DNA of 64,000 nucleotides from a virus (Duplodnaviria; Heunggongvirae; Uroviricota; Caudoviricetes). The notes beneath the pieces were generated by a model. The model did not search any database. It worked only from the letters and a program-made list of their open reading frames with translations, and was not told the origin of the DNA. The translations under genes and the position numbers were made by a program. Below, piece by piece: positions 1-64,000 of this stretch. How positions within the stretch are numbered: the stretch's first letter is position 1; each line of letters opens with the position of its first letter. The stretch is taken from positions 23,474 to 87,473 of IMG/VR virus record IMGVR_UViG_3300013104_000019; one strand, 5' to 3'.

Positions 1-6
1 GACAAG

Positions 7-705
7 ATGTCGGTCGGCTGGGGCGGTCACAGCGAACGCTTCAGCGCCGTGTTCAACGAAGTCGGTGCACTGGACTACGTCCGGACGGCTGGCAACAACA
101 TGATCACGGAACTGAACGAAGAGTGTCGGCTCCGTGTGCCCGGTACGATCAGTCACGAGATCCCGTTCGAGCAAGTGCTGATCGTCTTCAAGGGCTTCAT
201 CTGGGACATGTCGGACGACGTCGGCCAGCATCACCTCGCGCTCGTCTGGGAAGTCACGGTACCCGAAGGTGTGGTGCTGGAATCGCGTGAAGACGAGCAC
301 AAGCTCGGCCCGTGGTGCAACCGTGCTGAACTCATGGCTGACAAGAACAGCCGTGCTGACAAGTACGAGAACTGGTCGAAGATCGTGATCGATCAGATCT
401 GTCTGGACGGGTGGGGTCTGCTCGGCACCGACAAGGACTGGATCTCGAAGGCCAACGCAGAAGCCGCTTATCAGACAGCTGAAGCGGAACTGATCGATCA
501 AGACACGGACAACCAGGCCAAGCTTCCGGACGATCTGAAGCGCGGCGACTCGCGACGGATTGATCCGGTAAACGAACCGGCTATCGATTTGCCGAGCGCA
601 GAGCGCGTGGTGATGGGTCTGGATCTGGCTGAAGCAGGAGGCGATCAAACGGTCATTCACGATCCGATCTCCGAACTGTCAAATACCATCGGTCCGAAGG
701 CGTAA
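7..705 (+). CDS. hypothetical protein; may be the 3' part of a gene starting before the window
   Basis: 232-aa ORF followed by UUCG hairpin terminator at ~718-750. A weak Nudix-like C-terminal pattern was not convincing. Confidence 0.5.
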   Translation: MSVGWGGHSERFSAVFNEVGALDYVRTAGNNMITELNEECRLRVPGTISHEIPFEQVLIVFKGFIWDMSDDVGQHHLALVWEVTVPEGVVLESREDEHKLGPWCNRAELMADKNSRADKYENWSKIVIDQICLDGWGLLGTDKDWISKANAEAAYQTAEAELIDQDTDNQAKLPDDLKRGDSRRIDPVNEPAIDLPSAERVVMGLDLAEAGGDQTVIHDPISELSNTIGPKA

Positions 706-717
706 TCCGTCGACGTC

Positions 718-750
718 AAAGAGAGTGACTTCGGTCACTCTCTTTTTATT
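718..750 (+). terminator. intrinsic terminator (UUCG tetraloop hairpin plus U tract)
   Basis: agagagtgacTTCGgtcactctct followed by TTTTTATT. Confidence 0.75.
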
Positions 751-790
751 CCCTCGATTCATCTAGTGTCGGTAACATACAGAGGACATC

Positions 791-1468
791 ATGGCAGAAG
801 TCAGGGCAATGAATAAGAAGCTGGAAATACTGACGGAAGCAATTCCGTTGAAAGAACGGCTGGACATGGTTAGCGATTTCAATTACGGTAGGTTGACGGC
901 AGTAGTCAGTACCTACGTGAGCGACGCCAAGAAGCAACCCATGATGGAGTTTCTGAAATTGATCGCAGATCTTCCGAGTTTCATTGCCAGCAAGCTGGAA
1001 GAAATCGGTACACCGGCTTTCGTTTCTCAAGAAGCCACGCCGTTCAATCAACCGTTGGTGGAAATGGCACCGGTTGGTCGCGAGGAGTTTCTCAACGTCT
1101 TGCGCGATCAGATCAAGAACGAACTCCTCATGCCGAGTTCGAAGAATGGCGTCTTCGGTGGCAACATGCACTCGAAGCCGTACTACATCAAGGCGAACCG
1201 ATTCAATCAGTTTCTCATCTCTTCGATGGGTAGTAGCTCGTGGCCGACGTTGCTGCGATGGGATGATGGTCCAGAGCCTTCAGAAGAACTTTGGGCAATG
1301 ATTCCGGTCGACGGGATTTACATCTTCGCGGCTCTGACATCGCTCAAGATCCATGTCTGTGTCTGGACCGAGGATGCAGAGCCGAGTATCAAGTCTTGGG
1401 AATGGGAAGAAGGACAGAGCCTTCCTGTTGATCGTCAAGAATTTCAAAAACGCATCGAACTGCTTTAA
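791..1468 (+). CDS. hypothetical protein
   Basis: 225-aa ORF, RBS agaggacatcATG, same-strand operon context. Confidence 0.6.
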   Translation: MAEVRAMNKKLEILTEAIPLKERLDMVSDFNYGRLTAVVSTYVSDAKKQPMMEFLKLIADLPSFIASKLEEIGTPAFVSQEATPFNQPLVEMAPVGREEFLNVLRDQIKNELLMPSSKNGVFGGNMHSKPYYIKANRFNQFLISSMGSSSWPTLLRWDDGPEPSEELWAMIPVDGIYIFAALTSLKIHVCVWTEDAEPSIKSWEWEEGQSLPVDRQEFQKRIELL

Positions 1469-1477
1469 GGAACCGCA

Positions 1478-2701
1478 ATGCAATTCATCGTCAGCAAGAT
1501 CCGCATCCCGCTCGGCGACGAGCACATGGTCACCAGTGTCAAGAGCGGCAACCTGCTCGAAATGACTCGGCATGAACCGGGTGCCAATCCGACCGACTCG
1601 ATCGCAGAGATCAAGCTCATCAAGACCGACATCGAAGGGCAAGTCGTCGATGCGTTCAAAGCGTCGACGCGCGAGATCGAACCGGCGACATTCGGCATGG
1701 GGATGTACAACCGCCTCACCGAAATCGATAACGCATCTTACGATGTCGAAAACGTACCGGCAGGTTACGCAATCGGCATGATCTTCTGGTCGACAGAAAC
1801 CGGCGACTATCAGCTGCGTCCGTCAATGATCGCACGCGGCAAAGACTGGCAAGCCATCATCGAAGTCACCCGTACGGCTTCCCAGTTGAAAGTCGAAGAG
1901 AGCGAAATCATCGACTGGGAGCGCATGTCGCGTGCTGACCGCATGGAGTTCGTGCTGCGCAAGTTCTCCGAGCTGCTCGACCAAGAGCCACTCACGAAAG
2001 ACGAAGCACTTCGTATTGCCACGCATCGTCACTACAAGGGCGGCCTCTATCGTGAACTCGGCAAGATTCGCAATGCCGACGACGGGAACGTCGCATCGCG
2101 CGTGCTCTACTTGCATCTGTTCCCGCACGAGAACAGTGCATGGCATCGTGACGCAGAAGAATTCCACGGCTTTCTCGATACCGGCACGCAGCGTTTTGCA
2201 CCGATCGAAGATACATTGCCGTTCATCCTGAATGACGACGGCTTGTCGACGGAAATCAAGGTCGTGCTGCGCCAACTCGACGACAAGCCCGAAACGGGTA
2301 AGGTCTTCTTCGGCGGCTCGGATGTCGACAAACATCTGACCGAACTGAACGAGCGCGCTCGCTCGGAACTGCTCATCGGTGAGTATGATCATCCCGAATA
2401 CGATCAAGCCGATGAGCGCCGCTGGTATGCGTTGCAGAACGATCGTGCGTGTTGCCGCTTCATGGGCTTCTCGGTGTCGGATGTCACGACGCTCAAGGGC
2501 AAACGTGTCAAGGCGCTGGTCGCGAAGGTGCAACCGTACGGTCCGTTGGCCATGGACTTCATGCAAGCCATGCGTACTTCGATGGTTGGCTTCGGCATGC
2601 GCGCCATGTGCATGGACACGGTCGAAGATCTGGGCGATGGCAAGCTCGTCAACTATCGAACGGTCGATAAGATCATCACGTTCGATTTCGTGAAGAAGTG
2701 A
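1478..2701 (+). CDS. hypothetical protein with central DUF1653-like motif
   Basis: 407-aa ORF. Segment HRHYKGGLYRELG...VLYLHLFPHENSAWHR resembles the DUF1653 signature (YRHYKG...VVY..LY...WVRP). Followed by GC hairpin at 2709-2730. Confidence 0.6.
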   Translation: MQFIVSKIRIPLGDEHMVTSVKSGNLLEMTRHEPGANPTDSIAEIKLIKTDIEGQVVDAFKASTREIEPATFGMGMYNRLTEIDNASYDVENVPAGYAIGMIFWSTETGDYQLRPSMIARGKDWQAIIEVTRTASQLKVEESEIIDWERMSRADRMEFVLRKFSELLDQEPLTKDEALRIATHRHYKGGLYRELGKIRNADDGNVASRVLYLHLFPHENSAWHRDAEEFHGFLDTGTQRFAPIEDTLPFILNDDGLSTEIKVVLRQLDDKPETGKVFFGGSDVDKHLTELNERARSELLIGEYDHPEYDQADERRWYALQNDRACCRFMGFSVSDVTTLKGKRVKALVAKVQPYGPLAMDFMQAMRTSMVGFGMRAMCMDTVEDLGDGKLVNYRTVDKIITFDFVKK

Positions 2702-2708
2702 AGTGACG

Positions 2709-2730
2709 TGCGGGGGATTCGTCCCCCGCC
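2709..2730 (+). other. stable GC hairpin without U tract (processing site or weak terminator)
   Basis: gcgggggattcgtcccccgc. Confidence 0.4.
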
Positions 2731-2745
2731 GGATGAGGAGGCTCT

Positions 2746-3621
2746 ATGGGCTTAGATGTGTCGCTGTATAAGTGTCCTAACCTCAACTACGCGATGAAGA
2801 TGGAGCAGGCGTACGAAGCGGCGTTGGATCAAGTCTACGAGGAGTGGAATGATTTCTGCAAGAATCATTCACCGACACAGCAAGAAGAGGATGAGTTCAA
2901 CAAGAAACGAATGGCATTGAAGGACAAGTTCGAGATCGAGGGCTACAACCACAAGAGCCTCGAACGGATTCGGTTTGATTCGAAGACGGAGCCGGAGCAT
3001 CTCTTCAAGATCGGCTATATGCGCTCCAGCTACAACGGAGCAGGGATCAACTCGGTAGCGAACGTATTTGGTCTGCCTGATCTGTACACGATCTTCGAGA
3101 TCGACAACGAAGATTACTTTCAGGAACACGACTGGGACACCATTTACCAGAACGTAAAGGACGCGCTGGAGAAGTGGCAAGCGCATGCGAGTAGTCCGGC
3201 TGGTAAGTACTGGGTGCACACCTTCCGTCCGAGATTTGCCAGTAGCAAACTCAGCACTACTGGCCAGCTGATTCCGGAAGGCATCACCAGCGAACACGAA
3301 GCGATTGAGCGTCTGAACGAGAGCTACCTGAATAACAAGGAAGAAATCGACAAAGACGAATGGCGCTTGTCAGGATGGACAAGCCATAAAGGTGAGTTTT
3401 ATCCCAAGCCGCTGAAAGTCACCGCTATCGTCGCTGGTGCTTGGAATCCTGAGCAGCCGCTTCATTTTCGCAATATGCCAGTAACGTATCTGGTGTGTGA
3501 GCGAGAAAACGAGGATACCATTCAGTGGTACGTCACAGCGCTCCAGATCGTTCAAGAGATGGTTGAATGGATTCTGGAGCATCCGGATAAGGATCAGTTC
3601 TTCACAGGCTGGTCAGGTTAA
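2746..3621 (+). CDS. hypothetical protein
   Basis: 291-aa ORF, RBS gaggaggctctATG. Confidence 0.6.
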   Translation: MGLDVSLYKCPNLNYAMKMEQAYEAALDQVYEEWNDFCKNHSPTQQEEDEFNKKRMALKDKFEIEGYNHKSLERIRFDSKTEPEHLFKIGYMRSSYNGAGINSVANVFGLPDLYTIFEIDNEDYFQEHDWDTIYQNVKDALEKWQAHASSPAGKYWVHTFRPRFASSKLSTTGQLIPEGITSEHEAIERLNESYLNNKEEIDKDEWRLSGWTSHKGEFYPKPLKVTAIVAGAWNPEQPLHFRNMPVTYLVCERENEDTIQWYVTALQIVQEMVEWILEHPDKDQFFTGWSG

Positions 3622-3635
3622 GAAAGGAGGAAGCA

Positions 3636-4142
3636 ATGTCGATCTGGTCGGAAAGTAGATTGAAGTGGGAAATCGAGAATGGTCCGTTCTCGTATTTCAA
3701 AAAGTTCAAGGAGGAGCACGAGTCTCGCCTTAAGGAAGCGAAGACTACTGAAGATACCGAAGCATTGGAGCTTGCCAAAGACGCCATCGTGTCGATACCG
3801 GCACGTTACGTTTGCTGGAACAGCGACAACAACATGCCGATGGAACTGGATGGTCGATTGGTCAACAGATACGGTGACGGCCAATTCGTTTTCCGGTGTG
3901 ACTTTGCGTTGCCTACTCCGGCGACCAAGACATATGCAATGCTGTTCGGACTCGACGTCGTCTTCGTACCGTTCTTTGAGTCCGAATTCTGTCTTCTCGA
4001 TGTTCGTTCCTTCAGAGGCATCTTCGAGTGGATGACATCCAATGTTCCGGAAAACGAGAAAAGCTCGCTACCGGAACAACTGGAGAAGGAACTGCGTGCG
4101 TACCAACGTTACCTTTCATTCGAGGGCTATGACACGGAGTAA
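3636..4142 (+). CDS. hypothetical protein
   Basis: 168-aa ORF, strong RBS aaaggaggaagcaATG. Confidence 0.65.
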   Translation: MSIWSESRLKWEIENGPFSYFKKFKEEHESRLKEAKTTEDTEALELAKDAIVSIPARYVCWNSDNNMPMELDGRLVNRYGDGQFVFRCDFALPTPATKTYAMLFGLDVVFVPFFESEFCLLDVRSFRGIFEWMTSNVPENEKSSLPEQLEKELRAYQRYLSFEGYDTE

Positions 4143-4146
4143 CACC

Positions 4147-4518
4147 ATGGAAGAAGACGAGGTCAGAAGACCGACTCACGATCTGTTTTGTCGGCAGTGT
4201 ATCGCAGACAGTCCCAACACGCATGTATCGTGGTTTCTGATGGCCTCATTCGCGTACTACTTCCTGAACGAGTCCCTCATTACCGATGCGTTGTACGATG
4301 AGATTTACCAGTGGCTGGAGAAGAACATCGAACAAATCGATCACGTCCACAAACATCTCATCGAAAAGGACATGTTCTCAATTGGCAGTGCGTACTATCT
4401 GAGAGAATATCCGAAGATCATTCAGGTATCGACGCACAACTTGCTTGATAACTTGCGCTTAACAGCAGCACCGCAACCGAGAGATTTATGGAAAAGGAAA
4501 ACCTGCCCTACGCAGTAG
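4147..4518 (+). CDS. hypothetical protein
   Basis: ORF 4042..4518 trimmed to the ATG at residue 36 (MEEDEV), preceded by ggag. The upstream part overlaps the previous gene. Confidence 0.5.
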   Translation: MEEDEVRRPTHDLFCRQCIADSPNTHVSWFLMASFAYYFLNESLITDALYDEIYQWLEKNIEQIDHVHKHLIEKDMFSIGSAYYLREYPKIIQVSTHNLLDNLRLTAAPQPRDLWKRKTCPTQ

Positions 4519-4724
4519 TGCAGCGCTTGCGACTGGTTGACATCTTGCTCGACCAGCAGGGCTTTATCAATCGCGGAGTATTGATGGAATACTTCGGGAT
4601 TTCGATGCCAGCCGCAAGCAACGATCTCGGACTGTACAAAGAGATCGCTCCGAACAACATGACGTACGACTTGTCGAATAAGACGTACGTGAGAACCGAA
4701 ACCTTTCAACGGGTCTGGAAATGA
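4488..4724 (+). CDS. small hypothetical protein (78 aa), overlapping neighbours
   Basis: ORF with gagag 5 nt upstream. Overlaps the upstream gene by 31 nt and the downstream gene by 4 nt. Confidence 0.35.
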   Translation: MEKENLPYAVVQRLRLVDILLDQQGFINRGVLMEYFGISMPAASNDLGLYKEIAPNNMTYDLSNKTYVRTETFQRVWK

Positions 4725-5332
4725 AATTCATCTTCAACGATCGCAATCGAGCGATTTGCGATGTGTTCAGCCACGCATTGCAAGGTACTCTGCCCAATCT
4801 CGAAGTACGGCATTGCAACTTCGAAGCCATTTCGAAGGACGATTACAAGATCCTTTTTACCCCCGGTAATTCGTACGGACAGATGACCGGGGGTTTCGAT
4901 TTGGCAGTACGTAACGTCTGGCCGGCTGCTGAAGCCTATGTTCAAATGGCAATTAGCGAGTCCCGAAATGGGATGTTGGCGGTTGGTGATTACGTGATGG
5001 TTGGCTTGCATGCGGCTATGTCTTTGATTCCGCAAAAGCGCCTCATCTACGCGCCGACCATGCGCATCCCGATGGTGATTGCCGGTACGGAAAACGTCTA
5101 CTGGGCGTATCGCGCTGCCTTCCAAGCATTAGAAGGAGCGGCGCGCGGGATGATCTTCACTGATGAAGACGCTGTGCTCATCCCTGCTTTTGGGACGAGT
5201 GCCGGTCACATGGACCCGCTCAAAGCTGCGATGCAGTGCAGGCTGGCATACGAGCACGTCCATCGTCCGCCAGTCGAAGTAACGAGCCGGCAGATGTTTG
5301 CTGACCATCAAGCCATTGCTCAATGGGTTTAA
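4721..5332 (+). CDS. macro-domain-like (ADP-ribose binding/processing) protein
   Basis: Segment DDYKILFTPGNSYGQMTGGFDLAV parallels the macro-domain core D-h-IVNAAN..L.GGGGVDGAI (Asn, then a Gly-rich loop, then a hydrophobic A/V). This is a pattern-level call only. Confidence 0.4.
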   Translation: MKFIFNDRNRAICDVFSHALQGTLPNLEVRHCNFEAISKDDYKILFTPGNSYGQMTGGFDLAVRNVWPAAEAYVQMAISESRNGMLAVGDYVMVGLHAAMSLIPQKRLIYAPTMRIPMVIAGTENVYWAYRAAFQALEGAARGMIFTDEDAVLIPAFGTSAGHMDPLKAAMQCRLAYEHVHRPPVEVTSRQMFADHQAIAQWV

Positions 5333-5333
5333 G

Positions 5334-5651
5334 ATGAAAGCAGATCAAGTAAAAGACGCCATCGGGAAAACGGTTACTGTCAATGGTTTCCGTGATCTCG
5401 GAATCGACCCGGACATGCGCCGCATCATCGGTCAGGAATGTGTGGTCGTTAAGCAGTGTAAGAGCGGCCTTGTGCAGATCAAGCACGGCAAAAGCTTTTA
5501 CTCTGTTCCCCTTATCAATCTTGACTTGAAAATCACTGTAACGTTTGATGGTTGGAGTAAATGTGATTCGGGTATGGGGTGCGTAGAAACGGGCGTTTGC
5601 TATGCAATGGCGCATGGCGAACCGGATCAATGCGGCATGAAAAAGGAATAA
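5334..5651 (+). CDS. hypothetical Cys-containing protein
   Basis: ORF 5298..5651 trimmed to ATG (MKADQ) placed directly after the previous stop. Has CDSGMGC..C motif. Confidence 0.45.
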   Translation: MKADQVKDAIGKTVTVNGFRDLGIDPDMRRIIGQECVVVKQCKSGLVQIKHGKSFYSVPLINLDLKITVTFDGWSKCDSGMGCVETGVCYAMAHGEPDQCGMKKE

Positions 5652-5653
5652 AC

Positions 5654-6676
5654 ATGGAACAAAACTATCTGAATACGATACAAGATGTGCTGGATAATGG
5701 CACGTGGCAGAAGAACGAACGCACGGGGGAATTGTGCTGTACCCTCGACGGCGCGATGACGCGTTTTGACATCAGTCAAGCGTTCACGTGTGCGGTGACG
5801 ACGAAGAAGCTCGCGTGGAAGTCGATCACGGGTGAGTTCTGCGGCTTCCTGCGTGGTGTAACGAGCGCTGCTGACTTCCGCACACTCGGTTCGAAGGTGT
5901 GGGACCAGAACGCCAACGAGAACGCTCAGTGGCTCGCCAATGCCTTCCGTAAAGGCGAGGACGACCTGGGCGACGTGTATGGTGCGCAATGGCGGCGCTG
6001 GCCAGCCTATCGGGTTTTGGAATTGGGTGAACATGACAGTCCGAAGGCTAAGCAACTGGAAGCACAGGGTTGGAAACGCGAAGGTTGGGTTGATCCGACC
6101 GAAGGCTGGGGATTCTCCGGTATCCTCTATTCGAAAGAAATCGACCAACTCGGCGATTGCATTCGGAAGTTGATCCTGACGCCGTCGGATCGTCGGATTC
6201 TGTTCCACGGATGGAATCCGGCCAAGCTCGGAGAGATCGCACTGCCGGCCTGCCACCTACTGTACCAGTTCCTTCCCAACGTGGCGCGTCGCGAACTCTC
6301 GCTCGCCATCTACATCCGCAGCTGGGACACCTTCCTCGGCGGCCCGTTCAACATCGCGGAGGGTGGTCTGCTGCTCGAACTCGTCTCGCGTCTGACGGGT
6401 TTCAAGGCCAAGCGTGTGACGATCTTCTCGGGCGATACGCACGTCTACGAGAACCATCTGCCGATGGTGCAAGAGCAACTGAAGCGCGAACCGTTCGATT
6501 CGCCTCGTCTCGTGATCGATCGTTTCATTCCCACGTCGGAAGAAATGGCGTTGATCCGAGATCCGAATACGCGCGTCGATGTTGCTATCGATTACATCAA
6601 CAAGGTGGAGCCTTATCACTTCAAGCTGGATGGCTACATCCACCATCCGGAACTGAAAGCACCCATGGCGGTGTAG
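5654..6676 (+). CDS. thyA: thymidylate synthase
   Basis: Conserved ThyA blocks are present (WKSITGEFCGFLRG, HGWNPAKLGEIALPACHLLYQF with the catalytic Cys, FNIAEGGLLLE, GDTHVYENH). RBS aaaaggaataaacATG. 340 aa with insertions relative to E. coli ThyA. Confidence 0.9.
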   Translation: MEQNYLNTIQDVLDNGTWQKNERTGELCCTLDGAMTRFDISQAFTCAVTTKKLAWKSITGEFCGFLRGVTSAADFRTLGSKVWDQNANENAQWLANAFRKGEDDLGDVYGAQWRRWPAYRVLELGEHDSPKAKQLEAQGWKREGWVDPTEGWGFSGILYSKEIDQLGDCIRKLILTPSDRRILFHGWNPAKLGEIALPACHLLYQFLPNVARRELSLAIYIRSWDTFLGGPFNIAEGGLLLELVSRLTGFKAKRVTIFSGDTHVYENHLPMVQEQLKREPFDSPRLVIDRFIPTSEEMALIRDPNTRVDVAIDYINKVEPYHFKLDGYIHHPELKAPMAV

Positions 6677-6757
6677 CACTAAAAACTCATCGGCTGGAGC
6701 ATTATGTGGAAGGCTGCAAAGTCTTCCACTCGTACGAAAGCAAAAAAGGAGACCGCG

Positions 6758-7009
6758 ATGTCGGCTGCTTTGATGGGGGTTGTAGGTGAAACATTGGGGT
6801 TGATCCAAGAGAAACTTTTCCACGGACATTTCGACGCATCGGAGCGCGAAGAAATATACGGGGATGCAAAGGAACTACTCTTCAACAACAAAATCCCGCC
6901 AGAGGAATCCAAGCTGCGCGCGAAGTCGCTCGATGAACTGGAATCGAGATATCCGGAACTCGTGTCCTATCTCATCTCCGGCAAGCTAACTTCGGTTCGT
7001 TGGTGCTAA
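6758..7009 (+). CDS. small hypothetical protein
   Basis: ORF trimmed to the ATG after strong RBS aaaaggagaccgcgATG. N-terminus MSAALMGVVGE resembles the start of the next gene. Confidence 0.5.
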   Translation: MSAALMGVVGETLGLIQEKLFHGHFDASEREEIYGDAKELLFNNKIPPEESKLRAKSLDELESRYPELVSYLISGKLTSVRWC

Positions 7010-7138
7010 TCCAACAAGGGGGTTCCGAAAGGAACCCCTGATATGCTGTTAAGTGGTAGAACTTGGTATGTGTTTTTAATATGCCAAGGCATGGTTTGTA
7101 GCTGTATGTTCGAAGTGCAACCAAAGGAAAGACAAGAA

Positions 7139-7702
7139 ATGGCAAACGACGCTAAGAAAGCCGCTCCGGCAAATAAAGAAACCGCAATGGGTTCGGCGCT
7201 GAAAGATGCACTGGCTAAGAGCGGGGGCCTGAAAACCGTACACACGAAACCGACTTCGAAGAAGAAAGAAAAGCCGTACAAACAAACCTACGAAGAAGGC
7301 ACTGCGCAAAGCGCGGAACAGACCAAAGCCGCATCTGTTGAACCGCAGAAGGTCAAGAAGGGTGAAGCACCGGATGCGAAGAAAGCCATCACGACGGTGG
7401 CTCGCAAGATCGCCAGGAAGGTGAGCACCAAGAAGCCCAACGCTCCGGGTGTTGCCAAACCGGCCAATGCTCCGACTCCAGAGAACAAGCCGGCTGAAAA
7501 GCCGTACTCGCCGTCGGTGGTCAAGGCGTACAAGGAGCAACTCACGCATGAGTTGAAAGCGCTCATCCGTAAGGCTGACGATGCGGGACTGCTCATCCAC
7601 ATCCCGATCGTCAATGGTCGTCCGTTCGTGAAGTTCCACGACAAGGCCACCTACAAGCCCAAACAACCAGTCAAGCAAGAACAACAGCAAAAGACGGCAT
7701 AA
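7139..7702 (+). CDS. Lys/Ala/Pro-rich basic histone-H1-like protein with structured C-terminal domain
   Basis: ORF trimmed to MANDAKK after RBS aaaggaaagacaagaaATG. About 130 aa of KKAAPANKE.../KPxxAP low-complexity basic repeats, then a non-repetitive C-terminal domain. UUCG terminator follows. Confidence 0.6.
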   Translation: MANDAKKAAPANKETAMGSALKDALAKSGGLKTVHTKPTSKKKEKPYKQTYEEGTAQSAEQTKAASVEPQKVKKGEAPDAKKAITTVARKIARKVSTKKPNAPGVAKPANAPTPENKPAEKPYSPSVVKAYKEQLTHELKALIRKADDAGLLIHIPIVNGRPFVKFHDKATYKPKQPVKQEQQQKTA

Positions 7703-7707
7703 AGTCA

Positions 7708-7740
7708 GCAGAGAGGAGTCTTCGGACTCCTCTCTATGAC
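7708..7740 (+). terminator. intrinsic terminator
   Basis: agagaggagtcTTCGgactcctctct. Confidence 0.65.
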
Positions 7741-8152
7741 ATCATTTTATCAACCACCAGCATGGTTTGAGGATAAGAAGCAATTACGGAGATTTGAAAT
7801 GCTGGCACATGACGAACACATTAAGCAGTGGACACAAGAGAAGTACCGAATTGCCTCTGTCGCGCTGGATGAGCCAGTGAGTCGGCCACCAGCCATGATG
7901 AAAGAAGGAGTCTATTACGATCTGATGGACTTCTGGATTGAACGCGCTCGCGTGCGGGCTTTGTTGTGGTCGCGTATGCGTGCGCAGAACTACGACGTCT
8001 ACATGGCAAACCTGAAGATCGCAGAAAGCCTTGAGTATCGGCAAGGCGAACACGGTCTGCTCGATCGACTGGCGATGTCGCATTTCCAGCGAATCTGGTT
8101 CACCGAGAATAATCCCAACGACATGATGGAAAAAATGAGGGTGATTCAATGA
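7736..8152 (+). CDS. hypothetical protein
   Basis: 138-aa ORF; start overlaps the terminator hairpin tail. Confidence 0.5.
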   Translation: MTSFYQPPAWFEDKKQLRRFEMLAHDEHIKQWTQEKYRIASVALDEPVSRPPAMMKEGVYYDLMDFWIERARVRALLWSRMRAQNYDVYMANLKIAESLEYRQGEHGLLDRLAMSHFQRIWFTENNPNDMMEKMRVIQ

Positions 8153-8679
8153 AGCATTACGAAATCAAGCCATACATGAATTACGCACGCAATCTGCAAG
8201 AGGGCAGCGTGCGCGAGAACGATAAAGGCATGATTCGCACCATTCTTGAGCGCAAGGGATGGCTCAAGCGCAAGCTCGGCCTGTGCGTCATGTACCCGAC
8301 GCTCACGGTTTCTAACCGCTACCCGAACCACGTGTTCTACTACGGTTATGCCCGCACGTTTATGTCGCTGTGCAACAGCACCTCGGAAGAGTACATTCTA
8401 GGCGTGGCAGCGTACGACGAAGCGTCGGGACTCGTGTGGTTCTCGTACCCGAAAGCTCGACACCACAATCTGTTGCACCTGATGGCTGAATACGGTTATT
8501 CGGAAGCACAGGTTGCCAATGTCAAGCAAGGCTTTCTGACAACGAAGGGTCGTTACGTCGATCGTGAGCAAGCTTTGGCTATTGCCAAAACAGCGAATCA
8601 GTTGATCAAGAAGACTGATCCGCCTCACAAACTCTTCTCGGAAGACCTCTTCACTGGTGGATTGACGCTCGTGAAGTAA
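8149..8679 (+). CDS. hypothetical protein
   Basis: 176-aa ORF, ATGA overlap with the upstream gene, RBS gagggtgattcaATG. Confidence 0.6.
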   Translation: MKHYEIKPYMNYARNLQEGSVRENDKGMIRTILERKGWLKRKLGLCVMYPTLTVSNRYPNHVFYYGYARTFMSLCNSTSEEYILGVAAYDEASGLVWFSYPKARHHNLLHLMAEYGYSEAQVANVKQGFLTTKGRYVDREQALAIAKTANQLIKKTDPPHKLFSEDLFTGGLTLVK

Positions 8680-8720
8680 CTCGGGTAATGGTGTGCATGT
8701 GACCTTTCTGAGAGAAAACG

Positions 8721-9047
8721 ATGAGCACACCTCCGACCACCATCAACAACGAAACCCTTGACCAGATGTATCAGGACGCTTGTGCTGATACACGAGCAGT
8801 CTGGAAAGCCATTGACCAAGCACGGCGCAATGGCACACAAGTCTACGTCGAGATCCATCCGGATCGCGTAATCGTCCAAGGCTTGAAAGCGATGCAGCGC
8901 GTCTGGATTGACGCTCCCTCTGCGGTGGATTATTCGGGTTGGGTACCGTCCACCGTTCCGAGTGAAGGTGAAATCGACCCGGATAGCGGCGGTACACCGA
9001 TGCAGGTGCATTTCGCTGAACCCAACCCCAACCAGCCTTCGTCTTAA
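8721..9047 (+). CDS. hypothetical protein
   Basis: 108-aa ORF, RBS agagaaaacgATG. Confidence 0.5.
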   Translation: MSTPPTTINNETLDQMYQDACADTRAVWKAIDQARRNGTQVYVEIHPDRVIVQGLKAMQRVWIDAPSAVDYSGWVPSTVPSEGEIDPDSGGTPMQVHFAEPNPNQPSS

Positions 9048-9071
9048 TTTTTTGTCGACTTGGAGTATCAG

Positions 9072-9458
9072 ATGAGTGAAAGCCCCAACCTCAACAGTTC
9101 GGCTGTCCCCGCAGCACAGCGCGCCGGACTGCTCGATCCGAATGATCCGATGAAGTTCTCGGACAAAGCACTGCTCGACCCGCCGTCTTACGTGCGCAAC
9201 TTCGCACATGCGGTCGCTGGCCATGAAGCACAAGTCATGCAAGAAGCGCAAGTGGCTACGGTATTCACCGACTCCAACCAAGTCTGGGACGTCGTGACGC
9301 AGCTGCTCAACCAAGCCGAAGCCGCTGGCTTCGAAGTCGACGTGTTCGAAGACGCCGGCCAGAAGCACTGTGTGCGTGTGGTGAAGTCTGGCGCAAAGCG
9401 TCTGGTGGTGCAGTCCTCCACTACCGGCCAGACGAACAAGCCCGCTAATCCGGCGTAA
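9072..9458 (+). CDS. hypothetical protein
   Basis: Track ORF begins at a TTG. Trimmed to ATG (MSESPNL) after ggagtatcag. Confidence 0.55.
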   Translation: MSESPNLNSSAVPAAQRAGLLDPNDPMKFSDKALLDPPSYVRNFAHAVAGHEAQVMQEAQVATVFTDSNQVWDVVTQLLNQAEAAGFEVDVFEDAGQKHCVRVVKSGAKRLVVQSSTTGQTNKPANPA

Positions 9459-9511
9459 GGATACCCGTACTCTCGAACTACGTGCAAACCCTCGTGCGTA
9501 CGTAGCTTTTT

Positions 9512-9545
9512 GGAAGGGGACTTCGGTCCCCTTCTTTTTTTGTCG
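9512..9545 (+). terminator. intrinsic terminator
   Basis: ggaaggggacTTCGgtccccttc plus TTTTTTT. Confidence 0.8.
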
Positions 9546-9566
9546 ACAACCAGGAAAAGGAAAGAA

Positions 9567-9890
9567 ATGAACGGTCAACCCCTTCGCTCGGCAGCAAAGG
9601 AAGCAATCGAAAAAGAACTTCAAAACCTGAAGCGTCAAGCCATGTTGGCTGGTTTTCGTATCGACGGTTTCCTGATCGATCCGGTCGAAGATGCCGTGGC
9701 TGAGGAATCGATGTTGGTTGACGCGCGTCAGATTCTGGAAGACACGTTTCGCGACAACGTCGAGATGGCAGACATGCTCGGCTACAACGTGCGCGTGGAC
9801 CGCATCATCAACCCGTTGGATACGCACAAGCCGAAGATCGAAGTCGTGATCTGGGGTAAGCGTAATGCCGACGGGGGTTACGATGATTAA
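9567..9890 (+). CDS. hypothetical protein
   Basis: Track ORF runs through the terminator hairpin. Trimmed to MNGQPL after RBS aaaaggaaagaaATG. Confidence 0.55.
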   Translation: MNGQPLRSAAKEAIEKELQNLKRQAMLAGFRIDGFLIDPVEDAVAEESMLVDARQILEDTFRDNVEMADMLGYNVRVDRIINPLDTHKPKIEVVIWGKRNADGGYDD

Positions 9891-10257
9891 GATTCGGGAT
9901 TTCCAGCGGCGGGTGCTGGAATGGTTCGAAGCTTGCTTCAGCGCGCAGATGGCGAAAAAGAGAAAGCGTCGGCTTTACGCCTTCTTCGAGGAAGCCAACG
10001 AACTGATCCAATCCGGCGGCATGACGCGTGAAGAAGCGCATGCGATGGTTGACCATGTGTTCAACCGTGAACCGGGTGAATTCTCGCAAGAAGTCGCCGG
10101 AGTATTCACGACGCTGTGTATGGTGGCGAATTCCCACGACATCGATCTCGAAGAAGTCGGCGAGAAGGAACTCGCTCGGATATGGGAAGCTATTCCCATC
10201 ATTCAAGCCAAGCAGGCGCAGAAGCTGCGACCAAATGACGAGGATGAAGATGGTTGA
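9865..10257 (+). CDS. MazG-like nucleotide pyrophosphohydrolase (putative)
   Basis: Small all-helical protein with an EEANEL motif and a later acidic block, typical of phage MazG-like NTP-PPases. Alternative start at 9883. Confidence 0.45.
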   Translation: MPTGVTMIKIRDFQRRVLEWFEACFSAQMAKKRKRRLYAFFEEANELIQSGGMTREEAHAMVDHVFNREPGEFSQEVAGVFTTLCMVANSHDIDLEEVGEKELARIWEAIPIIQAKQAQKLRPNDEDEDG

Positions 10258-10474
10258 ACTCATTCAAGCCGAATTGCAAGTCGATGGCCGTGAAGGCATG
10301 CGGTGTTACTGTGTGTCGCTTCGCTGGAGCAGCGGCGTGAGCCATTCCATGGTGATCTTTGAGACCGAGTTTCCCAAAAAGGCGAAACAGATTCAAGACA
10401 TCATGGATGCAACAAAAGACATGACGGTGTCGCAGAGGTTGAAGTACATCGGAGAACGAATCAATAACGCATAA
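10250..10474 (+). CDS. small hypothetical protein (74 aa)
   Basis: ATG overlapping the upstream stop (MVELIQAELQ). Confidence 0.45.
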   Translation: MVELIQAELQVDGREGMRCYCVSLRWSSGVSHSMVIFETEFPKKAKQIQDIMDATKDMTVSQRLKYIGERINNA

Positions 10475-10483
10475 GGGGTTCAC

Positions 10484-10738
10484 ATGTGCGAACCGAAATT
10501 GCTGTTTTGTGGTAGCCGTACCGCAATCGGGGACTGTGGTGTCGAGGAGATTCACATCGAGTGCCGTTTTGCAGACGGTCAGAAACGTGCAGCTGTCAAA
10601 GTCGATGGTGAGTTCCCCGAACTCGCAACGATGATCGCCAAGTTCCTGAACGGCACTACTGGTATCCCGAACGATACCGCTCGCCGTCTTTTCAATCAAA
10701 TCGATACACGGAGCGATAATGACAACATTACCCGTTGA
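10484..10738 (+). CDS. small hypothetical protein (84 aa)
   Basis: RBS ataaggggttcacATG. Confidence 0.45.
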   Translation: MCEPKLLFCGSRTAIGDCGVEEIHIECRFADGQKRAAVKVDGEFPELATMIAKFLNGTTGIPNDTARRLFNQIDTRSDNDNITR

Positions 10739-11108
10739 AAACTATTCCCCGGAACGCGGAATCATGGAAGGTTTCAAGAAGATGAACTACGCGGTGATCG
10801 ACGACGACACCAAGCAGGCCGTCTACCCTGCATGGCAGTTCGTCGAGCCGGTTCCGGATATGATTCTGGAAGTCATGAAGCTGTTTCTCGTCAACGAAGC
10901 CGTTCATGCGAAAATGCACGGGTTTTTCGTGACACAGGAAGACAACTTGAACGAACTGTCTCCGGCCGAAGTTTTGGCCGGCAGGACCTTCCCCAAGCAA
11001 GAGCCGCTGCATGCCTCGCAGCTGCGCATCCTCAGTCTGCCGCCTGAAGAACGGCTGCGGCGGGTGCTGGAAGTCGCCAAGGACTACATCGCCGAAATCA
11101 CCCAATAA
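10719..11108 (+). CDS. hypothetical protein
   Basis: 129-aa ORF, RBS cacggagcgataATG, 20-nt overlap with the upstream gene. Confidence 0.5.
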   Translation: MTTLPVENYSPERGIMEGFKKMNYAVIDDDTKQAVYPAWQFVEPVPDMILEVMKLFLVNEAVHAKMHGFFVTQEDNLNELSPAEVLAGRTFPKQEPLHASQLRILSLPPEERLRRVLEVAKDYIAEITQ

Positions 11109-11118
11109 GGAGAATGAC

Positions 11119-11682
11119 ATGCGGGTAATCGGAAACGTAACTGCGTATTACTCGAAAGATGATTACCCCAGTCATCACTATCTCTGTAACTTCCGGGTGA
11201 AGACCGTGGACTTCACCTCGATGGAACAGATGATGATGTTCAGCAAGGCGATGCTCTTTGGTGACAAGGAAGCCGCGCACGAGATCATGTCCACGCAGAA
11301 CTGCCAAGCGCAGAAGATGATTGGACGGCGTGTCAAAGGTCTTAGGGGCGGGAAGTGGGACGATGAAGACAGGAAACTCTGGGACGAGAAGTGTGACCAG
11401 ATTGTCTTCATCGGTAATCGCGAGAAGTATCGTCAAAATCGTGTCTTGATCTCGTTGTTGCTTTTAACGGGTGACACCATTTTGGTGGAAGCTTCGAAGA
11501 AGGACGTAATCTGGGGATGTGGGTTGGATGAGCGAGACGACCGCATCGCTGATCCGAAGAACTGGACTGGCCAGAATCGTCATGGCCAAATCCAGATGCG
11601 CGTGAGGCAGTACTTCAGGGACCATCCGGAGGCGAAGAAGCTGGCTGATAATGCTGTGCTCTTTAACTTCGATAAGGATTAA
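11119..11682 (+). CDS. NADAR (YbiA-like, DUF1768) domain protein
   Basis: Trimmed to MRVIGN after RBS aaggagaatgacATG. Motifs GNVTAYYSKDDYPSHHYLCNF, EQMMMFSKAMLFGD, LLLTGDTILVEASKKDVIWGCGLDE match the NADAR fold signature (SNF..., EQ..QA.KA.F, LL.TG...LVEAS..D..WGxG). Confidence 0.7.
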   Translation: MRVIGNVTAYYSKDDYPSHHYLCNFRVKTVDFTSMEQMMMFSKAMLFGDKEAAHEIMSTQNCQAQKMIGRRVKGLRGGKWDDEDRKLWDEKCDQIVFIGNREKYRQNRVLISLLLLTGDTILVEASKKDVIWGCGLDERDDRIADPKNWTGQNRHGQIQMRVRQYFRDHPEAKKLADNAVLFNFDKD

Positions 11683-11684
11683 TC

Positions 11685-12197
11685 GTGCAACCCTGTAGCT
11701 GCGGTTATGTGAATTGCTCGGATAACGAGTATTGTGGTAAGTGCGGTCGTCCCTTCATCGAGAAGAAGACTCGCTACTATTGCAGGCAGTGCGCGTGTGA
11801 GCGCAAGCAGGCAGTGTGTCAAAAGTGTGGTGGCGAGTGTTTCACACCCTCGATCGATTGGGAAGAACCGAGGTTGCCTGACATCGACAAGATTCGCGCG
11901 CTTGCCAAAGAGATCGGCTACGCTATTGGCGTTCATGGCACGCTTGAGCGAGACTTGGATGTGATTGCGGCTCCGTGGACCGAAGAAGCACTCAAGTACA
12001 ACTGGCGTGAGGTGATGGACCATATCGCCAAAGGAATGAATGGACGAGTGGTGGAGGCCAGTTGGAAACCTTTGGGAAGACGGGCTTGCACAATTCTCAT
12101 CGACGGCTGGTACAAGGACATTGACTTGTCAGTCTGTCCGATCCTTATTCAGAAAGGAACACAAGAAGATGAAACATCTGGTGGTGTATCACAATAG
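11685..12197 (+). CDS. Cys-rich zinc-ribbon protein (GTG start)
   Basis: N-terminus CSCGYVNCSDNEYCGKCG...CRQCACERKQAVCQKCGGEC has four or more CxxC pairs. RBS aaggattaatcGTG. Confidence 0.5.
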   Translation: MQPCSCGYVNCSDNEYCGKCGRPFIEKKTRYYCRQCACERKQAVCQKCGGECFTPSIDWEEPRLPDIDKIRALAKEIGYAIGVHGTLERDLDVIAAPWTEEALKYNWREVMDHIAKGMNGRVVEASWKPLGRRACTILIDGWYKDIDLSVCPILIQKGTQEDETSGGVSQ

Positions 12198-13134
12198 CTG
12201 CATGGATGGTTTTGTGTCGGCGTGGATTGTTTATCATTCGCTGATTCGTCGGGGAGTTGTGGAGGACGACATCGAATTTCTCGGAGCGGACTACGGTGAT
12301 CCGATTCCGGACATGACGGGTAAGAACGTCTTTATCGTCGACTTCTCGTGGTACAACGTCGAGAGCTTTCTCAAGCAAGTTGAGAAAGCAGTCGAAGTGA
12401 AGATGCTCGATCACCACAAGGAAGCGTACAAAGTCTGGAAGGATGTCAAGCTTCCGGCCAACATGATCTATAAGCACGAATTGCCGCAATCGGGCGTCGG
12501 AGTTGTGTGGGATTATTTCCACCCGCACACTCATGCACAAATGCCGCCGATTCTTGCGCACATTCAGGATCGCGATTTGTGGAAGTTCAACATCAAAGGC
12601 TCGCGACAAATCCATGCATTCTTGAAGTCTAAGGGCTTCTTGCTGCGTGATACGGATCGGGACACTTTTTTAGCCAAGCTCAAAGAGTTCGGCGCTAACT
12701 ATGCGTGGCTATCTGTCGGTGCATTGCAACCGCTTTACACGATCGGCCAAGCGATCATGGATGCCGAGACGGTTTTGGTCTGCTCGATTCTGGAGCGCAA
12801 CAAGACCTATGCGGAATTCACCTGCTACGGACTGAAGGACGATGATTCGGGAGACATGGAACCGAAGAAACGCTATTTCGTTCCAGTAGCGGAAATGCCG
12901 CATGAACTGGCTGATGAAGCCGGCGACATCATGGGGCATGACGATCCGTTCTCGATTACTTACGAGACCAACTGGGCGTTGGGTAAGCGTCGTTTCTCGG
13001 TTCGTAGCCGTAAAGGATACGGAGTTGATGTCGGGGAAATTGCCAGAGCCATGGGTGGTGGTGGACACCAACATGCAGGTGGTTGGTACGACTCGATCTG
13101 GCTGGACTTTCCGTTCCGTATTACCCGCAAATGA
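12169..13134 (+). CDS. DHH/DHHA1-family phosphoesterase (NrnA/GdpP-like nanoRNase or cyclic-nucleotide phosphodiesterase)
   Basis: Trimmed to MKHLVVYHNSCMDG (DHH motif I H-N-x3-DG). Later MLDHHKEAYK (the DHH motif) and GGGGHQHAGGW (DHHA1 GGGH motif). RBS agaaaggaacacaagaagATG. Confidence 0.75.
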   Translation: MKHLVVYHNSCMDGFVSAWIVYHSLIRRGVVEDDIEFLGADYGDPIPDMTGKNVFIVDFSWYNVESFLKQVEKAVEVKMLDHHKEAYKVWKDVKLPANMIYKHELPQSGVGVVWDYFHPHTHAQMPPILAHIQDRDLWKFNIKGSRQIHAFLKSKGFLLRDTDRDTFLAKLKEFGANYAWLSVGALQPLYTIGQAIMDAETVLVCSILERNKTYAEFTCYGLKDDDSGDMEPKKRYFVPVAEMPHELADEAGDIMGHDDPFSITYETNWALGKRRFSVRSRKGYGVDVGEIARAMGGGGHQHAGGWYDSIWLDFPFRITRK

Positions 13135-13138
13135 GCAC

Positions 13139-13168
13139 GAGGAGGCTTCGGCCTCCTCTTTATGCCGT
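13139..13168 (+). terminator. intrinsic terminator with TTTATGCC tail
   Basis: gaggaggcTTCGgcctcctc then tttatgccg. Confidence 0.7.
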
Positions 13169-13211
13169 CAAGAGCTTGGCCATTTTATGACCAATTTAAC
13201 CGGGACTCACC

Positions 13212-16106
13212 ATGACCAGTATTACTGATCAGACCGCTTTGATGGTCGCAGCCATCGAGGGGTTTAAGACTGTTCTGCCCGGTGCGCTTGCGGCTAAGGC
13301 TCAAGAAGCAGAACAAGCAGATGCGACCAATGAACTGCAAGGCCAAGACTTTCCGACCCTCTCCACCAGTCTGGATGCAGACCTCACCTCGCACGTCAAT
13401 AACCACAACAACCCGCACGGGGATACGGCTGATGCAGTCGGCACATATCGCACGACCGACGTCGATACGAAAGTGAAGGGGATCATCCCCAGTGCGAGCT
13501 TGCCGCTGTCGCGCTACGGTTCGCTCAGCTATTTGCCGCCCGGTGTGTCAGGTTCATTCGAAGGCGCGACGATGAATTTCGAATCGCGCCGGTATCCTGG
13601 CATTCTGGAAAACGACGGTACGTTCGTCTTTTTGCGCAACGGCACGACCGGCAGCGTGATGGGTGTCTATTACGCTTACGTGAAGAACGCATCGACCGGT
13701 ACACTGGCAACTCCGACTCGTACCAACGCACGATATCAGCCAGCGTACTTTCCGGCTAACACGACAGCGCGATATGTTTTCAAGTCGGATGGCAACTGTA
13801 TTCTGGGTCGTTTGCAAACTTCCGCAGGCGTGCTGGGTGATTACTTCATCTCGCTGACCAGCGGTACGTTTGATGCCACCAAGCATGTCGGTGCAATCAT
13901 TCCGGCTGCAAGTTTTCCGGCGCTGGCGAGTGGTTCGGTCAACATCGAAGCGTTCGTCGGAAACAGTAATCTGTATCTCGTAGTCACTGCTGATCCGACC
14001 AACAACGCCAATCCGGTGGATTTCCAGCTGTGGTCGATTCCGTTGTCTAGCATTCAGACAGCCAATGGCGGGAATGTTTCACCCACACAAATCACGGGTT
14101 GGACGACAACGGGTTTTGGTGGAACTTTCTCCGCTACGACAAATATCCGAGTGGCGAATAAGTTCGCATCGTCGACTGCTTTTGATTTGCCGATTGTTGT
14201 CTACGATACGACCACGTCTGCTGGTTTCGATTTGTTCGTGGATAACGATAACGACGTCAACACAGATTCGGCTCAAGACCCGTCTACGGGAAATATCCGA
14301 ATCCGTGTAACGGGGTCTTCGTTTAGCAACACGTACAGCTCTGGCAATACGCGTGTAGTTCCGATTGCTTTCTGGATCAATGTCAATCCGTCGGCTAAGA
14401 CGGCAACATTGGAAGGTCCTGCAACCACACCGGGTGCTGTGACGTATAGCGGCACCACTCAGGCGTATGAATTCAGCGGCGGAATGTTCCCCGGCACTGC
14501 AACTGGTTATCTCCCTGGTAATTATCAAGGAGGCGGTCCTACCTGGGTGTGGGCACCAAGTGGTTATTGGTTCGGTATCCGGGATTCCGATCCGCCTGAT
14601 TATGGCGCGAATGTTTATCGCGCTACGACCAATGCACTGTACGCGAATCGTTACGCAGCGTTGGCACCTTCGGCTGGTGTGAATTCCAATACGAACTCGG
14701 GCTTTACGCCGATGTACGGTTCGGCATTGGGTGGTCGGATGCTGGGGACATGGCCTCTGCCAGGCGGGTACATGATGGCAGCCAGTTATGGCCCGAAGCA
14801 AGACGGGTCGTATGAGTGGGGGCCGGTCCTCATTCAACCGGGTGCTTCGGGATATACGTACCAATCGCAATACAACGGTACGCTGTCGGGTTTTGCACCA
14901 TCGATCCTGCGCACTCGTGTGACAGACATGGGACTGAGCATCGATACTTTTACGGCATTGGTGTCTGAGATCTCGGCAGCTGGTGCAGTGACGACGAGTG
15001 GTGGTCGCTTCTTAGATGGTTATAACACCGTGGGTCCGGTGTCGGTCACAGTGTCAGGGAACGTTCTGCAATCCTCCGGTGCAGTTGTGATGCCGACCTC
15101 GGTACCCGCTAACTTGAAGGCCGCTGCATGGTCTTTGCTTGGCGTCGCTACTCCTCCCGCGTCGAACATCGAGATTATCATCCCGCAGAACACGGCGATT
15201 CCTCCCTTCGGTTTGTTGACTTGGACGGACTCAAGCAAGAGACTTTGGGTGTGCTTGCTGGAACTCTCGATCACGAGCGGTTCGCGTACTGGTACGATCA
15301 ACTCGATGAGTATCGTATCGAACTCGTCTGCTCAGCAGACCAACACGGGTACGACCATTCAGCCTGTGAATGCATCGATCCTCTACACGGGGGGTTCCTG
15401 CTGTATTTACGAAGGCAGTGATGCGTACTTCGTCGGGTTCCTTTCGAAGGTGTACCTCATCATTCCGGGTACGGGTGCTACGCACAACATCCGTTTCGCT
15501 ATTCCGAAATCGACTAATCGTCCTGACTGGTCGACACGGAATGTCCAAGTTCAAGGTGGCTCGTATAGCACCTCACACTACACGGGCTACCCAGGATTGG
15601 GGTTTGGTGAAACGGATCAGAATCCGACCAGTTCGGATAACTACACCAAAATCATCCTGAGGGCAAAGTGCACGACGCTCGCTCAGTACAACGCGTGGTC
15701 GACGATCGGGACGACGGTGTTGACTTCGCAGGATGTGGCGCAAGGTTGGCTCGTTTATTTCACTGACATCACGCCGGTGATCTTGAATGGCCAGTACTTG
15801 CAAATCCAACCTGCAACGTTCAATCTGACCAGCACCAAGACCAATCCCGCCAACAGCACGTTCTACGTGTATGTGACGGTGAATAACGGCGTGGCGTCGT
15901 ACGTAATTAGCGCAACCGCTCAGGCAGAAACCGCGAACAATATGTTTATCGGGACAATTGTCACAGGCGCAACGTCGATCACGTCGATCAACATGCAGAA
16001 GGTCAGTCGCATTGATAAGTATCGTCTGTCGACGACCTCCCAAGGTTCAGCTATCTCCGTGAGTTCGGGCACACCGAATGCGGCGGGTCATCTGAACTGG
16101 ACTTGA
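13212..16106 (+). CDS. tail fibre protein (long)
   Basis: 964 aa. N-terminus MTSITDQTALMVAAIEG...HVNNHNNPHGDTADAVGTY has the phage tail-fibre 'NPH' N-terminal domain. Long Gly/Thr/Ser/Asn-rich beta region. The C-terminal ~80 aa are homologous to the C-terminus of the next gene. Confidence 0.8.
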   Translation: MTSITDQTALMVAAIEGFKTVLPGALAAKAQEAEQADATNELQGQDFPTLSTSLDADLTSHVNNHNNPHGDTADAVGTYRTTDVDTKVKGIIPSASLPLSRYGSLSYLPPGVSGSFEGATMNFESRRYPGILENDGTFVFLRNGTTGSVMGVYYAYVKNASTGTLATPTRTNARYQPAYFPANTTARYVFKSDGNCILGRLQTSAGVLGDYFISLTSGTFDATKHVGAIIPAASFPALASGSVNIEAFVGNSNLYLVVTADPTNNANPVDFQLWSIPLSSIQTANGGNVSPTQITGWTTTGFGGTFSATTNIRVANKFASSTAFDLPIVVYDTTTSAGFDLFVDNDNDVNTDSAQDPSTGNIRIRVTGSSFSNTYSSGNTRVVPIAFWINVNPSAKTATLEGPATTPGAVTYSGTTQAYEFSGGMFPGTATGYLPGNYQGGGPTWVWAPSGYWFGIRDSDPPDYGANVYRATTNALYANRYAALAPSAGVNSNTNSGFTPMYGSALGGRMLGTWPLPGGYMMAASYGPKQDGSYEWGPVLIQPGASGYTYQSQYNGTLSGFAPSILRTRVTDMGLSIDTFTALVSEISAAGAVTTSGGRFLDGYNTVGPVSVTVSGNVLQSSGAVVMPTSVPANLKAAAWSLLGVATPPASNIEIIIPQNTAIPPFGLLTWTDSSKRLWVCLLELSITSGSRTGTINSMSIVSNSSAQQTNTGTTIQPVNASILYTGGSCCIYEGSDAYFVGFLSKVYLIIPGTGATHNIRFAIPKSTNRPDWSTRNVQVQGGSYSTSHYTGYPGLGFGETDQNPTSSDNYTKIILRAKCTTLAQYNAWSTIGTTVLTSQDVAQGWLVYFTDITPVILNGQYLQIQPATFNLTSTKTNPANSTFYVYVTVNNGVASYVISATAQAETANNMFIGTIVTGATSITSINMQKVSRIDKYRLSTTSQGSAISVSSGTPNAAGHLNWT

Positions 16107-16129
16107 TTCTTTTTCTGACAAGGTGGTTT

Positions 16130-16840
16130 ATGTCATCGATTTCTGATGCAGTCAGTGCGCTGAACACCTCGCTCAATGCGATGGTTCCCGCGCTGGCCAA
16201 TGCAGTGAACCGCAAAGTCGCACAGGCGGCCTTAGCTGACAATGCCTTGGCATTGAATGGTCAAAGCGCCACCCAGATGATCTCGACTGCGGCGGCTCAC
16301 ACCGACGCTCACGCAGCGCTCACGAACAACCCTCACCAAGTCACGTACGATGAAGTGGGGGCCTATTCGAAAGCATCGATCGATTCGTTGATCGCGTCTT
16401 TGATTCCGTCTGGTATCTTGCCGCTCAGCACGTTCGGCAAGGTCGACGGTTCTGCCATTCCGGTGTCGGTCACGGTCAACGGCAACACGTGCAGTGTATC
16501 GTTCTCAGCGAACATTCCTGCCATCATGGCAGGGCAGGCTTTCTCGCTCCCGGCACAGGTGCTGAACTACCCGTCGCCGAATGTGACGATGCTCATCTAC
16601 CTGCAACTGATAGGGGGTGTGCCGTCGTACATGTATTCGACTGTGGCTCAGCCGGAAACCTCGACTATGATGTATCTGGGTACGGTGACAACCAATGGTT
16701 CGGGTCAAGTGGTGCAAAACACCATCGGGCACGTGGTGCGTATCGACAATTACCGAATCTCCACGCTTTCCGCAGGTGGTGCGATTCCGGTCTCGGGGGG
16801 AACTCCCGATCAGACAGGGCAACACCTGCTCTGGCAATAA
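16130..16840 (+). CDS. tail fibre protein (short), paralogous C-terminal domain
   Basis: Trimmed to MSSISDAV. Has HAALTNNPHQVTYDEVGAY N-domain. C-terminus ...VVRIDNYRISTLSAGGAIPVSGGTPDQTGQHLLWQ aligns with ...VSRIDKYRLSTTSQGSAISVSSGTPNAAGHLNWT of 13212..16106. Confidence 0.7.
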   Translation: MSSISDAVSALNTSLNAMVPALANAVNRKVAQAALADNALALNGQSATQMISTAAAHTDAHAALTNNPHQVTYDEVGAYSKASIDSLIASLIPSGILPLSTFGKVDGSAIPVSVTVNGNTCSVSFSANIPAIMAGQAFSLPAQVLNYPSPNVTMLIYLQLIGGVPSYMYSTVAQPETSTMMYLGTVTTNGSGQVVQNTIGHVVRIDNYRISTLSAGGAIPVSGGTPDQTGQHLLWQ

Positions 16841-16852
16841 CAGGGAGGAATA

Positions 16853-17419
16853 ATGACAGCGATCTCAGATCAAGCCGCATTGTTAGTGCAAGCAATTGAC
16901 GGGTTGGGGCCGGCCATTAAAAACCGACCCATCAACCAACCTGCCATGAAGATTGAGCTAGGTAATAGCGCTCAAGCCAATGGCGGAAGAGGTATCGATA
17001 AGGGTTCGTATTTTCAAGTCGATATGTCGATTGGTCAGACACTGCTTAACGGTTTGACAGCAACAAACAACGCCGACGGAACGGTGACGTTGCCGGCTGG
17101 ACATTACGAGGTAACAGGCACGATTAAAATCGTGGCAAATCCGGCTGGTCAATTTGATCTGCCGCCTCAGTTGACGCTGGCTACCGGGAATTCACCTTAC
17201 TCGTTCCCTGGTGTCTATCAGACGGACGTTCAGTATCTCCCGCAAGCTAAAATCAGTTCGACGACGTCGGGTTCCAGTTTTGGGACCATGGCAATCTCCG
17301 GCATCATTGATTTGGCGGCGACTGACAGTCTCTGGTTGAGATTTTCGAAGATCGCAGACGCAGGAAATGCAGCGAATTTCCTTTCACTCCAAGGCTATCT
17401 GAATTACATCAAGCTCTGA
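16853..17419 (+). CDS. tail-fibre-like protein (third fibre component or distal tip)
   Basis: N-terminus MTAISDQAALLVQAIDGLG parallels MTSITDQTALMVAAIEGF of 13212. RBS cagggaggaataATG. Confidence 0.55.
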   Translation: MTAISDQAALLVQAIDGLGPAIKNRPINQPAMKIELGNSAQANGGRGIDKGSYFQVDMSIGQTLLNGLTATNNADGTVTLPAGHYEVTGTIKIVANPAGQFDLPPQLTLATGNSPYSFPGVYQTDVQYLPQAKISSTTSGSSFGTMAISGIIDLAATDSLWLRFSKIADAGNAANFLSLQGYLNYIKL

Positions 17420-17502
17420 TTTGCTGGTTCTAAAAAACTACTGACACAGAGCATGCTGTAGTGAGGTAAGAGCCCGTGAGACAGAGGAACACACGACGCT
17501 TT

Positions 17503-17533
17503 CAGCCCTCCCTTCGGGGAGGGCTTTTTATTC
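17503..17533 (+). terminator. intrinsic terminator
   Basis: cagccctcccTTCGgggagggct then ttttattcc. Confidence 0.8.
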
Positions 17534-17552
17534 CCTAATAACGAGAAGCACC

Positions 17553-17963
17553 ATGCATGTACCTGATTACGTCATTCTGGATCTCAGTCAATCTTTGCCC
17601 CAAATGACTGAGGCTTTGCATCGTTCTTACGAACATCTGCCGGATATCTCTTCCGGTATGGTGGAAGAAGAAATCGAAGATTCACTGCTGAAGATCTTCC
17701 AGTGTCTGGAGCAGCGCGACATGGCCGGGGAAGCACTCAAGGATCTGTGCGTATCGCAATGCCAGCACGACCTCGAATTCGATCAAGGGCAGTACCGCTT
17801 TGCAGAGACGATGCATGCGATTGGCACAGAGGCACTGTTCCAGTTTCATCAACTGGGAATGTACTACGGAGGAGAATTCCTTCCATTCTTTTACAAAGAA
17901 AGGCTAGGCGGCCATGCAATCATTTTACAGCGTGTGGGGCACAGGGGCGAAGACGATCTCTGA
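17553..17963 (+). CDS. hypothetical protein
   Basis: 136-aa ORF after terminator 17503-17533. Confidence 0.45.
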   Translation: MHVPDYVILDLSQSLPQMTEALHRSYEHLPDISSGMVEEEIEDSLLKIFQCLEQRDMAGEALKDLCVSQCQHDLEFDQGQYRFAETMHAIGTEALFQFHQLGMYYGGEFLPFFYKERLGGHAIILQRVGHRGEDDL

Positions 17964-18366
17964 ACGCAGCTTCTACGACACCTTACCAGAGAAGGTGATC
18001 GTTGAATTGCCGCTTCAAGTCCTCATGGAGATGGAAGGGTTTGTTGCGCGCTGCTGCAACAGTTATGGCTTCATGATTGAGGATTTGGTTGACGAAGCAC
18101 TCGTGTGTACGAGTCGCAAAGAGTCGGCCGAGGATGAACTGGAGGCGTGGATTGATGATGTCGGTTTCGGGATGACGGAAGCATACGGGGATGCAATTCC
18201 GCATATCGACTACATGAACTCCATCGGTAAGCTTTTCACTCATGTGAAAGACACGATGGGGCTGCTCTACACGCCCAGTGGGAATCACTACTACGAATTC
18301 TTGGAGTGGCTTGATCCCAAGTGCAAAACAACCGTTGTTTTGGCTAAACGCCGGTATGTGGAATAA
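17914..18366 (+). CDS. hypothetical protein
   Basis: 150-aa ORF, overlaps the upstream gene by 50 nt. Confidence 0.5.
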   Translation: MQSFYSVWGTGAKTISERSFYDTLPEKVIVELPLQVLMEMEGFVARCCNSYGFMIEDLVDEALVCTSRKESAEDELEAWIDDVGFGMTEAYGDAIPHIDYMNSIGKLFTHVKDTMGLLYTPSGNHYYEFLEWLDPKCKTTVVLAKRRYVE

Positions 18367-18387
18367 ACCGATTCTAAAACGTTTCGG

Positions 18388-18416
18388 TTATATATAACTT
18401 TCCCGAGCTGGTAACC
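18388..18416 (+). promoter_or_regulatory. promoter-like conserved motif, copy A (TTATATATAACTTTCCCGAGCTGGTAACC)
   Basis: About 26 nt nearly identical to the copy at 50216, ~105 nt upstream of the adhesin-like gene. Confidence 0.45.
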
Positions 18417-18522
18417 CAGTCAGCTTGATTCATGCTTTTGGTTCATTGATTAGGTATCGGGGGCCTAATCTCTTATTGACCATCTCCGACAATCAAACCA
18501 ATGAAAAAGGAATAGAAGAACC

Positions 18523-27726: not shown

Positions 27727-28626
27727 ATGGCCAGCCCCCTGAACAAACAACTCGATCACGCAGAAAAGAAATACGCCGTTCGTTTCGGTTGGTATCGCTA
27801 CGAAACCGAGCAAGACAAGGAAATGGAACTGGATCGCTTTAGCGAGCCTCCCGTTCAGCCGTTCATGTTCATGGACTACGATCCCGAAGTCGGTACGTTC
27901 TTACACGATTCACTGCAAGACGCCCGCGACCTCTATGATGTTAAGCGGATGGTGAGTCGCTTCATGGCCGTCGGCTTGCCTGCGACGCTGCGTGACGCTG
28001 ATCGGATGGAGAGGATCAAATTCGAAGCGATGACCGACGCAATCACGATTGACCAAGATGGTCAACTCTGTGTGAATTGGCATAACGGCGAACTTTTTAT
28101 CGAGGTCGTTGAGATCTATGAGAACGACATCGATGACATCAAAAACGGCGAAGAGCTGTACGAAGTAACGAAGGTGCTCGCCCGTTGGGAAGTACTGGCA
28201 AAAGCAAGCGACGATGCGTTCTTCCCGCCGTGGGAAATGGACAAGAATCACCAGAAGAACAAGGAAGAAGCACAGCGCATTCAGGACGAAGAAATCGTCA
28301 AGCCGTTCATCGATGACGAACGTCTGCGTAACTGGGTCGCTGCTCTCATCAATGCGGCCAACGACATGAAGCTCGAAGCGCACCACTTCAAGATCTTCGG
28401 TGTCCTGCACGAATCGGGCCAGATCACTGCTCGCATCTGCTGTCAACCGGATGCTCCCTATTCGGGCGATCAAGTCGTCTTGTTCAACCGATGCGATAAC
28501 TTCGAAGACCTCACCACGGTCGGTCAGCCGGCCAAGCTCGGGGAAGTACGCTGGTTCTTCGAGACTCACCATTCCACTCAAGCTCTGGAAGACTTCGACA
28601 CGTGGTTTAAGAGCAAGAACAGTTAG
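27727..28626 (+). CDS. hypothetical protein
   Basis: 299-aa ORF after terminator. Confidence 0.6.
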   Translation: MASPLNKQLDHAEKKYAVRFGWYRYETEQDKEMELDRFSEPPVQPFMFMDYDPEVGTFLHDSLQDARDLYDVKRMVSRFMAVGLPATLRDADRMERIKFEAMTDAITIDQDGQLCVNWHNGELFIEVVEIYENDIDDIKNGEELYEVTKVLARWEVLAKASDDAFFPPWEMDKNHQKNKEEAQRIQDEEIVKPFIDDERLRNWVAALINAANDMKLEAHHFKIFGVLHESGQITARICCQPDAPYSGDQVVLFNRCDNFEDLTTVGQPAKLGEVRWFFETHHSTQALEDFDTWFKSKNS

Positions 28627-28636
28627 TTAAAAGAAC

Positions 28637-28984
28637 ATGGTACCGCAAACAATCCTCTTAGAGTTTCCGGATGAGGTCAAAACACTCGCACTCACGTTAG
28701 AGTCATTTCACTTCAAGCCCTCGTTTATCGAAGGTTTGTTGGAGGACGTGGTGCAGTGTCTGAGAGATCGTTCGGAAGCTTATTCCAAGCTAGACGAATA
28801 CGTAGAAAATGTGCGAGGTAAAGAAGGGGATTATGTTGCGCGGTACGTCGATAAAATCGGAAGAAACATTTACCACCAACTCCTCGACATCAAGGCGTAC
28901 TTCTCGAATGGAAAGCTGCCGTATGTCTACGGCGAATTCCAGACGGACGTCTACTTGTCGTTGGAGTTGCATTGGGGTAACTAA
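28637..28984 (+). CDS. hypothetical protein
   Basis: 115-aa ORF. Confidence 0.5.
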   Translation: MVPQTILLEFPDEVKTLALTLESFHFKPSFIEGLLEDVVQCLRDRSEAYSKLDEYVENVRGKEGDYVARYVDKIGRNIYHQLLDIKAYFSNGKLPYVYGEFQTDVYLSLELHWGN

Positions 28985-28987
28985 GAA

Positions 28988-29404
28988 ATGAACGAACACA
29001 AGTACCGAATCTCGCTGTGCATTAAGCGCAGCAACGATCGCTTTCTCGGTGTGAAGGAAGCTCCGAGCTATGGCACGCGTGCATTGGGCGGCAACATGCT
29101 CTACCACTGGTTGCCGGAAGGTGAGTCGTACCCGCTCGACCTGACCAAGGAAGAAGCCCACGAAATCATCGAGAAGATCCTCGCGGCAAAGATGCCGGAC
29201 AATGTACATGACTTCGATACGTGGTCTATCCTCAAGATGCAAGCCTGTCTTGACACGACTTGCTATCAGCCGGACGAGGACTACGAATGGAAGATGGATG
29301 AACATCTCCATCCGGTCTACATCGGTCTGCACCGCACCGATATCGGTTGCGACGAATCGCAGTGGGAACTCCAGCTCAACCAATCACAAGTACGGGGGTA
29401 CTGA
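28988..29404 (+). CDS. hypothetical protein
   Basis: 138-aa ORF. Confidence 0.55.
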   Translation: MNEHKYRISLCIKRSNDRFLGVKEAPSYGTRALGGNMLYHWLPEGESYPLDLTKEEAHEIIEKILAAKMPDNVHDFDTWSILKMQACLDTTCYQPDEDYEWKMDEHLHPVYIGLHRTDIGCDESQWELQLNQSQVRGY

Positions 29405-29405
29405 C

Positions 29406-29585
29406 ATGAGCTTACTTCCCACTGGCAAGGAAAGCTGTTCGGAAACGGGCTGTCCGTTGTCGTTCTGTGATTGTCCGTGTCATCGCGGCATGGGTGTCAT
29501 GCATTGCATGCCGTGCTGCCACATGGAGAAGTGCGGCAAGACGTTCTTCAACGTCACGGCTAACTATTCCAAGCTCGGAGGTTAA
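29406..29585 (+). CDS. small Cys/His-rich metal-binding protein (59 aa)
   Basis: Trimmed to MSLLPTGKESCSETGCPLSFCDCPCHRGMGVMHCMPCCHMEKCGKTF. The Cys/His motif is shared with 29898..30329. Confidence 0.45.
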   Translation: MSLLPTGKESCSETGCPLSFCDCPCHRGMGVMHCMPCCHMEKCGKTFFNVTANYSKLGG

Positions 29586-29586
29586 G

Positions 29587-29886
29587 ATGGCAGTCGGACA
29601 TCCCGATACGTACATTATCCTGATGCTGTTTCGTCGTGATCTTCTTGCTGGTGAGCGCGACAAGCCCATCGAAGAAATCACATGGGCGGATCTTCGGGTG
29701 ACGAGAAAAGACGCAGAGCGCTCGGACCGCGTTGACTTCATCGACCTGGACGGCACCTGCCGGACGTTGAAACAACGCAATCAGCACGAGGAGTTTCCTA
29801 AGAAGGCACGTTCGATTGTGCGTCCGGAATCCTTCGATTTTCTTAAGGTACGCGACGCTATGCCGTGGTGGAATGGCCTTTATTGA
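29587..29886 (+). CDS. hypothetical protein
   Basis: Trimmed to MAVGHPD after RBS ctcggaggttaagATG. Confidence 0.5.
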   Translation: MAVGHPDTYIILMLFRRDLLAGERDKPIEEITWADLRVTRKDAERSDRVDFIDLDGTCRTLKQRNQHEEFPKKARSIVRPESFDFLKVRDAMPWWNGLY

Positions 29887-29897
29887 GAGGAAGCACC

Positions 29898-30329
29898 ATG
29901 TCACGAGTACCGATCAAGACGTGTGAGCGCGCAGACTGTCCGAACAACAAGTGCCTGTGTTCGTGCCATGGCGTTGCTTTTATCGACCACATGTTCGCTT
30001 GCTGTGAAACCATACAGTGCAGTACATGTGGCGAGAAGGTTGGTGGTGTTGCGGCTGACGGCGGCGTCTACTACAAGGAAGCATCGCCGGTCAAGAATCC
30101 GCTGATCGAGCAGGCAGCAGTGGATCGCCATGAGCGTCCTCTGCGCACGCGCACTTGTAGGGCGTGCGATTGGAACGTGAGTTCGTACAACTGCAATCCT
30201 ACCTTGGTCGCTTTGCGTCCGGAAGCGAGTGTGTGGGACTGGTGGTACGCCTGCGATAATGGCAACTGCGAGCATGCGCATGGCGAGGGATACTTCCAAG
30301 CAACACCCGATTGGGTGAAGATAAACTAA
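29898..30329 (+). CDS. Cys/His-rich protein (paralogous metal-binding motif)
   Basis: [42 protein letters not shown] parallels CDCPCHRGMGVMHCMPCCHMEKCGKT of the 59-aa gene. Further Cys pairs occur downstream. Confidence 0.55.
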
Positions 30330-30339
30330 AGGAAAAGCA

Positions 30340-31173
30340 ATGAGCATCAAATCAGATCGCTGGATTCGGCGCATGTGTACGCCCCCGGATGGCACGTGGG
30401 GTATGGGTTACAGCAAGCTGCCGGTCAACAAAGTCGGCGAGCAATATGTGGTCCGCGAAAACGGACTGCCGCTCATCATGTGCAATCCCAACATGCGGGT
30501 CGAAGACTGTGAAGAGTTCACGCCGTACACGGATGAACAGAAAGCGCAGTTCAAGCCGATGATCGAGCCGTTCGAAGCCGGCCAGGTGAAGGTAAAGCAT
30601 CGGTATATTCATCCGGATCTACCGACGTGGAAAGCTGATCTGGAACTGGCGACTCAGCAACGCGGATGCGGACCGGATGTCGATGGTGACACCGTGTTGG
30701 AAAAGATCGTGTCCTACGGTACCTCTTCCTACGGCTACGATCTGCGCTGCTCGAACAAGTTCAAGATCTTCACCAACATCAACTCCACGGTGATCGATCC
30801 GAAGAACTTCGACGAGAAGAGCTTCGTGGACTTCGAAGGCGACGTCTGCATCATCCCGCCGAATTCGTTTGCGCTCGCATCCAGCGTCGAGTATTTCCGC
30901 ATTCCGCGTGACGTGCTGACGGTGTGCTTGGGTAAGTCGACCTACGCGCGCTGCGGCATCATCGTGAACGTCACACCCTTCGAGCCGGAATGGGAAGGCT
31001 ACGTCACGCTGGAATTCTCCAACACGACGCCGTTGCCGGCGAAGATCTACGCCAACGAAGGTGTCGCGCAAGTACTCTTCTTCCAAGGCGATGAAGTGTG
31101 CGAGACGTCGTACAAGGATCGCGCTGGCAAGTACATGAACCAATCTGCGGAACCGATTCCGCCGAGGACGTAA
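30340..31173 (+). CDS. dcd: dCTP deaminase (dUTPase-fold) with ~90-aa insertion
   Basis: [12 protein letters not shown] aligns with Dcd [26 protein letters not shown] aligns with [43 protein letters not shown] aligns with [33 protein letters not shown]. An extra segment sits between the first two blocks. Confidence 0.8.
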
Positions 31174-31208
31174 ATCATGGATAACGATACTTTCCGGGAG
31201 ACTTTGTC

Positions 31209-31448
31209 ATGATTGAATTCCGACGAGATTCGACGGGTAAGATCACGCAAGTCGACGGTGATCGCGTGCCCAATGATTATCGTGAACCGGATTTTGCGGA
31301 ACACGATAAACGACTAACAAGTGTCCACTGCTGGCTGACTTACATCACGCCTGCGATGCAGGAAATCTGGCCGACGTTTTCGGATGAGCAGAAAGCCATC
31401 ATTGCAGTGGGCGCACAGGAAACGGCGGATGCCGAAGACTGGGAGTAA
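31209..31448 (+). CDS. small hypothetical protein
   Basis: 79-aa ORF. Confidence 0.45.
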   Translation: MIEFRRDSTGKITQVDGDRVPNDYREPDFAEHDKRLTSVHCWLTYITPAMQEIWPTFSDEQKAIIAVGAQETADAEDWE

Positions 31449-31585
31449 AATGGCGTCTGCCATGGTCGCAGCGAAACGCTTGGCTCGGACTCGCGTCCCG
31501 AGATTGATACGGCTCTCTTCCAGAAGAGCCTGGGTTAAAAGTAAAAGCAACAACAACCAGTAGTCCAACAAAGGAAAGTAAGAAA

Positions 31586-32497
31586 ATGGGATCGATCCTC
31601 TTTTTGGTGTTTCTGAGCATCATCGCTTTTACCGGGGTGTGTTTCTTGACTGCGCTACTCAAGAAGCGACCTATCGTCGCAATGGGACAGGAGCGCATTC
31701 CCCGCAAGCCGAACTTCTATCTGGCGGGTATCGCAGCAGTAGTGGTCTTCCTCGTTGGCTTGGCGCTTGCCAGCTTCACGCAGGTACGAGCCTCCAATGT
31801 CGGCATCGTGACGCAGTTCGGGGAAGTGATGACCGATACGCTCTCGGAAGGCCCGCACTTCGTCCGTCCGTGGGAAGTCGTGACTTCGGTATTCGTCGGT
31901 CTGGATGTGACCAAGGCGGAAGGCGCGCAAGCTGCCTCGAAGGACTTGCAGACGGTCCACACCGATCTCGTGGCGAACTTCCGTGTCGACCCGCTCAAGG
32001 CGAAAGCACTCTTCGAGAAAGACCCGGCGCTCAATTACGTGGGCAACTATGTGAATCCGGCGATCTTCGAAGTGTTCAAAGCGGTGGTTGCACGCTACAC
32101 GGCTGAAGAACTCGTGACCAAGCGCAATGAAGTCTCGGAAGCTATCGTGACCGCGTTGCGCACCAAGCTGGGCCAGTACGGCTTGATCGTGCAAGACATC
32201 AACATCACGAACTTCAAGTTCAGCAAGGCATTCGACGACGCGATCGAAGCGAAGGTGACGGCAAGCCAGAACGCCGAGAAAGCTTCGCGCGATTTGCAGC
32301 GTATCCAGTTCGAAGCTGAGCAGAAGGTCGCGCAAGCCAAGGGTGAAGCCGAGTCGATTCGAATTCAGTCCGAAGCGATTCAACAAAACGGCGGTGAAGC
32401 CTACTTGCGCATGAAGACCATCGAGCGCTGGAACGGCGCACTGCCGCAGTACGTCGGCGCAGGTAATCCGATGTCGATGTTCAGCCTCAACAAGTAA
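31586..32497 (+). CDS. SPFH/band-7 (prohibitin/HflC-like) membrane protein
   Basis: Two N-terminal TM helices, then ...VGIVTQFGEV...GPHFVRPWEVV...VHTDLVANFRVDP... and a long Ala/Gln/Glu-rich coiled coil, the typical SPFH domain layout. RBS aaaggaaagtaagaaaATG. Confidence 0.8.
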   Translation: MGSILFLVFLSIIAFTGVCFLTALLKKRPIVAMGQERIPRKPNFYLAGIAAVVVFLVGLALASFTQVRASNVGIVTQFGEVMTDTLSEGPHFVRPWEVVTSVFVGLDVTKAEGAQAASKDLQTVHTDLVANFRVDPLKAKALFEKDPALNYVGNYVNPAIFEVFKAVVARYTAEELVTKRNEVSEAIVTALRTKLGQYGLIVQDINITNFKFSKAFDDAIEAKVTASQNAEKASRDLQRIQFEAEQKVAQAKGEAESIRIQSEAIQQNGGEAYLRMKTIERWNGALPQYVGAGNPMSMFSLNK

Positions 32498-32516
32498 GCC
32501 TAGCGGTGCTAGGGGG

Positions 32517-32548
32517 AGCCGGGTGGACACCCACCCGGCTTTATGCCC
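32517..32548 (+). terminator. intrinsic terminator with TTTATGCC tail
   Basis: agccgggtggacacccacccggct then ttatgccc. Confidence 0.7.
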
Positions 32549-32606
32549 TCGATTTATCGCTTTTTACTGGGTTAGTCGATTGTGTGGAATAACTAAGGAG
32601 TGAATC

Positions 32607-32975
32607 ATGTCCGATAAGAAAGAGTACTACGTAGTGGACGCAGACGCCTTGCGGCGGATACTGAACGCTTTGAATGGTCCGAGCCATTACATCCGGGAAT
32701 TGCAAGTGACCCGCAATCTTCCTGGCTCTGAACCCAATCCGATCGATGTGATCGAGAAGCAGGTCAAGATGCAGGAAAATCTTCCCTCTGATGTCGATCT
32801 GCGCGAAATGGAATTCGGGGGCAACAATGTAGAGACACTGAAGTTCGCTATCAATGCGCGTACTGCTTCGCACAGTCCTAATGCAGCAGGATTAGCGCTT
32901 AAGGCATTGGAGCCCGTGTACTGCAAAGCAGGCGGTTGGAAAATTCCCACTGCGGAGAAAAGCAATGTACGTTAA
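32607..32975 (+). CDS. hypothetical protein
   Basis: RBS aactaaggagtgaatcATG. Confidence 0.5.
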   Translation: MSDKKEYYVVDADALRRILNALNGPSHYIRELQVTRNLPGSEPNPIDVIEKQVKMQENLPSDVDLREMEFGGNNVETLKFAINARTASHSPNAAGLALKALEPVYCKAGGWKIPTAEKSNVR

Positions 32976-33585
32976 TGGGGTCGACAAGAGAAAGCCAGTC
33001 TGGTGGGCATGGGGTGACGGGGGTCACCGCATCGAGTGGGGTTTTGGTGGCCCTTATCCGGTGATTGCTCCGCCAGTTGTTGCAGGGCAGCTGAACAATC
33101 CTCATCCGCACTGGTCAACGAGTGCGGAAGAGCTTACAGCGATGCCGAAGAATTACTCTGGCTGGGCGCTGAAGCATCATGAGAGAAAACAAACGATCGA
33201 GGAGTTCAACCAAGGAATAGCGGCAGTCGAGCACGACTTCGTTTATTTCTTCTTGCGTCGATTGCTGGACGTATCGGATTATCGCGTCGTCATCAGGCTC
33301 AATCCTACGCAACTGCGCGCCACGCGTGGTGCTCGTAAGGACTTTCTCGAATTGACAGATAAGGAAGACGACGAAACGAAGACGCCGATGATCATCTCGG
33401 AGCTTGCGCTTTACGATGAAGAGTTGAAATTCATCGGCAGAATCAATCCCTTCCATGCGGTCAATTCTGGCAGCGATAGTTTGGAGATCGTGATCGATAC
33501 GCGCAGTCAGGCAGAGATCGATGCAAGCAATGCGGCGTGGGAACGTACGGAACGCGATCGCGTAGCACGCGGTGCGATGATGTAA
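32965..33585 (+). CDS. hypothetical protein
   Basis: 206-aa ORF overlapping the upstream end; terminator follows. Confidence 0.5.
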   Translation: MYVNGVDKRKPVWWAWGDGGHRIEWGFGGPYPVIAPPVVAGQLNNPHPHWSTSAEELTAMPKNYSGWALKHHERKQTIEEFNQGIAAVEHDFVYFFLRRLLDVSDYRVVIRLNPTQLRATRGARKDFLELTDKEDDETKTPMIISELALYDEELKFIGRINPFHAVNSGSDSLEIVIDTRSQAEIDASNAAWERTERDRVARGAMM

Positions 33586-33590
33586 TCGAC

Positions 33591-33620
33591 CGGGGTCTTC
33601 GGACCCCTTTCTTTTTTTGT
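33591..33620 (+). terminator. intrinsic terminator
   Basis: ggggtcTTCGgacccc then tttctttttttg. Confidence 0.8.
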
Positions 33621-33630
33621 TTCAAACGGA

Positions 33631-33660
33631 TTTCAGTCACATATTACTCCTTGGATTAAC
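33631..33660 (+). promoter_or_regulatory. related motif D (TTTCAGTCACATATTACTCCTTGG)
   Basis: Intergenic after a terminator, upstream of 33674. Confidence 0.4.
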
Positions 33661-33673
33661 AGGAGTAATTCAA

Positions 33674-34051
33674 ATGAGAAACGAACTAATCTACAAGCTG
33701 ATTCAAGACGTTTTGATTGCAGCAGAACACACACCGGTTGATCTGACGTACTTTGACAAGCATCCGGCAACGGGCATCATCTTCCGCCTGCAAAGAAGAA
33801 AAACCAGCCTGACTATCGTCAGCTGGCGTGAAGTTTCCATTCGCGTGTATGCACCTTTACCCAATGCACGGCGCGTCTTGTGTAACGCGAAGTACTCGGT
33901 CAAAATCCTTGACCGCAGTCCTGATGTAAGTCCCAAGAACGCTGCACTTGAAGAAGACATCTTCAAGCGTGAATACGACTTGACAGAAGATCACGATGCA
34001 CTGGTGAAAGCCATCATTGCGTATCTGAAAAGAGAGAAAAATCCTACCTAA
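33674..34051 (+). CDS. hypothetical protein
   Basis: Trimmed to MRNELIYK after RBS caggagtaattcaaATG, downstream of promoter-like motif D. Confidence 0.5.
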   Translation: MRNELIYKLIQDVLIAAEHTPVDLTYFDKHPATGIIFRLQRRKTSLTIVSWREVSIRVYAPLPNARRVLCNAKYSVKILDRSPDVSPKNAALEEDIFKREYDLTEDHDALVKAIIAYLKREKNPT

Positions 34052-34080
34052 GAACAGCAGCGGAAGCTTAAGAATACCTA

Positions 34081-34104
34081 TTTACATTCGAAGGAAATAG
34101 CATG
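34081..34104 (+). promoter_or_regulatory. TTTACATTCGAAGGAA leader motif, copy 2
   Basis: tttACATTCGAAGGAAatagcATG. Confidence 0.5.
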
Positions 34105-34776
34105 AATAAGATCGAACAATACAAAGAACTCATCGAACAAATCGAAGCGTTCTTCAAGTCGAAGCTGGATGGGAAGTTCTCGGAATGGAGCCTCACTTAC
34201 AACAACCATCACGGATGTTACGTCAAGCTTAAAGACGAGCACGAAGACTTCATGCTGCATCCGAATTCCAGCCACAACGTTCTCGGCTACAACGTTCTCG
34301 CAATGGCAACATGGGTGCAGGGCGAAGCAGATCGTAGTCGTGCGGTGGAAGAAGACCGAGTTTGGGAACTCCACTACAATGCGAAAGATAACAGCCCGTC
34401 TGTTAGCTACGCTGCGTCGACTCTACTGGGCTTGCTTAGTGGGTTAGATTTCGTCAATCTGACATCGGCTAATGCTGAACCAGTTAGCGCGCTGGAAAGT
34501 ATGCTTCAATCGCTGCTTGTTGGCGAGTACGCTGACCTCAGTTTCCGGTCGATGACGCACCAACTGACCGACACCATGCCGCCGTGCGAGTCGTTCGATG
34601 AACTAATAAAGGTTCTCAGCATCCAGATGGACGAGTTTTCCACGCCGGAAGAATACGAGCGTTTCAAACAAACGCACTCCGAAGTGGAATTCACGTGGTA
34701 TCCGAACACTCCTGTTGGCTGTCACACTGTGCGCGGCGTTGAGTTGTACTCGGTTCTGGCTGCTGTTTTTGAATAA
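34102..34776 (+). CDS. hypothetical protein
   Basis: Preceded by TTTACATTCGAAGGAAATAGCATG. Confidence 0.55.
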   Translation: MNKIEQYKELIEQIEAFFKSKLDGKFSEWSLTYNNHHGCYVKLKDEHEDFMLHPNSSHNVLGYNVLAMATWVQGEADRSRAVEEDRVWELHYNAKDNSPSVSYAASTLLGLLSGLDFVNLTSANAEPVSALESMLQSLLVGEYADLSFRSMTHQLTDTMPPCESFDELIKVLSIQMDEFSTPEEYERFKQTHSEVEFTWYPNTPVGCHTVRGVELYSVLAAVFE

Positions 34777-34786
34777 GGAGAGAGCG

Positions 34787-35131
34787 ATGAGTGCAGTAAG
34801 CGAAGTAAAGCCGTGGATTGAACCGTGCGTTGTCTTTCTCTGCATGGTTCACGATCTCAACTTTCCCGATCCGCGTGGTCCGGACTTCGGTCGATGGTAT
34901 CTGAGCTTCGGGGAAGATCTGACCATGAAAGATGGCACAGTGGTCGGGTTCGATCGCCGTCTCGAACATGCCATGCCGATGACGCTTGAAGCGGCGAATG
35001 CTCGGCTTGAAGAAATCAAGACAAATCCCGATGCGATGTGTATTCTGACATCGACACCTCCCGATAGGGAACCTCACCCCTATCACTGGGAAATGTTGAT
35101 GTACAGTCATGCAGCTACGATACAGCCGTAA
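34787..35131 (+). CDS. hypothetical protein
   Basis: Trimmed to MSAVSEVK after RBS aaggagagagcgATG. Confidence 0.5.
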   Translation: MSAVSEVKPWIEPCVVFLCMVHDLNFPDPRGPDFGRWYLSFGEDLTMKDGTVVGFDRRLEHAMPMTLEAANARLEEIKTNPDAMCILTSTPPDREPHPYHWEMLMYSHAATIQP

Positions 35132-35159
35132 CAAACTGGACGGAGAAGTAACGGCATAA

Positions 35160-35179
35160 GGGGAGGCTTTCGCCTCCCC
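35160..35179. terminator. bidirectional terminator between convergent genes
   Basis: ggggaggctttcgcctcccc. On the minus strand it is followed by CTTATGCCGT. Confidence 0.65.
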
Positions 35180-35184
35180 GCGCA

Positions 35185-35931
35185 TTAGGAGATCTTGCTG
35201 ATCGTCCAGAAGTCTTCTGCCAGATTGGGGTTCAGCACGTAGTCGAACGGAAGCGTGAAGTAGCCCTTCATACCCCAGCTTTCACCCCAGCTGTTACGAA
35301 CGATGAAGTAGCGATCCTTGCGATCGTACCCTACGATCAGGACAGCGTGACCACCCTGGCATTGTTCGTTTTCAGCCGGCATCGGAACCTCACCGGTCTG
35401 TGCCACGGCATCCGACTCGAAACTGTCGTACACCATGATGCCGAACACGATCGGGAAACCAGACGCGAGTGCATGCAGCAGATCGTCTTCCGTTTGCATC
35501 ACGCGACGGTATTCGATCGCACGATGGTTCAGACCATCGTTGTAGGCTTCCATGGAAGGCTTGAACTTGAACTTCTTGGTGTCGTACGGCCAGAGCGTTT
35601 CATCGCACGCGCCGTACTGGACGAGCGTTTTGATGCCATCACGGATTTGAGCACCGCCGTCTTGCCCGATGTCTCCTTCAAGCATGCGTTCGTTGTAGTA
35701 CACGAACAACCGCGACAGACGAATCGGTTGTTCGCGCTGAGCGTTCTCAGCGTATTCGAGTGCTCCAACGATTGCATGGCCCGTACAGCAGCCAAGATCG
35801 CCTTGGTCTTCAACAGCAGAACAACCGGTACGCAGGTCGACACGATCGGGAATCGTGATCGGTTCGACTGCCTTGTAAATGTGGTCTCGGGAATCGTGCT
35901 TGTCCTTGGCGTGGACATACTTGCGTTTCAT
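35185..35931 (-). CDS. papain-like cysteine peptidase (family C1)
   Basis: QGDLGCCTGHAIVGAL (catalytic-Cys region), CQGGHAVLIVGYD (catalytic His) and NSWGESWGMKGYF (Asn plus the SWG..G.GY signature) occur in the canonical C1 order. This is the only minus-strand gene in ~58 kb. Confidence 0.8.
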   Translation of the reverse strand: MKRKYVHAKDKHDSRDHIYKAVEPITIPDRVDLRTGCSAVEDQGDLGCCTGHAIVGALEYAENAQREQPIRLSRLFVYYNERMLEGDIGQDGGAQIRDGIKTLVQYGACDETLWPYDTKKFKFKPSMEAYNDGLNHRAIEYRRVMQTEDDLLHALASGFPIVFGIMVYDSFESDAVAQTGEVPMPAENEQCQGGHAVLIVGYDRKDRYFIVRNSWGESWGMKGYFTLPFDYVLNPNLAEDFWTISKIS

Positions 35932-35962
35932 GTTTCACCCTTAGTTTTTTGAAGTGGGATAC

Positions 35963-35987
35963 TTCATAAAATTCGAATTATTTTTTA
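35963..35987. promoter_or_regulatory. perfect palindrome AATTCGAATT in divergent intergenic region (candidate operator)
   Basis: ttcataaAATTCGAATTatttttta, between the minus-strand peptidase and the plus-strand gene 36006. Confidence 0.45.
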
Positions 35988-36005
35988 TCTAGAAAGGAGT
36001 CTTTC

Positions 36006-36356
36006 ATGAGCACAATCACGTATGACGATCAGGAAAAGTTCATCGACTGGATGAACATGTCGTGCGCTACGCCCGACATATTTCGCAGCATCCGTAACTG
36101 GGTGGTGCAACACATCCGTGAAAGTATGGTCGAGCATCCGGAGGGTGATCCGGGTGTGTCGTATGTCCTCACGCCGGGCGAGATCGTTCTCTCGGATCAG
36201 TCCAACGCAACGGGCTACGAGTTCGAATTGCTGATCTCGTACAGCCGTACCGACATCAGCCGCAAGACGTGCTACTTGCTCGTCAACAACGAAGGCAAGA
36301 TCGCCAACTTCGTCTACTTCGAGGACGTGCTGTCCATCAAGAAGGAACAAGCGTAA
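36006..36356 (+). CDS. hypothetical protein
   Basis: RBS agaaaggagtctttcATG. Confidence 0.55.
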   Translation: MSTITYDDQEKFIDWMNMSCATPDIFRSIRNWVVQHIRESMVEHPEGDPGVSYVLTPGEIVLSDQSNATGYEFELLISYSRTDISRKTCYLLVNNEGKIANFVYFEDVLSIKKEQA

Positions 36357-36404
36357 CTCGCGATTAAAAGCTAGTGCGCCCGGAAAGCGTATGGGAGGTA
36401 TTCC

Positions 36405-36764
36405 ATGAAAGTTGGCAAAACCATTCTCGGCTTTGACGCACTCGAAATCATTGCGAGGACTTCGAATGATTCAGCAGGCTTAAAGACCTTGCTGGCGAAT
36501 CTTGCAATGGAAGAGGTGGAAAAAGCCAAAGCAAGGCTGGCAGTCGAATCCGGCATTACGTTTCGTGCGATGTTCGTCGAAGAGATGGACTTCGCAGGCA
36601 GGCCGTCTTTGACGGGTTATCTTCTCGACTACAAAGCAGGTCCTGCTCAGCCGGTTGATGACCCGTCCATGTATCACTACGCGCATTACTTCATCGAACT
36701 CGATGCAAGTGGCGCGTACGTGCAGCTTTACCGAATCGACAACTACCCTGATGAGGAGCAGTGA
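36405..36764 (+). CDS. hypothetical protein
   Basis: RBS gggaggtattccATG. Confidence 0.55.
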   Translation: MKVGKTILGFDALEIIARTSNDSAGLKTLLANLAMEEVEKAKARLAVESGITFRAMFVEEMDFAGRPSLTGYLLDYKAGPAQPVDDPSMYHYAHYFIELDASGAYVQLYRIDNYPDEEQ

Positions 36765-37342
36765 TGCTTATCAAAAACTTCGGCATGAGTGCCAAGCGCG
36801 CAGATGCCATGCTGCAACGAATCATGAGCGACATCGAGCGTCGTGCGCCGCTGCCGCAACTCGATCTGCGTTACCTGACGAGCGCGATGAGCATCCCCGT
36901 CGGCGGCAACATGGTGCCCGTGCCGTCCATCTCGGCATTCTTCGAAGATCGTGGTTTTCATGCCCTCATCCTCGAAGAAGATCCGAACGCAGAAGAACTG
37001 ACGATCATCCTCACGCATACGCGGCCGAACAACGACGGCGTGGCTGAGCGCGGCTTTTACACCACGTACAAGGCCAAGCCGCAGGCAGCGGTGTTCGTCT
37101 CGTTCGACATTCTCCAGTTCTTCCTCGAACGCGTCGAGCACCTGAACGTGAAGGACGCAGAAGACGAATGGGTGCCGAACCCGGTGCTGCGCAAGCCGCT
37201 CGAAGTCGAGAACCTGCTCAAGGCCGCTTATCCCGACCTGCCGCAGGAATACACGTGGAAGCTGAACCTCGAAGCCAAGAAGCCGGACAACCAGCCGGTG
37301 GTCGAGTTCCATGCTACCAATCCGCAAGGAGACTCGAAGTGA
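36761..37342 (+). CDS. hypothetical protein
   Basis: ATGA overlap with the upstream gene. Confidence 0.55.
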   Translation: MMLIKNFGMSAKRADAMLQRIMSDIERRAPLPQLDLRYLTSAMSIPVGGNMVPVPSISAFFEDRGFHALILEEDPNAEELTIILTHTRPNNDGVAERGFYTTYKAKPQAAVFVSFDILQFFLERVEHLNVKDAEDEWVPNPVLRKPLEVENLLKAAYPDLPQEYTWKLNLEAKKPDNQPVVEFHATNPQGDSK

Positions 37343-38205
37343 GCGACGTATTCGAGAAGAGCGGCCCGGAAGTCCTTTTCTTTATCCGCGACAACCAAGT
37401 CAACCCGCATCTGCTGGAAAACTTGGCTGCACGGGTGATGGCGTTCGAGAAGGACTACGAAGGACAGCTGAACCAAGCAGTCGCATCGACCACGCATTTG
37501 CGTCAAGAAACGATGCGTACCGCTGAAGGTGAGCACGAGGGCTTTCTACTCACGGTCCACTACTACAAGGAAGCGGACCCGAAGGACGCCTCTGTCTGGC
37601 ACACGCAGTACTGGTTCTTGACCCAGAACGAAGACAAGCTTTTCAATTCGATCTGGGAACTCGGCGAAAGCGCAGACGCATCCCAGCAGGATGAATCGAC
37701 GATGAAGATGATGGGCTATGGCGGAATGCCCTTCGGTCAGCAGCGTGCTGCATACAACCAGACGGCGCTTCAGCAGATCCGTGAAGCGCTACTGCAAGTC
37801 TCGGGGCGTCACCCGGTGCTCCTGAACGAAGAAACCGGACTCGTGATCAAGCCGCTGCATCGTAACGGTGCCAACGATTTCGAGCTGGCTTTTCGTGATT
37901 CGTTCATCTCGCTGACGCTCAATCCCGAAGGACTACGCGTTATTGTGTTCTGGCACAACGAAGGACGCGATCCGTTCGGCGACAAGACCACCGGCATTCG
38001 TTTCACGGTCGATCAAAACGATCCACTAGCGACTGCCAAGATCGTGCGAGAAGTGCTGAACGTCTACGTCGAAGTAGTACCGGGTTTCCGAATCGACGTT
38101 TGGCCGGACATCGTGCTTTATCAGGTTAAGTCGAAGGAGCCGCTCGACGTCATCCTGAAGGACGAAGAACGCCCCGAATGGCAACGGTTCCCTGAACTGC
38201 CGTAG
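37339..38205 (+). CDS. hypothetical protein (GTG start)
   Basis: Track ORF trimmed to the GTG overlapping the upstream stop, after RBS gcaaggagactcgaaGTG. Confidence 0.55.
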   Translation: MSDVFEKSGPEVLFFIRDNQVNPHLLENLAARVMAFEKDYEGQLNQAVASTTHLRQETMRTAEGEHEGFLLTVHYYKEADPKDASVWHTQYWFLTQNEDKLFNSIWELGESADASQQDESTMKMMGYGGMPFGQQRAAYNQTALQQIREALLQVSGRHPVLLNEETGLVIKPLHRNGANDFELAFRDSFISLTLNPEGLRVIVFWHNEGRDPFGDKTTGIRFTVDQNDPLATAKIVREVLNVYVEVVPGFRIDVWPDIVLYQVKSKEPLDVILKDEERPEWQRFPELP

Positions 38206-38281
38206 TACGGGTAAGTAGCACGATTTTATGGGAGACGACTGACCACCGCTCCCATTTTATCCACTTTTCGGGGCTAAGTTA

Positions 38282-38716
38282 ATGAGCAGCAAGGCCAAGG
38301 TGTTCTTCGATTCAGTGTTGAACGAAATGCGTTCGAGCAAGGTGTCTCGTCTGAACGGAATGGTGAAGACGAACAAAGTTGAGCGTGGCGGGAAAAACCA
38401 AGAGACGATTGAAGTTTCGTCCTCGGCTATCTCGTTCAAAGATTCGGTGACCGGTACAATGGAAATCACCGTGCTCGACCGACCACCTGGCTATCCGCAT
38501 AAGTCAGGCGGGGGCGTGACGTTCTTCGTTGAACCGGGCGATAACAATTTCAAACGCATTGCTCGGGACATTCTCTTCTGGATGTCGCTACACAGTACGG
38601 GGTTCAGGGACAAGATCGATCCGCGCTCGATCATCGACGCGTACAAGGATTGTCAGCTTCCGACACTTCAAAATCAACATTGGCGAACGAATCGTCAGAC
38701 GGTTGCTTACGTCTAG
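38282..38716 (+). CDS. hypothetical protein
   Basis: 144-aa ORF. Confidence 0.5.
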   Translation: MSSKAKVFFDSVLNEMRSSKVSRLNGMVKTNKVERGGKNQETIEVSSSAISFKDSVTGTMEITVLDRPPGYPHKSGGGVTFFVEPGDNNFKRIARDILFWMSLHSTGFRDKIDPRSIIDAYKDCQLPTLQNQHWRTNRQTVAYV

Positions 38717-38769
38717 ACGATGCTATGACACTAGGCAATATAGCCTAGGTCTATGCGGGAGAGACCCTT

Positions 38770-38964
38770 ATGAATACGAGCTATTTGGTTGGGATGTTGC
38801 TGGTGTTGTGGGTGGCAGGCGTGCTGGGAGCCATGTACTTTTCCATGGTACGCGCCACTGTCGGACTGACGCAGTTGCATGTGTTTCGCATCCGCATTGC
38901 GGTGGCGACCGGTGGACTCGTTTCCATTCTGGCTCTCTACCTGAACAAGATGTTGTTTTCGTGA
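38770..38964 (+). CDS. small two-helix membrane protein (64 aa)
   Basis: Hydrophobic segments LVGMLLVLWVAGVLGAMYF and IAVATGGLVSILALYL; terminator follows. Confidence 0.4.
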   Translation: MNTSYLVGMLLVLWVAGVLGAMYFSMVRATVGLTQLHVFRIRIAVATGGLVSILALYLNKMLFS

Positions 38965-38968
38965 GTCT

Positions 38969-38998
38969 ACGGGGGGCCTTTGGCTCCCCGCTTATGCC
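38969..38998 (+). terminator. intrinsic terminator with TTATGCC tail
   Basis: cggggggcctttggctccccg then cttatgccc. Confidence 0.7.
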
Positions 38999-39022
38999 CT
39001 AAGGAGGACAAGAGCCCAAAAG

Positions 39023-39051
39023 TTGTTTTATACGTACTACAACCATATTCT
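39023..39051 (+). promoter_or_regulatory. sigma70-like promoter (TTGTTT-N17-TATTCT)
   Basis: Located in the 170-nt gap after terminator 38969-38998, upstream of 39162. Confidence 0.4.
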
Positions 39052-39161
39052 GGGGTAAGTCCCCCCTAGAATCGATAGTCAAAATAAGAGACTCGCAATC
39101 GCCGTAGATTCCGGGACATGAAGAAAAGCAGTTTCCTTCAACCAGAGCGAGGTTTTTAAGA

Positions 39162-39593
39162 ATGCGAATCAGGAAATCGAGACTATTGATGACCTTCGAA
39201 CAGCTTTGCAAAGAGTTGGAACAAAGGTCATTGCGTGAAATTGACGTATGTGCGTTTCACACGCGACTCATGGACAAGACAGCGTACGCGTTGTCAGTTT
39301 CCAAACAAGGGTTGTTTGTGGTACTTACACAGGCGGAGTCAGATTCTCCGAAACACGTCAAGTTGATCACGCTGAAGTTGAGTGGCGGTGAAACGGCTTA
39401 CAGGGCAAAAGTCCATGTGATCCACGAGAACGACATCCAGACGATGGCGTTTATCACCACATTCTTCTTCTACGAAGGAATCAGGCCGGATGACCTATCT
39501 GACCTGTATAAAGCATTTCCTGATCTGGACGATTATCGGCATGTGGTGCAGATTGACTCGAAAGAGTTGGATCTAAGCGGCTTTCCGATGTAG
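39162..39593 (+). CDS. hypothetical protein
   Basis: First gene after a 170-nt intergenic region carrying a sigma70-like promoter. Confidence 0.5.
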   Translation: MRIRKSRLLMTFEQLCKELEQRSLREIDVCAFHTRLMDKTAYALSVSKQGLFVVLTQAESDSPKHVKLITLKLSGGETAYRAKVHVIHENDIQTMAFITTFFFYEGIRPDDLSDLYKAFPDLDDYRHVVQIDSKELDLSGFPM

Positions 39594-39618
39594 AGTCGTC
39601 CCTATTGGGAGAATAACA

Positions 39619-40059
39619 ATGCAGACGCAAGAGAAGATAAAAAAGGCGGTCGGGTTCTGGCAATACGTGAAGCAATCACCAACGGATGCGTGCGAAATTG
39701 ACCGAGATCGCGCAATGGAATACATCCGTTGTAACACGTTAAATGTCAACACCTTTAAATTGGTAATGCTGGGGGCAAGCATTGCGTTCAATCAGGCACG
39801 CAAAAAGGACAAGGATGTACTCGGCTTCTACGCGGATTTCGTAGCGGATGATGTCTACAACACCGAAGGAAAACCCTTAGGTGCTGTGACTATCAGGGCT
39901 GAAATTCGCCGTGAAGAAGTGAGTCCAAAGGCGAAGGATCGTTCATCGTTTTACGAGTTCACGCTGCTGGTTAATCTCGACGGCAAGATTGTCGATGTTG
40001 ACTATCGAAAACTCCAAAGACAACTCGCCGCCAACCAACAACCTATGAGAGGTTATTGA
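39619..40059 (+). CDS. hypothetical protein
   Basis: RBS gggagaataacaATG. Confidence 0.55.
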   Translation: MQTQEKIKKAVGFWQYVKQSPTDACEIDRDRAMEYIRCNTLNVNTFKLVMLGASIAFNQARKKDKDVLGFYADFVADDVYNTEGKPLGAVTIRAEIRREEVSPKAKDRSSFYEFTLLVNLDGKIVDVDYRKLQRQLAANQQPMRGY

Positions 40060-40060
40060 C

Positions 40061-40426
40061 ATGCTAGGTTATATGCGGAACAGAAAGCGGATTGTGCAGG
40101 GCGAAACCATCGCTCAACATAGGCCGCGTACAATCCCTGAAAACATTTACATGTGGGGTGGTTCTTTCTGGGATGCATGGAAGAAACAATCCAGTCCTCT
40201 CGCACAGCAGCAATTGGATCAGATGGTGGCTCAGTTCAAACGTTCGACACGGATGTCTGAATTGCGCTTTTACCGTTCTGGTTCGGTTTTAACCATTCAA
40301 GCAGGCAGCAGTAGCTTGCGTGTTGAGATGCTTTGGGAAAACGGACAAGTCGTAGAGGTAGTCGACTTGGCTCGCTCAGAGCGCTCAGCGAAGAATGCGT
40401 ATCGCACGTCACAATCTTCCCTTTAA
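40061..40426 (+). CDS. hypothetical protein
   Basis: 121-aa ORF immediately after the upstream stop. Confidence 0.5.
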   Translation: MLGYMRNRKRIVQGETIAQHRPRTIPENIYMWGGSFWDAWKKQSSPLAQQQLDQMVAQFKRSTRMSELRFYRSGSVLTIQAGSSSLRVEMLWENGQVVEVVDLARSERSAKNAYRTSQSSL

Positions 40427-40451
40427 CAACCTTTAGGAATAAGGTTCCAAA

Positions 40452-40709
40452 ATGAAAACCCTGCAAGGACTCGTCCTCGCAATAAGCGCACTCACCGCAC
40501 TGAGTGCTTCGGCCATCACGAAAGATGAAGTGGTTCGCGATGCAATCAAGAAAGGCGCAATCGTCGTTGTGTGCGACAACGGATTGTGTAAGGACTACAA
40601 GACCCGAGAAGTGGTAGGCGAGGGTCAAAATGGAATGTACCTCATGTATCCGAAAGGGCATGAGGAAGAAGAAAAGCAAACGGCGAGGCTACTGGCCAAT
40701 GCCGAGTGA
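40452..40709 (+). CDS. small secreted protein (signal peptide)
   Basis: MKTLQGLVLAISALTALSASA signal peptide. RBS aggaataaggttccaaaATG. Confidence 0.5.
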   Translation: MKTLQGLVLAISALTALSASAITKDEVVRDAIKKGAIVVVCDNGLCKDYKTREVVGEGQNGMYLMYPKGHEEEEKQTARLLANAE

Positions 40710-40733
40710 GGTGTAGGAGAAGTCTTTTTCGGA

Positions 40734-40760
40734 CGGGGGCGATTTGCCCCCATTATGCCG
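40734..40760 (+). terminator. intrinsic terminator with TTATGCC tail
   Basis: gggggcgatttgccccc then attatgccg. Confidence 0.65.
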
Positions 40761-40783
40761 TTAGGACCAAGTGAGGAATAACA

Positions 40784-40939
40784 ATGACACTTCCAGAAGA
40801 GACGGAGACAAGCAAGGCAAGGATCGGTAAGACGCCGCTTGTTATCATTCTGATCGCAATGGCAGGCGCAGCCTTGTTCTTCGCTTACCAGTTGGCACTC
40901 TTGTTGTATCCAGCACTTCGCCATGTAGATTTATTGTAG
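40784..40939 (+). CDS. small membrane protein (51 aa), not in ORF track
   Basis: atgacacttcc...ttgtag encodes MTLPEETETSKARIGKTPLVIILIAMAGAALFFAYQLALLLYPALRHVDLL. Strong RBS agtgaggaataacaATG after a terminator. Confidence 0.35.
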   Translation: MTLPEETETSKARIGKTPLVIILIAMAGAALFFAYQLALLLYPALRHVDLL

Positions 40940-41020
40940 GGCTGTATGTAGTAGTGGACAGTACCTGTTCCTTCAGTTAGTTTCAATCCGAATAGAAGCA
41001 GCCGCGTAGATTGGGTCTAC

Positions 41021-41060
41021 GTTTGGCACTAGCTCGCTAAGCTAGGCAATACCTTGCCAA
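41021..41060 (+). promoter_or_regulatory. dyad-symmetry-rich regulatory region (TTGGCA; CTAGCT-N5-AGCTAG; CCTTGCCAAGG)
   Basis: Inverted repeat CTAGCTcgctaAGCTAG and near-palindrome ccttgccaagg in the 143-nt gap before 41083. Confidence 0.35.
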
Positions 41061-41082
41061 GGTAATCTATTTGGAGTTAGAA

Positions 41083-41508
41083 ATGACCACTGAAGTAAAT
41101 GTGATTGAAGCGTTGTTGGGACAGGTGCTGGTGAAGGCAGAAAAGATCGATGTAGGATTCAGGAGGGGCGAACAAGACCAGTTGGTGTTTTGGCTGGCCG
41201 ATGGTCGCGTCTACATGTTCACGCACGATCAAGATTGCTGTGAACTCGTCTACATCGAATCCATCGTTGGTGATCTGAATGATCTGGTAGGGGCTCCGTT
41301 GCTGATGGCGGAGGAAGTTGTATCCGAACCGGAGATTAAGAATCGCGAAGCAGGCGATGATGGTGAGACATGGACGTTTTACAAGTTTGCTACCTTGAAG
41401 GGCTATGTCGATGTCCGGTGGATTGGTTCATCGAACGGCTACTACTCGGAGTCGGTAGATCACGGCTTCTTGGATATCGAGGTGCAAAAGCAGTTGCCGT
41501 CTTCTTAA
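41083..41508 (+). CDS. hypothetical protein
   Basis: Trimmed to MTTEVNV after ggagttagaaATG; terminator follows. Confidence 0.55.
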   Translation: MTTEVNVIEALLGQVLVKAEKIDVGFRRGEQDQLVFWLADGRVYMFTHDQDCCELVYIESIVGDLNDLVGAPLLMAEEVVSEPEIKNREAGDDGETWTFYKFATLKGYVDVRWIGSSNGYYSESVDHGFLDIEVQKQLPSS

Positions 41509-41523
41509 CCCTGTAGGAATGGA

Positions 41524-41560
41524 AAGCACGCTGGCGTCAAGCCGGTGTGCTTTTTATGCC
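41524..41560 (+). terminator. intrinsic terminator with TTTATGCC tail
   Basis: agcacgctggcgtcaagccggtgtgct then ttttatgccg. Confidence 0.7.
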
Positions 41561-41618
41561 GTCATTTTGTGTAGTCTTTCTTTTTTTGTCTTCATCTACA
41601 CAAATTACGGGGGCCAGC

Positions 41619-42080
41619 ATGTGGCGTGGCTTTAAACGATTCTGGCACGACCAGATCACGACCCCGAACGGCGACATTGATCCTGCTCGCGTTTGGGGGT
41701 ATCTCATCATCGGCTGTGGCGGCATGCTTTACAACTTCTTCGAGTACTACGAAGTGGTGATCAAGGGCCAGCCGTTTGATCCGAATGCTTACGCTGATGG
41801 CCTCATCAAAGTCGGCACAGCACTGCTGGCAGCCGCTGCTGGTATCTGGATCAAGAAGGGTGCAGAAGCGCCTTACAACCCGACTGTAGCGGCTGCTAAC
41901 ATGCCGGATGATCCGGGCGTGCAAGCCGCAGCAGGCAACCCTGCTGGTACCGATCCGCAAGGCGCACAAATGACGCTTGACGGTATGAGTGCCCTTGCGC
42001 AGGACGAGATCAATCAAGCGCAGACACTGGCTGACAAGTTCAAGCAGCTGTGGCAGTCGGTCAAGAACATCTTCAAGTAA
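41619..42080 (+). CDS. two-TM holin-like membrane protein (candidate)
   Basis: Trimmed to MWRGFKRFW. TM1 VWGYLIIGCGGMLYNFF, TM2 LIKVGTALLAAAAGIWI, polar charged C-terminal tail. Topology only, no family match. Confidence 0.4.
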   Translation: MWRGFKRFWHDQITTPNGDIDPARVWGYLIIGCGGMLYNFFEYYEVVIKGQPFDPNAYADGLIKVGTALLAAAAGIWIKKGAEAPYNPTVAAANMPDDPGVQAAAGNPAGTDPQGAQMTLDGMSALAQDEINQAQTLADKFKQLWQSVKNIFK

Positions 42081-42089
42081 GGAATAACA

Positions 42090-42629
42090 ATGATCACTGC
42101 ACGCTACGTCGCATTTGTTTTTTTGTCCTTGTTCATCACGGTTGTGGCTTGGATCATCTCCCCGATTCTTGCCTGCCTGGTGAATAAGGAAGGGAACTTG
42201 CCGAACTGGCTCTACTGGTTCCAGACTTTCGACAACACCTGCGATGCCGGCTGGAAGGTGCAAGGCAGTTACGGCACCTATCTGAAAGATGGCGCGGTAC
42301 CCACGGGATTTACGTTGTGGCGCTATCGCTGGTTCTGGCTGTGTCGAAACCCCGCGTATGGTTGGGATTACTTCCCGTTGGGCATTGAATGGGACAAAGA
42401 TGACTGGACTGTCATCAAGTGGTCGTCCCAAGATGCCAACCCGAACTTCTATTACGCCCGCTCGAAGCAAGGTTACTTCAGCTGGGTGTACATCAACGAC
42501 CACATCCAACTGAAATTCGGTTGGAAGTCGTGGGGACTTTTTGATCGTGCGACTGGTACATACACCGATGGCCAATTCGGTCCGGAGAAACGCCAGCCGT
42601 TGTGTTTCACCATCGTTCCACGCTTCTAG
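42090..42629 (+). CDS. membrane-anchored hypothetical protein
   Basis: N-terminal TM VAFVFLSLFITVVAWIISPILACLV, then an aromatic-rich domain. Confidence 0.5.
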   Translation: MITARYVAFVFLSLFITVVAWIISPILACLVNKEGNLPNWLYWFQTFDNTCDAGWKVQGSYGTYLKDGAVPTGFTLWRYRWFWLCRNPAYGWDYFPLGIEWDKDDWTVIKWSSQDANPNFYYARSKQGYFSWVYINDHIQLKFGWKSWGLFDRATGTYTDGQFGPEKRQPLCFTIVPRF

Positions 42630-42638
42630 GAGAAGATC

Positions 42639-42887
42639 ATGCCGTCGAAAACGCCGGAGCAAGCCAAGTTCATGCGGGCTGCTTGCCATGACAAGAAGAT
42701 CGCGGATTCGCACCACATCAAGCAGGAAACTGCTTGCGAATTCGTCCGGGCAGATCAGGCACAAGCACGTGCACAAGCGAAAGGCCAGAAGCCTGCTCGC
42801 GAAGGCATGACCATCAGTCCGTCGGCTGCCGTGTCCACCACCGGCTACGTGCATCCGACGGGCCAACCTCCCTTCAAGGTGTTCTAA
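42639..42887 (+). CDS. small basic hypothetical protein
   Basis: 82-aa ORF. Confidence 0.45.
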   Translation: MPSKTPEQAKFMRAACHDKKIADSHHIKQETACEFVRADQAQARAQAKGQKPAREGMTISPSAAVSTTGYVHPTGQPPFKVF

Positions 42888-42952
42888 TGGCTTTTCCGAT
42901 TCAGTGGTATCTGTTCTGGTCCGTCATGTTGCGGTCCTGCTGGGGGTTCTAA

Positions 42953-43351
42953 ATGGCTAAAGCCCAACTCGATTCTCAAGCGGTCTACATGCCGCCGCGC
43001 GGGATGCCGCTTGCGCAAATCCCGAACTTTCAGGGTTATCCCTGCACGATCATTGGCGTCGGTCCGACCGACCGAGTGAGCGCAGTGGTGAAGGCTCCGG
43101 CGGGCACGGGACCCTACACGTCGTATGCGGTCGAAAACGTACCGTATTGCGATGCGGATACCGATCCGTCGCAGGTACCCATCAAGGGCGGTTACGTGGC
43201 TCCGGTCGGCTTCACACCGCCGAGCTATACGCCGCCTCCGGTGACCAACGCAGCAGGTCAGGTGATCGTGCCCGAAACCATCTGGGCGAATCCGAATACG
43301 ACGCCTTCGTCGACGGCGTTGAATACGCCGAACACCATTCCGCTGCCGTAA
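42953..43351 (+). CDS. Pro/Thr-rich hypothetical protein
   Basis: 132-aa ORF. Confidence 0.45.
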   Translation: MAKAQLDSQAVYMPPRGMPLAQIPNFQGYPCTIIGVGPTDRVSAVVKAPAGTGPYTSYAVENVPYCDADTDPSQVPIKGGYVAPVGFTPPSYTPPPVTNAAGQVIVPETIWANPNTTPSSTALNTPNTIPLP

Positions 43352-43395
43352 TTCTGTAGGGACTCCCTACACAACCCTTTCCTGAGGAAACAATC

Positions 43396-43680
43396 ATGAC
43401 CGTTGCAGTCAACAGCGCCGCTCTCTTTTTCCAGCAGTTCAATCACGTACCGGACAACAGCCCCTCCGAAGGGCTGAAAGCAACCGTGGTCGGCGTCTAC
43501 GACGGCGGCCTGCGTGTGGACGTGGTCGTGCGCAAGCCGGCCACCGTACCGCAAACGCCGGATTCGATCTGGACCGAGCGTGCCGTTCCGTTCGTGGCTG
43601 ACGGCGCTACGCCGCCGGCGACGGGTTTCTTCGTCACGCCGACGGACTTCACCTTCCCGGCACCTCCGTCGGGCAGCTAA
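43396..43680 (+). CDS. hypothetical protein
   Basis: 94-aa ORF. Confidence 0.45.
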   Translation: MTVAVNSAALFFQQFNHVPDNSPSEGLKATVVGVYDGGLRVDVVVRKPATVPQTPDSIWTERAVPFVADGATPPATGFFVTPTDFTFPAPPSGS

Positions 43681-43694
43681 GCTGGGGGTCCGTC

Positions 43695-43979
43695 ATGTAT
43701 GGCAAGCGCATCTTCTCCGATGAGGAGGGTCGGTTCCCTTGTACCATGGAGCCGGGAAGTTACGGATGTGCGACGAACGATCGCATGAAAAGTACGTTTG
43801 CCGCATGGTGGAATGTCTGTACGCCTGATGGCTCGGTGGTGCAACTCGATCCGAACAAACACACGGTCACTGAACACGACGACGGCAGCATCTCCGTGTG
43901 GCCTTCCATCACGACCCGTGAGTGGTATGGCTGGTTGATTGCCGGTGTCTGGACGGAACACCATCCGATCAAGCATTAG
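43695..43979 (+). CDS. hypothetical protein, paralog family 'CPDGS...PSI...W.GWL'
   Basis: ...WWNVCTPDGSVVQLDPNKHTVTEHDDGSISVWPSITTREWYGWLIAGVWTEH aligns with 44361..44729. Confidence 0.55.
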   Translation: MYGKRIFSDEEGRFPCTMEPGSYGCATNDRMKSTFAAWWNVCTPDGSVVQLDPNKHTVTEHDDGSISVWPSITTREWYGWLIAGVWTEHHPIKH

Positions 43980-43983
43980 CGTC

Positions 43984-44012
43984 CGGGGAGGCTTCGGCCT
44001 CCCCGATATGTC
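43984..44012 (+). terminator. intrinsic terminator
   Basis: cggggaggcTTCGgcctccccg then atatgtcc. Confidence 0.65.
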
Positions 44013-44029
44013 CGCAACAGGAGAAAAGC

Positions 44030-44368
44030 ATGTATCGCATGCAATCGGGGAAAGTTGTCATCAGTGGTGACTGGCGTCCGTTTCGAGACGCTATCGAACG
44101 AGCGATGAAAGAGGAGGGAATCGAAAAGGAAGTCGTCGTCCACGAAGACGGACGCAGCGAGAGCATCCCGACGCAAGTCTGGAATATCGGCTGTCTTGCC
44201 ATTCTCAGCTACTTGGAACAAACCAAGAAGACGTGTGGGGATTGCAAGAAGGAGTTGACAAGCGGGGACGATATCCGTTGTCTGGATTGTCGCTGGTTGA
44301 TGTGTCCTGCGTGTGCAGAGAAACACTTCTGGCCCAATGGACGACCCAAAGAGAGCCGTCATGCTTAA
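44030..44368 (+). CDS. zinc-finger protein
   Basis: Trimmed to MYRMQSG after RBS caggagaaaagcATG. Contains CGDCKKEL...CLDCRWLMCPACAEKHF. Confidence 0.5.
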   Translation: MYRMQSGKVVISGDWRPFRDAIERAMKEEGIEKEVVVHEDGRSESIPTQVWNIGCLAILSYLEQTKKTCGDCKKELTSGDDIRCLDCRWLMCPACAEKHFWPNGRPKESRHA

Positions 44369-44729
44369 AGGGATTCGGGTCTATGCGAATGAGAAGGGCT
44401 TGCTCGATCGCGAGCAGATGCGACAACCCGGCGCGTATGGTAAGCCGACGTTTGACTTCGTGAAGAAGTACGGACCGAACGTCTTTCGCATGACATGGTG
44501 GGAAGTGACGTGTCCGGACGGCAGTGGCTGTACTTTGAATCCGGAGATCCACAGCGTCACCATCATGGAAAACGGCAGCATCACCGTCTATCCGTCCATT
44601 GTCACACCGACGTGGCACGGATGGCTTGAGTGCGGTGTGTGGCGTCACGTGAACGAAGTACCGAACCAGGTGGAGCTGGCTCGTCTTGCTAAAGAGGTAG
44701 GAGAGCAAAATGGGTTTGCGTCAAGGTAA
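44361..44729 (+). CDS. hypothetical protein, paralog of 43695..43979
   Basis: ...WWEVTCPDGSGCTLNPEIHSVTIMENGSITVYPSIVTPTWHGWLECGVWRHV. Confidence 0.55.
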   Translation: MLKGIRVYANEKGLLDREQMRQPGAYGKPTFDFVKKYGPNVFRMTWWEVTCPDGSGCTLNPEIHSVTIMENGSITVYPSIVTPTWHGWLECGVWRHVNEVPNQVELARLAKEVGEQNGFASR

Positions 44730-45018
44730 GACCATCTACGAGATGCGTGAAGGGATGTTCTATTTCGAGTGTCCGGGTTGTAAGTACGGTCACGCCTTCT
44801 ACACCAAGGATGGACCCATCTCGAATGGGGTGGAGCAGTTGTGGCAATTCAACGGCGATCTGGATAAACCCACGATCATGCCGAGTCTGGATGTGTGTCG
44901 AGACGACCCGACACACCGCTGTCATTCGTGGATCAAGAACGGGATGATCGAATTTTTAAGTGACTCGCATCATTCTCTGCGAGGACAGACTGTCCCGATC
45001 CCCGAACTCGAAGATTAA
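44710..45018 (+). CDS. Cys/His-rich protein distantly related to the two preceding paralogs
   Basis: [12 protein letters not shown]...[16 protein letters not shown]...[20 protein letters not shown]. Confidence 0.5.
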
Positions 45019-45034
45019 CACTGGAGAAAAATCC

Positions 45035-45544
45035 ATGAGCAAGGTCCAACTCGAAACCTCCCTCGGCAATATCGTTCTCGAACTCAATGCCGAAAAGGCA
45101 CCGAAGACGGTCGAGAACTTCCTCGCCTACGTGAAGTCCGGCCAATACGACGGCACGGTCTTCCATCGCGTGATCAACGGTTTCATGATCCAAGGCGGCG
45201 GCTTCGAACAAGGCATGAAGCAAAAGCCCACGAAGGAGCCGATCAGCAACGAAGCGAACAACGGCCTGAAGAACGACGAGTACTCGATCGCGATGGCGCG
45301 CACCAACGACCCGCATTCGGCCACCGCCCAGTTCTTCATCAACGTCAACAACAACGACTTCCTGAACCACTCGACCCCGACGCCGCAAGGCTGGGGCTAC
45401 GCCGTGTTCGGCAAGGTCGTCGAAGGCCAGAACGTCGTCGACCTGATCAAGCAGGTCAAGACCGGCAATCGCGGCTTCCACCAGGACGTGCCGGTCGAAG
45501 ACGTCGTCATCAAGACGGTCACCGTGCTGGAAGAAGCTGCGTAA
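45035..45544 (+). CDS. ppiB: cyclophilin-type peptidyl-prolyl cis-trans isomerase
   Basis: Near-collinear with E. coli Ppi[63 protein letters not shown]...[19 protein letters not shown]...[16 protein letters not shown]. Confidence 0.9.
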
Positions 45545-45559
45545 GTCGTGCGTTGTTCT

Positions 45560-45590
45560 AGAGGAATTCTGTGTTGAATTCCTCTTAACC
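45560..45590 (+). terminator. hairpin (AT-containing) after ppiB
   Basis: agaggaattctgtgttgaattcctct. Confidence 0.5.
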
Positions 45591-45607
45591 ACCACAAGGA
45601 GAGCTTT

Positions 45608-46006
45608 ATGTCGGATCAACCGACTCTCGCAACACTGAAGACGACCAGTCCCGTTGGTCCGACTCATCCCGATCCGGCCAACATTCCGGCTGCGCCGACC
45701 GTCGGCGATCTGGAAGTACCGGTTCGACTGCGTTCCTTCGTGAACTCGGTCGTCGCCAACCCGGATCAGCCGTTCACACCGGATGCGGATTTCATCCCCG
45801 TCCTTCAGCGTGCCGTGAACATGCTGGAAAAGCGCGGCCTGACTGCGCCGTGGCGACGCAGCTATTCCGGCTCGGGCGAGAACAAGGGCTGGTCGGTCTA
45901 CGCGGGCAACGATCTTATCGCCTACCTCGGCGGTGACGATACGTTCGGACAAGCCGTTGATGCGATGGTGCTTGCGCACAACAAGGCACTCGGTTACGTG
46001 GAGTAA
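45608..46006 (+). CDS. hypothetical protein
   Basis: RBS accacaaggagagctttATG after a hairpin. Confidence 0.5.
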   Translation: MSDQPTLATLKTTSPVGPTHPDPANIPAAPTVGDLEVPVRLRSFVNSVVANPDQPFTPDADFIPVLQRAVNMLEKRGLTAPWRRSYSGSGENKGWSVYAGNDLIAYLGGDDTFGQAVDAMVLAHNKALGYVE

Positions 46007-46009
46007 TCC

Positions 46010-53690: not shown

Positions 53691-54776
53691 ATGGTCACGG
53701 TTACGGTATATCCACCACAGGAGCAACCCAAGCAACTCACGGCAAATCACCGCCCTGATAATTTGGAAGAACACATGTTGGCGTTTCTTAATGTCAACAA
53801 CAGCAAAGGGTTTCCTCTCCTTACCACTGAGGAGTCGGACAATCTTGGCAACTTGCTTTACGATTACGTAACACAAAACCAGACGATCAAGAAGAATGAT
53901 GCCTCGCAAATGGCGATGGAGATTCGTCGACGCTCCGGTAAGAAGATCAAGTTCATGAAAGCCTACGAGTTGTTGGCTCGTTGCTTTGGCTATTACTCAT
54001 GGCGCAATGTGCTTGGTGCTGCCAAAGAGAACGGCGAACTGGTCAATCTGAATTACGGCAAGATGACGCTTGCGGACATCTTCCAGTTCGATGCAGATCA
54101 AGAAGAACAACTGTTGGTAGTCAAAGGTGTGAATCATCCGGAGTTTCTCACCTACCAGCGACTTGCGGGTCACAACTGCAAGAACATGCCGGACATGGTC
54201 AATCTCTTTGCGCGACAATGCCGCACTGAAGCACTGGCGATGAATTACGAGATTGCCAGAGAGATTGGACTTAAGCGATGGTTCGGCGTGGAGAACATGG
54301 AAGAACTCATCAGCTGGATAGCAAGACGGCGTTTTCCTCCGGCCTTTAACCTCGACACGTTTGAAGTGAAGGAAGCAAAGCTGCGAGATTATTTGCGCAG
54401 TCCAATCTTCAGGACGCGCGCAAGGCGTGATGACATCATGCATGTGCTAAATGAATGGTGTCAGAGCGATTCAATTTCCGAGTACATCAAGCAGATGCTA
54501 GATCACTTGTGTTGTGGTCGCGATGATCTGCCGTACTTTGCTTTCTTCACGCGACAATACGGCGTCTGCGGGATAGAGTGGAATAGTTCCGGGCAAGATC
54601 AGGGAGAAGCGCACAGTGAGCGCGGTGGAATTGTTCTCTTCACGGAAAATAACAAGATCGCACAAGCGTATCCGATGAAAGAGTTAGATCCGAGAACACG
54701 CGGTGGTTGGATCCATTCAGACCAGCGCTATTATCAACAAGTCAACAAAGAGTTGCAGAAAGCCCGTAAGCGGTAA
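53691..54776 (+). CDS. hypothetical protein (N-terminal domain paralog)
   Basis: 361-aa ORF; terminator follows. Confidence 0.55.
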   Translation: MVTVTVYPPQEQPKQLTANHRPDNLEEHMLAFLNVNNSKGFPLLTTEESDNLGNLLYDYVTQNQTIKKNDASQMAMEIRRRSGKKIKFMKAYELLARCFGYYSWRNVLGAAKENGELVNLNYGKMTLADIFQFDADQEEQLLVVKGVNHPEFLTYQRLAGHNCKNMPDMVNLFARQCRTEALAMNYEIAREIGLKRWFGVENMEELISWIARRRFPPAFNLDTFEVKEAKLRDYLRSPIFRTRARRDDIMHVLNEWCQSDSISEYIKQMLDHLCCGRDDLPYFAFFTRQYGVCGIEWNSSGQDQGEAHSERGGIVLFTENNKIAQAYPMKELDPRTRGGWIHSDQRYYQQVNKELQKARKR

Positions 54777-54783
54777 TTCTCAT

Positions 54784-54812
54784 GGGGGGCGTTTGCTCCC
54801 CGTTTATGCCAT
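54784..54812 (+). terminator. intrinsic terminator with TTTATGCC tail
   Basis: ggggggcgtttgctcccc then gtttatgcc. Confidence 0.65.
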
Positions 54813-54815
54813 TAA

Positions 54816-54838
54816 TTACATTCGAAGGAAAAATCATG
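54816..54838 (+). promoter_or_regulatory. leader motif, copy 6
   Basis: ttACATTCGAAGGAAaaatcATG. Confidence 0.5.
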
Positions 54839-55267
54839 AAAAACAAAGCTACGCATTCGTTCGTTATCGAGCAGTACGTCGAATTGAAGCGCGAAGAAGA
54901 TTTGTTCATCACGGGCTTCTACTATCCGGTTAGCGTCGTTCACGATGAAGCCTCGGCAAAAGCCATCGTCTATAAAGCCGGTTACGTGGATTCGAAGATC
55001 GGTCAGGACGGCTGGATGCCGCTTCTGCGTTGCAGCGAAGTGCCGATCATGCCGAAAGAAGAACCGGTACCTAAACTGGAAGATTTGGGTTTCACCAAAC
55101 GCATCCTCCGCATCTTGGCGGCCGATGGCATCTTCGACTTCAGCCAGTTGCTGATTCATTCGGCCGACGACCTCATCAAAGGCCCGCACTTGGGTGCGAA
55201 GTCTTTGGCAGAAATTCGCACCAAGCTGGCGGAGAAAGGATACCGTCTTCGCGGCGACAAAAAATAA
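54836..55267 (+). CDS. protein with RNA polymerase alpha-subunit C-terminal-domain (alpha-CTD)-like module
   Basis: Trimmed to MKNKATH after TTACATTCGAAGGAAAAATCATG. C-terminus LEDLGFTKRILRILAADGIFDFSQLLIHSADDLIKGPHLGAKSLAEIRTKLAEKG parallels RpoA alpha-CTD [55 protein letters not shown]. Confidence 0.6.
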   Translation: MKNKATHSFVIEQYVELKREEDLFITGFYYPVSVVHDEASAKAIVYKAGYVDSKIGQDGWMPLLRCSEVPIMPKEEPVPKLEDLGFTKRILRILAADGIFDFSQLLIHSADDLIKGPHLGAKSLAEIRTKLAEKGYRLRGDKK

Positions 55268-55301
55268 GAACTCCCTCTTCTTCGTATGAGGGTAGTCAAC
55301 C

Positions 55302-55326
55302 TTTTATGAAATTCGAATAAATTAGG
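55302..55326 (+). promoter_or_regulatory. second copy of the (T)ATGAAATTCGAATAA motif
   Basis: ttttatgAAATTCGAATAAattagg, upstream of 55342. Confidence 0.45.
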
Positions 55327-55341
55327 ACCAAGGGGTATCAC

Positions 55342-55653
55342 ATGAGCGCCGTTGCTGTGAAGTGGAGTAATGTCGAATTGCATGGCTTCTGGTTCGTCAC
55401 CAACTTCTTGCGGGAAGAAGGACTCGACGACTTCGGAGTAAAGGCGGTCATGGATGACCTCAACATGCAATACGAAAAATACCGGAAAACACAAACCGGT
55501 AGAAACGACTTCGGGCCGGACTTCAAGTTCGACACCGAATATAAGCCGTACATCGGCAGGATTCAGATGATCGATCCGGTCACCAAGCACTGCTTTGGTG
55601 AGACGCACGTCTGTTTCGAAGACAACGGTGGAGTCTCCATTCTGCCGTTCTGA
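55342..55653 (+). CDS. hypothetical protein
   Basis: Preceded by the TATGAAATTCGAATAA palindrome motif; terminator follows. Confidence 0.5.
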   Translation: MSAVAVKWSNVELHGFWFVTNFLREEGLDDFGVKAVMDDLNMQYEKYRKTQTGRNDFGPDFKFDTEYKPYIGRIQMIDPVTKHCFGETHVCFEDNGGVSILPF

Positions 55654-55663
55654 CCAACACGGG

Positions 55664-55695
55664 GCCCGGTGTGAAAATCACCGGGCTTTATGCCC
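55664..55695 (+). terminator. intrinsic terminator with TTTATGCC tail
   Basis: gcccggtgtgaaaatcaccgggc then tttatgccc. Confidence 0.7.
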
Positions 55696-55719
55696 TTAAG
55701 TAATCTTGGAGCAAAAGAA

Positions 55720-56595
55720 ATGCAGCCCAACAGAAAAGCAGTCTTGTTGTCGGATGAAGAAGCCTGTGCGCGCTATGGCAAAATCATCGAGATGGTCCGT
55801 TGCGGGTCTCGGTTGCTCGCCGCTGACGTGAAGAAGTATCTGGATGAGATCTGCTGGGAACCCGAAGTTATTCGGGAGGCTCTTAACAAGGCGGCCGACT
55901 CAGCTCAATTTCCTTTCGGACGAGCAATGTTCATGGCCACGTTCACGGCAGGGTCAACACTGGCGCTGATCGCTACCGCTCACGTTGATCGACAACCTTC
56001 GCCGCTCTCGCTGACCTTTATGCTTAAATTGGAAGAACGCGAGAATGTGTTCAAGATCAGCAAGCTTCTATCGTACAATCCGTCCCGGCCGTTCGCACCT
56101 CAATGGCAAGATCAGAGCAGGGGGCAGTTCTCCCATCCCCGTCTGGGTGTGATGGAAGCTGGCTACAACCCCGGCCAGCCTTACGGTCCCGGACCTAACG
56201 GCTATCCTGGCTTCCGGACTTCGGTATTCAATCCGGGTGTCGGTTTTGTCAAGCAAAGCCAGATCGATCTGTTGGTGACTTCTTTCGAAGAAATCAAGCC
56301 GTACTTCGAGATCCTCGAAAAGCGACACTTCGATACGCAACACGAGATGGCGATTTTCGAAACCATCATGCAACGCTCGTGTGGTCCGGATCTGCGAGCT
56401 TATTGGCGCTTCAACATGATCGGCCGTTGGGATGAAGGGCAAGACGCCGGTGCTCGACTTCTGCTCGAAACTTACGAAGTGGGACACGAGGGCGAAGAAA
56501 CCAAGATCTCCTCGTATCAGACGGCATTCGGTACTTACCTCGACGGCATTCCGCCCGGACACTCGACGATGCAACCTCCGTACTCGTCGATCTAA
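55720..56595 (+). CDS. hypothetical protein
   Basis: Trimmed to MQPNRK after ggagcaaaagaaATG. Confidence 0.55.
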   Translation: MQPNRKAVLLSDEEACARYGKIIEMVRCGSRLLAADVKKYLDEICWEPEVIREALNKAADSAQFPFGRAMFMATFTAGSTLALIATAHVDRQPSPLSLTFMLKLEERENVFKISKLLSYNPSRPFAPQWQDQSRGQFSHPRLGVMEAGYNPGQPYGPGPNGYPGFRTSVFNPGVGFVKQSQIDLLVTSFEEIKPYFEILEKRHFDTQHEMAIFETIMQRSCGPDLRAYWRFNMIGRWDEGQDAGARLLLETYEVGHEGEETKISSYQTAFGTYLDGIPPGHSTMQPPYSSI

Positions 56596-56611
56596 GTCGC
56601 ACTGTAGAAAG

Positions 56612-56642
56612 TTTCAGTCACATATAACCTTGTCGATATTGG
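56612..56642 (+). promoter_or_regulatory. related motif C (TTTCAGTCACATATAACCTTGTCGATATTGG)
   Basis: Shares the CATATAACCTT core with A and B, and TTTCAGTCACATAT with D. Confidence 0.4.
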
Positions 56643-56660
56643 AAACAGTATCGATCCCAT

Positions 56661-56693
56661 TTACATTCGAAGCAATTAGGAGAGTCAATCATG
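56661..56693 (+). promoter_or_regulatory. leader motif, copy 7 (variant)
   Basis: ttACATTCGAAGcaattaggagagtcaatcATG. Confidence 0.4.
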
Positions 56694-57839
56694 CAACAGC
56701 AAGAAAACCAGCAAGAAACCATCGGTCAAGCCGCCATCAAGATGGTAGCAGTCGAGCGCTTCCAACAGCGCCAGAAAGTCTTGGAGTGGATGCTCCAGGA
56801 AGGCAAGCTGCCCGAGACGCGCGGCTACCTCTTGTTCCAACCGGGTCTCATGATCCAGCGAGGAGCCACGCTCCATCAACTGCAAGCTTCGCTCGATCAG
56901 GCTATCCCGGAAGTCAATCGCGAGATCCGGGAAGCGGTCCAGAAGACGATCGCGGAATTCGCTGCAAACAACGCACTCGATCAGGTATCGATCGAGGGCA
57001 AGGTGCTCGGCTATACGGATCACCCGGATGGCGACTTCCGGGCCGAGATCCAGATCTGGACGGACTATGAAAGCATCCCCAGTCTCGTCCTGACGTTCGC
57101 GCTGCGTCTGAGTTCGGAGCGTGGTCGATCGTTCTGGCATTACACCGGGTTCAAGCCGTACCGGGAAGAATGGCCGAACATGATGCTGGAAGTCCCGCAA
57201 GCTGCACCGGCGGAAGAATTCCCGCGTGTCGATCCGGAAAAGATCAGTGCTCCGCCGTTGGGGGCGATCTTCATGTCGCGCGATCAGCGTCTGGGGATCG
57301 AGCCCGAAAGCAAGATCACTGCGCCGACCGAGTTCATCATGGGCGAACCCGAAGTCGCAGTCAAGCTGATGTCGTCGTCGCAGGTTCCGGTGGAAGAAGA
57401 CGGCATGGTGTCGCTCTTCGGGCCTAGTCCGCAGCGCATGGCTGAAATCGCAGCGGGCAATCGGGAAGAAGAACTCTCGATGGGCGAGAAGATCAAGCGG
57501 TTGATCGCTCGCGGGCATCGCATGTCGGATGCCGATCTGGCCATCGGCGGCAAGATGAAGGTCGATGTGAAGACGCGTGCTGACGCGAAGCACTTCCTCG
57601 ATGAAGTGTTCCGCAACGGCAACCTCTGGCTGTACAACCAACTGAACGCGGCGCTCGAAGCCAACGAGCGCAATCTGGACTTCGTGTTCGAGTTGTCGAT
57701 CAACGGCAACTGGCAGGAGTATCGTGGTCCGATCGAAGCCGATGTCAAGCTGAAGGCTTACTGGTCGAAAGATCCGGTGCGTGTGCACAAGGTCTTCTCG
57801 ATCAATGGCCCGGTGGAAATCGGCGTGATTGTTCAATAA
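56691..57839 (+). CDS. hypothetical protein
   Basis: 382 aa. Preceded by promoter-like motif C, TTTACATTCGAAGCAATTAGGAGAGTCAATCATG. A full-length antisense ORF was rejected on composition grounds. Confidence 0.55.
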   Translation: MQQQENQQETIGQAAIKMVAVERFQQRQKVLEWMLQEGKLPETRGYLLFQPGLMIQRGATLHQLQASLDQAIPEVNREIREAVQKTIAEFAANNALDQVSIEGKVLGYTDHPDGDFRAEIQIWTDYESIPSLVLTFALRLSSERGRSFWHYTGFKPYREEWPNMMLEVPQAAPAEEFPRVDPEKISAPPLGAIFMSRDQRLGIEPESKITAPTEFIMGEPEVAVKLMSSSQVPVEEDGMVSLFGPSPQRMAEIAAGNREEELSMGEKIKRLIARGHRMSDADLAIGGKMKVDVKTRADAKHFLDEVFRNGNLWLYNQLNAALEANERNLDFVFELSINGNWQEYRGPIEADVKLKAYWSKDPVRVHKVFSINGPVEIGVIVQ

Positions 57840-57849
57840 GTAGTAACAC

Positions 57850-57880
57850 GGGGCTGGGGTAATCCCAGCCCTCTTTTTTC
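57850..57880 (+). terminator. intrinsic terminator
   Basis: gggctggggtaatcccagccc then tcttttttcc. Confidence 0.8.
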
Positions 57881-57895
57881 CTTAAGGAGACCATC

Positions 57896-58231
57896 ATGAA
57901 AAAGACTCTGCTTTTCCTCGCAACTATCCTGTCGGTATCCACCGCACAAGCGGGCATCACCTGCGTCTACACCAAGACCAAGGTTCTGTCCAACGGCTAC
58001 CTCGCAGTCGAGCATCCGATCACGGTGTATCGTGAACCGAACACCACGTCAGAATCGAAGACCATCACGGAGCCATCGGCGTACTACGTCACTGGCAAGA
58101 AGGACGGCTTTCTCAAACTGGCAGATGCTCGCTACTACGAGAAAGATCCGAACTACGCTTTCTCTGGCTGGGGGAAAGTGAAGGACTTTGACTCAGTTGC
58201 GTTTCGCAACTGCACGGTGGTTGGCCAATGA
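57896..58231 (+). CDS. small secreted protein (signal peptide)
   Basis: MKKTLLFLATILSVSTAQA. RBS aaggagaccatcATG; bidirectional terminator follows. Confidence 0.55.
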   Translation: MKKTLLFLATILSVSTAQAGITCVYTKTKVLSNGYLAVEHPITVYREPNTTSESKTITEPSAYYVTGKKDGFLKLADARYYEKDPNYAFSGWGKVKDFDSVAFRNCTVVGQ

Positions 58232-58245
58232 GGCGCGGGCATAAA

Positions 58246-58265
58246 CGGGGGGCAGTCGCCCCCCG
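58246..58265. terminator. bidirectional terminator at the strand-switch point
   Basis: cggggggcagtcgccccccg. The plus side is followed by aaatatgctg, the minus side by TTTATGCCCG. Confidence 0.7.
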
Positions 58266-58292
58266 AAATATGCTGTCCTTCTTTTTTTGTCT

Positions 58293-59702
58293 TCACGCAG
58301 CTTTGGCACGTGTGCGGAACTTCTCCAGCGACTGAACGATACCGTCCATTTGCTTGATGTCGTTTTGCTGGGCAATCTGCTGACGGCTCAGACCCTTATC
58401 TGCCAGCTTAAGCGACATGTTCCACCGCACTGTCGACACCGCATGCGAGAGATACTTCGCACTCGCATCGAGCGACTTCCAATAACGTTGGAAAGTCAAA
58501 TCGACCTTCAACACCACTGCCAGAAGACCATGCAGCTCCTTGAGCAGCTCTCGCCCGTGCTTGGCGATCTCGCCTTTGAAGCTGGTGTCTGCGCCGCTCT
58601 TTTCCTTCTTACTTTCCTCGGCAAACATCTTCTGGGCTTTTTGCGCTTCTTCTCGCATGTACTCCAGCTCTTTGGCCATCTCCGCCCGGTCACGAGCGTA
58701 AGCCATGATTTCCGGAGACGAAACGGCTTGCGAGAACGTACGCAGTGCTTCGTTGATGCCTTCCGGGAACTTCACATTGCCCGAATCCAACTGGTGCTGC
58801 TTGGCAGCGAGCTTGTTCAGTTCCTGCACGAGTACACCATGCACACGACGCGGATTGGCCATCAGCTGCATGTAGTGCTGCTTCAATGCCGGGATGTGTT
58901 CGTCCGGGTTGGACTCCTTACCGACATCGCGTTCAGCAGCTTTGACGAGTTCCCGATACGCATGGCGTGCGTCTTCAAGAATCGTCATCGGACGAGACTG
59001 ATCCACCACTTTGAGCATCCCCATCATCGCCTGGGTGTATTCACCCGTCGACAAATGGTCCATCTGGAGCGCGTTGAGCGGCGGAATGTAGCCGACGTGG
59101 TCTGCCACATGCGGCTTTGCACCGTAATCTTCCTGAGCTGGTACAGGCTTCTTGCCTGCGTTACGCTCTGCCTTCTTGCGCTTCGTGTAGTGCTCCAGCC
59201 CCTGGAGAGCAGCTTTCAACTCAGCCGTCGCTTCCGGACCAGTCTGTGCGCCACACTGCTTGGCGTGCTCTAGCATCTCCTGCTTGATCTTGACTTCATC
59301 GATCATAGTGACCGAAGGCGTCTTGTCATCGTGCCGGTAGAAGAAGTGATGAATCGCGTACGTGATGATAGCCACCACCGCGCCAGCCATGGCAGCCAAC
59401 ATCGCGGCCAAACCCAGATTGATGGCTTCCATCGCCATTTCGTACTTCTCTTCATCGCTCTTCTCACAGAAGCACAGATTGCCCATGGTGGTATCCCCCA
59501 TGGTCGAATCGCACTCCAGTGCCAAGTCCAACGAGAGAACCTTCTGGCTCTCCAGTGCAGACTTGTAGGTGAGGAGTTTGCCGTACTTATCTTCGGCATC
59601 CTCCATTTTGTTGAACTTCACACGGACTTGAGCGAACTGATCCATGTCGCTTGTCATCAACGAGTAAAGATCGTCGAATGGTGAAATTTCGATTCCGCTC
59701 AT
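58293..59702 (-). CDS. hypothetical protein with one TM helix (469 aa)
   Basis: Track ORF (to 59807) trimmed to MSGIEISPFDD; the upstream 35 aa are R/W-rich and overlap the helicase end. Lys/Glu/Ala-rich helical protein with hydrophobic segment LGLAAMLAAMAGAVVAIITYAI. Antisense ORF 58287..59273 rejected. Confidence 0.5.
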   Translation of the reverse strand: MSGIEISPFDDLYSLMTSDMDQFAQVRVKFNKMEDAEDKYGKLLTYKSALESQKVLSLDLALECDSTMGDTTMGNLCFCEKSDEEKYEMAMEAINLGLAAMLAAMAGAVVAIITYAIHHFFYRHDDKTPSVTMIDEVKIKQEMLEHAKQCGAQTGPEATAELKAALQGLEHYTKRKKAERNAGKKPVPAQEDYGAKPHVADHVGYIPPLNALQMDHLSTGEYTQAMMGMLKVVDQSRPMTILEDARHAYRELVKAAERDVGKESNPDEHIPALKQHYMQLMANPRRVHGVLVQELNKLAAKQHQLDSGNVKFPEGINEALRTFSQAVSSPEIMAYARDRAEMAKELEYMREEAQKAQKMFAEESKKEKSGADTSFKGEIAKHGRELLKELHGLLAVVLKVDLTFQRYWKSLDASAKYLSHAVSTVRWNMSLKLADKGLSRQQIAQQNDIKQMDGIVQSLEKFRTRAKAA

Positions 59703-59703
59703 T

Positions 59704-61920
59704 TTACCAATTTGCCCAAGAAGGTTTAACAGGCTCGTCGTATTCCAACTTGCCGCTCCAATCTGCTTCCATTCCTTCCATCTCTGCGAAGTTCTCAAGC
59801 GCCGCACACTGCTCTTCGAACACCCACTCCGGCAAGAACTCCGGACCCGGATACAACGGACTCTGAGTCAACGGATAGTTCTCAATCGCAGCATTGGGTA
59901 CAGGACCGCCACCCAAGATCTCATTGACTTGCTGCTTACTCCACGCCATGATGTCGTGTGAGCGTGTCGAGATGTTGGGCTTGTCTCCCGTATCCAACTT
60001 CACGTTCCAGATGTGCACGGGACTGTCCTGACCATTACGATCAGTACGTGCGACGGCTTGTTCGTACTCGTAAGAGCGAAATGGCACGTTCATCATGATC
60101 GTGTTGTTCGCCATCACAAGCGGCACTGCTGTCGAGAGCGAAGCGAAGGTCGCACACAGCGGGTTGACGTCCGGATTCTTCTCAAACGTCCCTACGTGAG
60201 CTGCAAGGTCGTTATTGGTTGCTCCGTACACCAGAATTGGCCGGTAACCCAGTTTCTTCAACTCCGCATTGGCTGCATCCACTACCGGTACGTAGGACGT
60301 GAAGATGATGGTCTTCTTCTCGGCCTGATCGATGATTTCAGCAATCGTGATCGGCACGTACTCATCCTTACCGCCCTTGCTGTCCTTGACTTCGAACCAC
60401 TTGCCACGCAGCATGTCCTCGTGACACTTCACGCGTGCCTGACCCAGTACCTTACCCAAAGCCTCACCCTGCACCTTGAGCATGTAGTACTTGATGATGG
60501 AACGGATGTCTTTGAACTTGTCCCGCATCTCCTTCGGAAGAACAGGCATGATGACCTTCTTCTCGTAGTGATTACAGAACGCACTCATGTCGCGCATTTC
60601 CTTCGGGTCAAAGCCTTCCCGGATTTTCGCGATGTACGACTTGTACAGTTCGTACTCCTTCCACTTGTCTTCCTTGTGACCTACGATAGTCGCCACCAGT
60701 TGAGCCGTCACGCCTTTCTTGGGCAGAGCCACTCGCTCGAAGTACGCCAAGATGTCCTTATACTGCTTCTCGTACGACGACATGTTGCGCTGGTAGTACG
60801 CCACTCGCTCCTTGACGAACTTCACCATCTGTTCCTTGATGGCTTCGAGCGTATAGTCATCGCCGTTATCCATCTTGACGGCGACTTTGTGCGTGTGCAC
60901 TTCGTTACTCACCACGCTACGCTTGGAGACGTGGAAGTGCACATTACCCATGCGGTGATGCAGGATGTCGTTAGCCGCACTGGAAGACTTGCCGTAGATG
61001 GCCTGAAAACGCCGCTGAGCGTCTTCGTCGAAGAAGGGGTCTATCGTACTGAACAGGGGCGTAGCTTCCCGTCCTACGGCCTTAATTGGCGTCCCAGAGG
61101 ACCAGATCACGTGATTGCTGCGCGTATAGCGACAGATCTCACGGAAAGTCTCGGAACGCAGCGAGTCGTACTCGTTCAAACCGTGCGATTCGTCCAGTGC
61201 AATCATCACGTTACCGCTTACGCCAATCTTTCTCAGATGGCTAAGCAGCTCAGGTAGCGCGTCGAAGTGACAGATCAGGTACTTGTCCTGACGTGTCGGT
61301 GCGCGATCCATGAGCGAATGCCAGTAATGCGGCACCCGCTTGAACCGCTCTTCGAAGGTGGCTGCCCAAACGCGCTCGACTGCGTTCTTCGGACACACGC
61401 AAATGAGAATGTTCACCCCCAAGCACAGCGACAAGCCGATACACATCAGCGTCTTGCCCGTACCCGGATCAGCTCCAAGCAAATACCCTTTCAGCTGGTA
61501 CTTCGGCACCACCTCGTTGTAGATGCCAAAGAACTCCATCTGATGGTCCATCATCGTGACGTTGAGTTCATTCAGATGGGTGTAATTCAGGATGTTCGGA
61601 TGCTCTTGACGCGTGGACTTAAGCCACGTGTTTTCAAACATCAGATCGTAAGCACGACGCAAGGCGCGGATGTTGTGGCCTTTCTTGTGCTCAGCGATAA
61701 TGCGGCTGAAGATGTACGCCACATCCACAGCAAAAAACTTGTTGAACGACACCTCGCTATTGGAAATGTGCGTGAACACATTGTCCGCGATCTTGCGTGT
61801 ATTCCAGATGTCGTAGATGGACTTTTGGACGGTGTCACCCGGCAGTCCGGAGATGGTAATCAGGTCCCCTGATTCTCGTACAGAGATGAGTCCGATCAAC
61901 CTCCGCAGGCTCGCAAACAT
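59704..61920 (-). CDS. SNF2/DEAD-like superfamily-2 helicase
   Basis: LGADPGTGKTLMCIG (Walker A), IALDESHGL (DEXH box), WSSGTP (motif III), YEQAVARTDRNGQ (motif VI Q..R..R.GQ), with a ~240-aa N-terminal extension. Confidence 0.85.
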   Translation of the reverse strand: MFASLRRLIGLISVRESGDLITISGLPGDTVQKSIYDIWNTRKIADNVFTHISNSEVSFNKFFAVDVAYIFSRIIAEHKKGHNIRALRRAYDLMFENTWLKSTRQEHPNILNYTHLNELNVTMMDHQMEFFGIYNEVVPKYQLKGYLLGADPGTGKTLMCIGLSLCLGVNILICVCPKNAVERVWAATFEERFKRVPHYWHSLMDRAPTRQDKYLICHFDALPELLSHLRKIGVSGNVMIALDESHGLNEYDSLRSETFREICRYTRSNHVIWSSGTPIKAVGREATPLFSTIDPFFDEDAQRRFQAIYGKSSSAANDILHHRMGNVHFHVSKRSVVSNEVHTHKVAVKMDNGDDYTLEAIKEQMVKFVKERVAYYQRNMSSYEKQYKDILAYFERVALPKKGVTAQLVATIVGHKEDKWKEYELYKSYIAKIREGFDPKEMRDMSAFCNHYEKKVIMPVLPKEMRDKFKDIRSIIKYYMLKVQGEALGKVLGQARVKCHEDMLRGKWFEVKDSKGGKDEYVPITIAEIIDQAEKKTIIFTSYVPVVDAANAELKKLGYRPILVYGATNNDLAAHVGTFEKNPDVNPLCATFASLSTAVPLVMANNTIMMNVPFRSYEYEQAVARTDRNGQDSPVHIWNVKLDTGDKPNISTRSHDIMAWSKQQVNEILGGGPVPNAAIENYPLTQSPLYPGPEFLPEWVFEEQCAALENFAEMEGMEADWSGKLEYDEPVKPSWANW

Positions 61921-61970
61921 AGAGACCTCGTTAGTTGGTGTTAAGTAAGCACAAGATTTCGGAATAAAAA

Positions 61971-62000
61971 GGCTAGAGGCAGGTTTCCCCGCCTCTAGCC
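61971..62000 (-). terminator. minus-strand intrinsic terminator upstream of the helicase gene
   Basis: ggctagaggcaggtttccccgcctctagcc. On the minus strand it is followed by TTTTTATTCCG. Confidence 0.7.
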
Positions 62001-62029
62001 GGTGCTTGCGGAACCATTACAAGGCTGTC

Positions 62030-62434
62030 TCAGTGAGGTTGCTGCACGAGTGCCGAGAGTTCTTTCAGCTTGTTGCGCTGGACCTGCTCGACGGAGAAGA
62101 TCGCTTCATCGGTGAGTGCCAACTGAGCTTTGGCCAGTGCCGTCAGAGCCCGCGCCATGTGAGCGCTGGCATTCGTACCAAAGCGGATTTTCACACGATG
62201 CCGAAGCATTTCCAGAAGTGCGACTTCCGTAACACCGTGCTGGCCGAATCCCGCTGCTTGCGGATCAAATTGAAATCGCGTGATGCTGCGCTCGCCCCTC
62301 CCCTCGACGAGTTGATGTTCGATCACGTATTCCTGTCCGGCGGGCACGCTCTCGCCTCGGACTTCGTAAAGCGCTGCTCTGTCGTCCTCGTAAATCGGGA
62401 CGTCTTCTTTGGTCTGCTCGACTTGCGTGCTCAT
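62030..62434 (-). CDS. small hypothetical protein, tandem paralog family member A
   Basis: Trimmed to MSTQVEQ. ...ALYEVRGES...RFQFDPQAAGFGQHGVTEVALLEMLRHRVKIRFG shares the G-(F/L/V)-T-(D/N/E)-(E/A)-A-L-L-A-x-L-x-H-R pattern with the 63021.., 63368.. and 63691.. genes. Confidence 0.5.
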   Translation of the reverse strand: MSTQVEQTKEDVPIYEDDRAALYEVRGESVPAGQEYVIEHQLVEGRGERSITRFQFDPQAAGFGQHGVTEVALLEMLRHRVKIRFGTNASAHMARALTALAKAQLALTDEAIFSVEQVQRNKLKELSALVQQPH

Positions 62435-62572
62435 GCTTAAAACCCCGTAGTTAAATGGTAGGCGAAGATGGATTTTCACCACCGGCTCTTTTCCGGCTGC
62501 TGCTATGCCCAAACCTGAGAGGCGTGCTCACCGGCCCAGTACCGCGCACACTGGTTCGCTATCGCCCCTTGA

Positions 62573-63028
62573 TCAGCTGGCTTCGAGGATATGGCGTGCA
62601 ATCTGCGATGCATCATCGTGCAGATACTTCAGCAGCGCATTCCTCACATCATCCGGAAGATATTGCGAAGCGATGTCCGACTCGATCTTCCACGTCTCGA
62701 TCGCATGACGAATCGCCTGCAAGACGTCTTCTGCCTTTTCGCCGTGTCGGATGTTGAAAGCGAGGGAAAAGCGTTCCACCTTCCCGTCGCATTCCACATC
62801 CACTGCGTACAGATCGCCCTGTTCGAGCGGTCCACGGTAGAAGCCGTCTTCACCCTTGACGAAGTCCACCCGCCAGAACTTCACGTTCTTCATCTCGAAG
62901 AGCAGAACTTCCGGCGGATGGCACAGTTCGTCGATGTGAAAGATGCAGGAGGTCATCCCTCGTGCCTTCGGTACGGGAAACGACTTGGCTTCTATCACCG
63001 GTGCTGGTTTCGGTAACTTGTCAGTCAT
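62573..63028 (-). CDS. hypothetical protein
   Basis: Trimmed to MTDKLPKP after ggagag RBS, ATGA overlap with the upstream gene. Confidence 0.5.
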   Translation of the reverse strand: MTDKLPKPAPVIEAKSFPVPKARGMTSCIFHIDELCHPPEVLLFEMKNVKFWRVDFVKGEDGFYRGPLEQGDLYAVDVECDGKVERFSLAFNIRHGEKAEDVLQAIRHAIETWKIESDIASQYLPDDVRNALLKYLHDDASQIARHILEAS

Positions 63029-63371
63029 TGATGATGCTCTCCAGAGTCTGAATCCACTCACCGTAGACCATGCTGTCGATCAGGGGCGTGTCTTCTCGGT
63101 TGCGCTTCTGCTCAAAGCGGAACTTCAGAATCGCCGCAAGCGCTGCATCCGTGATGCCAAAGGGACAAACAATATCGTCGTTGAAGTAGCGCTTGAAATC
63201 CATCGGCATGATGGACTGATGGTTCGGTTGGATCGTCTCGATGATGATGCGCTCACCGGGTTCCAACTCCATCTCAGCACCATCCACGTTCACCTTCAGG
63301 ATGGTCGAGACGCGAAGGTCGTCTTCTTCGTAGATGACCTTCTCATTCGACTTCTCGGCGAAAGCGCTCAT
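63021..63371 (-). CDS. small hypothetical protein, tandem paralog C
   Basis: ...CPFGITDAALAAILKFRFEQK... Confidence 0.5.
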   Translation of the reverse strand: MSAFAEKSNEKVIYEEDDLRVSTILKVNVDGAEMELEPGERIIIETIQPNHQSIMPMDFKRYFNDDIVCPFGITDAALAAILKFRFEQKRNREDTPLIDSMVYGEWIQTLESIIND

Positions 63372-63694
63372 GATACGTCTCGCCGTTTGGCCGCAGCGAT
63401 GGTTTCCTCAACGTCGCCGAGATACTCCGCTGCATGACGCCATTGATCGTTTCCGGTTGCAGCGTGCTTCAATTGCATCCGGTGTCGAAGAACTGCGAGT
63501 AGGGCTTCGTCCGTAAAACCGAGACCACCGCTGCCGGGTGTAACTTGGAAGTACAGATCGAATTCCTTGGTCTGCGCTTCCCCGTTGAACGTGACGGCGA
63601 ACATTACACCAGGTGCCAGTGCTTTGCTCGGACGGATAACCACGTTGTCCTTCTCGAAGATCGGAAGGTTTTGGTCGAGGGACTGGGCGCTCAT
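63368..63694 (-). CDS. small hypothetical protein, tandem paralog D
   Basis: ...GGLGFTDEALLAVLRHRMQLKH...; ATGA overlaps on both sides. Confidence 0.5.
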   Translation of the reverse strand: MSAQSLDQNLPIFEKDNVVIRPSKALAPGVMFAVTFNGEAQTKEFDLYFQVTPGSGGLGFTDEALLAVLRHRMQLKHAATGNDQWRHAAEYLGDVEETIAAAKRRDVS

Positions 63695-64000
63695 GCTTTC
63701 AGCTGCCCTTCCACGCCGCGCGCCATACGTTTTGCAGTACGCTCATTGAACATGAACAGGTTGAATGCGCGCTTCATGTGCGACAGCGCCAGTTCGTTTT
63801 CTTCGCACGGGAACTTCGCGTTGAGCGTCGACGTCCGGTGGATGACGATCGCCAGCATCGCTTCGTTTGTCAGACCAGTCACGCCTTCCTGCGGGATCGG
63901 ACCGTCTTGGAAGAAGATGAAGCGCGTTTCAGCCTGACCTTCCTTGTTGGTCCAGCGCACTTCGTAGTAGTGGCCGAGTGCGAACGTGTCTTCACCGAGG
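63691..64000 (-). CDS. small hypothetical protein, tandem paralog E (5' end outside window)
   Basis: Reading frame stays open to the window edge (...ALGHYYEVRWTNKEGQAETRFIFFQDGPIPQEGVTGLTNEAMLAIVIHR...), matching paralog A's ALYEVRGES...TEVALLEMLRHR. Confidence 0.45.
   Translation of the reverse strand, partial: LGEDTFALGHYYEVRWTNKEGQAETRFIFFQDGPIPQEGVTGLTNEAMLAIVIHRTSTLNAKFPCEENELALSHMKRAFNLFMFNERTAKRMARGVEGQLKA

Follow-up and report, generated by a model that had tools for sequence, protein, structure and literature searches.

The hairpin-and-tail elements in the window (the whole 64,000-nucleotide stretch of DNA analysed here) are probably transcription terminators of an uncultivated phiKZ-like jumbo phage, and the same element as the motif described in phiKZ and 201phi2-1. 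A terminator made of a hairpin followed by TTAT-K-YY-GT is already known from these two phages. In phiKZ, the motif BCCYCCCCHWWDGGGRRGGBYTTATKYYGT is found in 61 terminators (Putzeys et al., 2024, PMC10914365), and in 201phi2-1 terminator motif A is found in 59 (PMC11512511). It has been shown in these relatives that the hairpin forms in the nascent RNA, that the last RNA base falls within the tail, anywhere from the U preceding the G to two bases beyond the G, and that the virion and non-virion multisubunit RNA polymerases close most transcription units in this way. By analogy, the tail would be part of a terminator for the phage's own polymerases and not a promoter; its role in the window phage is read from phiKZ and 201phi2-1.

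Gene content and order identify the source of the window as a phiKZ-like jumbo phage, with a G+C content of 53%. A Peptidase_S80 prohead protease is encoded within the window, the PhiKZ_MCP capsid gene lies beyond its right edge on the same contig, and a 523-aa homolog of the nvRNAP subunit gp123 (PHIKZ123) is encoded just outside it (match to PDB 7ogp_E, E = 2.5e-73). The gene order DnaB-x-MCP-x-gp123 is common to this contig and phiKZ. The closest cultured phage is Burkholderia FLC9 (capsid identity 55%).

Thirty-three intergenic hairpins were catalogued across the window and searched for the tail pattern TAT[G/T][C/T][C/T]. Tails are present on at least one side of 20 hairpins, and the 22 tails comprise 15 exact TATGCC, two TATG with TC or CT, and five TATT variants, each 0-4 nt from the stem (stem to TAT). 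The elements are as follows.

718..755, plus strand: hairpin 718-745 (cUUCGg loop, dG -16.7) with tail tTATTCCCTC (T variant)
2710..2729, plus strand: GC hairpin (aUUCGu) lacking both a T tract and the tail; start codon 2746 is 16 nt further on
7018..7039, plus strand: GC hairpin (GAAA loop), then gaTATGCTG, whose ATG is start codon 7043; doubtful tail
7693..7740, minus strand: hairpin 7740-7704 read on the minus strand, with ttTATGCCGTC; the tail is antisense and lies between two plus-strand genes. Read on the plus strand, hairpin 7704-7740 (UUCG) abuts start codon 7736 and is tailless
9512..9542, plus strand: hairpin (UUCG) with a plain T7 tract, an ordinary terminator without the tail
13139..13169, plus strand: hairpin 13139-13158 (UUCG) with ttTATGCCGTC; next gene start 13212
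17504..17537, plus strand: hairpin 17504-17525 (UUCG) with tttTATTCCCTA
21003..21034, plus strand: hairpin 21003-25 (loop CTT) with TATTTTTTT, a T-rich tail variant
22840..22866, plus strand: hairpin (UUCG) with a plain TTTTTTCCG tract
23564..23611, plus strand: long hairpin 23564-23598 with ctctTATGCCGTA, then early-promoter-like ACATATTAC at 23636
23547..23606, minus strand: the same hairpin 23564-23598 read on the minus strand, with gcttTATGCCGGA; antisense tail over the stop codon of gene 22882-23556
27679..27707, plus strand: hairpin 27679-27698 (UUCG) with TATTCTCCC (T variant)
32516..32550, plus strand: hairpin 32516-32541 (loop ACAC) with TATGCCCTC
33592..33618, plus strand: hairpin (UUCG) with TTTCTTTTTTT, then early-promoter-like ACATATTAC at 33639
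35150..35179, minus strand: hairpin 35179-35160 (GAAA loop) with tTATGCCGTT, ending the lone minus-strand gene 35185-35931; further along, the minus strand runs opposite plus-strand genes
38970..39001, plus strand: hairpin 38970-38990 (loop UUU) with ctTATGCCCTA
40735..40762, plus strand: hairpin 40735-40751 with atTATGCCGTT; ATG 27 nt past the tail G
41522..41563, plus strand: hairpin 41522-41554 (loop GUCAA) with TATGCCGTC
43984..44015, plus strand: hairpin 43984-44005 (UUCG) with aTATGTCCGC
48498..48550, plus strand: long hairpin 48498-48541 with TATGCCGAA, 5' of an RNase H gene (likely start 48576)
49664..49694, plus strand: hairpin 49664-49683 (UUCG) with tcTATGCCATC; gene start 49717
50257..50297, plus strand: hairpin 50257-50288 (loop GCAA) with TATGCCCTA
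53629..53674, plus strand: two hairpins (53629-53647, UUCG; 53658-53674), both followed by weak T-rich tails that lack TATK
54782..54813, plus strand: hairpin 54782-54803 with tTATGCCATT; gene start 54836
55663..55697, plus strand: hairpin 55663-55687 with tTATGCCCTT; gene start 55720
57850..57882, plus strand: hairpin with a TCTTTTTTCC tract
58246..58277, plus strand: two-way terminator between convergent genes, hairpin 58246-58265 with aaaTATGCTGTC; no plus-strand gene after
58235..58265, minus strand: minus side of the two-way terminator hairpin 58246-58265, with ttTATGCCCGC, ending gene 58293-59807; no minus-strand gene after
61958..62000, minus strand: hairpin 62000-61971 (GAAA loop) with ttttTATTCCGAA, 5' of an SNF2 helicase gene (59704-61920, minus strand)

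A preliminary description of this DNA had called the loops almost uniformly UUCG. TTCG is the commonest loop, but it is found in only 12 of the 33 hairpins (11 as cTTCGg); the others have GAAA, TTT, ACAC, GCAA, or longer loops. The conserved (T)TTATGCC(G/C)T tail reported there is real: all twelve coordinates of the TTATGCC type check out, with the one at 49683 reading TCTATGCC and not TTATGCC. For the related tails placed on the minus strand, a TTATTCC variant is present at 61971 on that strand, but TTTTTATTCC at 17530 belongs to the plus strand. Seven window hairpins have ordinary or weak T-rich tracts (9512, 22840, 33592, 57850, and others).

The window contains 15 copies of TTATGCC where 4.4 are expected, and none of 100 shuffles reached at least 15. 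Twelve or 13 of the copies are directly 3' of a GC-rich hairpin, and away from hairpins the word is not enriched in the window (2-3 free-standing copies vs about 4 expected in total). Hairpins with a perfect stem of at least 7 bp have 13 tails against 0.33 expected, whereas the control region 20 nt further downstream of the same hairpins has none. Enrichment of 6-mers, which uses no pattern, ranks TTATGC, TATGCC, and TTTATG at the top (p about 1e-10). Conservation also extends outside the search pattern: counting after the tail G, G/C is found at +3 in 19 of 22 tails, T at +4 in 16, and A at +6 in 14, giving the consensus (T)TTAT[G>T]CC[G/C]TnA. These data show, at the sequence level, that the tail is under selection, which bears out the earlier observation of a GC-containing tail in place of a plain U tract.

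Twenty of the 22 tails are downstream of a same-strand gene, three of these at convergent gene ends. We give virtually no credence to chance, or to the tail being a by-product of the ribosome-binding-site and start-codon context of the next gene. In two listed ORFs (48543 and 55690) the earliest in-frame ATG is the one inside the tail, and at 7042 the tail ATG is the start codon itself. However, the counts refute this explanation, both ORFs have a better start with a ribosome-binding site 28-31 nt further on (48576 and 55720), the next start lies anywhere from 20 to 166 nt away, and tails occur at convergent gene ends.

Tails are also enriched in phiKZ (47 vs 2.3 expected in the first 150 kb), Burkholderia FLC9 (6 vs 0.15), Ralstonia RsoM3USA (5 vs 0.32), and Erwinia RAY (4 vs 0.08), whereas the controls Ralstonia RSL1 and Xanthomonas XbC2, which are jumbo phages but not phiKZ-like, have no TATGYY tails. 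Sixteen IMG/VR relatives (capsid identity 47-100%) were compared on the 3' side of the capsid gene: (T)TTATGC(C/T)(G/C)T is present at every locus and the stem sequences are unrelated; the same locus in phiKZ, FLC9, RsoM3USA, and RAY likewise keeps the tail with unrelated stems. SPN3US has the form TTATTT, and PCH45 has mostly plain U tracts. As judged from these genomes, the tail is under selection for its particular bases independently of the stem, and it follows part of the phiKZ-like phage lineage and not the host.

Published 5'- and 3'-end maps of phiKZ were compared with its genome at hairpin-plus-tail sites. RNA 3' ends map at -1 (8 sites), +1 (8), or +2 (6) relative to the tail G/T, although ONT 3' ends are uncertain by about 2 nt and may have been trimmed. 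This range (-1 to +2 of the G) agrees roughly with 3' ends at the U residues before ATGCC, which the preliminary description had named among the outcomes that would refute its proposal. Of 25 phiKZ tail terminators whose 3' end is mapped, none has a start site within 3 nt, and of 103 phiKZ hairpin+TAT[G/T] sites, one has a start that close to the G; phiKZ promoters, where present, are 18-59 nt downstream of the tail at variable distance. Because 3' ends map at the tail and starts do not, the tail is read as part of the terminator and not as a promoter. In 201phi2-1, terminators halted transcription in vivo in a reporter assay in uninfected Pseudomonas, and their efficiency during infection exceeded 99%. 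The identification of the hairpins as terminators is upheld by both relatives. Host polymerase is also stopped by 201phi2-1 terminators, so the element may not be specific for phage polymerases.

The preliminary description noted that the tail resembles an upstream promoter box. The tail does resemble a promoter word: it holds TATG, which is the consensus at start sites of late promoters read by the phiKZ nvRNAP and their necessary core, with G as +1 and with single substitutions crippling (Yakunina et al., 2015, PMC4666361). A composite element, also proposed there, in which transcription stops at the hairpin and nvRNAP restarts at the G of TATG as the late promoter of the next gene, is nevertheless unlikely. 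TATG is present in 17 of 22 tails, the pocket residues of gp123 are largely kept in the window phage, and 8 of 16 tails have the next start codon 25-32 nt past the G with a ribosome-binding site between; however, a compact genome needs this distance anyway to keep the hairpin clear of the ribosome-binding site. Mapped phiKZ late starts sit at free-standing TATG, and the start-site counts given above argue against restarting at the tail. Five tails are TATT, late promoters have nothing that corresponds to the conserved CC(G/C)T, and free-standing TTATGCC is not enriched. No same-strand gene follows the tails at 35158(-), the convergent pair 58243(-) and 58269(+), or the antisense tails 7701(-) and 23555(-).

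A signal for RNA processing or stability, also raised earlier, would have a host or phage RNase cleave or trim at hairpin-UUAUGCC, so that the mapped 3' ends are products. We consider this very unlikely. ONT maps cannot separate termination from processing, and stable 3' hairpins protect mRNAs, but the conserved bases beyond +2 are missing from mapped RNA ends, so a signal in the mature RNA would not need them. The 201phi2-1 terminators block read-through in the reporter assay, and the tail persists in phages of such different hosts as Pseudomonas, Burkholderia, Ralstonia, and Erwinia; RSL1 and PAK_P3, other phages of these hosts, have plain tracts or none.

Many phiKZ elements read ACRRCATAA-hairpin-TTATGYYGT, symmetric with tails on both strands, and published maps include two-way terminators, six in phiKZ (PMC10914365) and 15 in 201phi2-1 (PMC11512511). 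The tail could accordingly be the lower part of a longer palindrome, kept for pairing with the upstream arm or for two-way function. For the window this is extremely unlikely: 18 of 20 tailed hairpins are one-sided (23564-23598 and 58246-58265 are the exceptions), the upstream flanks checked (13139 and 35160) are not complementary to the tail, and symmetry cannot explain why one particular sequence is retained across phages. Binding of a phage protein to the DNA or to read-through RNA (a termination factor, an antiterminator, or a stoperator-like repressor) is highly improbable as well. An asymmetric conserved word of 9-11 nt at many intergenic sites, oriented with transcription, would fit such a site. 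Stoperators of cluster A mycobacteriophages resemble such a word. An antitermination layer has been suggested for 201phi2-1 (PMC11512511). However, no known protein is a candidate, every copy of the tail lies 0-4 nt from a hairpin and coincides with mapped RNA ends, and it is simpler to suppose that the polymerase itself binds there.

For a tail acting as part of the terminator, we propose that it stands in for a long U tract. UUAU would form the weak end of the RNA:DNA hybrid. The G, C, C, and (G/C)T are mostly past the RNA end and therefore must act as DNA; they may slow forward translocation through a pyrimidine at -1 and G at +1, as in bacterial pause sites. The gp123-type beta-like subunit, whose pocket reads TATG at late start sites, would most likely capture the non-template TATG in that pocket and hold the polymerase while the hairpin forms, so that TATG drives pausing. 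In phiKZ, the four-base pocket sits beneath the beta lobe, and only the promoter complex has shown it (IUCrJ 2026, PMC12809450). The homolog in the window phage keeps S144, F151, R156, H331, S334, and Q466, with conservative changes K158R, H185Y, Y399F, and Y406F. In the transcribing complex the pocket has been described as incomplete, and the lobe would have to move for TATG to be captured during elongation. Since five of 22 tails have T for G and single TATG substitutions cripple the promoter, strict reading of TATG cannot explain every tail. Among relatives, pocket and G-type tail show no clear co-variation in a small sample, and PCH45 keeps most pocket residues despite its U tracts.

The closest known system is the phiKZ/201phi2-1 motif, which shares a GC-rich stem-loop, often UUCG, followed by TTAT-K-YY-GT, at most gene-cluster ends, oriented with transcription and sometimes bidirectional; the window phage also encodes phiKZ-type RNA polymerases. 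It differs in that its tail is almost fixed as TATGCC(G/C)T, whereas the Y positions in phiKZ are mostly T, its elements are mostly one-sided where many in phiKZ are palindromic, and its stems occur in either purine/pyrimidine polarity. Canonical Rho-independent terminators likewise have a GC-rich hairpin, U residues, and release a few bases past the stem, but here the U tract is only 2-5 U, interrupted by A, and followed by conserved G/C bases. The phiKZ late promoter has the same four bases, and its reader gp123 has a homolog with the stacking residues kept. Every tail adjoins a hairpin and has CC(G/C)T conserved past the G, whereas late promoters stand free of hairpins and show no conservation there, and RNA ends rather than starts at phiKZ tails. 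In Escherichia coli, the CRE pocket of the beta subunit reads non-template bases near the active site in promoter complexes and during elongation; a non-template G just past the active site increases hairpin-dependent pausing, and intrinsic termination is reduced in the pocket mutant D446A (Petushkov et al., 2015, PMC4499132). The gp123 pocket, under the beta lobe and reading four bases, is comparable by analogy only. The early-promoter-like ACATATWAC in this phage follows the terminators with motifs at 23636 and 33639 and also the capsid gene. PeSL cassettes of T4-type phages are modules of an early promoter and a stem-loop in intergenic regions, and the two features also occur together here after some terminators. 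PeSL cassettes, however, have a sigma-70-type promoter and a loop without a conserved tail, whereas in the window phage the promoter-like motif is separate from the tail and missing at most tails.

In phiKZ, 61 intrinsic terminators have the common sequence BCCYCCCCHWWDGGGRRGGBYTTATKYYGT, a stem-loop with a TTAT region on its 3' side (Putzeys et al., 2024, PMC10914365). In phage 201phi2-1, the same motif is present in 59 terminators, and a reporter assay carried out in Pseudomonas chlororaphis showed that eight of this phage's terminators stop transcription (PMC11512511). The tail of the window phage, the word (T)TTATGCC(G/C)T directly 3' of GC-rich terminator hairpins, gives the logo TTAT[G17/T5]C20C19[G/C]19T16, which fits the phiKZ-type hairpin plus TTATKYYGT, and the terminator sequences in the phiKZ supplement closely resemble those of the window (for example, GCCTCCCTTCGGGGAGGC TTTATGTTGT). 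Judged by sequence, the window tail is the published phiKZ/201phi2-1 terminator motif, so the kind of element that the window contains is already known.

The window has 15 copies of TTATGCC where 4.4 would be expected, a count attained by none of 100 shuffles, and inspection of the contexts placed 12 or 13 copies immediately 3' of a GC-rich inverted repeat. Among 33 hairpins catalogued between genes (genes called by codon usage), 20 carry TAT[G/T][C/T][C/T] at 0-4 nt from the stem on at least one side. They bear 22 tails, comprising 15 exact TATGCC, two TATG with TC or CT, and five TATT. Conservation continues outside the search pattern (G/C in 19/22, T in 16/22, A in 14/22), and the window consensus is (T)TTAT[G>T]CC[G/C]TnA. 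Pattern-free 6-mer enrichment after the window's hairpins ranked TTATGC, TATGCC, and TTTATG at the top (p ~1e-10). Nearly all tails (20/22) lie 3' of a same-strand gene, where a gene or operon ends; two remain, both antisense copies, on hairpins that separate plus-strand genes. Perfect stems of at least 7 bp have 13 tails against 0.33 expected, and a control window placed 20 nt downstream has none; these counts dispose of chance or start-codon context as a realistic explanation. Many phiKZ copies would fit a tail that is merely the lower part of a longer palindrome, but the tail is one-sided in 18 of the 20 tailed window hairpins, and this account is highly improbable. A collection scan with TACATTCGAAGGAA was discarded, as its matches arose mostly by chance.

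All tail coordinates in the preliminary description hold, with one change of strand: the tail at 17530, assigned there to the minus strand, is on the plus strand. The near-uniform UUCG loops described there were an overstatement, as TTCG closes 12 of the 33 hairpins (11 of them as cTTCGg). Among untailed hairpins, four have plain T tracts, three have weak T-rich tracts, and six have nothing (two of these abut start codons). Strong GC hairpins at 2710-2729, 7018-7039, and 7710-7735 (+) lie 0-16 nt 5' of a start codon and show neither T tract nor tail on the plus strand; the last has a tail on the minus strand only. They are unlikely to end plus-strand transcription.

Gene content identifies the window as phage DNA, including a phiKZ-type Peptidase_S80 prohead protease, an SNF2 helicase, thymidylate synthase, dCTP deaminase, RNase H, and tail-fibre-like proteins. 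Megablast with 12 kb of the window found no close DNA match among cultured phages. The same phage is found in ENA as a metagenome contig of 244.9 kb and in IMG/VR as a contig of 244.6 kb; over 9 kb, the IMG/VR copy shows 98% identity. PHROG and Pfam scans found no RNA polymerase genes within the window. The first 10 kb past its right edge encode DnaB, the capsid protein PhiKZ_MCP (740 aa), and two further proteins of 383 and 523 aa. The larger of these two matches PHROG 2943 ('polymerase'; 4.8e-143) and PDB 7ogp_E (E = 2.5e-73), which is PHIKZ123 (gp123), the beta-like subunit of the phiKZ non-virion RNA polymerase (nvRNAP) and chain E in its structure. On one contig with the window, this gp123 homolog adjoins the PhiKZ_MCP gene some 6-8 kb past the right window end, and it is the one subunit on which assignment of a phiKZ-type multisubunit RNA polymerase is based. 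Gene order from DnaB to gp123 matches phiKZ gp118-gp123. The window also has five intergenic copies of TTTcAgTcACATATwAC, a motif that nearly matches the early-promoter consensus of phiKZ (TTTGAGATCTATATTAC in the published table of start sites; PMC10914365), and the virion RNA polymerase probably uses them as early promoters.

Early-promoter-like copies of TTTcAgTcACATATwAC in the window
18390 (+), intergenic copy
23636 (+), intergenic copy
33639 (+), intergenic copy
50217 (+), intergenic copy
56620 (+), intergenic copy

Together, the phiKZ-type genes, gp123 homolog, gene order, and early-promoter-like motifs indicate that the window phage uses a phiKZ-type transcription system. Among cultured phages, FLC9 of Burkholderia comes closest by capsid protein (55%), followed by Burkholderia SURPRISE13 and Ralstonia RsoM3USA; phiKZ-like members from Pseudomonas, Erwinia, Serratia, and Salmonella are at 25-35%. 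Searching with a 964-aa tail-fibre-like protein pointed to Xanthomonas phage XbC2 (genus Mimasvirus), so this protein was set aside in favour of the capsid gene, which gave the right relatives.

Several other window genes are noteworthy. A 143-aa protein (54836-55267, +) has a Pfam RNA_pol_A_CTD domain (3.7e-9), though the phage's own polymerases have no alpha subunits, and no cultured-phage homolog was found at E <= 1e-3. Beside the tail-fibre-like genes, a 577-aa protein (18523-20256, +) has the YadA stalk and membrane-anchor domains of trimeric autotransporter adhesins. The right-edge gene (window 63691-64000 and beyond; L122:9558-10004 in the stretch that runs past the edge) has a weak Pfam match to Acb2_Tad1_hairpin, an anti-CBASS/anti-Thoeris sponge family. 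Two long stretches, 47392-48542 and 49146-49716, have no convincing ORFs. The first contains tRNA-Ser(GCU) and tRNA-Asn(GUU); Rfam matched these two tRNAs and nothing else over the window, with no further family in either stretch. Both may harbour further non-coding RNAs.

Comparison across phages used one hairpin definition throughout and 22-150 kb per genome. Ralstonia RSL1 and Xanthomonas XbC2, jumbo phages outside the phiKZ-like group, served as controls.

Tails after hairpins in phiKZ-like phages and controls
phiKZ (150 kb): 47 observed, 2.3 expected
FLC9: 6 observed, 0.15 expected
RsoM3USA: 5 observed, 0.32 expected
Erwinia RAY: 4 observed, 0.08 expected
Ralstonia RSL1 (control): 0 TATGYY tails
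Xanthomonas XbC2 (control): 0 TATGYY tails

TATGCC is the top post-hairpin 6-mer in FLC9, RAY, and the window. Pseudomonas phage PAK_P3 terminators in the phiKZ supplement have ordinary U tracts. Of the enterobacterial phiKZ-like phages, SPN3US has TTATTT as its top post-hairpin 6-mer, and PCH45 has mostly plain T tracts (top 6-mer TTTTTG or TTTTTT); the TTAT core is thus wider than the G-type tail. These distributions indicate that the tail tracks phage lineage, not host.

The terminator 3' of the capsid gene provides a positional ortholog. It is a hairpin with (T)TTATG(C/T)(C/T)(G/C)T in the window phage, phiKZ, FLC9, RsoM3USA, and RAY, and the tail is present in 16/16 IMG/VR relatives with 47-100% capsid identity. 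Across these 16 relatives the stems are unrelated in sequence and length, with compensatory swaps in some close pairs. Stems free to vary beside a fixed tail are direct comparative evidence that the tail itself is read, and they indicate that it is selected independently of the stem. At the same terminator, an early-promoter-like ..ATATAT(T/C)A(C/T) lies 27-31 nt past the tail's G in FLC9, RsoM3USA, and most of the 16 relatives. Orthologous terminators were also sought in a relative with 80% capsid identity via two other window proteins, which returned only the same phage. Between 49691-58776 and the IMG/VR copy (98% identical), tails are unchanged, and terminators differ only at the tail-less hairpin 53629 (stem G to A, loop TTCG to TACG) and at one spacer base at 54803; at 98% identity this copy is too close to show covariation.

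TATG is the necessary core of phiKZ late promoters, with G as +1, and any TATG substitution cripples the promoter (PMC4666361). The tail contains this core, which gp123 reads, so a composite terminator and promoter, as proposed in the preliminary description, was worth testing. Published phiKZ positions (T001-T066, P001-P004, and P008-P066; the terminators consulted ran to T076) were compared with the first 150 kb of the genome. Mapped late starts fell on TATG's G or one base later, which confirmed the coordinate system. Mapped 3' ends at hairpin+TAT[G/T] sites fell mainly at -1 (8), +1 (8), and +2 (6) relative to the G/T. At the 25 distinct tail terminators whose 3' end is mapped, no start lies within 3 nt. 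Where starts are listed, only one of 103 hairpin+TAT[G/T] sites has a start within 3 nt, and there a second TATG lies 5 nt past the tail's. Twelve sites have a start 6-59 nt downstream, of which five are early promoters at 40-58 nt.

Window evidence points the same way. TATG is present in 17 of the 22 tails, as a tail doubling as late promoter would need, but the other five have TATT, a change of the kind that cripples the promoter (PMC4666361). Start codons cluster 25-32 nt past the tail's G (8/16 cases), which is compatible with a start site and is also the spacing that a hairpin needs to clear the ribosome-binding site. Five tails face no same-strand gene to express: the convergent pair at ~58.25 kb (both strands), that at 35.2 kb, 3' of a lone minus-strand gene, and the antisense tails at 7701 and 23555. 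Late promoters show nothing that corresponds to the conserved CC(G/C)T (PMC4666361), and free-standing TTATGCC, away from hairpins, is not enriched in the window. A promoter as the tail's main function is rejected on the phiKZ end maps and window evidence, and late-promoter activity in addition to termination is improbable. A sigma-70 promoter with the tail as -35 box was also rejected, as several start codons lie only 20-32 nt past the tail; a sigma-70 scan of window bases 1-20000 found fewer sites than in shuffles.

A second motif, (TTAC)ATTCGAAGGAA, lies at a fixed distance 5' of start codons and has a palindromic TTCGAA core. Allowing up to two mismatches, 37 matches were found against 21.8 expected. 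Its role may be that of an extended ribosome-binding site, or it may serve as an operator through which a regulator of translation or transcription acts, and its TTAC recalls the phiKZ middle-promoter element AAanTTAC (PMC4666361).

Copies of (TTAC)ATTCGAAGGAA before start codons
34086, N5 spacing
50303, N5 spacing
54820, N5 spacing
50770, N7 spacing
51748, weaker copy
53096, weaker copy
55311, weaker copy
56665, weaker copy

Transcripts of phiKZ-type relatives end within UUAU-G-Y-Y, 3 to 9 nt past the stem. Most of the conserved tail beyond would then be absent from the RNA, so it would have to act as DNA. An RNase signal, with hairpin and tail as a cleavage or trimming site, was the other suggestion of the preliminary description; it is very unlikely, given conserved bases past the phiKZ RNA ends and related 201phi2-1 terminators that function in a reporter assay (PMC11512511). 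Recognition of the tail by a separate DNA- or RNA-binding protein is just as unlikely, since nothing calls for one.

In Escherichia coli, hairpin-dependent pausing is stimulated when the CRE pocket of the beta subunit contacts a non-template G immediately beyond the active site, and the CRE-pocket mutant D446A reduces intrinsic termination (PMC4499132). The phiKZ gp123 pocket binds TATG as non-template single strand (T-3 A-2 T-1 G+1), with F151 stacking on the G (PMC12809450). This pocket of the phage beta-like subunit is larger and reads four non-template bases. At the tail, UUAU would form the weak end of the hybrid, and a pyrimidine at the RNA end, then G, with a G:C-rich duplex ahead would reproduce the translocation-slowing pattern of bacterial polymerases. 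With the RNA end at the U before G, the elongating enzyme would present the exact TATG register to the pocket, and capture could hold it during hairpin formation, and two to four U would then suffice for release. We tentatively propose that sigma-less phage polymerases use TATG twice, a gp123-type pocket reading it at late starts and at terminators, with the tail as an enlarged CRE-like pause signal; this joint proposal is possible, though doubtful.

The window phage gp123 homolog retains F151, H331, S144, S334, Q466, and R156, with aromatic-for-aromatic changes at 185, 399, and 406. In a comparison of pocket and tail type across six phages, SPN3US, whose homolog has several non-conservative TATG-pocket changes, fits co-variation, and PCH45, with few, does not. 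Pocket capture has weak points: PCH45 keeps the pocket with no G-type tail, five of 22 window tails are TATT, and the gp123 pocket is described as incomplete in the transcribing complex (PMC12809450). No link between the tail and TATG start sites was found in the published work consulted on phiKZ and 201phi2-1 transcription.

These results extend the motif to an uncultivated 53% G+C relative of FLC9 and at least 16 metagenomic relatives. New here are the FLC9-like uncultivated clade, the fixed tail on varying stems, the lineage split among TATGYY, TTATTT, and plain U, and the explicit TATG link. Some phiKZ-like phages lack the G-type tail, so lineage comparison could locate the tail-reading part of the polymerase. 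The tail holds the exact word that nvRNAP reads at late start sites, a coincidence that bears on both start choice and termination in sigma-less, alpha-less polymerases that choose starts with only four bases. If TATG is indeed used twice, one word would mark both starts and stops of transcription units. In practice, the tail can serve as a marker for annotating transcription units and for recognising phiKZ-like contigs in metagenomes.

Canonical intrinsic terminators combine a GC-rich hairpin with an uninterrupted U tract of ~6-8 after the stem. The window shares the GC-rich hairpin (dG -12 to -28 kcal/mol) but lacks the long unbroken tract: its tails have 1-5 T, then A, T, and then G/C-rich bases, and of 54 perfect-stem hairpin orientations, only five have six or more T among the first eight bases. 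With the phiKZ late promoter the window tails share TATG; the promoter starts transcripts at the G, whereas almost no phiKZ tail has a mapped start there, and the promoter is independent of a hairpin, whereas the window tails are hairpin-bound.

Follow-up and report, generated by a model that had tools for sequence, protein, structure and literature searches.

A stand-alone phage macrodomain related to yeast Ymx7 and probably distinct from the DarG-type erasers of thymidine ADP-ribosylation

The locus described here raises the question of which ADP-ribose chemistry is served by a small stand-alone protein of an uncultured phage. The original prediction, made for a stretch of 64,000 nucleotides (hereafter the window, that is, the whole stretch of DNA analysed), was that the protein is macro-domain-like, that a short peptide in it forms the ADP-ribose pocket and that, combined with a NADAR gene about 6 kb downstream, it may equip the phage with erasers for two different ADP-ribosylation chemistries, as seen for DarG and NADAR against DarT toxins. 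The open reading frame was recovered at exactly the predicted coordinates, on the + strand, and the NADAR gene was also found at the expected distance (Table 1). The window represents about a quarter of a genome of roughly 245 kb; metagenomic contigs with a length of about 245 kb match it at 94–98% identity, and it contains capsid and prohead-protease genes of the PhiKZ type (Peptidase_S80, PhiKZ_MCP). The open reading frame at 18523–20253, considered as a candidate for the major capsid protein, was rejected, as it encodes a YadA-like fibre protein. The closest cultured relative is Burkholderia phage FLC9, related at the protein level only, and a nucleotide search of positions 3600–7000 against 50,697 phage records gave zero matches.

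Table 1. Positions in the 64-kb window of the macrodomain gene, of its predicted functional elements and of the other genes discussed in the text.
Feature	Position	Strand	Basis or detail
Winged-helix gene, 78 aa, upstream of the macrodomain gene	4488..4724	+	ORF
Macrodomain gene, 203-aa stand-alone protein, very probably of the Ymx7/Macro_2-like clade	4721..5332	+	ATG start
Loop 1, predicted ADP-ribose pocket, DDYKILFTPGNSYGQMTGGFDLAV	4838..4909	+	Residues 40-63; N50 4868-4870, D60 4898-4900
Family motif Y110-A-P-T-M114-R115-I-P117	5048..5071	+	Site of the DarG/TARG1 catalytic 'PTK' strand-loop
Loop 2, glycine-rich F157-G-T-S-A-G162, predicted diphosphate-binding loop	5189..5206	+	Alignments and model
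Thymidylate synthase, the only neighbour that stays with the macrodomain gene throughout the lineage	5654..6676	+	Pfam Thymidylat_synt E=7e-71
NADAR-domain gene	11119..11682	+	Pfam NADAR E=2.1e-36; PADLOC PDC-M42C E=6e-36
cpYpsA SLOG-domain gene, third NAD/ADP-ribose-network domain	46451..46993	+	Pfam E=3.4e-10, above gathering score

The macro gene belongs to a long series of genes on the + strand and was rated as coding by a crude codon-usage caller. Scanned as a single sequence, its product matched Pfam Macro_2 with E = 1.9e-4 and 21.3 bits, under the 27-bit gathering threshold, and on this score it is a divergent relative of Macro_2, not a canonical member of the Pfam family. An NCBIfam model named 'ADP-ribose-binding protein' was matched at E = 3e-5 and PHROG 2613, for which that resource assigns no function, at E = 3e-31; a phmmer search of the PDB with the protein alone returned 1NJR at E = 0.029. 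Since the single-sequence searches were weak or only suggestive, profiles and structure prediction were needed. The 'phage tail protein' labels and the JGI name 'O-acetyl-ADP-ribose deacetylase (regulator of RNase III)' were regarded as transferred names and given no weight as evidence.

Two alignments were used for the profiles, one of 18 sequences (homologs from metagenomic contigs of 200–330 kb and from FLC9) and one of 78 diverse family members, over which all the residue-conservation counts given below were taken. Against the PDB, the profile of 18 sequences matched 1NJR over the full length and from residue 1 (E = 2.7e-8), and that of 78 sequences matched it, again from residue 1, at E = 1.3e-19, followed by TTHA0132 (9e-8), DarG macrodomains (4e-6 and 7e-6), macroH2A and YmdB. 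Pfam Macro_2 was matched by 64 of the 78 members (E ≤ 1e-3, best 9e-11) and Macro by 61. The AlphaFold2 model of the window protein reached a pLDDT of 92.2 and a pTM of 0.90, and its top Foldseek match in the PDB was once more 1NJR (E = 4e-11), with DarG and other macrodomains next, at 1e-5 or weaker; 70 matches were obtained at E ≤ 1e-3, and the best 50 of these 70 were macrodomains, macro-scaffold designs or macro fusions. The profile and Foldseek matches therefore establish the macro fold, with its three α/β/α layers, and the window protein is almost certainly a macrodomain, as the original prediction had it.

The family is large and widely distributed. At E ≤ 1e-3 the profile search collected 3,170 representative clusters, 353 of which also passed E ≤ 1e-30; most of the proteins stand alone and have about 200 aa, and they come from bacteria, phages and giant viruses. 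In BFVD the same fold was found in giant viruses and in the phages PhiPA3 and Noxifer (TM about 0.8), the T4-type protein Tk.4 being distant. PhiPA3 gp271 is a member of the family (hhalign 99.8%, E 1.9e-27), for which no reports on function or localisation were found in the literature, and FLC9 gp267 is 42% identical to the window protein (E = 4e-40). The phage relatives, 26–42% identical to the window protein and with the same motifs, include those of Noxifer and of PA1C-like and Klebsiella/Serratia jumbo phages of ~300 kb, as well as macros of the Gifsy-1/SEN4/SEN5 prophages and the 'Appr-1-p processing' proteins of phiRSL1 and Sinorhizobium phiM12; their database names ('tail protein', 'Appr-1-p processing', 'hypothetical') are annotations by similarity or position. 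In the temperate-phage members (Gifsy-1, SEN4/5, Chuche) the gene occupies a cargo position beside tail-fibre genes. The bacterial members, inspected at four loci, stand alone among genes that vary from locus to locus and look housekeeping-like, and no ART, toxin partner or recurrent defence context was found at these four loci. RtcB, located 4 kb away at one bacterial locus, and FemAB, adjoining in two Chloroflexi loci, were considered as partners and judged to reflect lineage synteny.

The peptide originally proposed as the ADP-ribose pocket corresponds to loop 1, with N50, G53, G57, G58 and D60 invariant in 78 of 78 members. The loop reads N50-SYGQMT-GG-F-D60 in the window protein and, with I, V, F or L at position 59, gives the motif Nx6GG[VLIF]D across the family. 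In phmmer and profile alignments this segment pairs with SPGNSYGYLGGGFDKA of 1NJR, N50 and D60 falling on N80 and D90, and the form GNSYGxMxGGFD resembles GNSYGYLGGGFD of Ymx7. In the second element, the strand-loop YAPTMRIP, all 78 sequences share M114 and P117, 77 of them have P112 and likewise 77 have T113, and R115 is found in 64; position 110 is occupied by Tyr in 51 members and by His in 22, H145 of Ymx7 lying at the aligned site. Kumaran et al., in 2005, are said to have proposed Asn80, Asp90 and His145 as the catalytic residues of Ymx7; the counterparts of the first two are kept in the window protein (N50, D60), and that of the third is Y110, a replacement that may count against the Ymx7-like hydrolase proposed below. 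Loop 2, which in the AlphaFold2 model falls between a strand (151–154) and a helix (166–181), has G162 invariant and G158 in 69 of the 78 members, and aligns to the loops GLCTGYAG of 1NJR, LGTGVGG of 2DX6 and LGVGNGG of DarG. The pocket geometry of the window protein is a predicted one, read from the alignments alone.

The N-terminal extension, loop 1 and the strand-loop at 110–117 are the reasons why we assign the protein, very probably, to the clade of Ymx7 (yeast YMR087W; Pfam Macro_2, PF14519; PDB 1NJR, 1TXZ, 1TY8) rather than to those of DarG, MacroD or Poa1p. The β-α-β extension (residues 1–35) pairs with Ymx7 alone, and the homology spans the full length. However, the identity to Ymx7 is only about 21–22%; the yeast protein is eukaryotic, has 284 aa with additional insertions, and its strand-loop reads H-V-P-T-V-V-A-P, where the phage family has PTM(R)xP. 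The structure 1NJR was deposited as that of an ADP-ribose-1''-monophosphatase. YMR087W, the sole studied representative of the clade, converts Appr-1''-p to ADP-ribose without showing de-MARylating activity, and Ymx7 acts in the metabolism of tRNA-splicing by-products; Poa1p was assigned to the ALC1-like clade (PMC6397177). Poa1p (YBR022W; PDB 6LFQ) shares the macro fold with the window protein and has been reported to have Appr-1''-p phosphatase activity.

The genomic context was examined for partners. The stop codon of the winged-helix gene overlaps the start of the macro gene (ATGA), and because of this overlap the two genes are probably co-translated. Near-identical winged-helix proteins in the contigs L001–L004 carry a precomputed Pfam WHD_BrxR match, which our own Pfam scans did not return, and the gene was not found upstream of the macro gene in L005–L007 (L007 being FLC9) and PhiPA3; present in close relatives only, it was rejected as a conserved partner. 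A small membrane protein that replaces it in the FLC9 clade and a HicB-like downstream gene, the latter an indel, were also rejected as functional partners. The macro gene lies one or two small genes upstream of ThyA in the contigs L001–L006 (42–99% identity) and in PhiPA3 (gp271..gp274), and the gene order at the FLC9 locus is the same, with neighbours annotated there as hypothetical. We read this adjacency as inherited PhiKZ-like gene order, not as a functional operon. The open reading frame of the NADAR gene opens at 11011, its probable start being M37, and the protein is called with 187 aa in near-identical contigs; the SLOG gene has a homolog in FLC9 (E = 1e-61). Pfam scans of the called genes of the window at E ≤ 1e-3 revealed no ART, KptA/Tpt1, 2H phosphoesterase, RNA ligase, sirtuin or further macro. 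Since KptA/Tpt1, 2H and RNA ligase were not found there, Appr-1''-p has no local source within the window, a point against the explanation preferred below. In DNA viruses, the domains Macro, NADAR, SLOG and Nudix co-occur above chance (Iyer et al. 2022, PMC9503650), and the combination of Macro, NADAR and SLOG in large phages is already described.

The best explanation overall, which we hold with about even confidence, is that the protein would be a stand-alone, active Ymx7-like macrodomain hydrolysing a 1''-substituted ADP-ribose derivative. The ADP-ribose moiety would be bound in the canonical cleft, and the Asn/Asp loop would hydrolyse a substituent that the distal ribose carries at 1'' (or 2'') by a substrate-/water-assisted mechanism, as in MacroD/Ymx7. 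The favoured substrate would be of low molecular weight, the candidates being ADP-ribose-1''-phosphate, which Ymx7 uses, O-acyl-ADP-ribose and an immune signal made from ADP-ribose, and macro, NADAR and SLOG together may form a toolkit clearing ADP-ribose derivatives made during infection. That the substrate is a small molecule rather than a macromolecule is a tentative proposal, in which our confidence falls just short of even; it is favoured because of the activity of Ymx7, the toxin-free contexts and the Macro, NADAR and SLOG pattern. Phage versions of the macro domain have likewise been argued to process mainly low-molecular-weight ADPr derivatives (Iyer et al. 2022, PMC9503650). On the other hand, loop 1 would fit equally well an enzyme that frees proteins or the ends of nucleic acids from ADP-ribose bound through an ester or a phosphate.

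The main rival, a mono-ADP-ribosylhydrolase of the MacroD kind with macromolecular substrates, that is, ester-linked (Asp/Glu) ADP-ribose of proteins or phosphate-/2'-OH-linked ADP-ribose of RNA/DNA ends, is rather unlikely, though worth serious consideration; it might counter a non-DarT host ART defence or undo the ART marks of the phage itself. MacroD-type proteins (E. coli YmdB, human MacroD1/2, OiMacroD, Af1521) also occur as stand-alone bacterial genes and have the loop-1 motif Nx6GG[VLI]D with catalytic Asn and Asp, which the loop 1 described above fits, and YmdB, OiMacroD and Af1521 were significant in both profile and structure searches. Nevertheless, the similarity is weaker than to Ymx7 (E = 8e-4 for YmdB and 0.045 for MacroD1, vs 1e-19, with the profile of 78 sequences), and these proteins are without the N-terminal extension and differ at the 110–117 strand-loop and at loop 2, which in MacroD follows G[VIA][YF]G and in the window protein reads GTSAG instead. 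The cargo spot of the temperate phages near tail-fibre genes is typical of host-interaction genes, and R115, beside the residue aligned to the catalytic Lys of DarG, hints at an anionic leaving group, both of which would suit this enzyme. RNA-virus macrodomains are known to de-MARylate proteins (PMC9503650), but the only studied member of the present clade is reportedly without such activity (PMC6397177), and no ART was found in the window or beside the examined bacterial and phage homologs.

As for the two erasers originally envisaged, the macrodomain and the NADAR domain were confirmed, and SLOG can be added to them, but the analogy with DarG was not supported. In DarG, K80 is catalytic and W83, at the cleft entrance, stacks on thymine (PMC9967889). 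Within FPTKKHW of 5m3i/5m31, the HMM alignments place M114 on the first Lys (K80) and P117 on the Trp (W83) (the DarG chains in the PDB are offset by about 10 residues, consistently with this numbering); the catalytic Lys of DarG and TARG1 (K84 in the latter) is replaced by Met in all 78 members. In phages, the known DarG2-like macrodomain is AdfM, which removes DarT2 adducts and is represented by PhiKZ gp104 and PhiPA3 gp108 (PMC13309987) and by T4 Tk.4 (bioRxiv 10.1101/2025.11.20.689424). T4 also encodes the NADAR enzyme AdfN, directed against DarTG1 (bioRxiv 10.1101/2025.11.20.689424), and two erasers for two chemistries are therefore already demonstrated elsewhere. These phage precedents, AdfM and AdfN, target macromolecules, which is a counterpoint to a small substrate. 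AdfM and DarG2 macrodomains (PDB 5M3E, 5M3I) have in common with the window protein the macro fold and the loop-1 Asn, and AdfMs are, like it, phage-encoded, small and stand-alone, with NADAR in the same genomes. However, they belong to the ALC1/TARG1-like clade, lie at a different locus and have the Lys and Trp of FPTKxxW, both retained in PhiKZ AdfM (FPTKDNW), in place of Met and Pro. With the family profile, hhalign gave 41% for gp104 (E 2.8e-4) and 11% for Tk.4; PADLOC, with its models of defence-system proteins, gave zero matches for the macro protein at E ≤ 0.01, and phmmer with gp104 or Tk.4 found no match among the called genes of the window.

Several phages carry both types of macrodomain. 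By tblastn, gp104-like and window-type macros were found at separate loci in PhiPA3, where gp108 and gp271 are separate genes, HHBS36_1, HPP-Temi, Noxifer, KpXa_1 and KpZh_LPS_45. The complete FLC9 genome, assembled for comparison and syntenic with the window at the macro locus, is the seventh case: besides the Ymx7-like gp267, NADAR and SLOG, it encodes a tandem pair of macros of the AdfM type, gp362 and gp363, which match gp104 at E = 6e-20 and E = 1.5e-5, respectively. A chimallin homolog in FLC9 (E = 2e-28 to PhiKZ gp54) suggests the formation of a phage nucleus. Deletion of AdfM (gp108) makes PhiPA3 sensitive to DarTG2, and the accessible text of the same report describes no change in gp271 (PMC13309987). 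The co-presence in the same genomes and the gp108-deletion phenotype argue that the Ymx7-like and AdfM-type clades are not redundant.

That the window protein is instead a DarG2/AdfM-like antitoxin mimic, stripping the ADP-ribose added by DarT2 from thymidine in phage ssDNA while NADAR takes the guanine adducts, seems very unlikely to us. The counterpart of N23 of AdfM is kept (N50), a pairing of NADAR (AdfN) with macro (AdfM) is known in phages (bioRxiv 10.1101/2025.11.20.689424; PMC13309987), and the window macro could be the only one of its phage, since no AdfM ortholog was found on its 245-kb contigs among the best 120 of 138 matches to FLC9 gp362. Against it stand the invariant M114 and P117, the hhalign and PADLOC results, the seven phages and the PhiPA3 deletion, to which it can be added that thymidine-ADPr is not removable by MacroD1, PARG or ARH3 (PMC9967889). 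Overall, we consider it likely, on sequence grounds, that the window macro is an active hydrolase but does not belong to the DarG2/AdfM type of DNA glycohydrolase that acts on thymidine-ADP-ribose. A non-catalytic ADP-ribose reader or sponge, sequestering gcADPR/His-ADPR or binding ADP-ribosylated targets without hydrolysis, is highly improbable: pure-binder macrodomains exist (macroH2A, ALC1), that of ThsA is a binder of His-ADPR and phage sponges for TIR signals are known (bioRxiv 10.64898/2026.06.04.730250, and work cited in it), but the catalytic-type Asn/Asp is strictly invariant in a family of >3,000 clusters, housekeeping-like bacterial genes included, which fits an enzyme better, and one would not expect diverse bacteria to keep one chromosomal copy of a gene for a sponge.

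Beyond the preferred reading of an active Ymx7-like hydrolase, the PTM(R)xP clade could act as a third, hitherto unrecognised enzymatic counter-defence factor in both jumbo and temperate phages, erasing an ADP-ribose chemistry outside those of AdfM (thymidine) and AdfN (guanine), although we regard this as unlikely. The candidate targets would be RNA ADP-ribosylation (CmdT-like, 2'-OH/phosphate-linked) and the TIR signals His-ADPR and gcADPR. The family is conserved near thymidylate synthase in PhiKZ-like phages and is kept there beside AdfM-type macros and NADAR.

The domain call as it stands is correct and unsurprising. Macrodomains are the commonest ADP-ribose-processing domain of large phages and are present in 56% of jumbo phages (PMC9503650), and the gene studied here is a fairly ordinary jumbo-phage gene from a widespread clade whose biochemistry has hardly been explored. 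Among phage macrodomains, the DarG-like AdfM branch alone has a demonstrated role; the window macro belongs to a different, very large branch, with one studied member, yeast Ymx7. The substrate, if found, would give a function to thousands of 'macro domain', 'Appr-1-p processing' and 'tail protein' entries, and might also expose another ADP-ribose-based host defence.

The macro gene, encoding a 203-aa stand-alone Ymx7/Macro_2-like macrodomain protein, is closely packed with its upstream neighbour, a 78-aa gene whose stop overlaps the macro start codon (ATGA). A precomputed Pfam match to WHD_BrxR, the winged helix of BREX-regulator type, was available for the near-identical counterparts of this 78-aa protein; it was not reproduced for the gene itself in fresh Pfam and PADLOC scans of the window. 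On the downstream side, the near-identical contigs (94–98% identity) carry, after the macro gene and ahead of the following one, a gene for a 97-aa HicB-like antitoxin; the window lacks it, with ~51 bp in place of the ~346 bp of these contigs. The difference is a small-gene indel between phages that are otherwise collinear.

Coordinates of the features compared in the window, in related contigs and in other loci
Feature	Location	Strand	Source or remark
78-aa gene upstream of macro gene	window 4488-4724	+	ORF
HicB-like gene indel	window 5340-5390 vs L002 (near-identical contig) 10620-10965		contig comparison
Thymidylate synthase	window 5654-6676	+	Pfam
NADAR gene	window 11011-11682	+	Pfam, PADLOC, related contigs
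DHH/DHHA1-family phosphoesterase	window 12040-13134	+	Pfam DHH E=3e-6, just below cut-off
577-aa protein	window 18523-20256	+	matches phage tail-fibre and hemagglutinin/invasin-like proteins
Circularly permuted YpsA-type SLOG domain protein	window 46451-46993	+	Pfam cpYpsA E=3.4e-10
Hymenobacter macro family member and RtcB RNA ligase gene	L010 (bacterial locus) 1-1301 / 5001-5591
FLC9 tandem AdfM-like macrodomains	LC667451.1 294360-295281 (L020, a stretch of this record, 360-1281)
FLC9 chimallin homolog	LC667451.1 314707-316632

As regards bacterial members of the macro family, an RtcB RNA ligase gene was observed ~4 kb away in the single Hymenobacter locus, and FemAB-family genes flank the member in Chloroflexi, in two loci only (L011 and L013).

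The thymidylate synthase is the stretch most divergent from the near-identical contigs, at 86–95% identity with flanks at 98%, and unaligned gaps fall inside it at 6011-6130 and 6469-6633. The protein is 340 aa long against the 266 positions of the Pfam model, and must therefore contain insertions; moreover, in one relative (L001) the gene was called as two ORFs. Mosaicism or an intervening element may lie behind this divergence.

The NADAR ORF opens at 11011; the related contigs call a protein of 187 aa, and, judging from this comparison, Met37 (window position 11119) is probably where the conserved protein starts. The protein also matches the PADLOC candidate-defence model PDC-M42C (E=6e-36). 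Two genes past it, the DHH/DHHA1 protein could act as a phosphodiesterase on nucleotides or oligonucleotides, an activity that would be of relevance to defences based on signalling. The SLOG protein, conserved in Burkholderia phage FLC9 (E=1e-61), adds a third component to the phage's network of NAD/ADP-ribose domains.

The 577-aa protein, whose C-terminal half shares 62% identity with an FLC9 protein, is likely a fibre, and is probably the source of the YadA stalk and anchor Pfam matches found by batch scan in the 13-38 kb region. Batch Pfam scans, which gave family counts placed within 13212-63960 and not per gene, also matched a cyclophilin-type PPIase (E=3e-48), a papain-family cysteine protease (E=2e-22), SPFH/Band 7 (E=3e-26), a dCTP deaminase-like protein (E=3e-32), an RNA polymerase alpha CTD-like domain and an SNF2 helicase, a set that is unusual phage cargo.

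The record of FLC9, the closest cultured relative, is annotated with hypothetical proteins throughout. We observed that gp362 and gp363 are two tandem macrodomains resembling AdfM, the anti-DarT2 type, and that gp382 is a chimallin homolog (E=2e-28 to PhiKZ gp54); these similarities suggest that FLC9 is a nucleus-forming chimallivirus equipped with an anti-DarT2 factor.

Follow-up and report, generated by a model that had tools for sequence, protein, structure and literature searches.

Phage NADAR proteins that have been tested, AdfN (T4 gp30.3), NADAR-Bas32 and NADAR-Bas60, all remove the ADP-ribose that DarT1 attaches to guanine and rescue phage growth (PMC11257639), and guanosine ADP-ribosylated RNA is also a NADAR substrate (PMC11833690). 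Cellular NADARs, including E. coli YbiA (PMC11543638, PMC11125620), are also among the closest known systems. For stand-alone DHH/DHHA1 phosphoesterases, the comparison set consists of NrnA/NrnB nanoRNases and pAp phosphatases, TmPDE, PggH, the catalytic domain of GdpP, DhhP, the archaeal MAD ring nuclease, the type III CRISPR NrN and the viral DHH phosphodiesterases of a 2026 preprint (bioRxiv 10.64898/2026.07.21.739742). The action of phage DHH proteins on immune signals, offered as a new idea in the initial annotation of the locus studied here, goes back to a 2021 prediction by Iyer et al. for jumbo phages (PMC7824862); the 2026 preprint describes a mimivirus DHH enzyme that degrades 3'3'-cGAMP and other messengers, and a screen of viral DHH enzymes in which cGAMP signalling was blocked by only two of those tested. 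The MazG superfamily is represented by E. coli MazG, the T4 gp56 dCTPase/dUTPase, cyanophage MazG and phage Atd1, and the nucleotidyltransferases (NTases) by MNT/MntA antitoxins, ANT(2'')/Lnu antibiotic NTases, MenT toxins, phage MNT-like NTases (Ho et al. 2022) and bifunctional NTase-plus-hydrolase enzymes (Rel/SpoT, GlnD, CCA-adding enzymes with an HD domain). According to a 2022 preprint, the cyclic dinucleotides that phage minimal NTases make act as competitors, and Atd1, a MazG-like protein encoded nearby, depletes ppGpp (bioRxiv 10.1101/2022.06.09.495361).

A candidate accessory operon and its NADAR gene

The window, a stretch of 64,000 nucleotides, contains all four genes that the initial annotation had listed, on the + strand and at or close to where it placed them. 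The region from about 9567 to 13134 appears to be a single co-transcribed accessory operon of an uncultivated jumbo phage of ~245 kb, as suggested by two terminator hairpins (9512-9535 and 13139-13158) that flank eight genes, all on the same strand and with overlapping or tightly spaced starts and stops (Table 1). The upstream hairpin folds at -18.3 kcal/mol (z -4.15), and 0 of 200 shuffles fold equally well. The downstream one (-17.8 kcal/mol, z -2.1) has a weak T-tail and is absent from the list of the terminator scan that found the first; it is probably the end of the unit. Start assignment was revised for several genes: the MazG-like gene probably begins at 9883 rather than 9865, with an ATG that overlaps the stop of the preceding gene, and it ends 862 nt upstream of the NADAR gene; a longer NADAR reading frame from 11011 was rejected, and a DHH frame from 12040 was considered overextended. 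Searches with the smaller proteins gave no match in Pfam (107 aa), in Pfam and PHROG profiles (74 aa) or, for the family profile of the 129-aa protein, among solved structures; homologues of the 107-aa and 129-aa proteins are fused in contig L005.

Table 1. Features of the candidate operon (window coordinates)
Feature	Position	Strand	Basis or remark
Intrinsic terminator-like hairpin, 5' of operon	9512..9545	+	10-bp stem, UUCG loop, U7 tail; terminator scan
Gene 1 of unit, 107 aa	9567..9890	+	start inferred from L004 homologue
MazG-like (remote), all-alpha pyrophosphohydrolase-like, 124 aa (130 aa if start 9865)	9883..10257	+	phrog_14118, phrog_8593
74-aa protein	10250..10474	+	ATG overlaps MazG-like stop (ATGgtTGA)
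84-aa protein	10484..10738	+	
129-aa protein	10719..11108	+	
NADAR (YbiA-like subfamily), predicted ADP-ribosyl N-glycohydrolase, 187 aa	11119..11682	+	Pfam NADAR, TIGR02464
Zinc ribbon(s) plus minimal Pol-beta-type NTase domain, 170 aa	11685..12197	+	GTG start
Stand-alone DHH/DHHA1 phosphoesterase, 321 aa	12169..13134	+	Pfam, phrog_4771, AlphaFold, Foldseek; 29-nt overlap with preceding gene
Hairpin directly 3' of DHH stop	13139..13158	+	8-bp GC-rich stem, UUCG loop, UUUAU tail

The NADAR call of the initial annotation was borne out, and from its sequence the gene can be firmly assigned: the Pfam model PF08719 matches with an E-value of 3e-36 and 125.5 bits (cutoff 35.1), TIGR02464 matches with 118.6 bits (cutoff 73.7), and the alignment to the solved NADARs 8bau and 2b3w keeps the catalytic residues Glu36 and Lys43. 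A single-sequence search against solved NADARs yields only 24-30 bits. Family membership, these residues and the published tests on other phage NADARs indicate that the protein is most likely an orphan DarG1-like enzyme, which would reverse DarT1-type modification by detaching ADP-ribose from guanine at the N-glycosidic bond, in phage DNA or else in RNA. Within the operon, a solid anti-defence precedent exists for NADAR only.

A putative nucleotide-processing trio

The remaining three enzymes probably form a functionally coupled trio, which would handle mono- and oligonucleotides. Our tentative reading is a mixed operon, in which NADAR acts against DarT-type DNA ADP-ribosylation beside a nucleotide-processing NTase, MazG-like protein and DHH enzyme, the trio being somewhat more likely to supply or clean the nucleotide pool than to destroy host immune signals.

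Among the four genes the MazG-like one is the weak point, its assignment being a remote match. The protein belongs with phrog_14118 and phrog_8593 (E 3e-34) and reaches Pfam PRA-PH, MazG and MazG-like only at E 0.04-0.12; three of 12 family members match phrog_9236 and phrog_715 'pyrophosphatase' (E 2e-3 to 5e-3), among solved structures the family profile picks up the pyrophosphatases 4qgp and 2q73 (E 0.07-0.4), and hhalign gave no match to E. coli MazG or T4 gp56. Residues E42, E43, E46, E76 and E102 are invariant, the second motif is ExxG rather than ExxD, and catalytic competence appears uncertain because the last canonical acidic ligand is missing. The initial annotation had proposed removal of alarmones; the neighbours of the family in other phages point instead to work on dNTP pools, with thymidylate synthase, dNMP kinase and ribonucleotide reductase adjoining it in CcrBL9-like phages, dCMP deaminase and Pol I in Rhizobium phages, and, in Tunturi_5, a fusion to a deoxyribosyltransferase-like domain beside a dNMP kinase. 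The protein would hydrolyse (d)NTPs to (d)NMP and pyrophosphate. One plausible role is the conversion of dUTP or dCTP to the monophosphate, feeding the phage thymidylate synthase (5579-6676) downstream of its dCTP deaminase-like protein (30340-31173), both encoded in the window.

The next member had been described as a multi-CxxC zinc-ribbon protein. The ribbon is present, with one invariant four-Cys set (C33, C36, C45, C48) and additional N-terminal CxxC pairs in close relatives only, but the description under-read the protein, whose C-terminal NTase domain, fused to MazG-like domains in relatives, had been missed. This domain, which matches no model in Pfam, NCBIfam or PADLOC, is predicted to move a nucleotidyl group onto a substrate; an NTase has no obvious part in pool metabolism, which counts against the pool reading.

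The DHH/DHHA1 call also held, firmly, on modelled fold and motifs. Both Pfam scores lie slightly below threshold (DHH, 27.9 bits against 28.1; DHHA1, 17.9 against 25.9), phrog_4771 'DHH phosphoesterase' matches at E 1e-61, and the AlphaFold model (pLDDT 95) retrieves NrnA, GdpP, TmPDE, PAP phosphatase and RecJ with a Foldseek probability of 1.0. The motifs are H8-x2-C11-x-D13-G14, D58, D81-H82-H83, D134/D136, R279-S280 and G297-G-G299-H300. The fold is about equally close to nanoRNases, pAp phosphatases and dinucleotide phosphodiesterases and shows no preference for cyclic substrates. At 80 other viral DHH loci, the neighbours are dNMP kinase (11 loci), HD nucleotidase-like (8 loci), methylase and replication genes, with Pol I and primase, or RNase H, also found near the family. 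The enzyme would release 5'-NMPs from short oligonucleotides or from 3'-phosphorylated nucleotides.

The coupling of the trio is indicated by gene fusions and repeated co-location. NTase and MazG-like domains are fused in this order in L005, L007 and P0121-P0124, independently in P0150, and in reverse order in P0143, and a Dyella marensis prophage encodes a 492-aa fusion of DHH and MazG-like domains. The otherwise unrelated contig L015 has only the NTase (48%) and DHH (31%) genes in common with the window; they are separated by 4 kb, and the MazG position is taken by a Nudix gene. Together with the start/stop overlaps and the terminators flanking the unit, these fusions and this co-location make it very unlikely that the four genes are independent neighbours through shared descent in one jumbo-phage lineage. 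That explanation draws on the restriction of the four-gene grouping to one or two related jumbo lineages, whose syntenic members with the full grouping also share T4_Y16D upstream and a 964-aa fibre gene downstream, and on the single occurrence of the genes at most other loci (76 of 80 for MazG, 78 of 80 for DHH and 12 of 14 for NTase).

Alternative roles for the operon

The initial annotation had proposed a dedicated counter-defence toolkit. In the version weighed here, NADAR would reverse DarT ADP-ribosylation or cleave ADPR-derived signals, the NTase would make competitor nucleotides or tag a nucleotide, the MazG-like protein would strip 5'-tri- or pyrophosphates from alarmones or linear pppN intermediates, and DHH would break signalling oligonucleotides, cyclic or linear, down to NMPs. 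The proposal is partly supported: for NADAR it has good precedent, and the catalytic residues are conserved; for DHH, neither fold nor the 80-locus context provides specific evidence on immune signals. Seven related contigs, with DHH identities as low as 38%, repeat the layout of NADAR followed by variable genes and then DHH, and the differing gene content of the interval (L009 and L010 have other genes there) is a pattern typical of accessory or anti-defence hotspots. Outside the window's jumbo lineage, the neighbours of the NTase include anti-Thoeris genes (Tad2-like and Tad3-like), Nudix and NADAR. In all, it accompanies NADAR in two jumbo lineages, adjoining it in FLC9-like phages; in another lineage a Tad2-like gene (E 6e-20) and a Tad3 gene (E 2e-28) are found at 1-3 kb from it (L105, L108, L110), with a Tad3-like cluster also nearby in L104. 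A macro-domain gene 6 kb upstream in the window and the literature on DHH enzymes, phage NTases and Atd1 fit as well. We nevertheless consider the toolkit unlikely as a whole: the MazG-like and DHH families mostly occur in other phages amid dNTP-metabolism and replication genes, few viral DHH enzymes blocked cGAMP signalling in the 2026 screen, the NTase lacks the signature of cyclic-dinucleotide-making phage NTases, and Atd1 is not among the tblastn matches of the MazG-like protein.

A set for nucleic-acid end processing, restoring damaged phage or host RNA or DNA, seems less probable still. Here DHH would trim or dephosphorylate 3' ends, the MazG-like protein (Nudix in other phages) would turn 5'-triphosphate ends into monophosphates, the NTase would re-add 3' nucleotides, for example at tRNA ends, and NADAR would strip ADP-ribose from bases, in line with the activity of other NADARs on RNA. 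An RNA ligase gene lies directly upstream of DHH in L015, in the same string as the NTase and Nudix genes, and adjoins the MazG-like gene in Brevundimonas phage Marchewka; in CcrBL9 an NTase and an RNA ligase are near it, and the window has a stand-alone NAD-ligase Ia-like domain upstream in addition to the macro-domain gene. These contexts are few and come from scattered lineages, however, a scan of about half of the window ORFs turned up neither an RNA ligase nor a polynucleotide kinase, and anticodon-nuclease damage leaves 5'-OH ends, which require a kinase rather than a pyrophosphatase.

Comparison with known systems

The window DHH protein shares with the known stand-alone enzymes the two-lobe DHH plus DHHA1 fold, a length of ~320 aa with no extra domains, and invariant motifs II-IV, RS and GGGH; a long ordered helix (residues 184-211) between the lobes resembles viral groups 4 and 5 of the 2026 preprint. 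It differs in its motif I, HxxCxDG, in which the first Asp of DxD has given way to a nearly invariant Cys, and in its identity of at most 12-16% to any solved structure; unlike MAD it has no membrane anchor, and unlike NrN no CRISPR association. The MazG-like protein, at ~120 aa and predicted from sequence to be helical, resembles all-alpha NTP pyrophosphohydrolases, with the EExxE motif and later Glu of the MazG superfamily and, as for gp56, family genes beside dNTP-metabolism genes; however, it reaches no curated family threshold, and ExxG replaces ExxD. Its adjacency or fusion to a phage NTase is as reported for Atd1, which has no detectable homology to it.

The catalytic signature of minimal Pol-beta-type NTases, hG[ST] ... 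DxD ... D, is present in the NTase and falls on the expected strands, and the fusion of its relatives to a metal-dependent hydrolase domain of the all-alpha type is reminiscent of the synthetase-plus-hydrolase architecture. Unlike known minimal NTases, it has an N-terminal zinc ribbon, no HEPN partner and a very short G-to-DxD spacing (HG[ST]LERDLD), and it lacks the GS-x-AY..SDxD motif of the phage NTases that make cyclic dinucleotides. NADAR has the same domain as AdfN, NADAR-Bas32 and NADAR-Bas60, above curated thresholds and with both catalytic residues conserved, and is an orphan phage gene like AdfN, with no toxin found among the neighbours scanned. It shares 38% identity with the NADARs of Vequintavirinae, to which the tested Bas60 phage belongs, and falls in the YbiA-like (TIGR02464) branch, outside the T4 AdfN cluster. 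Unlike AdfN and the Bas NADARs, it sits in an operon with three nucleotide enzymes.

Gene assignments in a predicted operon

Eight plus-strand genes (9567-13134) are flanked by two UUCG-loop hairpins, and several neighbours overlap or nearly abut, as seen at the junctions ATGATTAA (position 9883), ATGgtTGA (10250) and TAAtcGTG (11685) and in the gene overlaps of 20 nt at 10719 and 29 nt at 12169; given this arrangement, co-transcription of the eight genes is likely. Coordinates are collected in the table below. Within the unit, an Xre/MbcA-type antitoxin domain considered for the 129-aa protein was dropped, as neither Pfam nor a profile search of solved structures supported it. In the related locus L005, homologues of the 107-aa and 129-aa proteins are fused into a single protein; the window has the MazG-like gene plus two small genes between the two.

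Coordinates of the features discussed, in the window unless another locus is named
Feature	Location	Strand	Remarks
phiKZ-type S80 prohead protease	1478-2701	+	
Match to NAD+-binding Ia domain of NAD-dependent DNA ligase	4042-4518	+	about 60 residues; PF22745 E 8e-6, just below cutoff
Macro-domain protein	4721-5332	+	203 aa; NCBIfam 'ADP-ribose-binding protein' E 3e-5; Pfam Macro_2 E 2e-4
Thymidylate synthase, long	5579-6676	+	365 aa
T4_Y16D family (PF26092) homologue	8149-8679	+	
Terminator hairpin, strong	9512-9535		UUCG loop; followed by U7 tail
107-aa protein	9567-9890	+	
MazG-like protein (putative)	probably 9883-10257	+	
129-aa protein	10719-11108	+	
NADAR protein	11119-11682	+	187 aa
Zinc-ribbon nucleotidyltransferase (predicted)	11685-12197	+	
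DHH/DHHA1 protein	12169-13134	+	321 aa
DHH motif I	12190-12210	+	residues 8-14
Hairpin, weaker	13139-13158		UUCG loop
Fibre-like protein	13212-16106	+	964 aa
Protein following the fibre-like protein	16103-16840	+	245 aa
YadA-type stalk and membrane-anchor protein	18523-20256	+	577 aa; E 5e-16
dCTP deaminase-like protein	30340-31173	+	
SPFH/Band 7 domain protein	31586-32497	+	E 3e-26
Fused homologue of the 107-aa and 129-aa proteins	L005 3386-4120		244 aa
Protein with C-terminal NADAR	L038 7388-8425		346 aa
Tad2-like protein, anti-Thoeris	L105 6407-6910; also L108, L110		PF11195 E 6e-20; 1-3 kb downstream of nucleotidyltransferase homologue
Tad3 protein, anti-Thoeris	L105 8343-9017; also L108, L110		PF25185 E 2e-28; 1-3 kb downstream of nucleotidyltransferase homologue
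DHH-MazG-like fusion ORF	L081 5989-7464		L200, NZ_FONH01000002.1 365028-372503

The initial annotation had read the MazG-like, NADAR, zinc-ribbon and DHH/DHHA1 genes as a counter-defence toolkit, and its NADAR call was borne out above curated thresholds, with 125.5 bits against Pfam PF08719 (cutoff 35.1, E 3e-36) and 118.6 bits against TIGR02464 (cutoff 73.7), the latter assigning the protein to the YbiA-like branch. It can be aligned with the solved NADARs 8bau and 2b3w and keeps the catalytic Glu36 and Lys43, seven residues apart (S-M-E36-Q-M-M-M-F-S-K43); mutation of the matching residues inactivates AdfN, the NADAR of phage T4 (PMC11257639). An anti-DarT1 role of phage NADARs is established, and the Vequintavirinae, to whose NADARs the window protein is 38% identical, include Bas60, whose NADAR counters DarTG1 (PMC11257639). 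By analogy with three tested phage NADARs, the window protein may act as an AdfN-type anti-DarT1 factor, removing ADP-ribose from guanine in DNA and rescuing the phage from DarTG1.

The protein described initially as a zinc ribbon does carry one conserved four-Cys ribbon, but this is followed by a domain of about 95 residues that had been overlooked, with an invariant HG[ST]LERDLD and a later D147. These residues form a Pol-beta signature (H84-G85-[ST], D90-x-D92 and D147, all invariant), and the catalytic residues sit on strands 91-97 and 146-150 of a predicted model that has the fold of the Pol-beta nucleotidyltransferase superfamily; a viral structure library returned Pol X, poly(A)-polymerase and CCA-nucleotidyltransferase hits. 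From motifs and model, we conclude that this is a putative minimal nucleotidyltransferase (NTase) of the Pol-beta type, the active site of which is apparently intact.

Among the gene calls, the MazG-like identity is the weakest. Several independent hits are all to MazG-clan pyrophosphatases, and all are marginal: Pfam PRA-PH, MazG and MazG-like models matched, among the family, the window protein only, at E 0.036-0.12, phrog_715 and phrog_9236 each matched three of the 12 family members at E 2e-3 to 5e-3, and the family profile matched the solved structure 4qgp at E 0.07. Comparison of the profile with E. coli MazG and T4 gp56 (hhalign) gave no signal (probability below 1%), and the twin motifs are not the canonical ExxE and ExxD. 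The first is present as an invariant E42-E43-x-x-E46, whereas the second reads E76-x-x-G79 with an invariant Gly, so that, of the canonical acidic ligands, three out of four are kept. A word-indexed homology search with the protein found only five close relatives.

The DHH/DHHA1 protein fell narrowly short of the Pfam gathering scores (DHH 27.9, cutoff 28.1; DHHA1 17.9, cutoff 25.9), but family, motifs and fold all agree with the original assignment. It matched phrog_4771 at E 1e-61, and its family comprises more than 1,900 homologues, named 'NrnB/cAMP/cGMP phosphodiesterase' by JGI, many of which carry precomputed PF01368 or PF02272 hits. The predicted model (pLDDT 95) has a two-lobe fold, and the best 43 chains listed by Foldseek, each at probability 1.0, are all DHH/DHHA1 enzymes. 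Across 70 homologues, motifs II (D58), III (D81-H82-H83) and IV (D134/D136) and the DHHA1 motif (G297-G-G299-H300) are invariant. The sole exception among the catalytic motifs is motif I, H8-x-x-C11-x-D13-G14, which we take, on the pattern of the RecJ and NrnB motifs, to correspond to the canonical DxDG: D13 is invariant, and Cys, at least 90% conserved, stands in place of the first Asp. This Cys-for-Asp replacement may alter metal preference. The fold does not separate nanoRNase, pAp phosphatase, dinucleotide and cyclic-dinucleotide phosphodiesterase relatives, all of which are 12-16% identical.

For the NTase, MazG-like and DHH proteins, single-sequence searches of solved structures returned nothing useful and NCBIfam and PADLOC models gave no match; none of the three reached a Pfam curated threshold, and the NTase had no Pfam hit at all.

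The phage and its other genes

The region had no megablast match among 50,697 phage records, which marks this as a new phage. By its proteins it belongs with the jumbo phages: it encodes an S80 prohead protease, its fibre-like protein shows about 31% identity to proteins of Erwinia, Xanthomonas and Escherichia phages of 270-370 kb, and copies of window genes, 80-100% identical, occur on metagenomic contigs of 243-245 kb. The genes are tightly packed on the plus strand. The fibre-like protein and the 245-aa protein that follows it have N-terminal (about 30% identity) and C-terminal (about 39%) segments in common, which suggests paralogous fibre modules. The YadA-type domains of the 577-aa protein are typical of trimeric autotransporter adhesins and unusual for a phage, and an SPFH/Band 7 domain protein is also encoded.

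The window further encodes a thymidylate synthase, a dCTP deaminase-like protein, a macro-domain protein and a ligase Ia-like domain, which stands alone, without the ligase body. With the MazG-like protein added, the first two would make up a full pathway leading from dCTP via dUTP and dUMP to dTMP. Relatives have an interruption in the thymidylate synthase gene, a GIY-YIG endonuclease in L005 and an intein in L011. The macro-domain protein, whose gene is the second one for ADP-ribose handling and lies 6 kb upstream of NADAR, shares 41% identity with a protein of phage FLC9 and about 31% with the macro proteins of Gifsy-1 and SEN4/SEN5. Its candidacy as an orthologue of AdfM was dropped, since its match in PhiPA3 is gp271 and not AdfM gp108.

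Gene order, fusions and neighbourhoods

The order NADAR, one to three genes, DHH is kept down to 38% DHH identity in seven related loci (L004, L005, L007, L009, L011, L018 and L099), with ATGA translational-coupling overlaps ahead of the DHH gene; L010, at 37% DHH identity, has the DHH gene and lacks NADAR. The intervening genes vary: L005 and L007 encode NTase and MazG-like domains in one 267-281-aa protein, L011 reads NADAR, MazG-like, DHH, and unrelated genes fill the slot in L009 and L010. A T4_Y16D homologue is the conserved left anchor of this variable region in every related locus; the family assignment comes from precomputed hits on relatives, the Pfam scan of the window protein falling short of E 1e-3.

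Searching 1.8 billion representative proteins with a combined NTase and MazG-like profile gave 9,015 cluster representatives, the best 150 of which include another NTase-MazG fusion (P0150) and one with the reverse domain order, MazG then NTase (P0143). The extra regions of ten long proteins with NTase or MazG-like domains contained no Pfam domain. A prophage in the isolate genome of Dyella marensis UNC178MFTsu3.1 encodes a 492-aa ORF joining DHH/DHHA1 (residues 7-268) to a MazG-like domain (363-472). Finally, L015, with the gene string topoisomerase, NTase, Nudix, RNA ligase, DHH, has only the NTase and DHH genes in common with the whole window. We argue from these independent fusions and the L015 co-location that the NTase, MazG-like and DHH enzymes probably cooperate, with the putative pyrophosphatase as hub; that the genes are merely syntenic, with no functional link, appears highly improbable.

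The wider context of the families is mixed. In a search of 80 DHH and 80 MazG loci, co-location of all four genes was not found outside the lineage: the 80 DHH loci (IMG/VR) contained no NTase, one MazG and one NADAR, and NADAR and NTase accompanied MazG in only four loci, all FLC9-like contigs. The single NADAR lies 0.6 kb downstream of the DHH gene on L038, an unrelated 42-kb viral contig. Frequent neighbours of DHH in the 80 loci were DUF2303 (18), C5 methylase (14), dNMP kinase (11), SNF2 helicase (8) and HD nucleotidase-like genes (8); Pol I with primase, and RNase H, are further neighbours in isolated phages. The MazG-like gene directly follows thymidylate synthase in nine Bertelyvirus-type records, near dNMP kinase and ribonucleotide reductase, adjoins dCMP deaminase and Pol I in Rhizobium phages and RNA ligase in a Brevundimonas phage, and is fused to a deoxyribosyltransferase-like domain in Tunturi_5. 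The NTase adjoins NADAR in FLC9-like 310-kb phages, lies near Nudix genes in two lineages, and occurs 1-3 kb from Tad2-like and Tad3 genes in a lineage of 300-kb contigs and near a Tad3-like gene in L104, where a Tad3-like cluster is found. Nucleic-acid end repair, as the common task of these enzymes, seems quite unlikely to us.

Interpretation and relation to known systems

What the analysis shows are gene identities, folds, motifs, fusions and contexts; every substrate and phenotype proposed here is inferred. Our preferred reading, a tentative one, is a mixed operon in which NADAR would keep phage nucleic acid clear of guanine ADP-ribosylation and the coupled trio would process nucleotides; it is the dNTP-metabolism contexts that make pool supply and cleaning the likelier task of the trio. 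The toolkit first proposed, dedicated to countering signals and alarmones, is rather doubtful, and the context of the DHH gene does not point specifically to hydrolysis of cyclic-nucleotide immune signals. It is similarly unlikely, and slightly more so, that NTase, MazG-like and DHH enzymes form a phage module, hitherto undescribed, that rewrites or destroys host nucleotide or NAD/ADP-ribose-derived immune messengers by making, trimming and cleaving them. Its case draws on the fusions that tie the enzymes together, on the recurrence of NADAR, Tad2-like, Tad3-like and Nudix genes beside the NTase, and on NADAR next to a DHH gene in one unrelated contig; if true, it would amount to counter-defence by a new enzymatic strategy, unlike the known sponges and the 2H and MBL nucleases.

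NADAR would extend the orphan-antitoxin strategy against DNA ADP-ribosylation to a further phage lineage, jumbo phages of soil and rhizosphere. Of greater use is the connection found among three abundant, unannotated phage protein families, whose fusions offer a concrete three-enzyme set for joint biochemistry.

Parts of this picture have precedents. Iyer et al. 2021 (PMC7824862) had predicted two roles: cyclic-nucleotide signals would be countered by DHH phosphodiesterases of jumbo phages, and unmodified NTPs would be degraded by MazG-like enzymes. Whether phage DHH proteins act as nucleases for recycling or destroy immune signals is a question that dates from 2021 and was only partly addressed by a July 2026 preprint (bioRxiv 10.64898/2026.07.21.739742), a survey of viral DHH enzymes in which a mimivirus enzyme degraded several messengers, 3'3'-cGAMP among them, and signalling in cells was blocked by one phage enzyme. 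The DHH fold is unlike the 2H, MBL and DUF1874 enzymes of the Acb1, Apyc1 and AcrIII-1 functional class. In a 2022 preprint (Ho et al., bioRxiv 10.1101/2022.06.09.495361), phage minimal NTases are reported to produce cyclic dinucleotides that act as competitors, and Atd1, a MazG-like protein encoded next to an NTase, to deplete ppGpp. The window NTase and MazG-like families are not detectably the same as those. The MNT-like NTases of Ho et al. carry GS-x-AY[GAN]T-x4-SDxD and NP-x-h2[DE] motifs, whereas the window NTase family lacks them and reads HG[ST]LERDLD. Taken singly, the components add members to kinds already known; new variations are the fusion-linked triad, the zinc-ribbon NTase family, which is unannotated, and the DHH variant with Cys for Asp.

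Follow-up and report, generated by a model that had tools for sequence, protein, structure and literature searches.

A lone antisense gene for a xylellain-type cysteine peptidase, with its own predicted promoter and terminator, in a phiKZ-like jumbo phage

A gene that is read against a long block of small co-directional phage genes raises the question of how it is expressed and what its product does in the infected cell. The gene considered here (35185..35931, minus strand) lies in a 64,000-nt stretch of viral DNA, hereafter the window, from a phiKZ-like jumbo phage with a genome of ~245 kb. The window encodes an S80 (phiKZ gp175-type) prohead protease and a virion protein that it shares with jumbo phages, and it is near-identical to an IMG/VR contig of 244,615 bp (L006, IMGVR_UViG_3300048915_000145). 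We think it rather probable that the gene constitutes a self-contained single-gene unit, antisense within its block, whose product acts as a timed, insulated and inhibitor-free intracellular protease. The initial annotation had seen no other gene on the minus strand within the first 58 kb, and a self-trained codon model agrees: from position 1 to ~58 kb it is the sole well-scoring gene on that strand, the other candidate being a marginal 56-aa ORF at 17682..17852 with a score of 5.

The gene product belongs to the C1A papain family and is of the xylellain-type short form, which bears out its earlier description as a papain-like C1 peptidase. The 248-aa protein (28.2 kDa, pI 5.2) is a single-domain protein by Pfam, matching Peptidase_C1 (PF00112; E 1.7e-22; bit score 81.1, cutoff 20.7), and it matches phrog_16701, annotated "peptidase", with an E-value of 3e-22. 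Its top sequence match in the PDB is xylellain (3OIS, E 3.6e-56). The catalytic Cys49 and His195, the oxyanion-hole Gln43 and the orienting Asn213 are invariant in alignments of 27 and 35 sequences, as are S214 and W215 beside Asn213, and they line up by sequence with those of xylellain and cathepsin S; a failure of Cys, His and Asn to align had been named beforehand as the result that would overturn the assignment. An AF2 model of high confidence (pLDDT 91.6) adopts the two-lobed papain fold, and Foldseek returns 3OIS as its closest structure (TM 0.90, E 2e-26), with cathepsins K, L and S next in rank. Xylellain and the phage protein, 39% identical in the structural alignment at that TM-score, are of comparable size and share the papain fold, the Gln/Cys/His/Asn set and, in common with other short prokaryotic C1A enzymes, a conserved N-terminal D-x-RD-x-x-Y segment and the lack of both an I29 prodomain and a signal peptide. 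They differ in that the present enzyme is phage-encoded and has an N-terminus ~28 residues shorter. Its PDB alignment begins at residue 4, and no I29-type prodomain is found in the 248 residues. Neither a signal peptide nor a transmembrane segment is apparent, the N-terminus being hydrophilic and the maximum 19-aa hydropathy 1.51, in line with the earlier impression that a secretion signal was lacking; the protein contains only 5 Cys. We predict, from sequence and model, an active, soluble, cytoplasmic cysteine endopeptidase.

How such an enzyme might be kept in check is suggested by comparison with its cellular homologues, which are ~55% identical to it. Among archaeal and bacterial xylellain-type peptidases, a gene for a chagasin-type inhibitor (Inhibitor_I42) lies directly downstream of the peptidase gene in 3 of 4 distinct cellular contexts (loci L213-L217), where the two are presumably co-transcribed, and in the fourth a 90-aa gene without family assignment takes its place. 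The phage peptidase, in contrast, has no such companion. Inhibitor_I42 is not among its window neighbours in Pfam searches at E <= 1, was not found by phmmer at any viral locus, does not appear among the best 25 of the 43 families matched in 104 neighbours of viral homologues, and is not seen in the Pfam annotations of L004, the P0002 contig, L005 or L206-L210. Because the viral loci, unlike the cellular ones, lack I42, the phage enzyme is most likely controlled by the timing of its transcription. In other words, the phage copy of a cellular protease would have lost its cognate inhibitor.

The lone-antisense layout of the gene is found in all of the related jumbo-phage loci that we fetched. 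It is present in FLC9 (gp163), LR756511, L004, the P0002 contig and L005; in L206-L210, where it is seen in the database's own gene calls; and in L006, L007, L028, L042, L045, L057 and L076, for which we used an amino-acid-composition-seeded gene caller validated on FLC9, L004 and L005. The background frequency of this layout among other genes is 29/550. These gene calls, in the window and in the related loci, uphold the view of an insulated, separate unit running antisense to its neighbours. The peptidase is also the best-conserved gene of its neighbourhood, with 90% and 71% identity to its L004 and L005 orthologues as against 26-70% for the neighbours, a contrast that suggests purifying selection.

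The closest parallel in a cultivable phage is gp163 of the Burkholderia biocontrol phage FLC9 (BDD79682.1, annotated as a hypothetical protein), which is 49% identical to the window peptidase and likewise stands alone on its strand, with more than 20 neighbours running the other way, with GATCGTATGAAGT upstream and a hairpin plus TTATGCCG downstream; one of its neighbours is faintly homologous to a window neighbour. FLC9 differs in its genome size of 322 kb, in having terminator tails on both strands at the junction, and in lacking the palindrome discussed below. The comparison provides a name and a testable model for a "hypothetical" gene of this phage and of many environmental jumbo phages.

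The proposal that the gene is a moron survives in part. Like morons, it has its own promoter-like and terminator elements and an orientation independent of the surrounding operon. Unlike them, it is not sporadic, since it is present in every clade member fetched; it is not compositionally foreign, its codon-model score of 58.8 being typical of the genome and indicating native codon usage; and it is fixed in position and orientation across the clade.

The immediate surroundings offer little by way of functional association. The 10 genes nearest the peptidase have no Pfam matches, and the 5 of them that were also searched with PADLOC and NCBIfam have none there; all are ORFans. None of 50,697 phage records matched the 5.5-kb neighbourhood at the nucleotide level, and Rfam yielded two tRNAs and nothing else. 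The convergent neighbour (34787..35131, plus strand, ribosome-binding site GGAGAGAG) is a 114-aa ORFan with no family match in Pfam, PADLOC or NCBIfam. The divergent neighbour (36006..36356, plus strand) is a 116-aa ORFan that has no match in Pfam, PHROG, PADLOC or NCBIfam, has only 3 homologues among 5.8 billion proteins, and is 45% identical to its counterpart where the peptidase is 90% identical. We considered it as a hidden protease inhibitor and found this unsupported, given the 3 homologues and an AF2 model (pLDDT 42.8) that is unusable.

At its downstream end the peptidase gene is followed by what appears to be a phiKZ-type intrinsic terminator (35151..35179, minus strand). A GC hairpin, GGGGAGGC-TTTC-GCCTCCCC, occupies 35160..35179 between the convergent stop codons. 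Read on the minus strand it is GGGGAGGC-GAAA-GCCTCCCC, begins 5 nt past the peptidase stop codon, and leads into the tail TTATGCCGT (35151..35159); on the plus strand the hairpin is followed by GCGCATTAGG. The terminator had been called bidirectional, and although the hairpin is indeed there, the tail is on the minus strand only, so the element would serve only the peptidase strand. The intrinsic terminator mapped in phiKZ consists of a hairpin followed by YTTATKYYGT (PMC10914365), and the hairpin with TTATGCCGT fits this consensus of a GC-rich stem-loop and then TTATKYYGT. Of the 157 TATG sites in the window, 22 come immediately after a strong hairpin, and we count ~17-22 terminators of the phiKZ type. 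Hairpin and TATG together could instead be read as a promoter, a reading that we ruled out because at convergent junctions (58243-/58269+, and those of the FLC9 type) the combination is present on each side, a place where a promoter would make no sense and a terminator would, and because it matches the phiKZ terminator. L004, L005, FLC9, L206, L207, L208 and L209 also have this element downstream of their peptidase gene. FLC9-like phages, L207 and L209 have tails on both strands at the junction, and the details of insulation therefore differ between clades.

Upstream, the 74-nt divergent intergenic region (35932..36005) holds several elements on the minus strand. The Shine-Dalgarno sequence AAGGGTG (35936..35942), read from the sequence, lies 4 nt before the ATG, and its AAGG core is conserved (alignment A4). 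A TATG motif at 35965..35968 would place the transcription start at the G at 35965 and give a 5' UTR of 34 nt. The sequence TATGAAGT does not vary across 7 loci belonging to two clades, and GATCGTATGAAGT is exact in 6 loci and found only upstream of the peptidase; the GATCG that otherwise precedes TATG is replaced in the window. The inverted repeat GAAGT-ATCCC-ACTTC (35951..35965) is predicted from minimum free energy folds to form a stem-loop at the very 5' end of the peptidase mRNA. When 10 relatives are folded, nt 1 is base-paired in every one, and in 8 it is the first nucleotide of the leader hairpin; loops vary from 4 to 9 nt, stems of the FLC9 type include G-U pairs, and the folding energies are individually not significant (z -0.4 to -2.3). 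An A-rich block, ATAAAAAAT (35980..35988), lies at about -15..-23, and its A-run is kept in all aligned relatives.

These features recall the promoters of phiKZ, in which TATG, with its G as +1, is necessary for late transcription by the nvRNAP (PMC4666361; PMC7618050) and is necessary without being sufficient (PMC4666361). The likeness lies in the invariant TATG, 34 nt upstream of the peptidase ORF. The A-rich block is less exactly matched: the phiKZ middle-promoter element is AAAATTACC (PMC4666361), centred at about -24, and in L208 the block reads AAAATTAAT, similar to that element at a different distance from the start. We infer a phiKZ-type nvRNAP promoter for the peptidase, transcribed by a polymerase whose genes would lie outside the 64-kb window. 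A scan of IMG/VR for GATCGTATGAAGTNT returned 120 matches, nearly all of them random, and the 3 that are linked to the peptidase are on contigs already known. Together with the terminators, these elements indicate that a promoter and terminator grammar in the style of phiKZ can be read directly from an uncultured genome of ~245 kb.

The conserved elements suggest the following sequence of events. The phage's own RNA polymerase would begin transcription downstream of the A-rich block, with the G of TATGAAGT (35965, minus strand) as first nucleotide, and produce a 34-nt leader that opens with a short stem-loop. Translation would yield the soluble, cytoplasmic xylellain-type C1A endopeptidase, for which activity is predicted, and transcription would stop at the phiKZ-type hairpin and TTATGCCGT, 5 nt past the stop codon. 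Antisense orientation, private promoter and terminator would jointly shield the peptidase from read-through of the surrounding block, and the enzyme would most likely cleave host (or phage) proteins inside the cell at middle or late times. A specific target in the host or its envelope would make it a new contributor to host takeover or lysis by jumbo phages; without one, it is an ordinary accessory protease.

A more ambitious version of this idea is that a broad group of phiKZ-like jumbo phages keep, free of its inhibitor, a cellular protease that cells restrain with a chagasin-type protein. They would express it from an insulated late-type promoter of its own, as a weapon released at a set time against the host, in the cytoplasm or at the envelope. 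The weapon might degrade the host proteome or defence proteins, or carry out a protein-directed step of lysis. If true, this would define a new functional class for a conserved jumbo-phage gene and would explain the strict maintenance of its orientation and signals, and we regard it as doubtful.

We also considered that the peptidase is a lysis-associated enzyme, a single-domain endolysin of Gram-negative style or a lysis accessory that attacks the envelope late, after the membrane has been breached, with peptidoglycan stem peptides, outer membrane-peptidoglycan tethers or a surface layer as targets. The late-type TATG and the absence of a signal peptide would suit a holin-dependent enzyme, and C1 peptidases are associated with lysis functions in other phages. 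In Alicyclobacillus phage MMB025, a 753-aa protein annotated as an endolysin, encoded between the tail fibres and the integrase, combines Peptidase_C1 with Big_1, an Rv2525c-like glycoside-hydrolase-like domain and PG_binding_1; in Thermoanaerobacterium phage THSA-485A, a C1A gene directly follows a GH25 endolysin; and phage C1 proteins in BFVD are named for peptidoglycan-binding, muramidase and Cu-amine-oxidase-like wall-binding domains. The MMB025 and THSA-485A proteins share the Peptidase_C1 domain with the window protein; however, they are only 22-31% identical to it, belong to phages of Gram-positive hosts, and have their C1 domain fused or adjacent to wall-binding or glycosidase domains, whereas the window protein is single-domain and has ORFan neighbours in which Pfam finds no lysis domain. 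Closer relatives do not strengthen the connection. Among the 104 immediate neighbours of homologues with 45-59% identity on smaller viral contigs, searched with PHROGs and Pfam, there is one PHROG endolysin and one each of Amidase_2, Glyco_hydro_108 and Phage_lysozyme2, and neither a lysis gene nor any other gene recurs as a partner; the matches include RNA ligase, homing endonucleases, RIIA/B and T4-like structural genes. Moreover, C1A enzymes are protein endopeptidases, and those papain-clan peptidases that act on the wall usually belong to the NlpC/P60 or CHAP type. A role in lysis thus seems unlikely.

The occurrence of those distant homologues, 22-31% identical, in lysis modules is itself an observation that suggests a different role and counts against our preferred model of an intracellular protease.

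There remains the 10-bp perfect palindrome AATTCGAATT (35970..35979), which had drawn attention to the 74-nt region and is found there as described. It occupies -5..-14 of the predicted peptidase promoter, occurs once in the window, and is shared with the near-identical L006 alone. At its position relatives carry TTAGCGGATC, TAATGCGATC or TAATTCGATC, and it is absent from L004, L005/L007, L206, L208, FLC9, L057 and L076. Relatives at 90, 71, 65, 59 and 49% protein identity lack it; absence in relatives was the outcome that had been specified as fatal to its regulatory role. The window contains 57 perfect 10-bp palindromes as against 69 +/- 7.6 expected from first-order Markov simulations, and one in 74 nt is therefore unremarkable. 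From these comparisons AATTCGAATT appears to be a lineage-specific spacer inside the promoter and not an operator, and the palindrome itself is without importance. The conserved control elements would instead be the A-rich block, TATGAAGT, the stem-loop that starts from its G, and the downstream terminator.

The core of the palindrome could nonetheless belong to the divergent gene at 36006, as a newly gained copy of an upstream or leader element that is palindromic by chance. ATTCGAA is the most enriched 7-mer upstream of genes in the window (found in 9 of 57 regions, with 32 copies as against an expectation of 14.4), and the longer leader motif ACATTCGAAGGAA has 8 matches against 1.8 expected. 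The element lies 16-35 nt before about ten plus-strand genes, among them those with start codons at 34102, 50319, 50788, 54838, 55342, 56691 and 36006, and also precedes genes in L004 and L005. The copy in question, however, is not flanked by the AC...GGAA typical of the leader class, ATTCGAA is absent before the orthologous gene in L004, L005 and L208, and many copies fall within coding sequences, where they are probably TTC-GAA codon pairs. We consider this origin improbable. The observation that the palindrome shares a TTCGAA core with the leader motif is correct insofar as both ATTCGAA enrichment and ACATTCGAAGGAA are real, but that does not turn the palindrome into an operator.

That a dedicated repressor of a moron or effector binds AATTCGAATT in the divergent promoter, with a second operator at 55302, as the initial annotation proposed, is very improbable. 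In its favour, the predicted promoter contains the palindrome in the stretch that separates the A-rich block from TATG, the core of the palindrome is the most enriched upstream heptamer, and this site and the second one each adjoin a TTTTATG and have an identical spacing of 34 nt to the start codon. Against it, the palindrome is confined to the window and its near-identical contig, 10-bp palindromes are slightly under-represented, the motif precedes TATG at one site and follows it at the other, neither Pfam in the 10 nearest genes, all ORFans, nor PADLOC and NCBIfam in 5 of them find an HTH or other DNA-binding domain, and the peptidase is conserved across its clade and not sporadic. The supposed second copy fares no better. 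It consists of TATG followed by AAATTCGAAT (55305..55318, plus strand), 34 nt from the ATG at 55342, and what is repeated is the exact 10-mer AAATTCGAAT at 55309 and nothing longer, which is at the level of chance. Six exact 10-mers of the 74-nt region recur elsewhere in the window (3-11 in simulated windows), and the top 20-mer match of the region, 16/20, equals that of random sequence. Relatives of the gene at 55342, sought for conservation of this site, were found only in the same genome. TTTTATG is common to the 55305 site, 35968 (minus strand), 13186 and 38227, and 4 of its 6 genomic copies lie in upstream regions.

Papain-like C1 peptidases had been called rare in phages. This is true of isolates, with 21 of 50,697 records, but not of metagenomic viral contigs, among which at least 522 IMG/VR stretches encode one. 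Acquisition of C1 peptidases by phages is already described in the literature (PMC10380794).

The minus-strand gene at 35185..35931, listed among the window's ORFs, encodes a 248-aa protein with a genome-typical codon score (58.8, with a model trained on the window). The initial annotation was right to single it out as the lone minus-strand gene of the first 58 kb: the same model found no second credible minus-strand gene in the window before the strand switch at ~58.3–59.7 kb, the only other candidate being a marginal 56-aa ORF at 17682..17852 (-) with a score of 5. The product matches Pfam Peptidase_C1 far above the curated cutoff (E 1.7e-22), and among solved structures xylellain from Xylella fastidiosa scores best by sequence (3OIS; E 3.6e-56, residues 4–246), with cathepsins forming a distant second tier in that search (E ~1e-10). 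Two alignments, of 27 and 35 homologues, show no variation at Gln43, Cys49, His195 and Asn213-Ser-Trp, and the AlphaFold2 model (pLDDT 91.6) fits 3OIS with a TM score of 0.90, in full agreement with the papain-like C1 assignment made earlier. As had also been noted, no secretion signal is obvious; the N-terminus is hydrophilic and hydrophobic segments are absent (the highest hydropathy over 19 residues is 1.51). Because it has only five cysteines, the papain disulphide set is absent. Family, fold, N-terminus and hydropathy therefore define a "short" xylellain-type C1A peptidase, with neither prodomain nor signal, that is presumably cytoplasmic.

Mimiviridae and tailed phages are reported to have gained short C1A peptidases of the xylellain type horizontally (Kordis and Turk, PMC10380794). 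The supposed rarity of C1 peptidases in phages holds for isolates, where 21 of 50,697 phage records carry the gene (15 of the 21 being Lak phages), but not for IMG/VR, where at least 522 stretches, ranging from 24 to 68% GC and including giant-virus MAGs, encode relatives. The gene product is a peptidase of a known kind, here with phiKZ-type expression signals.

The solitary antisense position recurs in other viruses. The Burkholderia jumbo phage FLC9 has a homologue with 49% identity, gp163, which is the sole plus-strand gene among 24 annotated, and lone-antisense peptidase genes also occur on the 595-kb contig LR756511, on the contigs with the homologues of 90%, 78% and 71% identity and, according to database gene calls, on five more contigs, three of them >200 kb. 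A composition-seeded gene caller, validated on FLC9 and on the loci with the 90% and 71% homologues (L004 and L005) and then run on all loci, placed opposite-strand genes on both peptidase flanks at 12 loci, nearly all from contigs >200 kb, against a background of 29/550 among other genes; at 43 loci, mostly on smaller contigs, the neighbours were co-directional. Gene order around the peptidase is shared in the window's clade, but no neighbour is as well conserved as the peptidase itself (90% and 71% identity, versus 26–70% for neighbours); one window neighbour is faintly kept even in FLC9-like phages. The arrangement is therefore inherited, and is under purifying selection, in a clade that takes in both the window group and that of FLC9, and the insulated layout described initially is thus both correct and kept in relatives. 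Three other viral loci with a homologue (L002, L028 and L045) have neighbours without detected homology to the window, and expression signals in the first two are unlike the phiKZ type; a sample of this size is too small for claiming convergence.

The 74-nt divergent intergenic region (35932..36005) was aligned on the peptidase strand with the upstream regions of FLC9 and five further viral loci (L004, L005, L057, L206 and L208). TATGAAGT is invariant in all seven and preceded by GATCG in five, with an A-run farther upstream. The 13-mer GATCGTATGAAGT occurs exactly once per locus in six loci, always ahead of the peptidase, and a window scan showed that it is not a general motif there. A phiKZ late promoter is defined by TATG, whose G is +1; each position is required by the non-virion RNA polymerase, and the motif alone is insufficient (PMC4666361; PMC7618050). 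By analogy with this TATG, we place the predicted peptidase +1 at G35965, which would give a leader of 34 nt. An inverted repeat opens exactly at this nucleotide, reading GAAGT-ATCCC-ACTTC in the window group, GAAGTA-CTTTGT-TACTTC in L206, GAAGUG...(U/C)GCUUC with G-U pairs in FLC9-like phages and GAGCA-CCTC-TGCTC in the viral locus L209. Minimum-energy folding pairs nucleotide 1 in 10/10 leaders and makes it the first base of a terminal hairpin in eight. The varying loops and the wobble pairs speak for a putative RNA stem-loop rather than a DNA operator, with individual leader fold energies that are unremarkable.

Of the six TTTTATG copies in the genome, four (13186, 38227 and 55305, +; 35968, -) are in upstream regions and point the same way as the gene that follows; the copy at 38227 resembles the peptidase promoter in that a hairpin, GGGAG...CTCCC, starts at its G. 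A ~32-nt motif, TTTCAnTnAyATATAACyTTnnCGAnnTGGnAA, has three intergenic copies (18376–18412, 50203–50239 and 56606–56642, all +), none near the peptidase, and looks like a well-conserved class of promoter, possibly of an early or virion-RNAP type such as phiKZ has. Directly 3' of a putative early-type promoter lies a gene unusual in phage (18523–20256, +), whose 577-aa product has YadA_stalk and YadA_anchor domains (trimeric autotransporter adhesin membrane anchor; E 4.6e-16).

At the other end of the peptidase gene, the convergent stop codons are separated by a GC hairpin (35160..35179), which begins 5 nt past the peptidase stop codon as GGGGAGGC-GAAA-GCCTCCCC and is followed by TTATGCCGT. 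This putative terminator fits the phiKZ consensus, a hairpin followed by YTTATKYYGT, which comes from 61 terminators mapped by ONT-cappable-seq (PMC10914365). Across the window TATG directly follows a strong hairpin at 22/157 sites, versus about 2–6% for other tetramers, and the composite of the conserved phiKZ intrinsic terminator motif, here a GC hairpin with (T)TATGCC(G/C)T behind it, recurs ~17 times (7042, 7735, 13161, 32542, 38993, 40754, 41555, 44007, 49686, 50289, 54805, 55689 and 58269, +; 10473, 35158 and 58243, -). Where genes converge near 58.25 kb the motif flanks one hairpin on both strands (58243 -/58269 +), from which it is seen to behave as a terminator tail and not as a promoter. 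The bidirectional terminator initially proposed for the peptidase junction is inaccurate there, since the tail is on the peptidase strand only; in FLC9-like phages and two viral loci (L207 and L209) the junction terminator is bidirectional. Several of the called starts (7733–7735, 48543–48545 and 55690–55692) are ATGs inside the tail (C)TTTATGCC, where either the true start is downstream or termination and initiation signals overlap.

We consider it fairly probable that the gene is a self-contained transcription unit encoding a predicted active protease. Antisense orientation, private promoter and private terminator would insulate the peptidase, and the timing of transcription would control it. 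In three of four distinct cellular contexts examined, the homologue (~55% identity) is directly followed by an Inhibitor_I42 gene of the chagasin family; in the fourth the downstream gene encodes 90 aa with no family assigned. No I42-like gene was found in the viral loci (window neighbours, phmmer, and Pfam of viral neighbours among families listed), and the phage copy appears to be unguarded, with no I42 partner. Since this guard is missing, control by timing, and hence insulation, is a sensible reading. That phiKZ-like jumbo phages conserve a timed, inhibitor-free protease as a weapon is a speculative extension, and an unlikely one. Among the archaeal and bacterial loci (L213–L217), two contexts have a PLDc_2 gene preceding the xylellain-type C1A gene, and in Methanoperedens an M4 peptidase and emfourin inhibitor pair adjoins the C1A–I42 locus, both being protease-inhibitor gene pairs.

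The window neighbours of the peptidase are ORFans with no Pfam, PHROG, PADLOC or NCBIfam match, and among the matches listed (PHROGs, Pfam) homologues' neighbours on smaller viral contigs include no recurrent partner. The divergent 116-aa gene at 36006 has only three homologues, and its AlphaFold2 model is of low confidence (pLDDT 42.8). A clue towards lysis comes from Gram-positive phages, whose C1 domains are located in lysis modules: MMB025 has a 753-aa single protein combining Peptidase_C1, Big_1, an Rv2525c-like glycosidase-like domain and PG_binding_1, the C1A gene of THSA-485A comes after a GH25 endolysin, and BFVD holds further C1 proteins named for wall-binding domains. These proteins are only 22–31% identical to the window peptidase, and we regard a lysis role for it as doubtful.

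A second alternative, compatible with the self-contained unit that we prefer, is that ATTCGAA at 35971 is a newly gained element for the plus-strand gene at 36006. ATTCGAA is the top enriched upstream heptamer (9/57 regions; 32 copies versus 14.4 expected), and the class tACATTCGAAGGAA, found 5–7 nt, or in some cases about 20 nt, ahead of start codons, has 8 matches versus 1.8 expected (20334, 34084, 50301, 50768, 51746, 54818 and 56663, +, with a variant near 53095). It is also conserved in relatives (L004, 3737 and 6068; L005, 8944) and could act in translation initiation or in control at the RNA level. The copy at 35971, however, is without the leader-motif flanks and the element is not conserved before orthologous genes, making this alternative improbable; given the enrichment, the link once drawn between palindrome core and leader motif has some substance. 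The placement of tACATTCGAAGGAA implies that starts 20331 and 54782 are mis-called, the true ones being 20354 and 54838.

A repressor acting on the palindrome AATTCGAATT (35970..35979), which occurs once in the window, inside the divergent intergenic region, is highly improbable, since relatives lack the palindrome at the orthologous position, an absence that the initial annotation had itself named beforehand as refuting a control site. Their alignment columns read TTAGCGGATC, TAATGCGATC or TAATTCGATC, and the palindrome is the product of local change in the window's lineage alone; the layout is conserved and the palindrome is not. Nor does it stand out by number, with 57 perfect 10-bp palindromes in the window versus 69 +/- 7.6 in first-order Markov simulations. 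The claimed second copy at 55302 is an exact 10-mer, AAATTCGAAT, and dissolves into background: the 74-nt region has six exact 10-mers in common with the rest of the window (3–11 in simulations), and its best 20-mer match there, 16/20, is the same as random.

The IMG/VR contig 3300048915_000145 (244,615 bp) is essentially identical to the window across the locus, including the palindrome. The window also encodes a peptidase S80 prohead protease of phiKZ gp175 type, thymidylate synthase, a DHH phosphoesterase, an SNF2-type helicase and a 964-aa virion protein whose ~30% relatives all come from 270–370-kb jumbo phages. Its two tRNAs, tRNA-Ser(GCT) (47615–47707, +) and tRNA-Asn(GTT) (47805–47880, +), sit in a 1.5-kb stretch (46994–48542) with no confident protein gene call. 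An SPFH/Band 7 family protein (31586–32497, +; E 3e-26) has a conserved counterpart, correspondingly placed, on the contig with the 78% peptidase homologue.

Follow-up and report, generated by a model that had tools for sequence, protein, structure and literature searches.

Tad1 (Thoeris anti-defense 1) is a phage sponge for immune signalling nucleotides (PMC10680739), and it has been reported as the only anti-defence protein so far described in jumbo phages (PMC13282480). Described representatives, including CbTad1 (7UAV/7UAW), CmTad1 (8KBB), and SBSphiJ7 Tad1, are small phage proteins in which an N-terminal antiparallel beta sheet is followed by a two-helix hairpin. In CbTad1, the residues H29, G55, R78, F87, N92, R109, R113, and G120 contact both gcADPR and 2',3'-cGAMP (bioRxiv 10.1101/2022.05.03.490397; PMC10680739), and only about 12% of the Tad1 homologues in published surveys carry substitutions in the ligand site (PMC10680739). 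Sponge families have been found to evolve new specificities repeatedly (PMC12393519). A further functional Tad1, gp184 of phage phiKZ (8Y6V chain I; PMC12676376; PMC13282480), is a 230-aa component of the capsid's inner vertex complex (PMC11297242); its N-terminal part is wedged in the capsid, and the Tad1 part at its C-terminus is released by cleavage and injected (PMC12676376).

A related sponge, Acb2 (anti-CBASS 2), has in common with Tad1 the Pfam domain Acb2_Tad1_hairpin and its helical hairpin, and likewise acts as a sponge, forming hexamers with cyclic di- and trinucleotides as ligands. The Acb2 protomer is described as all-helical and is not known to have an N-terminal beta sheet.

The locus described here lies at the end of a window of 64,000 nucleotides, the whole stretch of DNA that was analysed, from an uncultured phage of the phiKZ-like (nucleus-forming) jumbo type, and thus from the same virus group as gp184; the phiKZ-like markers of its source virus group include PhiKZ_MCP, a DnaB-like helicase, and an SNF2 helicase. 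Five small genes, designated E to A in the order of transcription, and the elements that border them are listed below.

63691 to beyond 64000 (cut by the window end), minus strand: gene E, full protein of 148 aa, start about 137 nt beyond the window
63835..63876, minus strand: alpha-1 motif of E, GLTNEAMLAIVIHR
63368..63694, minus strand: gene D, 108 aa
63479..63520, minus strand: alpha-1 motif of D, GFTDEALLAVLRHR
63021..63371, minus strand: gene C, 116 aa
63117..63158, minus strand: alpha-1 motif of C, GITDAALAAILKFR
62573..63028, minus strand: gene B, 151 aa, between C and A
62030..62434, minus strand: gene A, 134 aa
62195..62236, minus strand: alpha-1 motif of A, GVTEVALLEMLRHR
61971..62000, minus strand: intrinsic-terminator-like hairpin with a 13-bp stem (9 G-C pairs), followed by TTTTTATT
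59704..61920, minus strand: SNF2-type helicase gene, beyond the hairpin that closes the array

The whole of E was read from a near-identical IMG/VR contig (L001:3971-4417, 148 aa), on which a 520-aa DnaB-like helicase gene lies directly upstream of E; the array is therefore E-D-C-B-A, with no further member past E outside the window. The genes are arranged as an operon, with ATGA overlaps at the E/D and D/C junctions, an overlap of 8 nt (ATGACTGA) between C and B, so that E-D-C-B are joined by overlaps of 4-8 nt, a gap of 138 nt from B to A, and a strong terminator after A. These coordinates and overlaps confirm the first-pass annotation, which had placed A, C, D, and E as tandem paralogues on the reverse strand, each bearing a common helix motif (present in four of the four).

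That annotation had recognised no known family, but the shared motif corresponds to the signature of helix alpha-1 in the Tad1 / Acb2_Tad1_hairpin family, G-x-T-N/D-E-A-L-L-A-I-L-x-H/D-R, a family represented by PDB structures, PHROG phrog_2428, and Pfam PF24729, and matched by 5067 cluster representatives at E <= 1e-3. The name PF24729 Acb2_Tad1_hairpin was taken from precomputed annotations of the E orthologues; a Pfam scan of all five proteins, with a copy of Pfam that does not contain PF24729, gave no match, nor did NCBIfam. When group HMMs were run against the 888 stop-to-stop ORFs of the window, cross-matches arose only among A, C, D, and E (E to A 1.4e-5, E to D 1.4e-4, D to E 3.6e-6, D to A 7.3e-6, and D to C 4.1e-4), the next-best ORFs having E > 0.15.

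An independent Tad1 profile, built from 117 Tad1 representatives, was aligned by hhalign with D (probability 96.7%, E = 4.4e-10, score 57), A (95.8%, E = 7.4e-9, score 50), and C (86-87%, E = 4-5e-6, score 36), against 11 +/- 2 for column-shuffled controls, none of which (0/40) reached the observed score. Similarity to Tad1 thus lies well above the shuffle nulls for E, A, D, and C, and is not directly detectable for B. The alignments extend over both the beta half and the helix and beat the column shuffles, which rules out a shared low-complexity segment as the source of the similarity, an objection that the first-pass annotation had itself raised, and bears out its view of the genes as tandem, strongly diverged paralogues. 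Judged by these alignments, A, C, D, and E are true, very distant homologues, with about 20-36% identity. The N-terminal halves of the array proteins are beta-rich (in models of D and B, and in the alignment of A, C, and E to the beta part of Tad1), in contrast to Acb2, and Acb2 was absent from the PDB matches of both E and the A group, which were Tad1 chains (and gp184 for E).

Megablast of the region against GenBank phages gave no match, and in 50,697 GenBank phage genomes tblastn found nothing at E <= 1 for A, B, C, or D. A word-indexed search with a 17-sequence super-alignment retrieved mostly B-type proteins and no C, A, or further D orthologues, and one of 5.8 billion proteins with D alone retrieved only D itself, the D orthologues being located by synteny only. 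The group HMM profiles of D, C, and B found no Tad1 match among PDB sequences. Related loci numbered four when the E group served as the query; the helicase as query returned the source contig only.

Gene E is the canonical copy. Its PDB matches include Tad1 8kbb_A (E = 9.5e-9), 7uav, and phiKZ gp184 (8y6v_I), it matches phrog_2428 at E = 2.7e-29, and its orthologues are annotated PF24729 Acb2_Tad1_hairpin. Of the 11 gcADPR-contacting residues of CbTad1, 8 are kept in E, where the equivalents of H29, G55, R78, F87, N92, R109, R113, and G120 are present; these same residues are near-invariant across the E group and the 117 Tad1 representatives. Two pocket positions differ, with Leu at F82 and Ile at R57, substitutions shared by most members of the E-like subfamily, and E carries a 45-aa N-terminal extension relative to Tad1. 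When the pocket is defined by H29, G55, R57, R78, F82, F87, N92, R109, R113, and G120, it is recognisable in E only. The residues of the cyclic-trinucleotide site and hexamer contacts are not kept, with Ser at T97 and Glu at R90, a position occupied by Glu, Asp, or Thr across the E group; because of the Glu at R90, this second site is probably missing from E. On the strength of these matches and residues, E is predicted to be a canonical Tad1-family sponge.

Among the gcADPR contacts of CbTad1, the R78 equivalent is essentially the only one kept by A, C, and D, although the alpha-2 and C-terminal registers of this comparison are less certain; the pocket as defined above is lost, and R90 and T97 of the cyclic-trinucleotide and hexamer contacts are also absent. 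They are nevertheless significant homologues of Tad1 at the profile level.

In the D pocket, H29 is changed to V, F87 to T, R90 to D, and N92 to W, the C-terminal lid is absent, and T80, D83, and W85, at former pocket positions, are invariant within the D group. An AlphaFold2 model of D, computed from a thin alignment (pLDDT 73, pTM 0.46), has four strands (13-15, 18-22, 30-38, and 41-49) and a two-helix hairpin (62-80 and 83-107) in the element order of Tad1; a Foldseek search of the PDB with this modest-confidence model did not retrieve Tad1. The profile match and the altered residues together identify D as a diverged Tad1-family paralogue with a remodelled pocket. For A, the match to phrog_2428 (E = 4.5e-6) is accompanied by PDB hits of the A-group profile to Tad1 chains only (CbTad1 7uav, E = 2.6e-4), covering the beta sheet and the helices, and the hhalign alignment contains a 7-residue deletion at the alpha1-alpha2 loop that carries F87, R90, and N92; as aligned, A is a Tad1-family paralogue without this loop.

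Gene C, with orthologues in four related phages, aligns to D over nearly its whole length (hhalign 95%, E = 3e-8). Its R85, the R78 equivalent, is the sole CbTad1 contact retained, and it has no C-terminal lid; the protein is acidic (pI 4.4), and a basic C-terminal tail is absent. Among the members that align along their entire length, C is the most diverged. Gene B, which the first-pass annotation had called unrelated, shares its N-terminal beta half, also beta in the model, with the C family (hhalign 32-37 against 11 +/- 3 for shuffles, 0/40), and a 26-nt in-frame DNA match links it to D at LFEMKNV / IFEKDNV. Its score against the Tad1 profile lies within the shuffle null, and its C-terminal helices match nothing known, the helical half having been replaced altogether relative to the paralogues. 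B is a probable fifth, partly derived paralogue.

Comparison among related phages points to a locus that changes in content around a constant member. All nine of the related phages examined have E at this position, flanked by the DnaB-like and SNF2 helicases, and downstream of it the D, C, B, and A-type genes have been gained, lost, reordered, and fused, a variability in gene number and order that is typical of an accessory counter-defence locus. Intact paralogue ORFs occur in several phages. Orthologues share 48-89% identity, and their dN/dS ratios are 0.11-0.46, values that are 2-4 times more relaxed than those of the flanking helicase genes and that indicate purifying selection on the array genes. 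Strong positive selection across whole genes is ruled out by these ratios, taken at the whole-gene level from few sequences, and so, with dN/dS well below 1, is a pseudogene explanation. The anti-defence role guessed in the first-pass annotation fits, because the family is Tad1, a sponge for immune signalling nucleotides; the diversifying selection proposed along with it does not. The four to five paralogues in one operon also set the array apart from the nine other Tad1-encoding phages sampled, in which a single Tad1 copy was found within 4 kb either side, and a literature search for tandem or paralogous Tad1 genes found nothing relevant.

The interpretation favoured here, and considered reasonably probable, is that the array is an anti-defence operon comprising one canonical sponge and remodelled paralogues of candidate new specificity. 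By analogy with the solved Tad1 proteins, we infer that E would form a small homo-oligomer and bury TIR-made gcADPR (3'cADPR / 2'cADPR), and possibly cGAMP-type dinucleotides as well, in pockets at the protomer interfaces; once the signal had been sequestered, a Thoeris or CBASS effector would never be switched on. D, C, and A, derived from the same fold, retain the beta sheet and the alpha-1 helix used in dimerisation, with nearly all ligand contacts replaced, and B retains at most the beta half. These four proteins would most likely be additional sponges or signal binders with different specificities, and by being transcribed together with E they would extend the range of host alarm molecules neutralised.

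Since nearly all known ligand contacts are absent from them, A, C, and D may bind no nucleotides, and the acidity of C and its missing basic tail also weigh against the favoured interpretation. It is conceivable, though unlikely, that the diverged copies have been neofunctionalised, retaining the beta-plus-hairpin scaffold and binding a protein (a defence sensor or effector, or a host factor) instead of a nucleotide. Such a change would be in keeping with the fact that A, C, and D have lost the canonical residues for binding phosphate and base, with the acidity of C, the replaced helical half of B, and the new invariant residues specific to each group, but no precedent within the Tad1 family was found in the literature consulted, and the C group conserves Arg and Lys residues that are candidate pocket residues (R41 and R61 in the beta half, K83 and R85 in alpha-1).

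A second alternative, regarded as about equally unlikely, is that A, C, and D act as modulators that form mixed assemblies with E by way of the alpha-1 helix, the element that builds the four-helix bundle in a Tad1 dimer, so that mixed pockets would alter the specificity or capacity of E. The alpha-1 helix and R78 are the best-conserved part among the paralogues, the pocket loops that differ are those that the partner protomer contributes, the overlaps suggest translational coupling of the genes to E, and E is always present wherever D, C, or A-type genes occur. However, the characterised sponges are all homo-oligomers (PMC12265669), and the subsets of paralogues differ among relatives, leaving no fixed partner set.

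The position of the Tad1 homologue gp184 in the capsid raises the further idea of packaged, injected proteins with a mainly structural, capsid-stabilising role, for which it may also be said that the annotation of some Bacillus phage homologues reads 'putative structural protein' and that a 338-aa protein of Burkholderia phage FLC9 carries the domain C-terminally. This is very unlikely for the present array. Only residues 155-226 of gp184, its C-terminal Tad1 domain, align with E (E = 1e-6), and it is the N-terminus of gp184 that is capsid-bound; the window proteins, at 108-151 aa, are stand-alone, show no detectable match to that N-terminal part, and are encoded among replication rather than structural genes. 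The first-pass annotation had allowed that its view would fall if the genes matched a known structural family, for example head decoration, and no such case arises here, the similarity to the capsid-associated gp184 being limited to the Tad1 domain. Finally, decaying duplicates, functionless relics of past duplications in the course of being lost, would account for the fast turnover of gene content, the lost pocket residues, and the higher share of amino-acid-changing substitutions in D, C, B, and A (about 9 of 26) than in the helicase (2 of 24; Fisher p = 0.04) when the two near-identical strains are compared, but are scarcely credible given the intact ORFs, the orthologue identities and dN/dS ratios above, the group-specific invariant residues, and the compact overlapping arrangement that has been maintained.

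If the array is an anti-defence operon, a single transcription unit provides a canonical Tad1 together with three or four natural derivatives with rebuilt pockets, in a variable accessory island at a fixed, easily recognisable position in this phiKZ-like clade, and the set is directly testable with regard to the evolution of sponge specificity and to signals or targets uncovered by current sponges. A bolder form of this reading, offered tentatively and rated as somewhat doubtful, is that D, C, A, and perhaps B are unrecognised sponge lineages for other immune signals, or form mixed oligomers with the canonical copy, and that the DnaB-to-SNF2 interval is a hot spot at which new sponge specificities would arise by duplication, shuffling, and fusion. 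Candidate signals for the remade pockets include His-ADPR, N7-cADPR, cyclic mononucleotides, and cyclic oligoadenylates.

At the end of the window, the minus strand carries five tightly packed genes, E, D, C, B and A, with a terminator-like element at the 3' end of the array.

Genes of the array and adjoining terminator (window coordinates)
63691 to beyond 64000, minus strand: gene E, 148 aa in full (start supplied by L001, a 244.6-kb IMG/VR contig that is near-identical and was located with an exact 42-nt probe)
63368..63694, minus strand: gene D, 108 aa
63021..63371, minus strand: gene C, 116 aa
62573..63028, minus strand: gene B, 151 aa
62030..62434, minus strand: gene A, 134 aa
62000..61971: strong hairpin resembling an intrinsic terminator (stem of 13 bp, then a T-run), 3' of A and before an SNF2-type helicase gene (738 aa)

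The genes are joined by ATGA overlaps at E/D and D/C and by an 8-nt overlap at C/B, with a 138-nt spacer ahead of A, and GC content is uniform throughout. An ATGAGC(G/A)C start (M-S-A/T) is common to A (62424..62438), D (63684..63698) and C (63371), and the bases upstream of A and D are alike (AAGCATGAGC); such similar 5' ends are consistent with a common origin. No further members lie beyond E, because its upstream neighbour in L001 is a DnaB-like helicase gene. Homologues of this helicase with 39-44% identity occur in phiKZ-like jumbo phages, and PhiKZ_MCP and divDNAB domains are present in the relatives' loci, so that the window is assigned to an uncultured phiKZ-like jumbo phage.

The first-pass annotation had described A, C, D and E as paralogues sharing a motif. 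Since pairwise identity among them is only ~20-36%, orthologues were collected from the syntenic loci of eight further phages, reached via proteins 50-97% identical to E, in each of which a DnaB-like helicase gene is followed by an E-type gene, then by one to four small genes and finally by the SNF2 helicase gene. Orthologue groups were defined by BLAST among the small genes (D, n=4; C, n=5; B, n=7-8; A, n=2 sequences), and an unrelated conserved 79-86-aa gene found in the same way served as negative control. Profile-profile comparison linked E to D (probability 95.7%, E-value 8e-9), E to A (91.5%, 9e-7) and D to C (95%, 3e-8, nearly full length), with the control family below 1% against any group. 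Group HMMs searched against all 888 window ORFs gave cross-matches only among A, C, D and E. The tandem paralogues described earlier are confirmed.

No known family had been recognised for these genes; the family is Tad1 (Thoeris anti-defense 1), a phage sponge for immune signalling nucleotides. Among solved structures, E matches Tad1 (8kbb_A, E = 9.5e-9; also 7uav) and phiKZ gp184 (8y6v_I); it also matches phrog_2428 (E = 2.7e-29), and its orthologues carry PF24729 Acb2_Tad1_hairpin; Pfam scans of the array proteins were empty because the model set scanned did not contain PF24729. Searched exhaustively with HMMER, the E-group profile retrieved 5067 cluster representatives at E <= 1e-3. Within the PDB, the A-group profile matched no chains other than Tad1 (E = 2.6e-4), in an alignment spanning the sheet and both helices. 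Against an independent Tad1 profile of 117 stand-alone representatives, built without any D, C or A sequence, D reached a probability of 96.7% (E-value 4e-10, hhalign score 57), A 95.8% (7e-9, 50) and C 86-87% (4-5e-6, 36); B gave no direct signal (0.6%, score within the null), and the control family gave 0.3%. Column-shuffled queries scored 11 +/- 2 (maximum 21), and the observed D, A and C values were reached by 0/40. These matches identify the shared motif as the signature of helix alpha-1 in the Tad1 family (consensus GVNGlTNEaLLAILIhR), and the earlier anti-defence guess is supported by this homology. In a modest-confidence model of D (pLDDT 73, pTM 0.46), four strands precede a hairpin of two helices, elements that come in the order published for Tad1 (PMC10680739); Foldseek with this model retrieved no Tad1, and family membership rests on sequence profiles.

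In CbTad1, the published contacts of the pocket for gcADPR and 2',3'-cGAMP are H29, G55, R57, R78, F82, F87, N92, R109, R113, G120 and N122, and those of the cyclic-trinucleotide site and the hexamer are R90 and T97 (PMC10680739; bioRxiv 10.1101/2022.05.03.490397). In the E-like subfamily H29, G55, R78, F87, N92, R109, R113 and G120 are near-invariant, and all are present in E; the E group carries Glu or Asp at position R90 and varies at T97. E is very likely functional as a sponge that takes up TIR-derived gcADPR and perhaps cGAMP-type dinucleotides, and it probably lacks the trinucleotide site. D carries H29 to V, F87 to T, R90 to D and N92 to W and has no C-terminal lid, its group having invariant T80, D83 and W85; A has lost 7 residues of the alpha1-alpha2 loop; and C retains, of the pocket residues, only the R78 equivalent (R85), with C-specific conserved Arg/Lys at R41 and R61 (beta half) and K83 and R85 (alpha-1). 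Published surveys put the share of Tad1 homologues with a substituted gcADPR/dinucleotide site at only ~12%, and with a substituted trinucleotide site at ~6% (PMC10680739), which makes A, C and D clear outliers.

The array is a multi-paralogue operon of the known Tad1 family with rebuilt pockets; no report of tandem Tad1 paralogues was found in the literature searched. The copies other than E lack the pocket and would keep the scaffold and dimerising helix, and the leading idea is that they act as additional sponges with other specificities. Alternatively, they may form mixed oligomers with E, or be protein-binding derivatives. That the products are packaged virion proteins is unlikely. phiKZ gp184, a known Tad1, is packaged and injected (PMC11297242; PMC12676376), and its architecture is resembled by Burkholderia phage FLC9 gp131 (L002:4290-5306), a protein of 338 aa with the Tad1 domain as its C-terminal third, whereas the window clade has a stand-alone 148-aa version. 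A 2026 review (PMC13282480) names Tad1 as the sole anti-defence protein so far known from jumbo phages.

Decay of the duplicates is very unlikely. Orthologue dN/dS is 0.19 for A, 0.11-0.18 for B, 0.14-0.46 for C and 0.17-0.27 for E, compared with 0.08-0.17 for the SNF2 helicase and 0.04-0.09 for the DnaB-like helicase, D being excluded owing to saturated synonymous sites. The array genes are thus maintained by purifying, somewhat relaxed selection and do not evolve under gene-wide positive selection, contrary to the diversifying selection proposed earlier. Comparison of the window with its near-identical relative shows that ~9/26 substitutions in D+C+B+A change amino acids versus 2/24 in the helicase (Fisher p = 0.04).

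The genes downstream of E vary in every relative (E-C; E-D-B-A; E-C-D-(B/C fusion); E-D-C; E-B; others). Nine unrelated Tad1-encoding phages have one family member each within 4 kb on either side, and tblastn of A, B, C and D against 50,697 GenBank phage genomes gave no match. The 79-86-aa gene (MSRVFN.ALE...) adjoins the SNF2 helicase on its upstream side in five relatives (L007:7973-8212, L009:4401-4661, L010:7271-7510, L012:7419-7676, L016:7442-7684) and is not in L004, L013, L018 or the window, where the terminator 3' of A occupies its place. One relative (L016:6453-6656 / L017:2464-2673) encodes a cysteine-rich 67-69-aa protein (CxxC-type pattern), unrelated to the Tad1-like genes, right after the E-type gene.

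Gene B had been called unrelated, which stands as regards a direct Tad1 match and fails for its N-terminal beta half, which matches the C family (hhalign score 32-37 vs shuffles 11 +/- 3). Hybrids occur in relatives, namely a C-type protein of 129 aa whose N-terminus is B-type (L012:6943-7332, motif RGMTSxIFHIDEL) and a 283-aa fusion of B-like and C-like halves (L009:3463-4314), and an in-frame 26-nt DNA match connects B and D (LFEMKNV / IFEKDNV). B is a probable fifth array member, partly derived. An N-terminal IGRGLxxPI motif, common to B-type and some C-type proteins, possibly serves targeting or processing.

In Aeromonas and Shewanella jumbo phages (L025:4274-4768, L026:4278-4763, L027:4274-4744), the single Tad1-like gene has as its immediate downstream neighbour a gene with the annotation RNA ligase / cyclic nucleotide phosphodiesterase, possibly a second gene of this locus that acts against signalling. 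Elsewhere in the window, a 577-aa ORF (18523..20256, plus strand) carries YadA_stalk (E = 2.5e-11) and YadA_anchor (4.6e-16), the domains at the C-terminal end of trimeric autotransporter adhesins; it is unusual as a phage protein and might be either a fibre or a module of host origin. A 364-aa ORF (12040..13134, plus strand) has a DHH-family N-terminal domain at 27.9 bits, slightly below the Pfam threshold of 28.1. Its product may be either a nuclease of the RecJ type or a nucleotide phosphodiesterase, and the latter would offer a further route to destroying signalling nucleotides.
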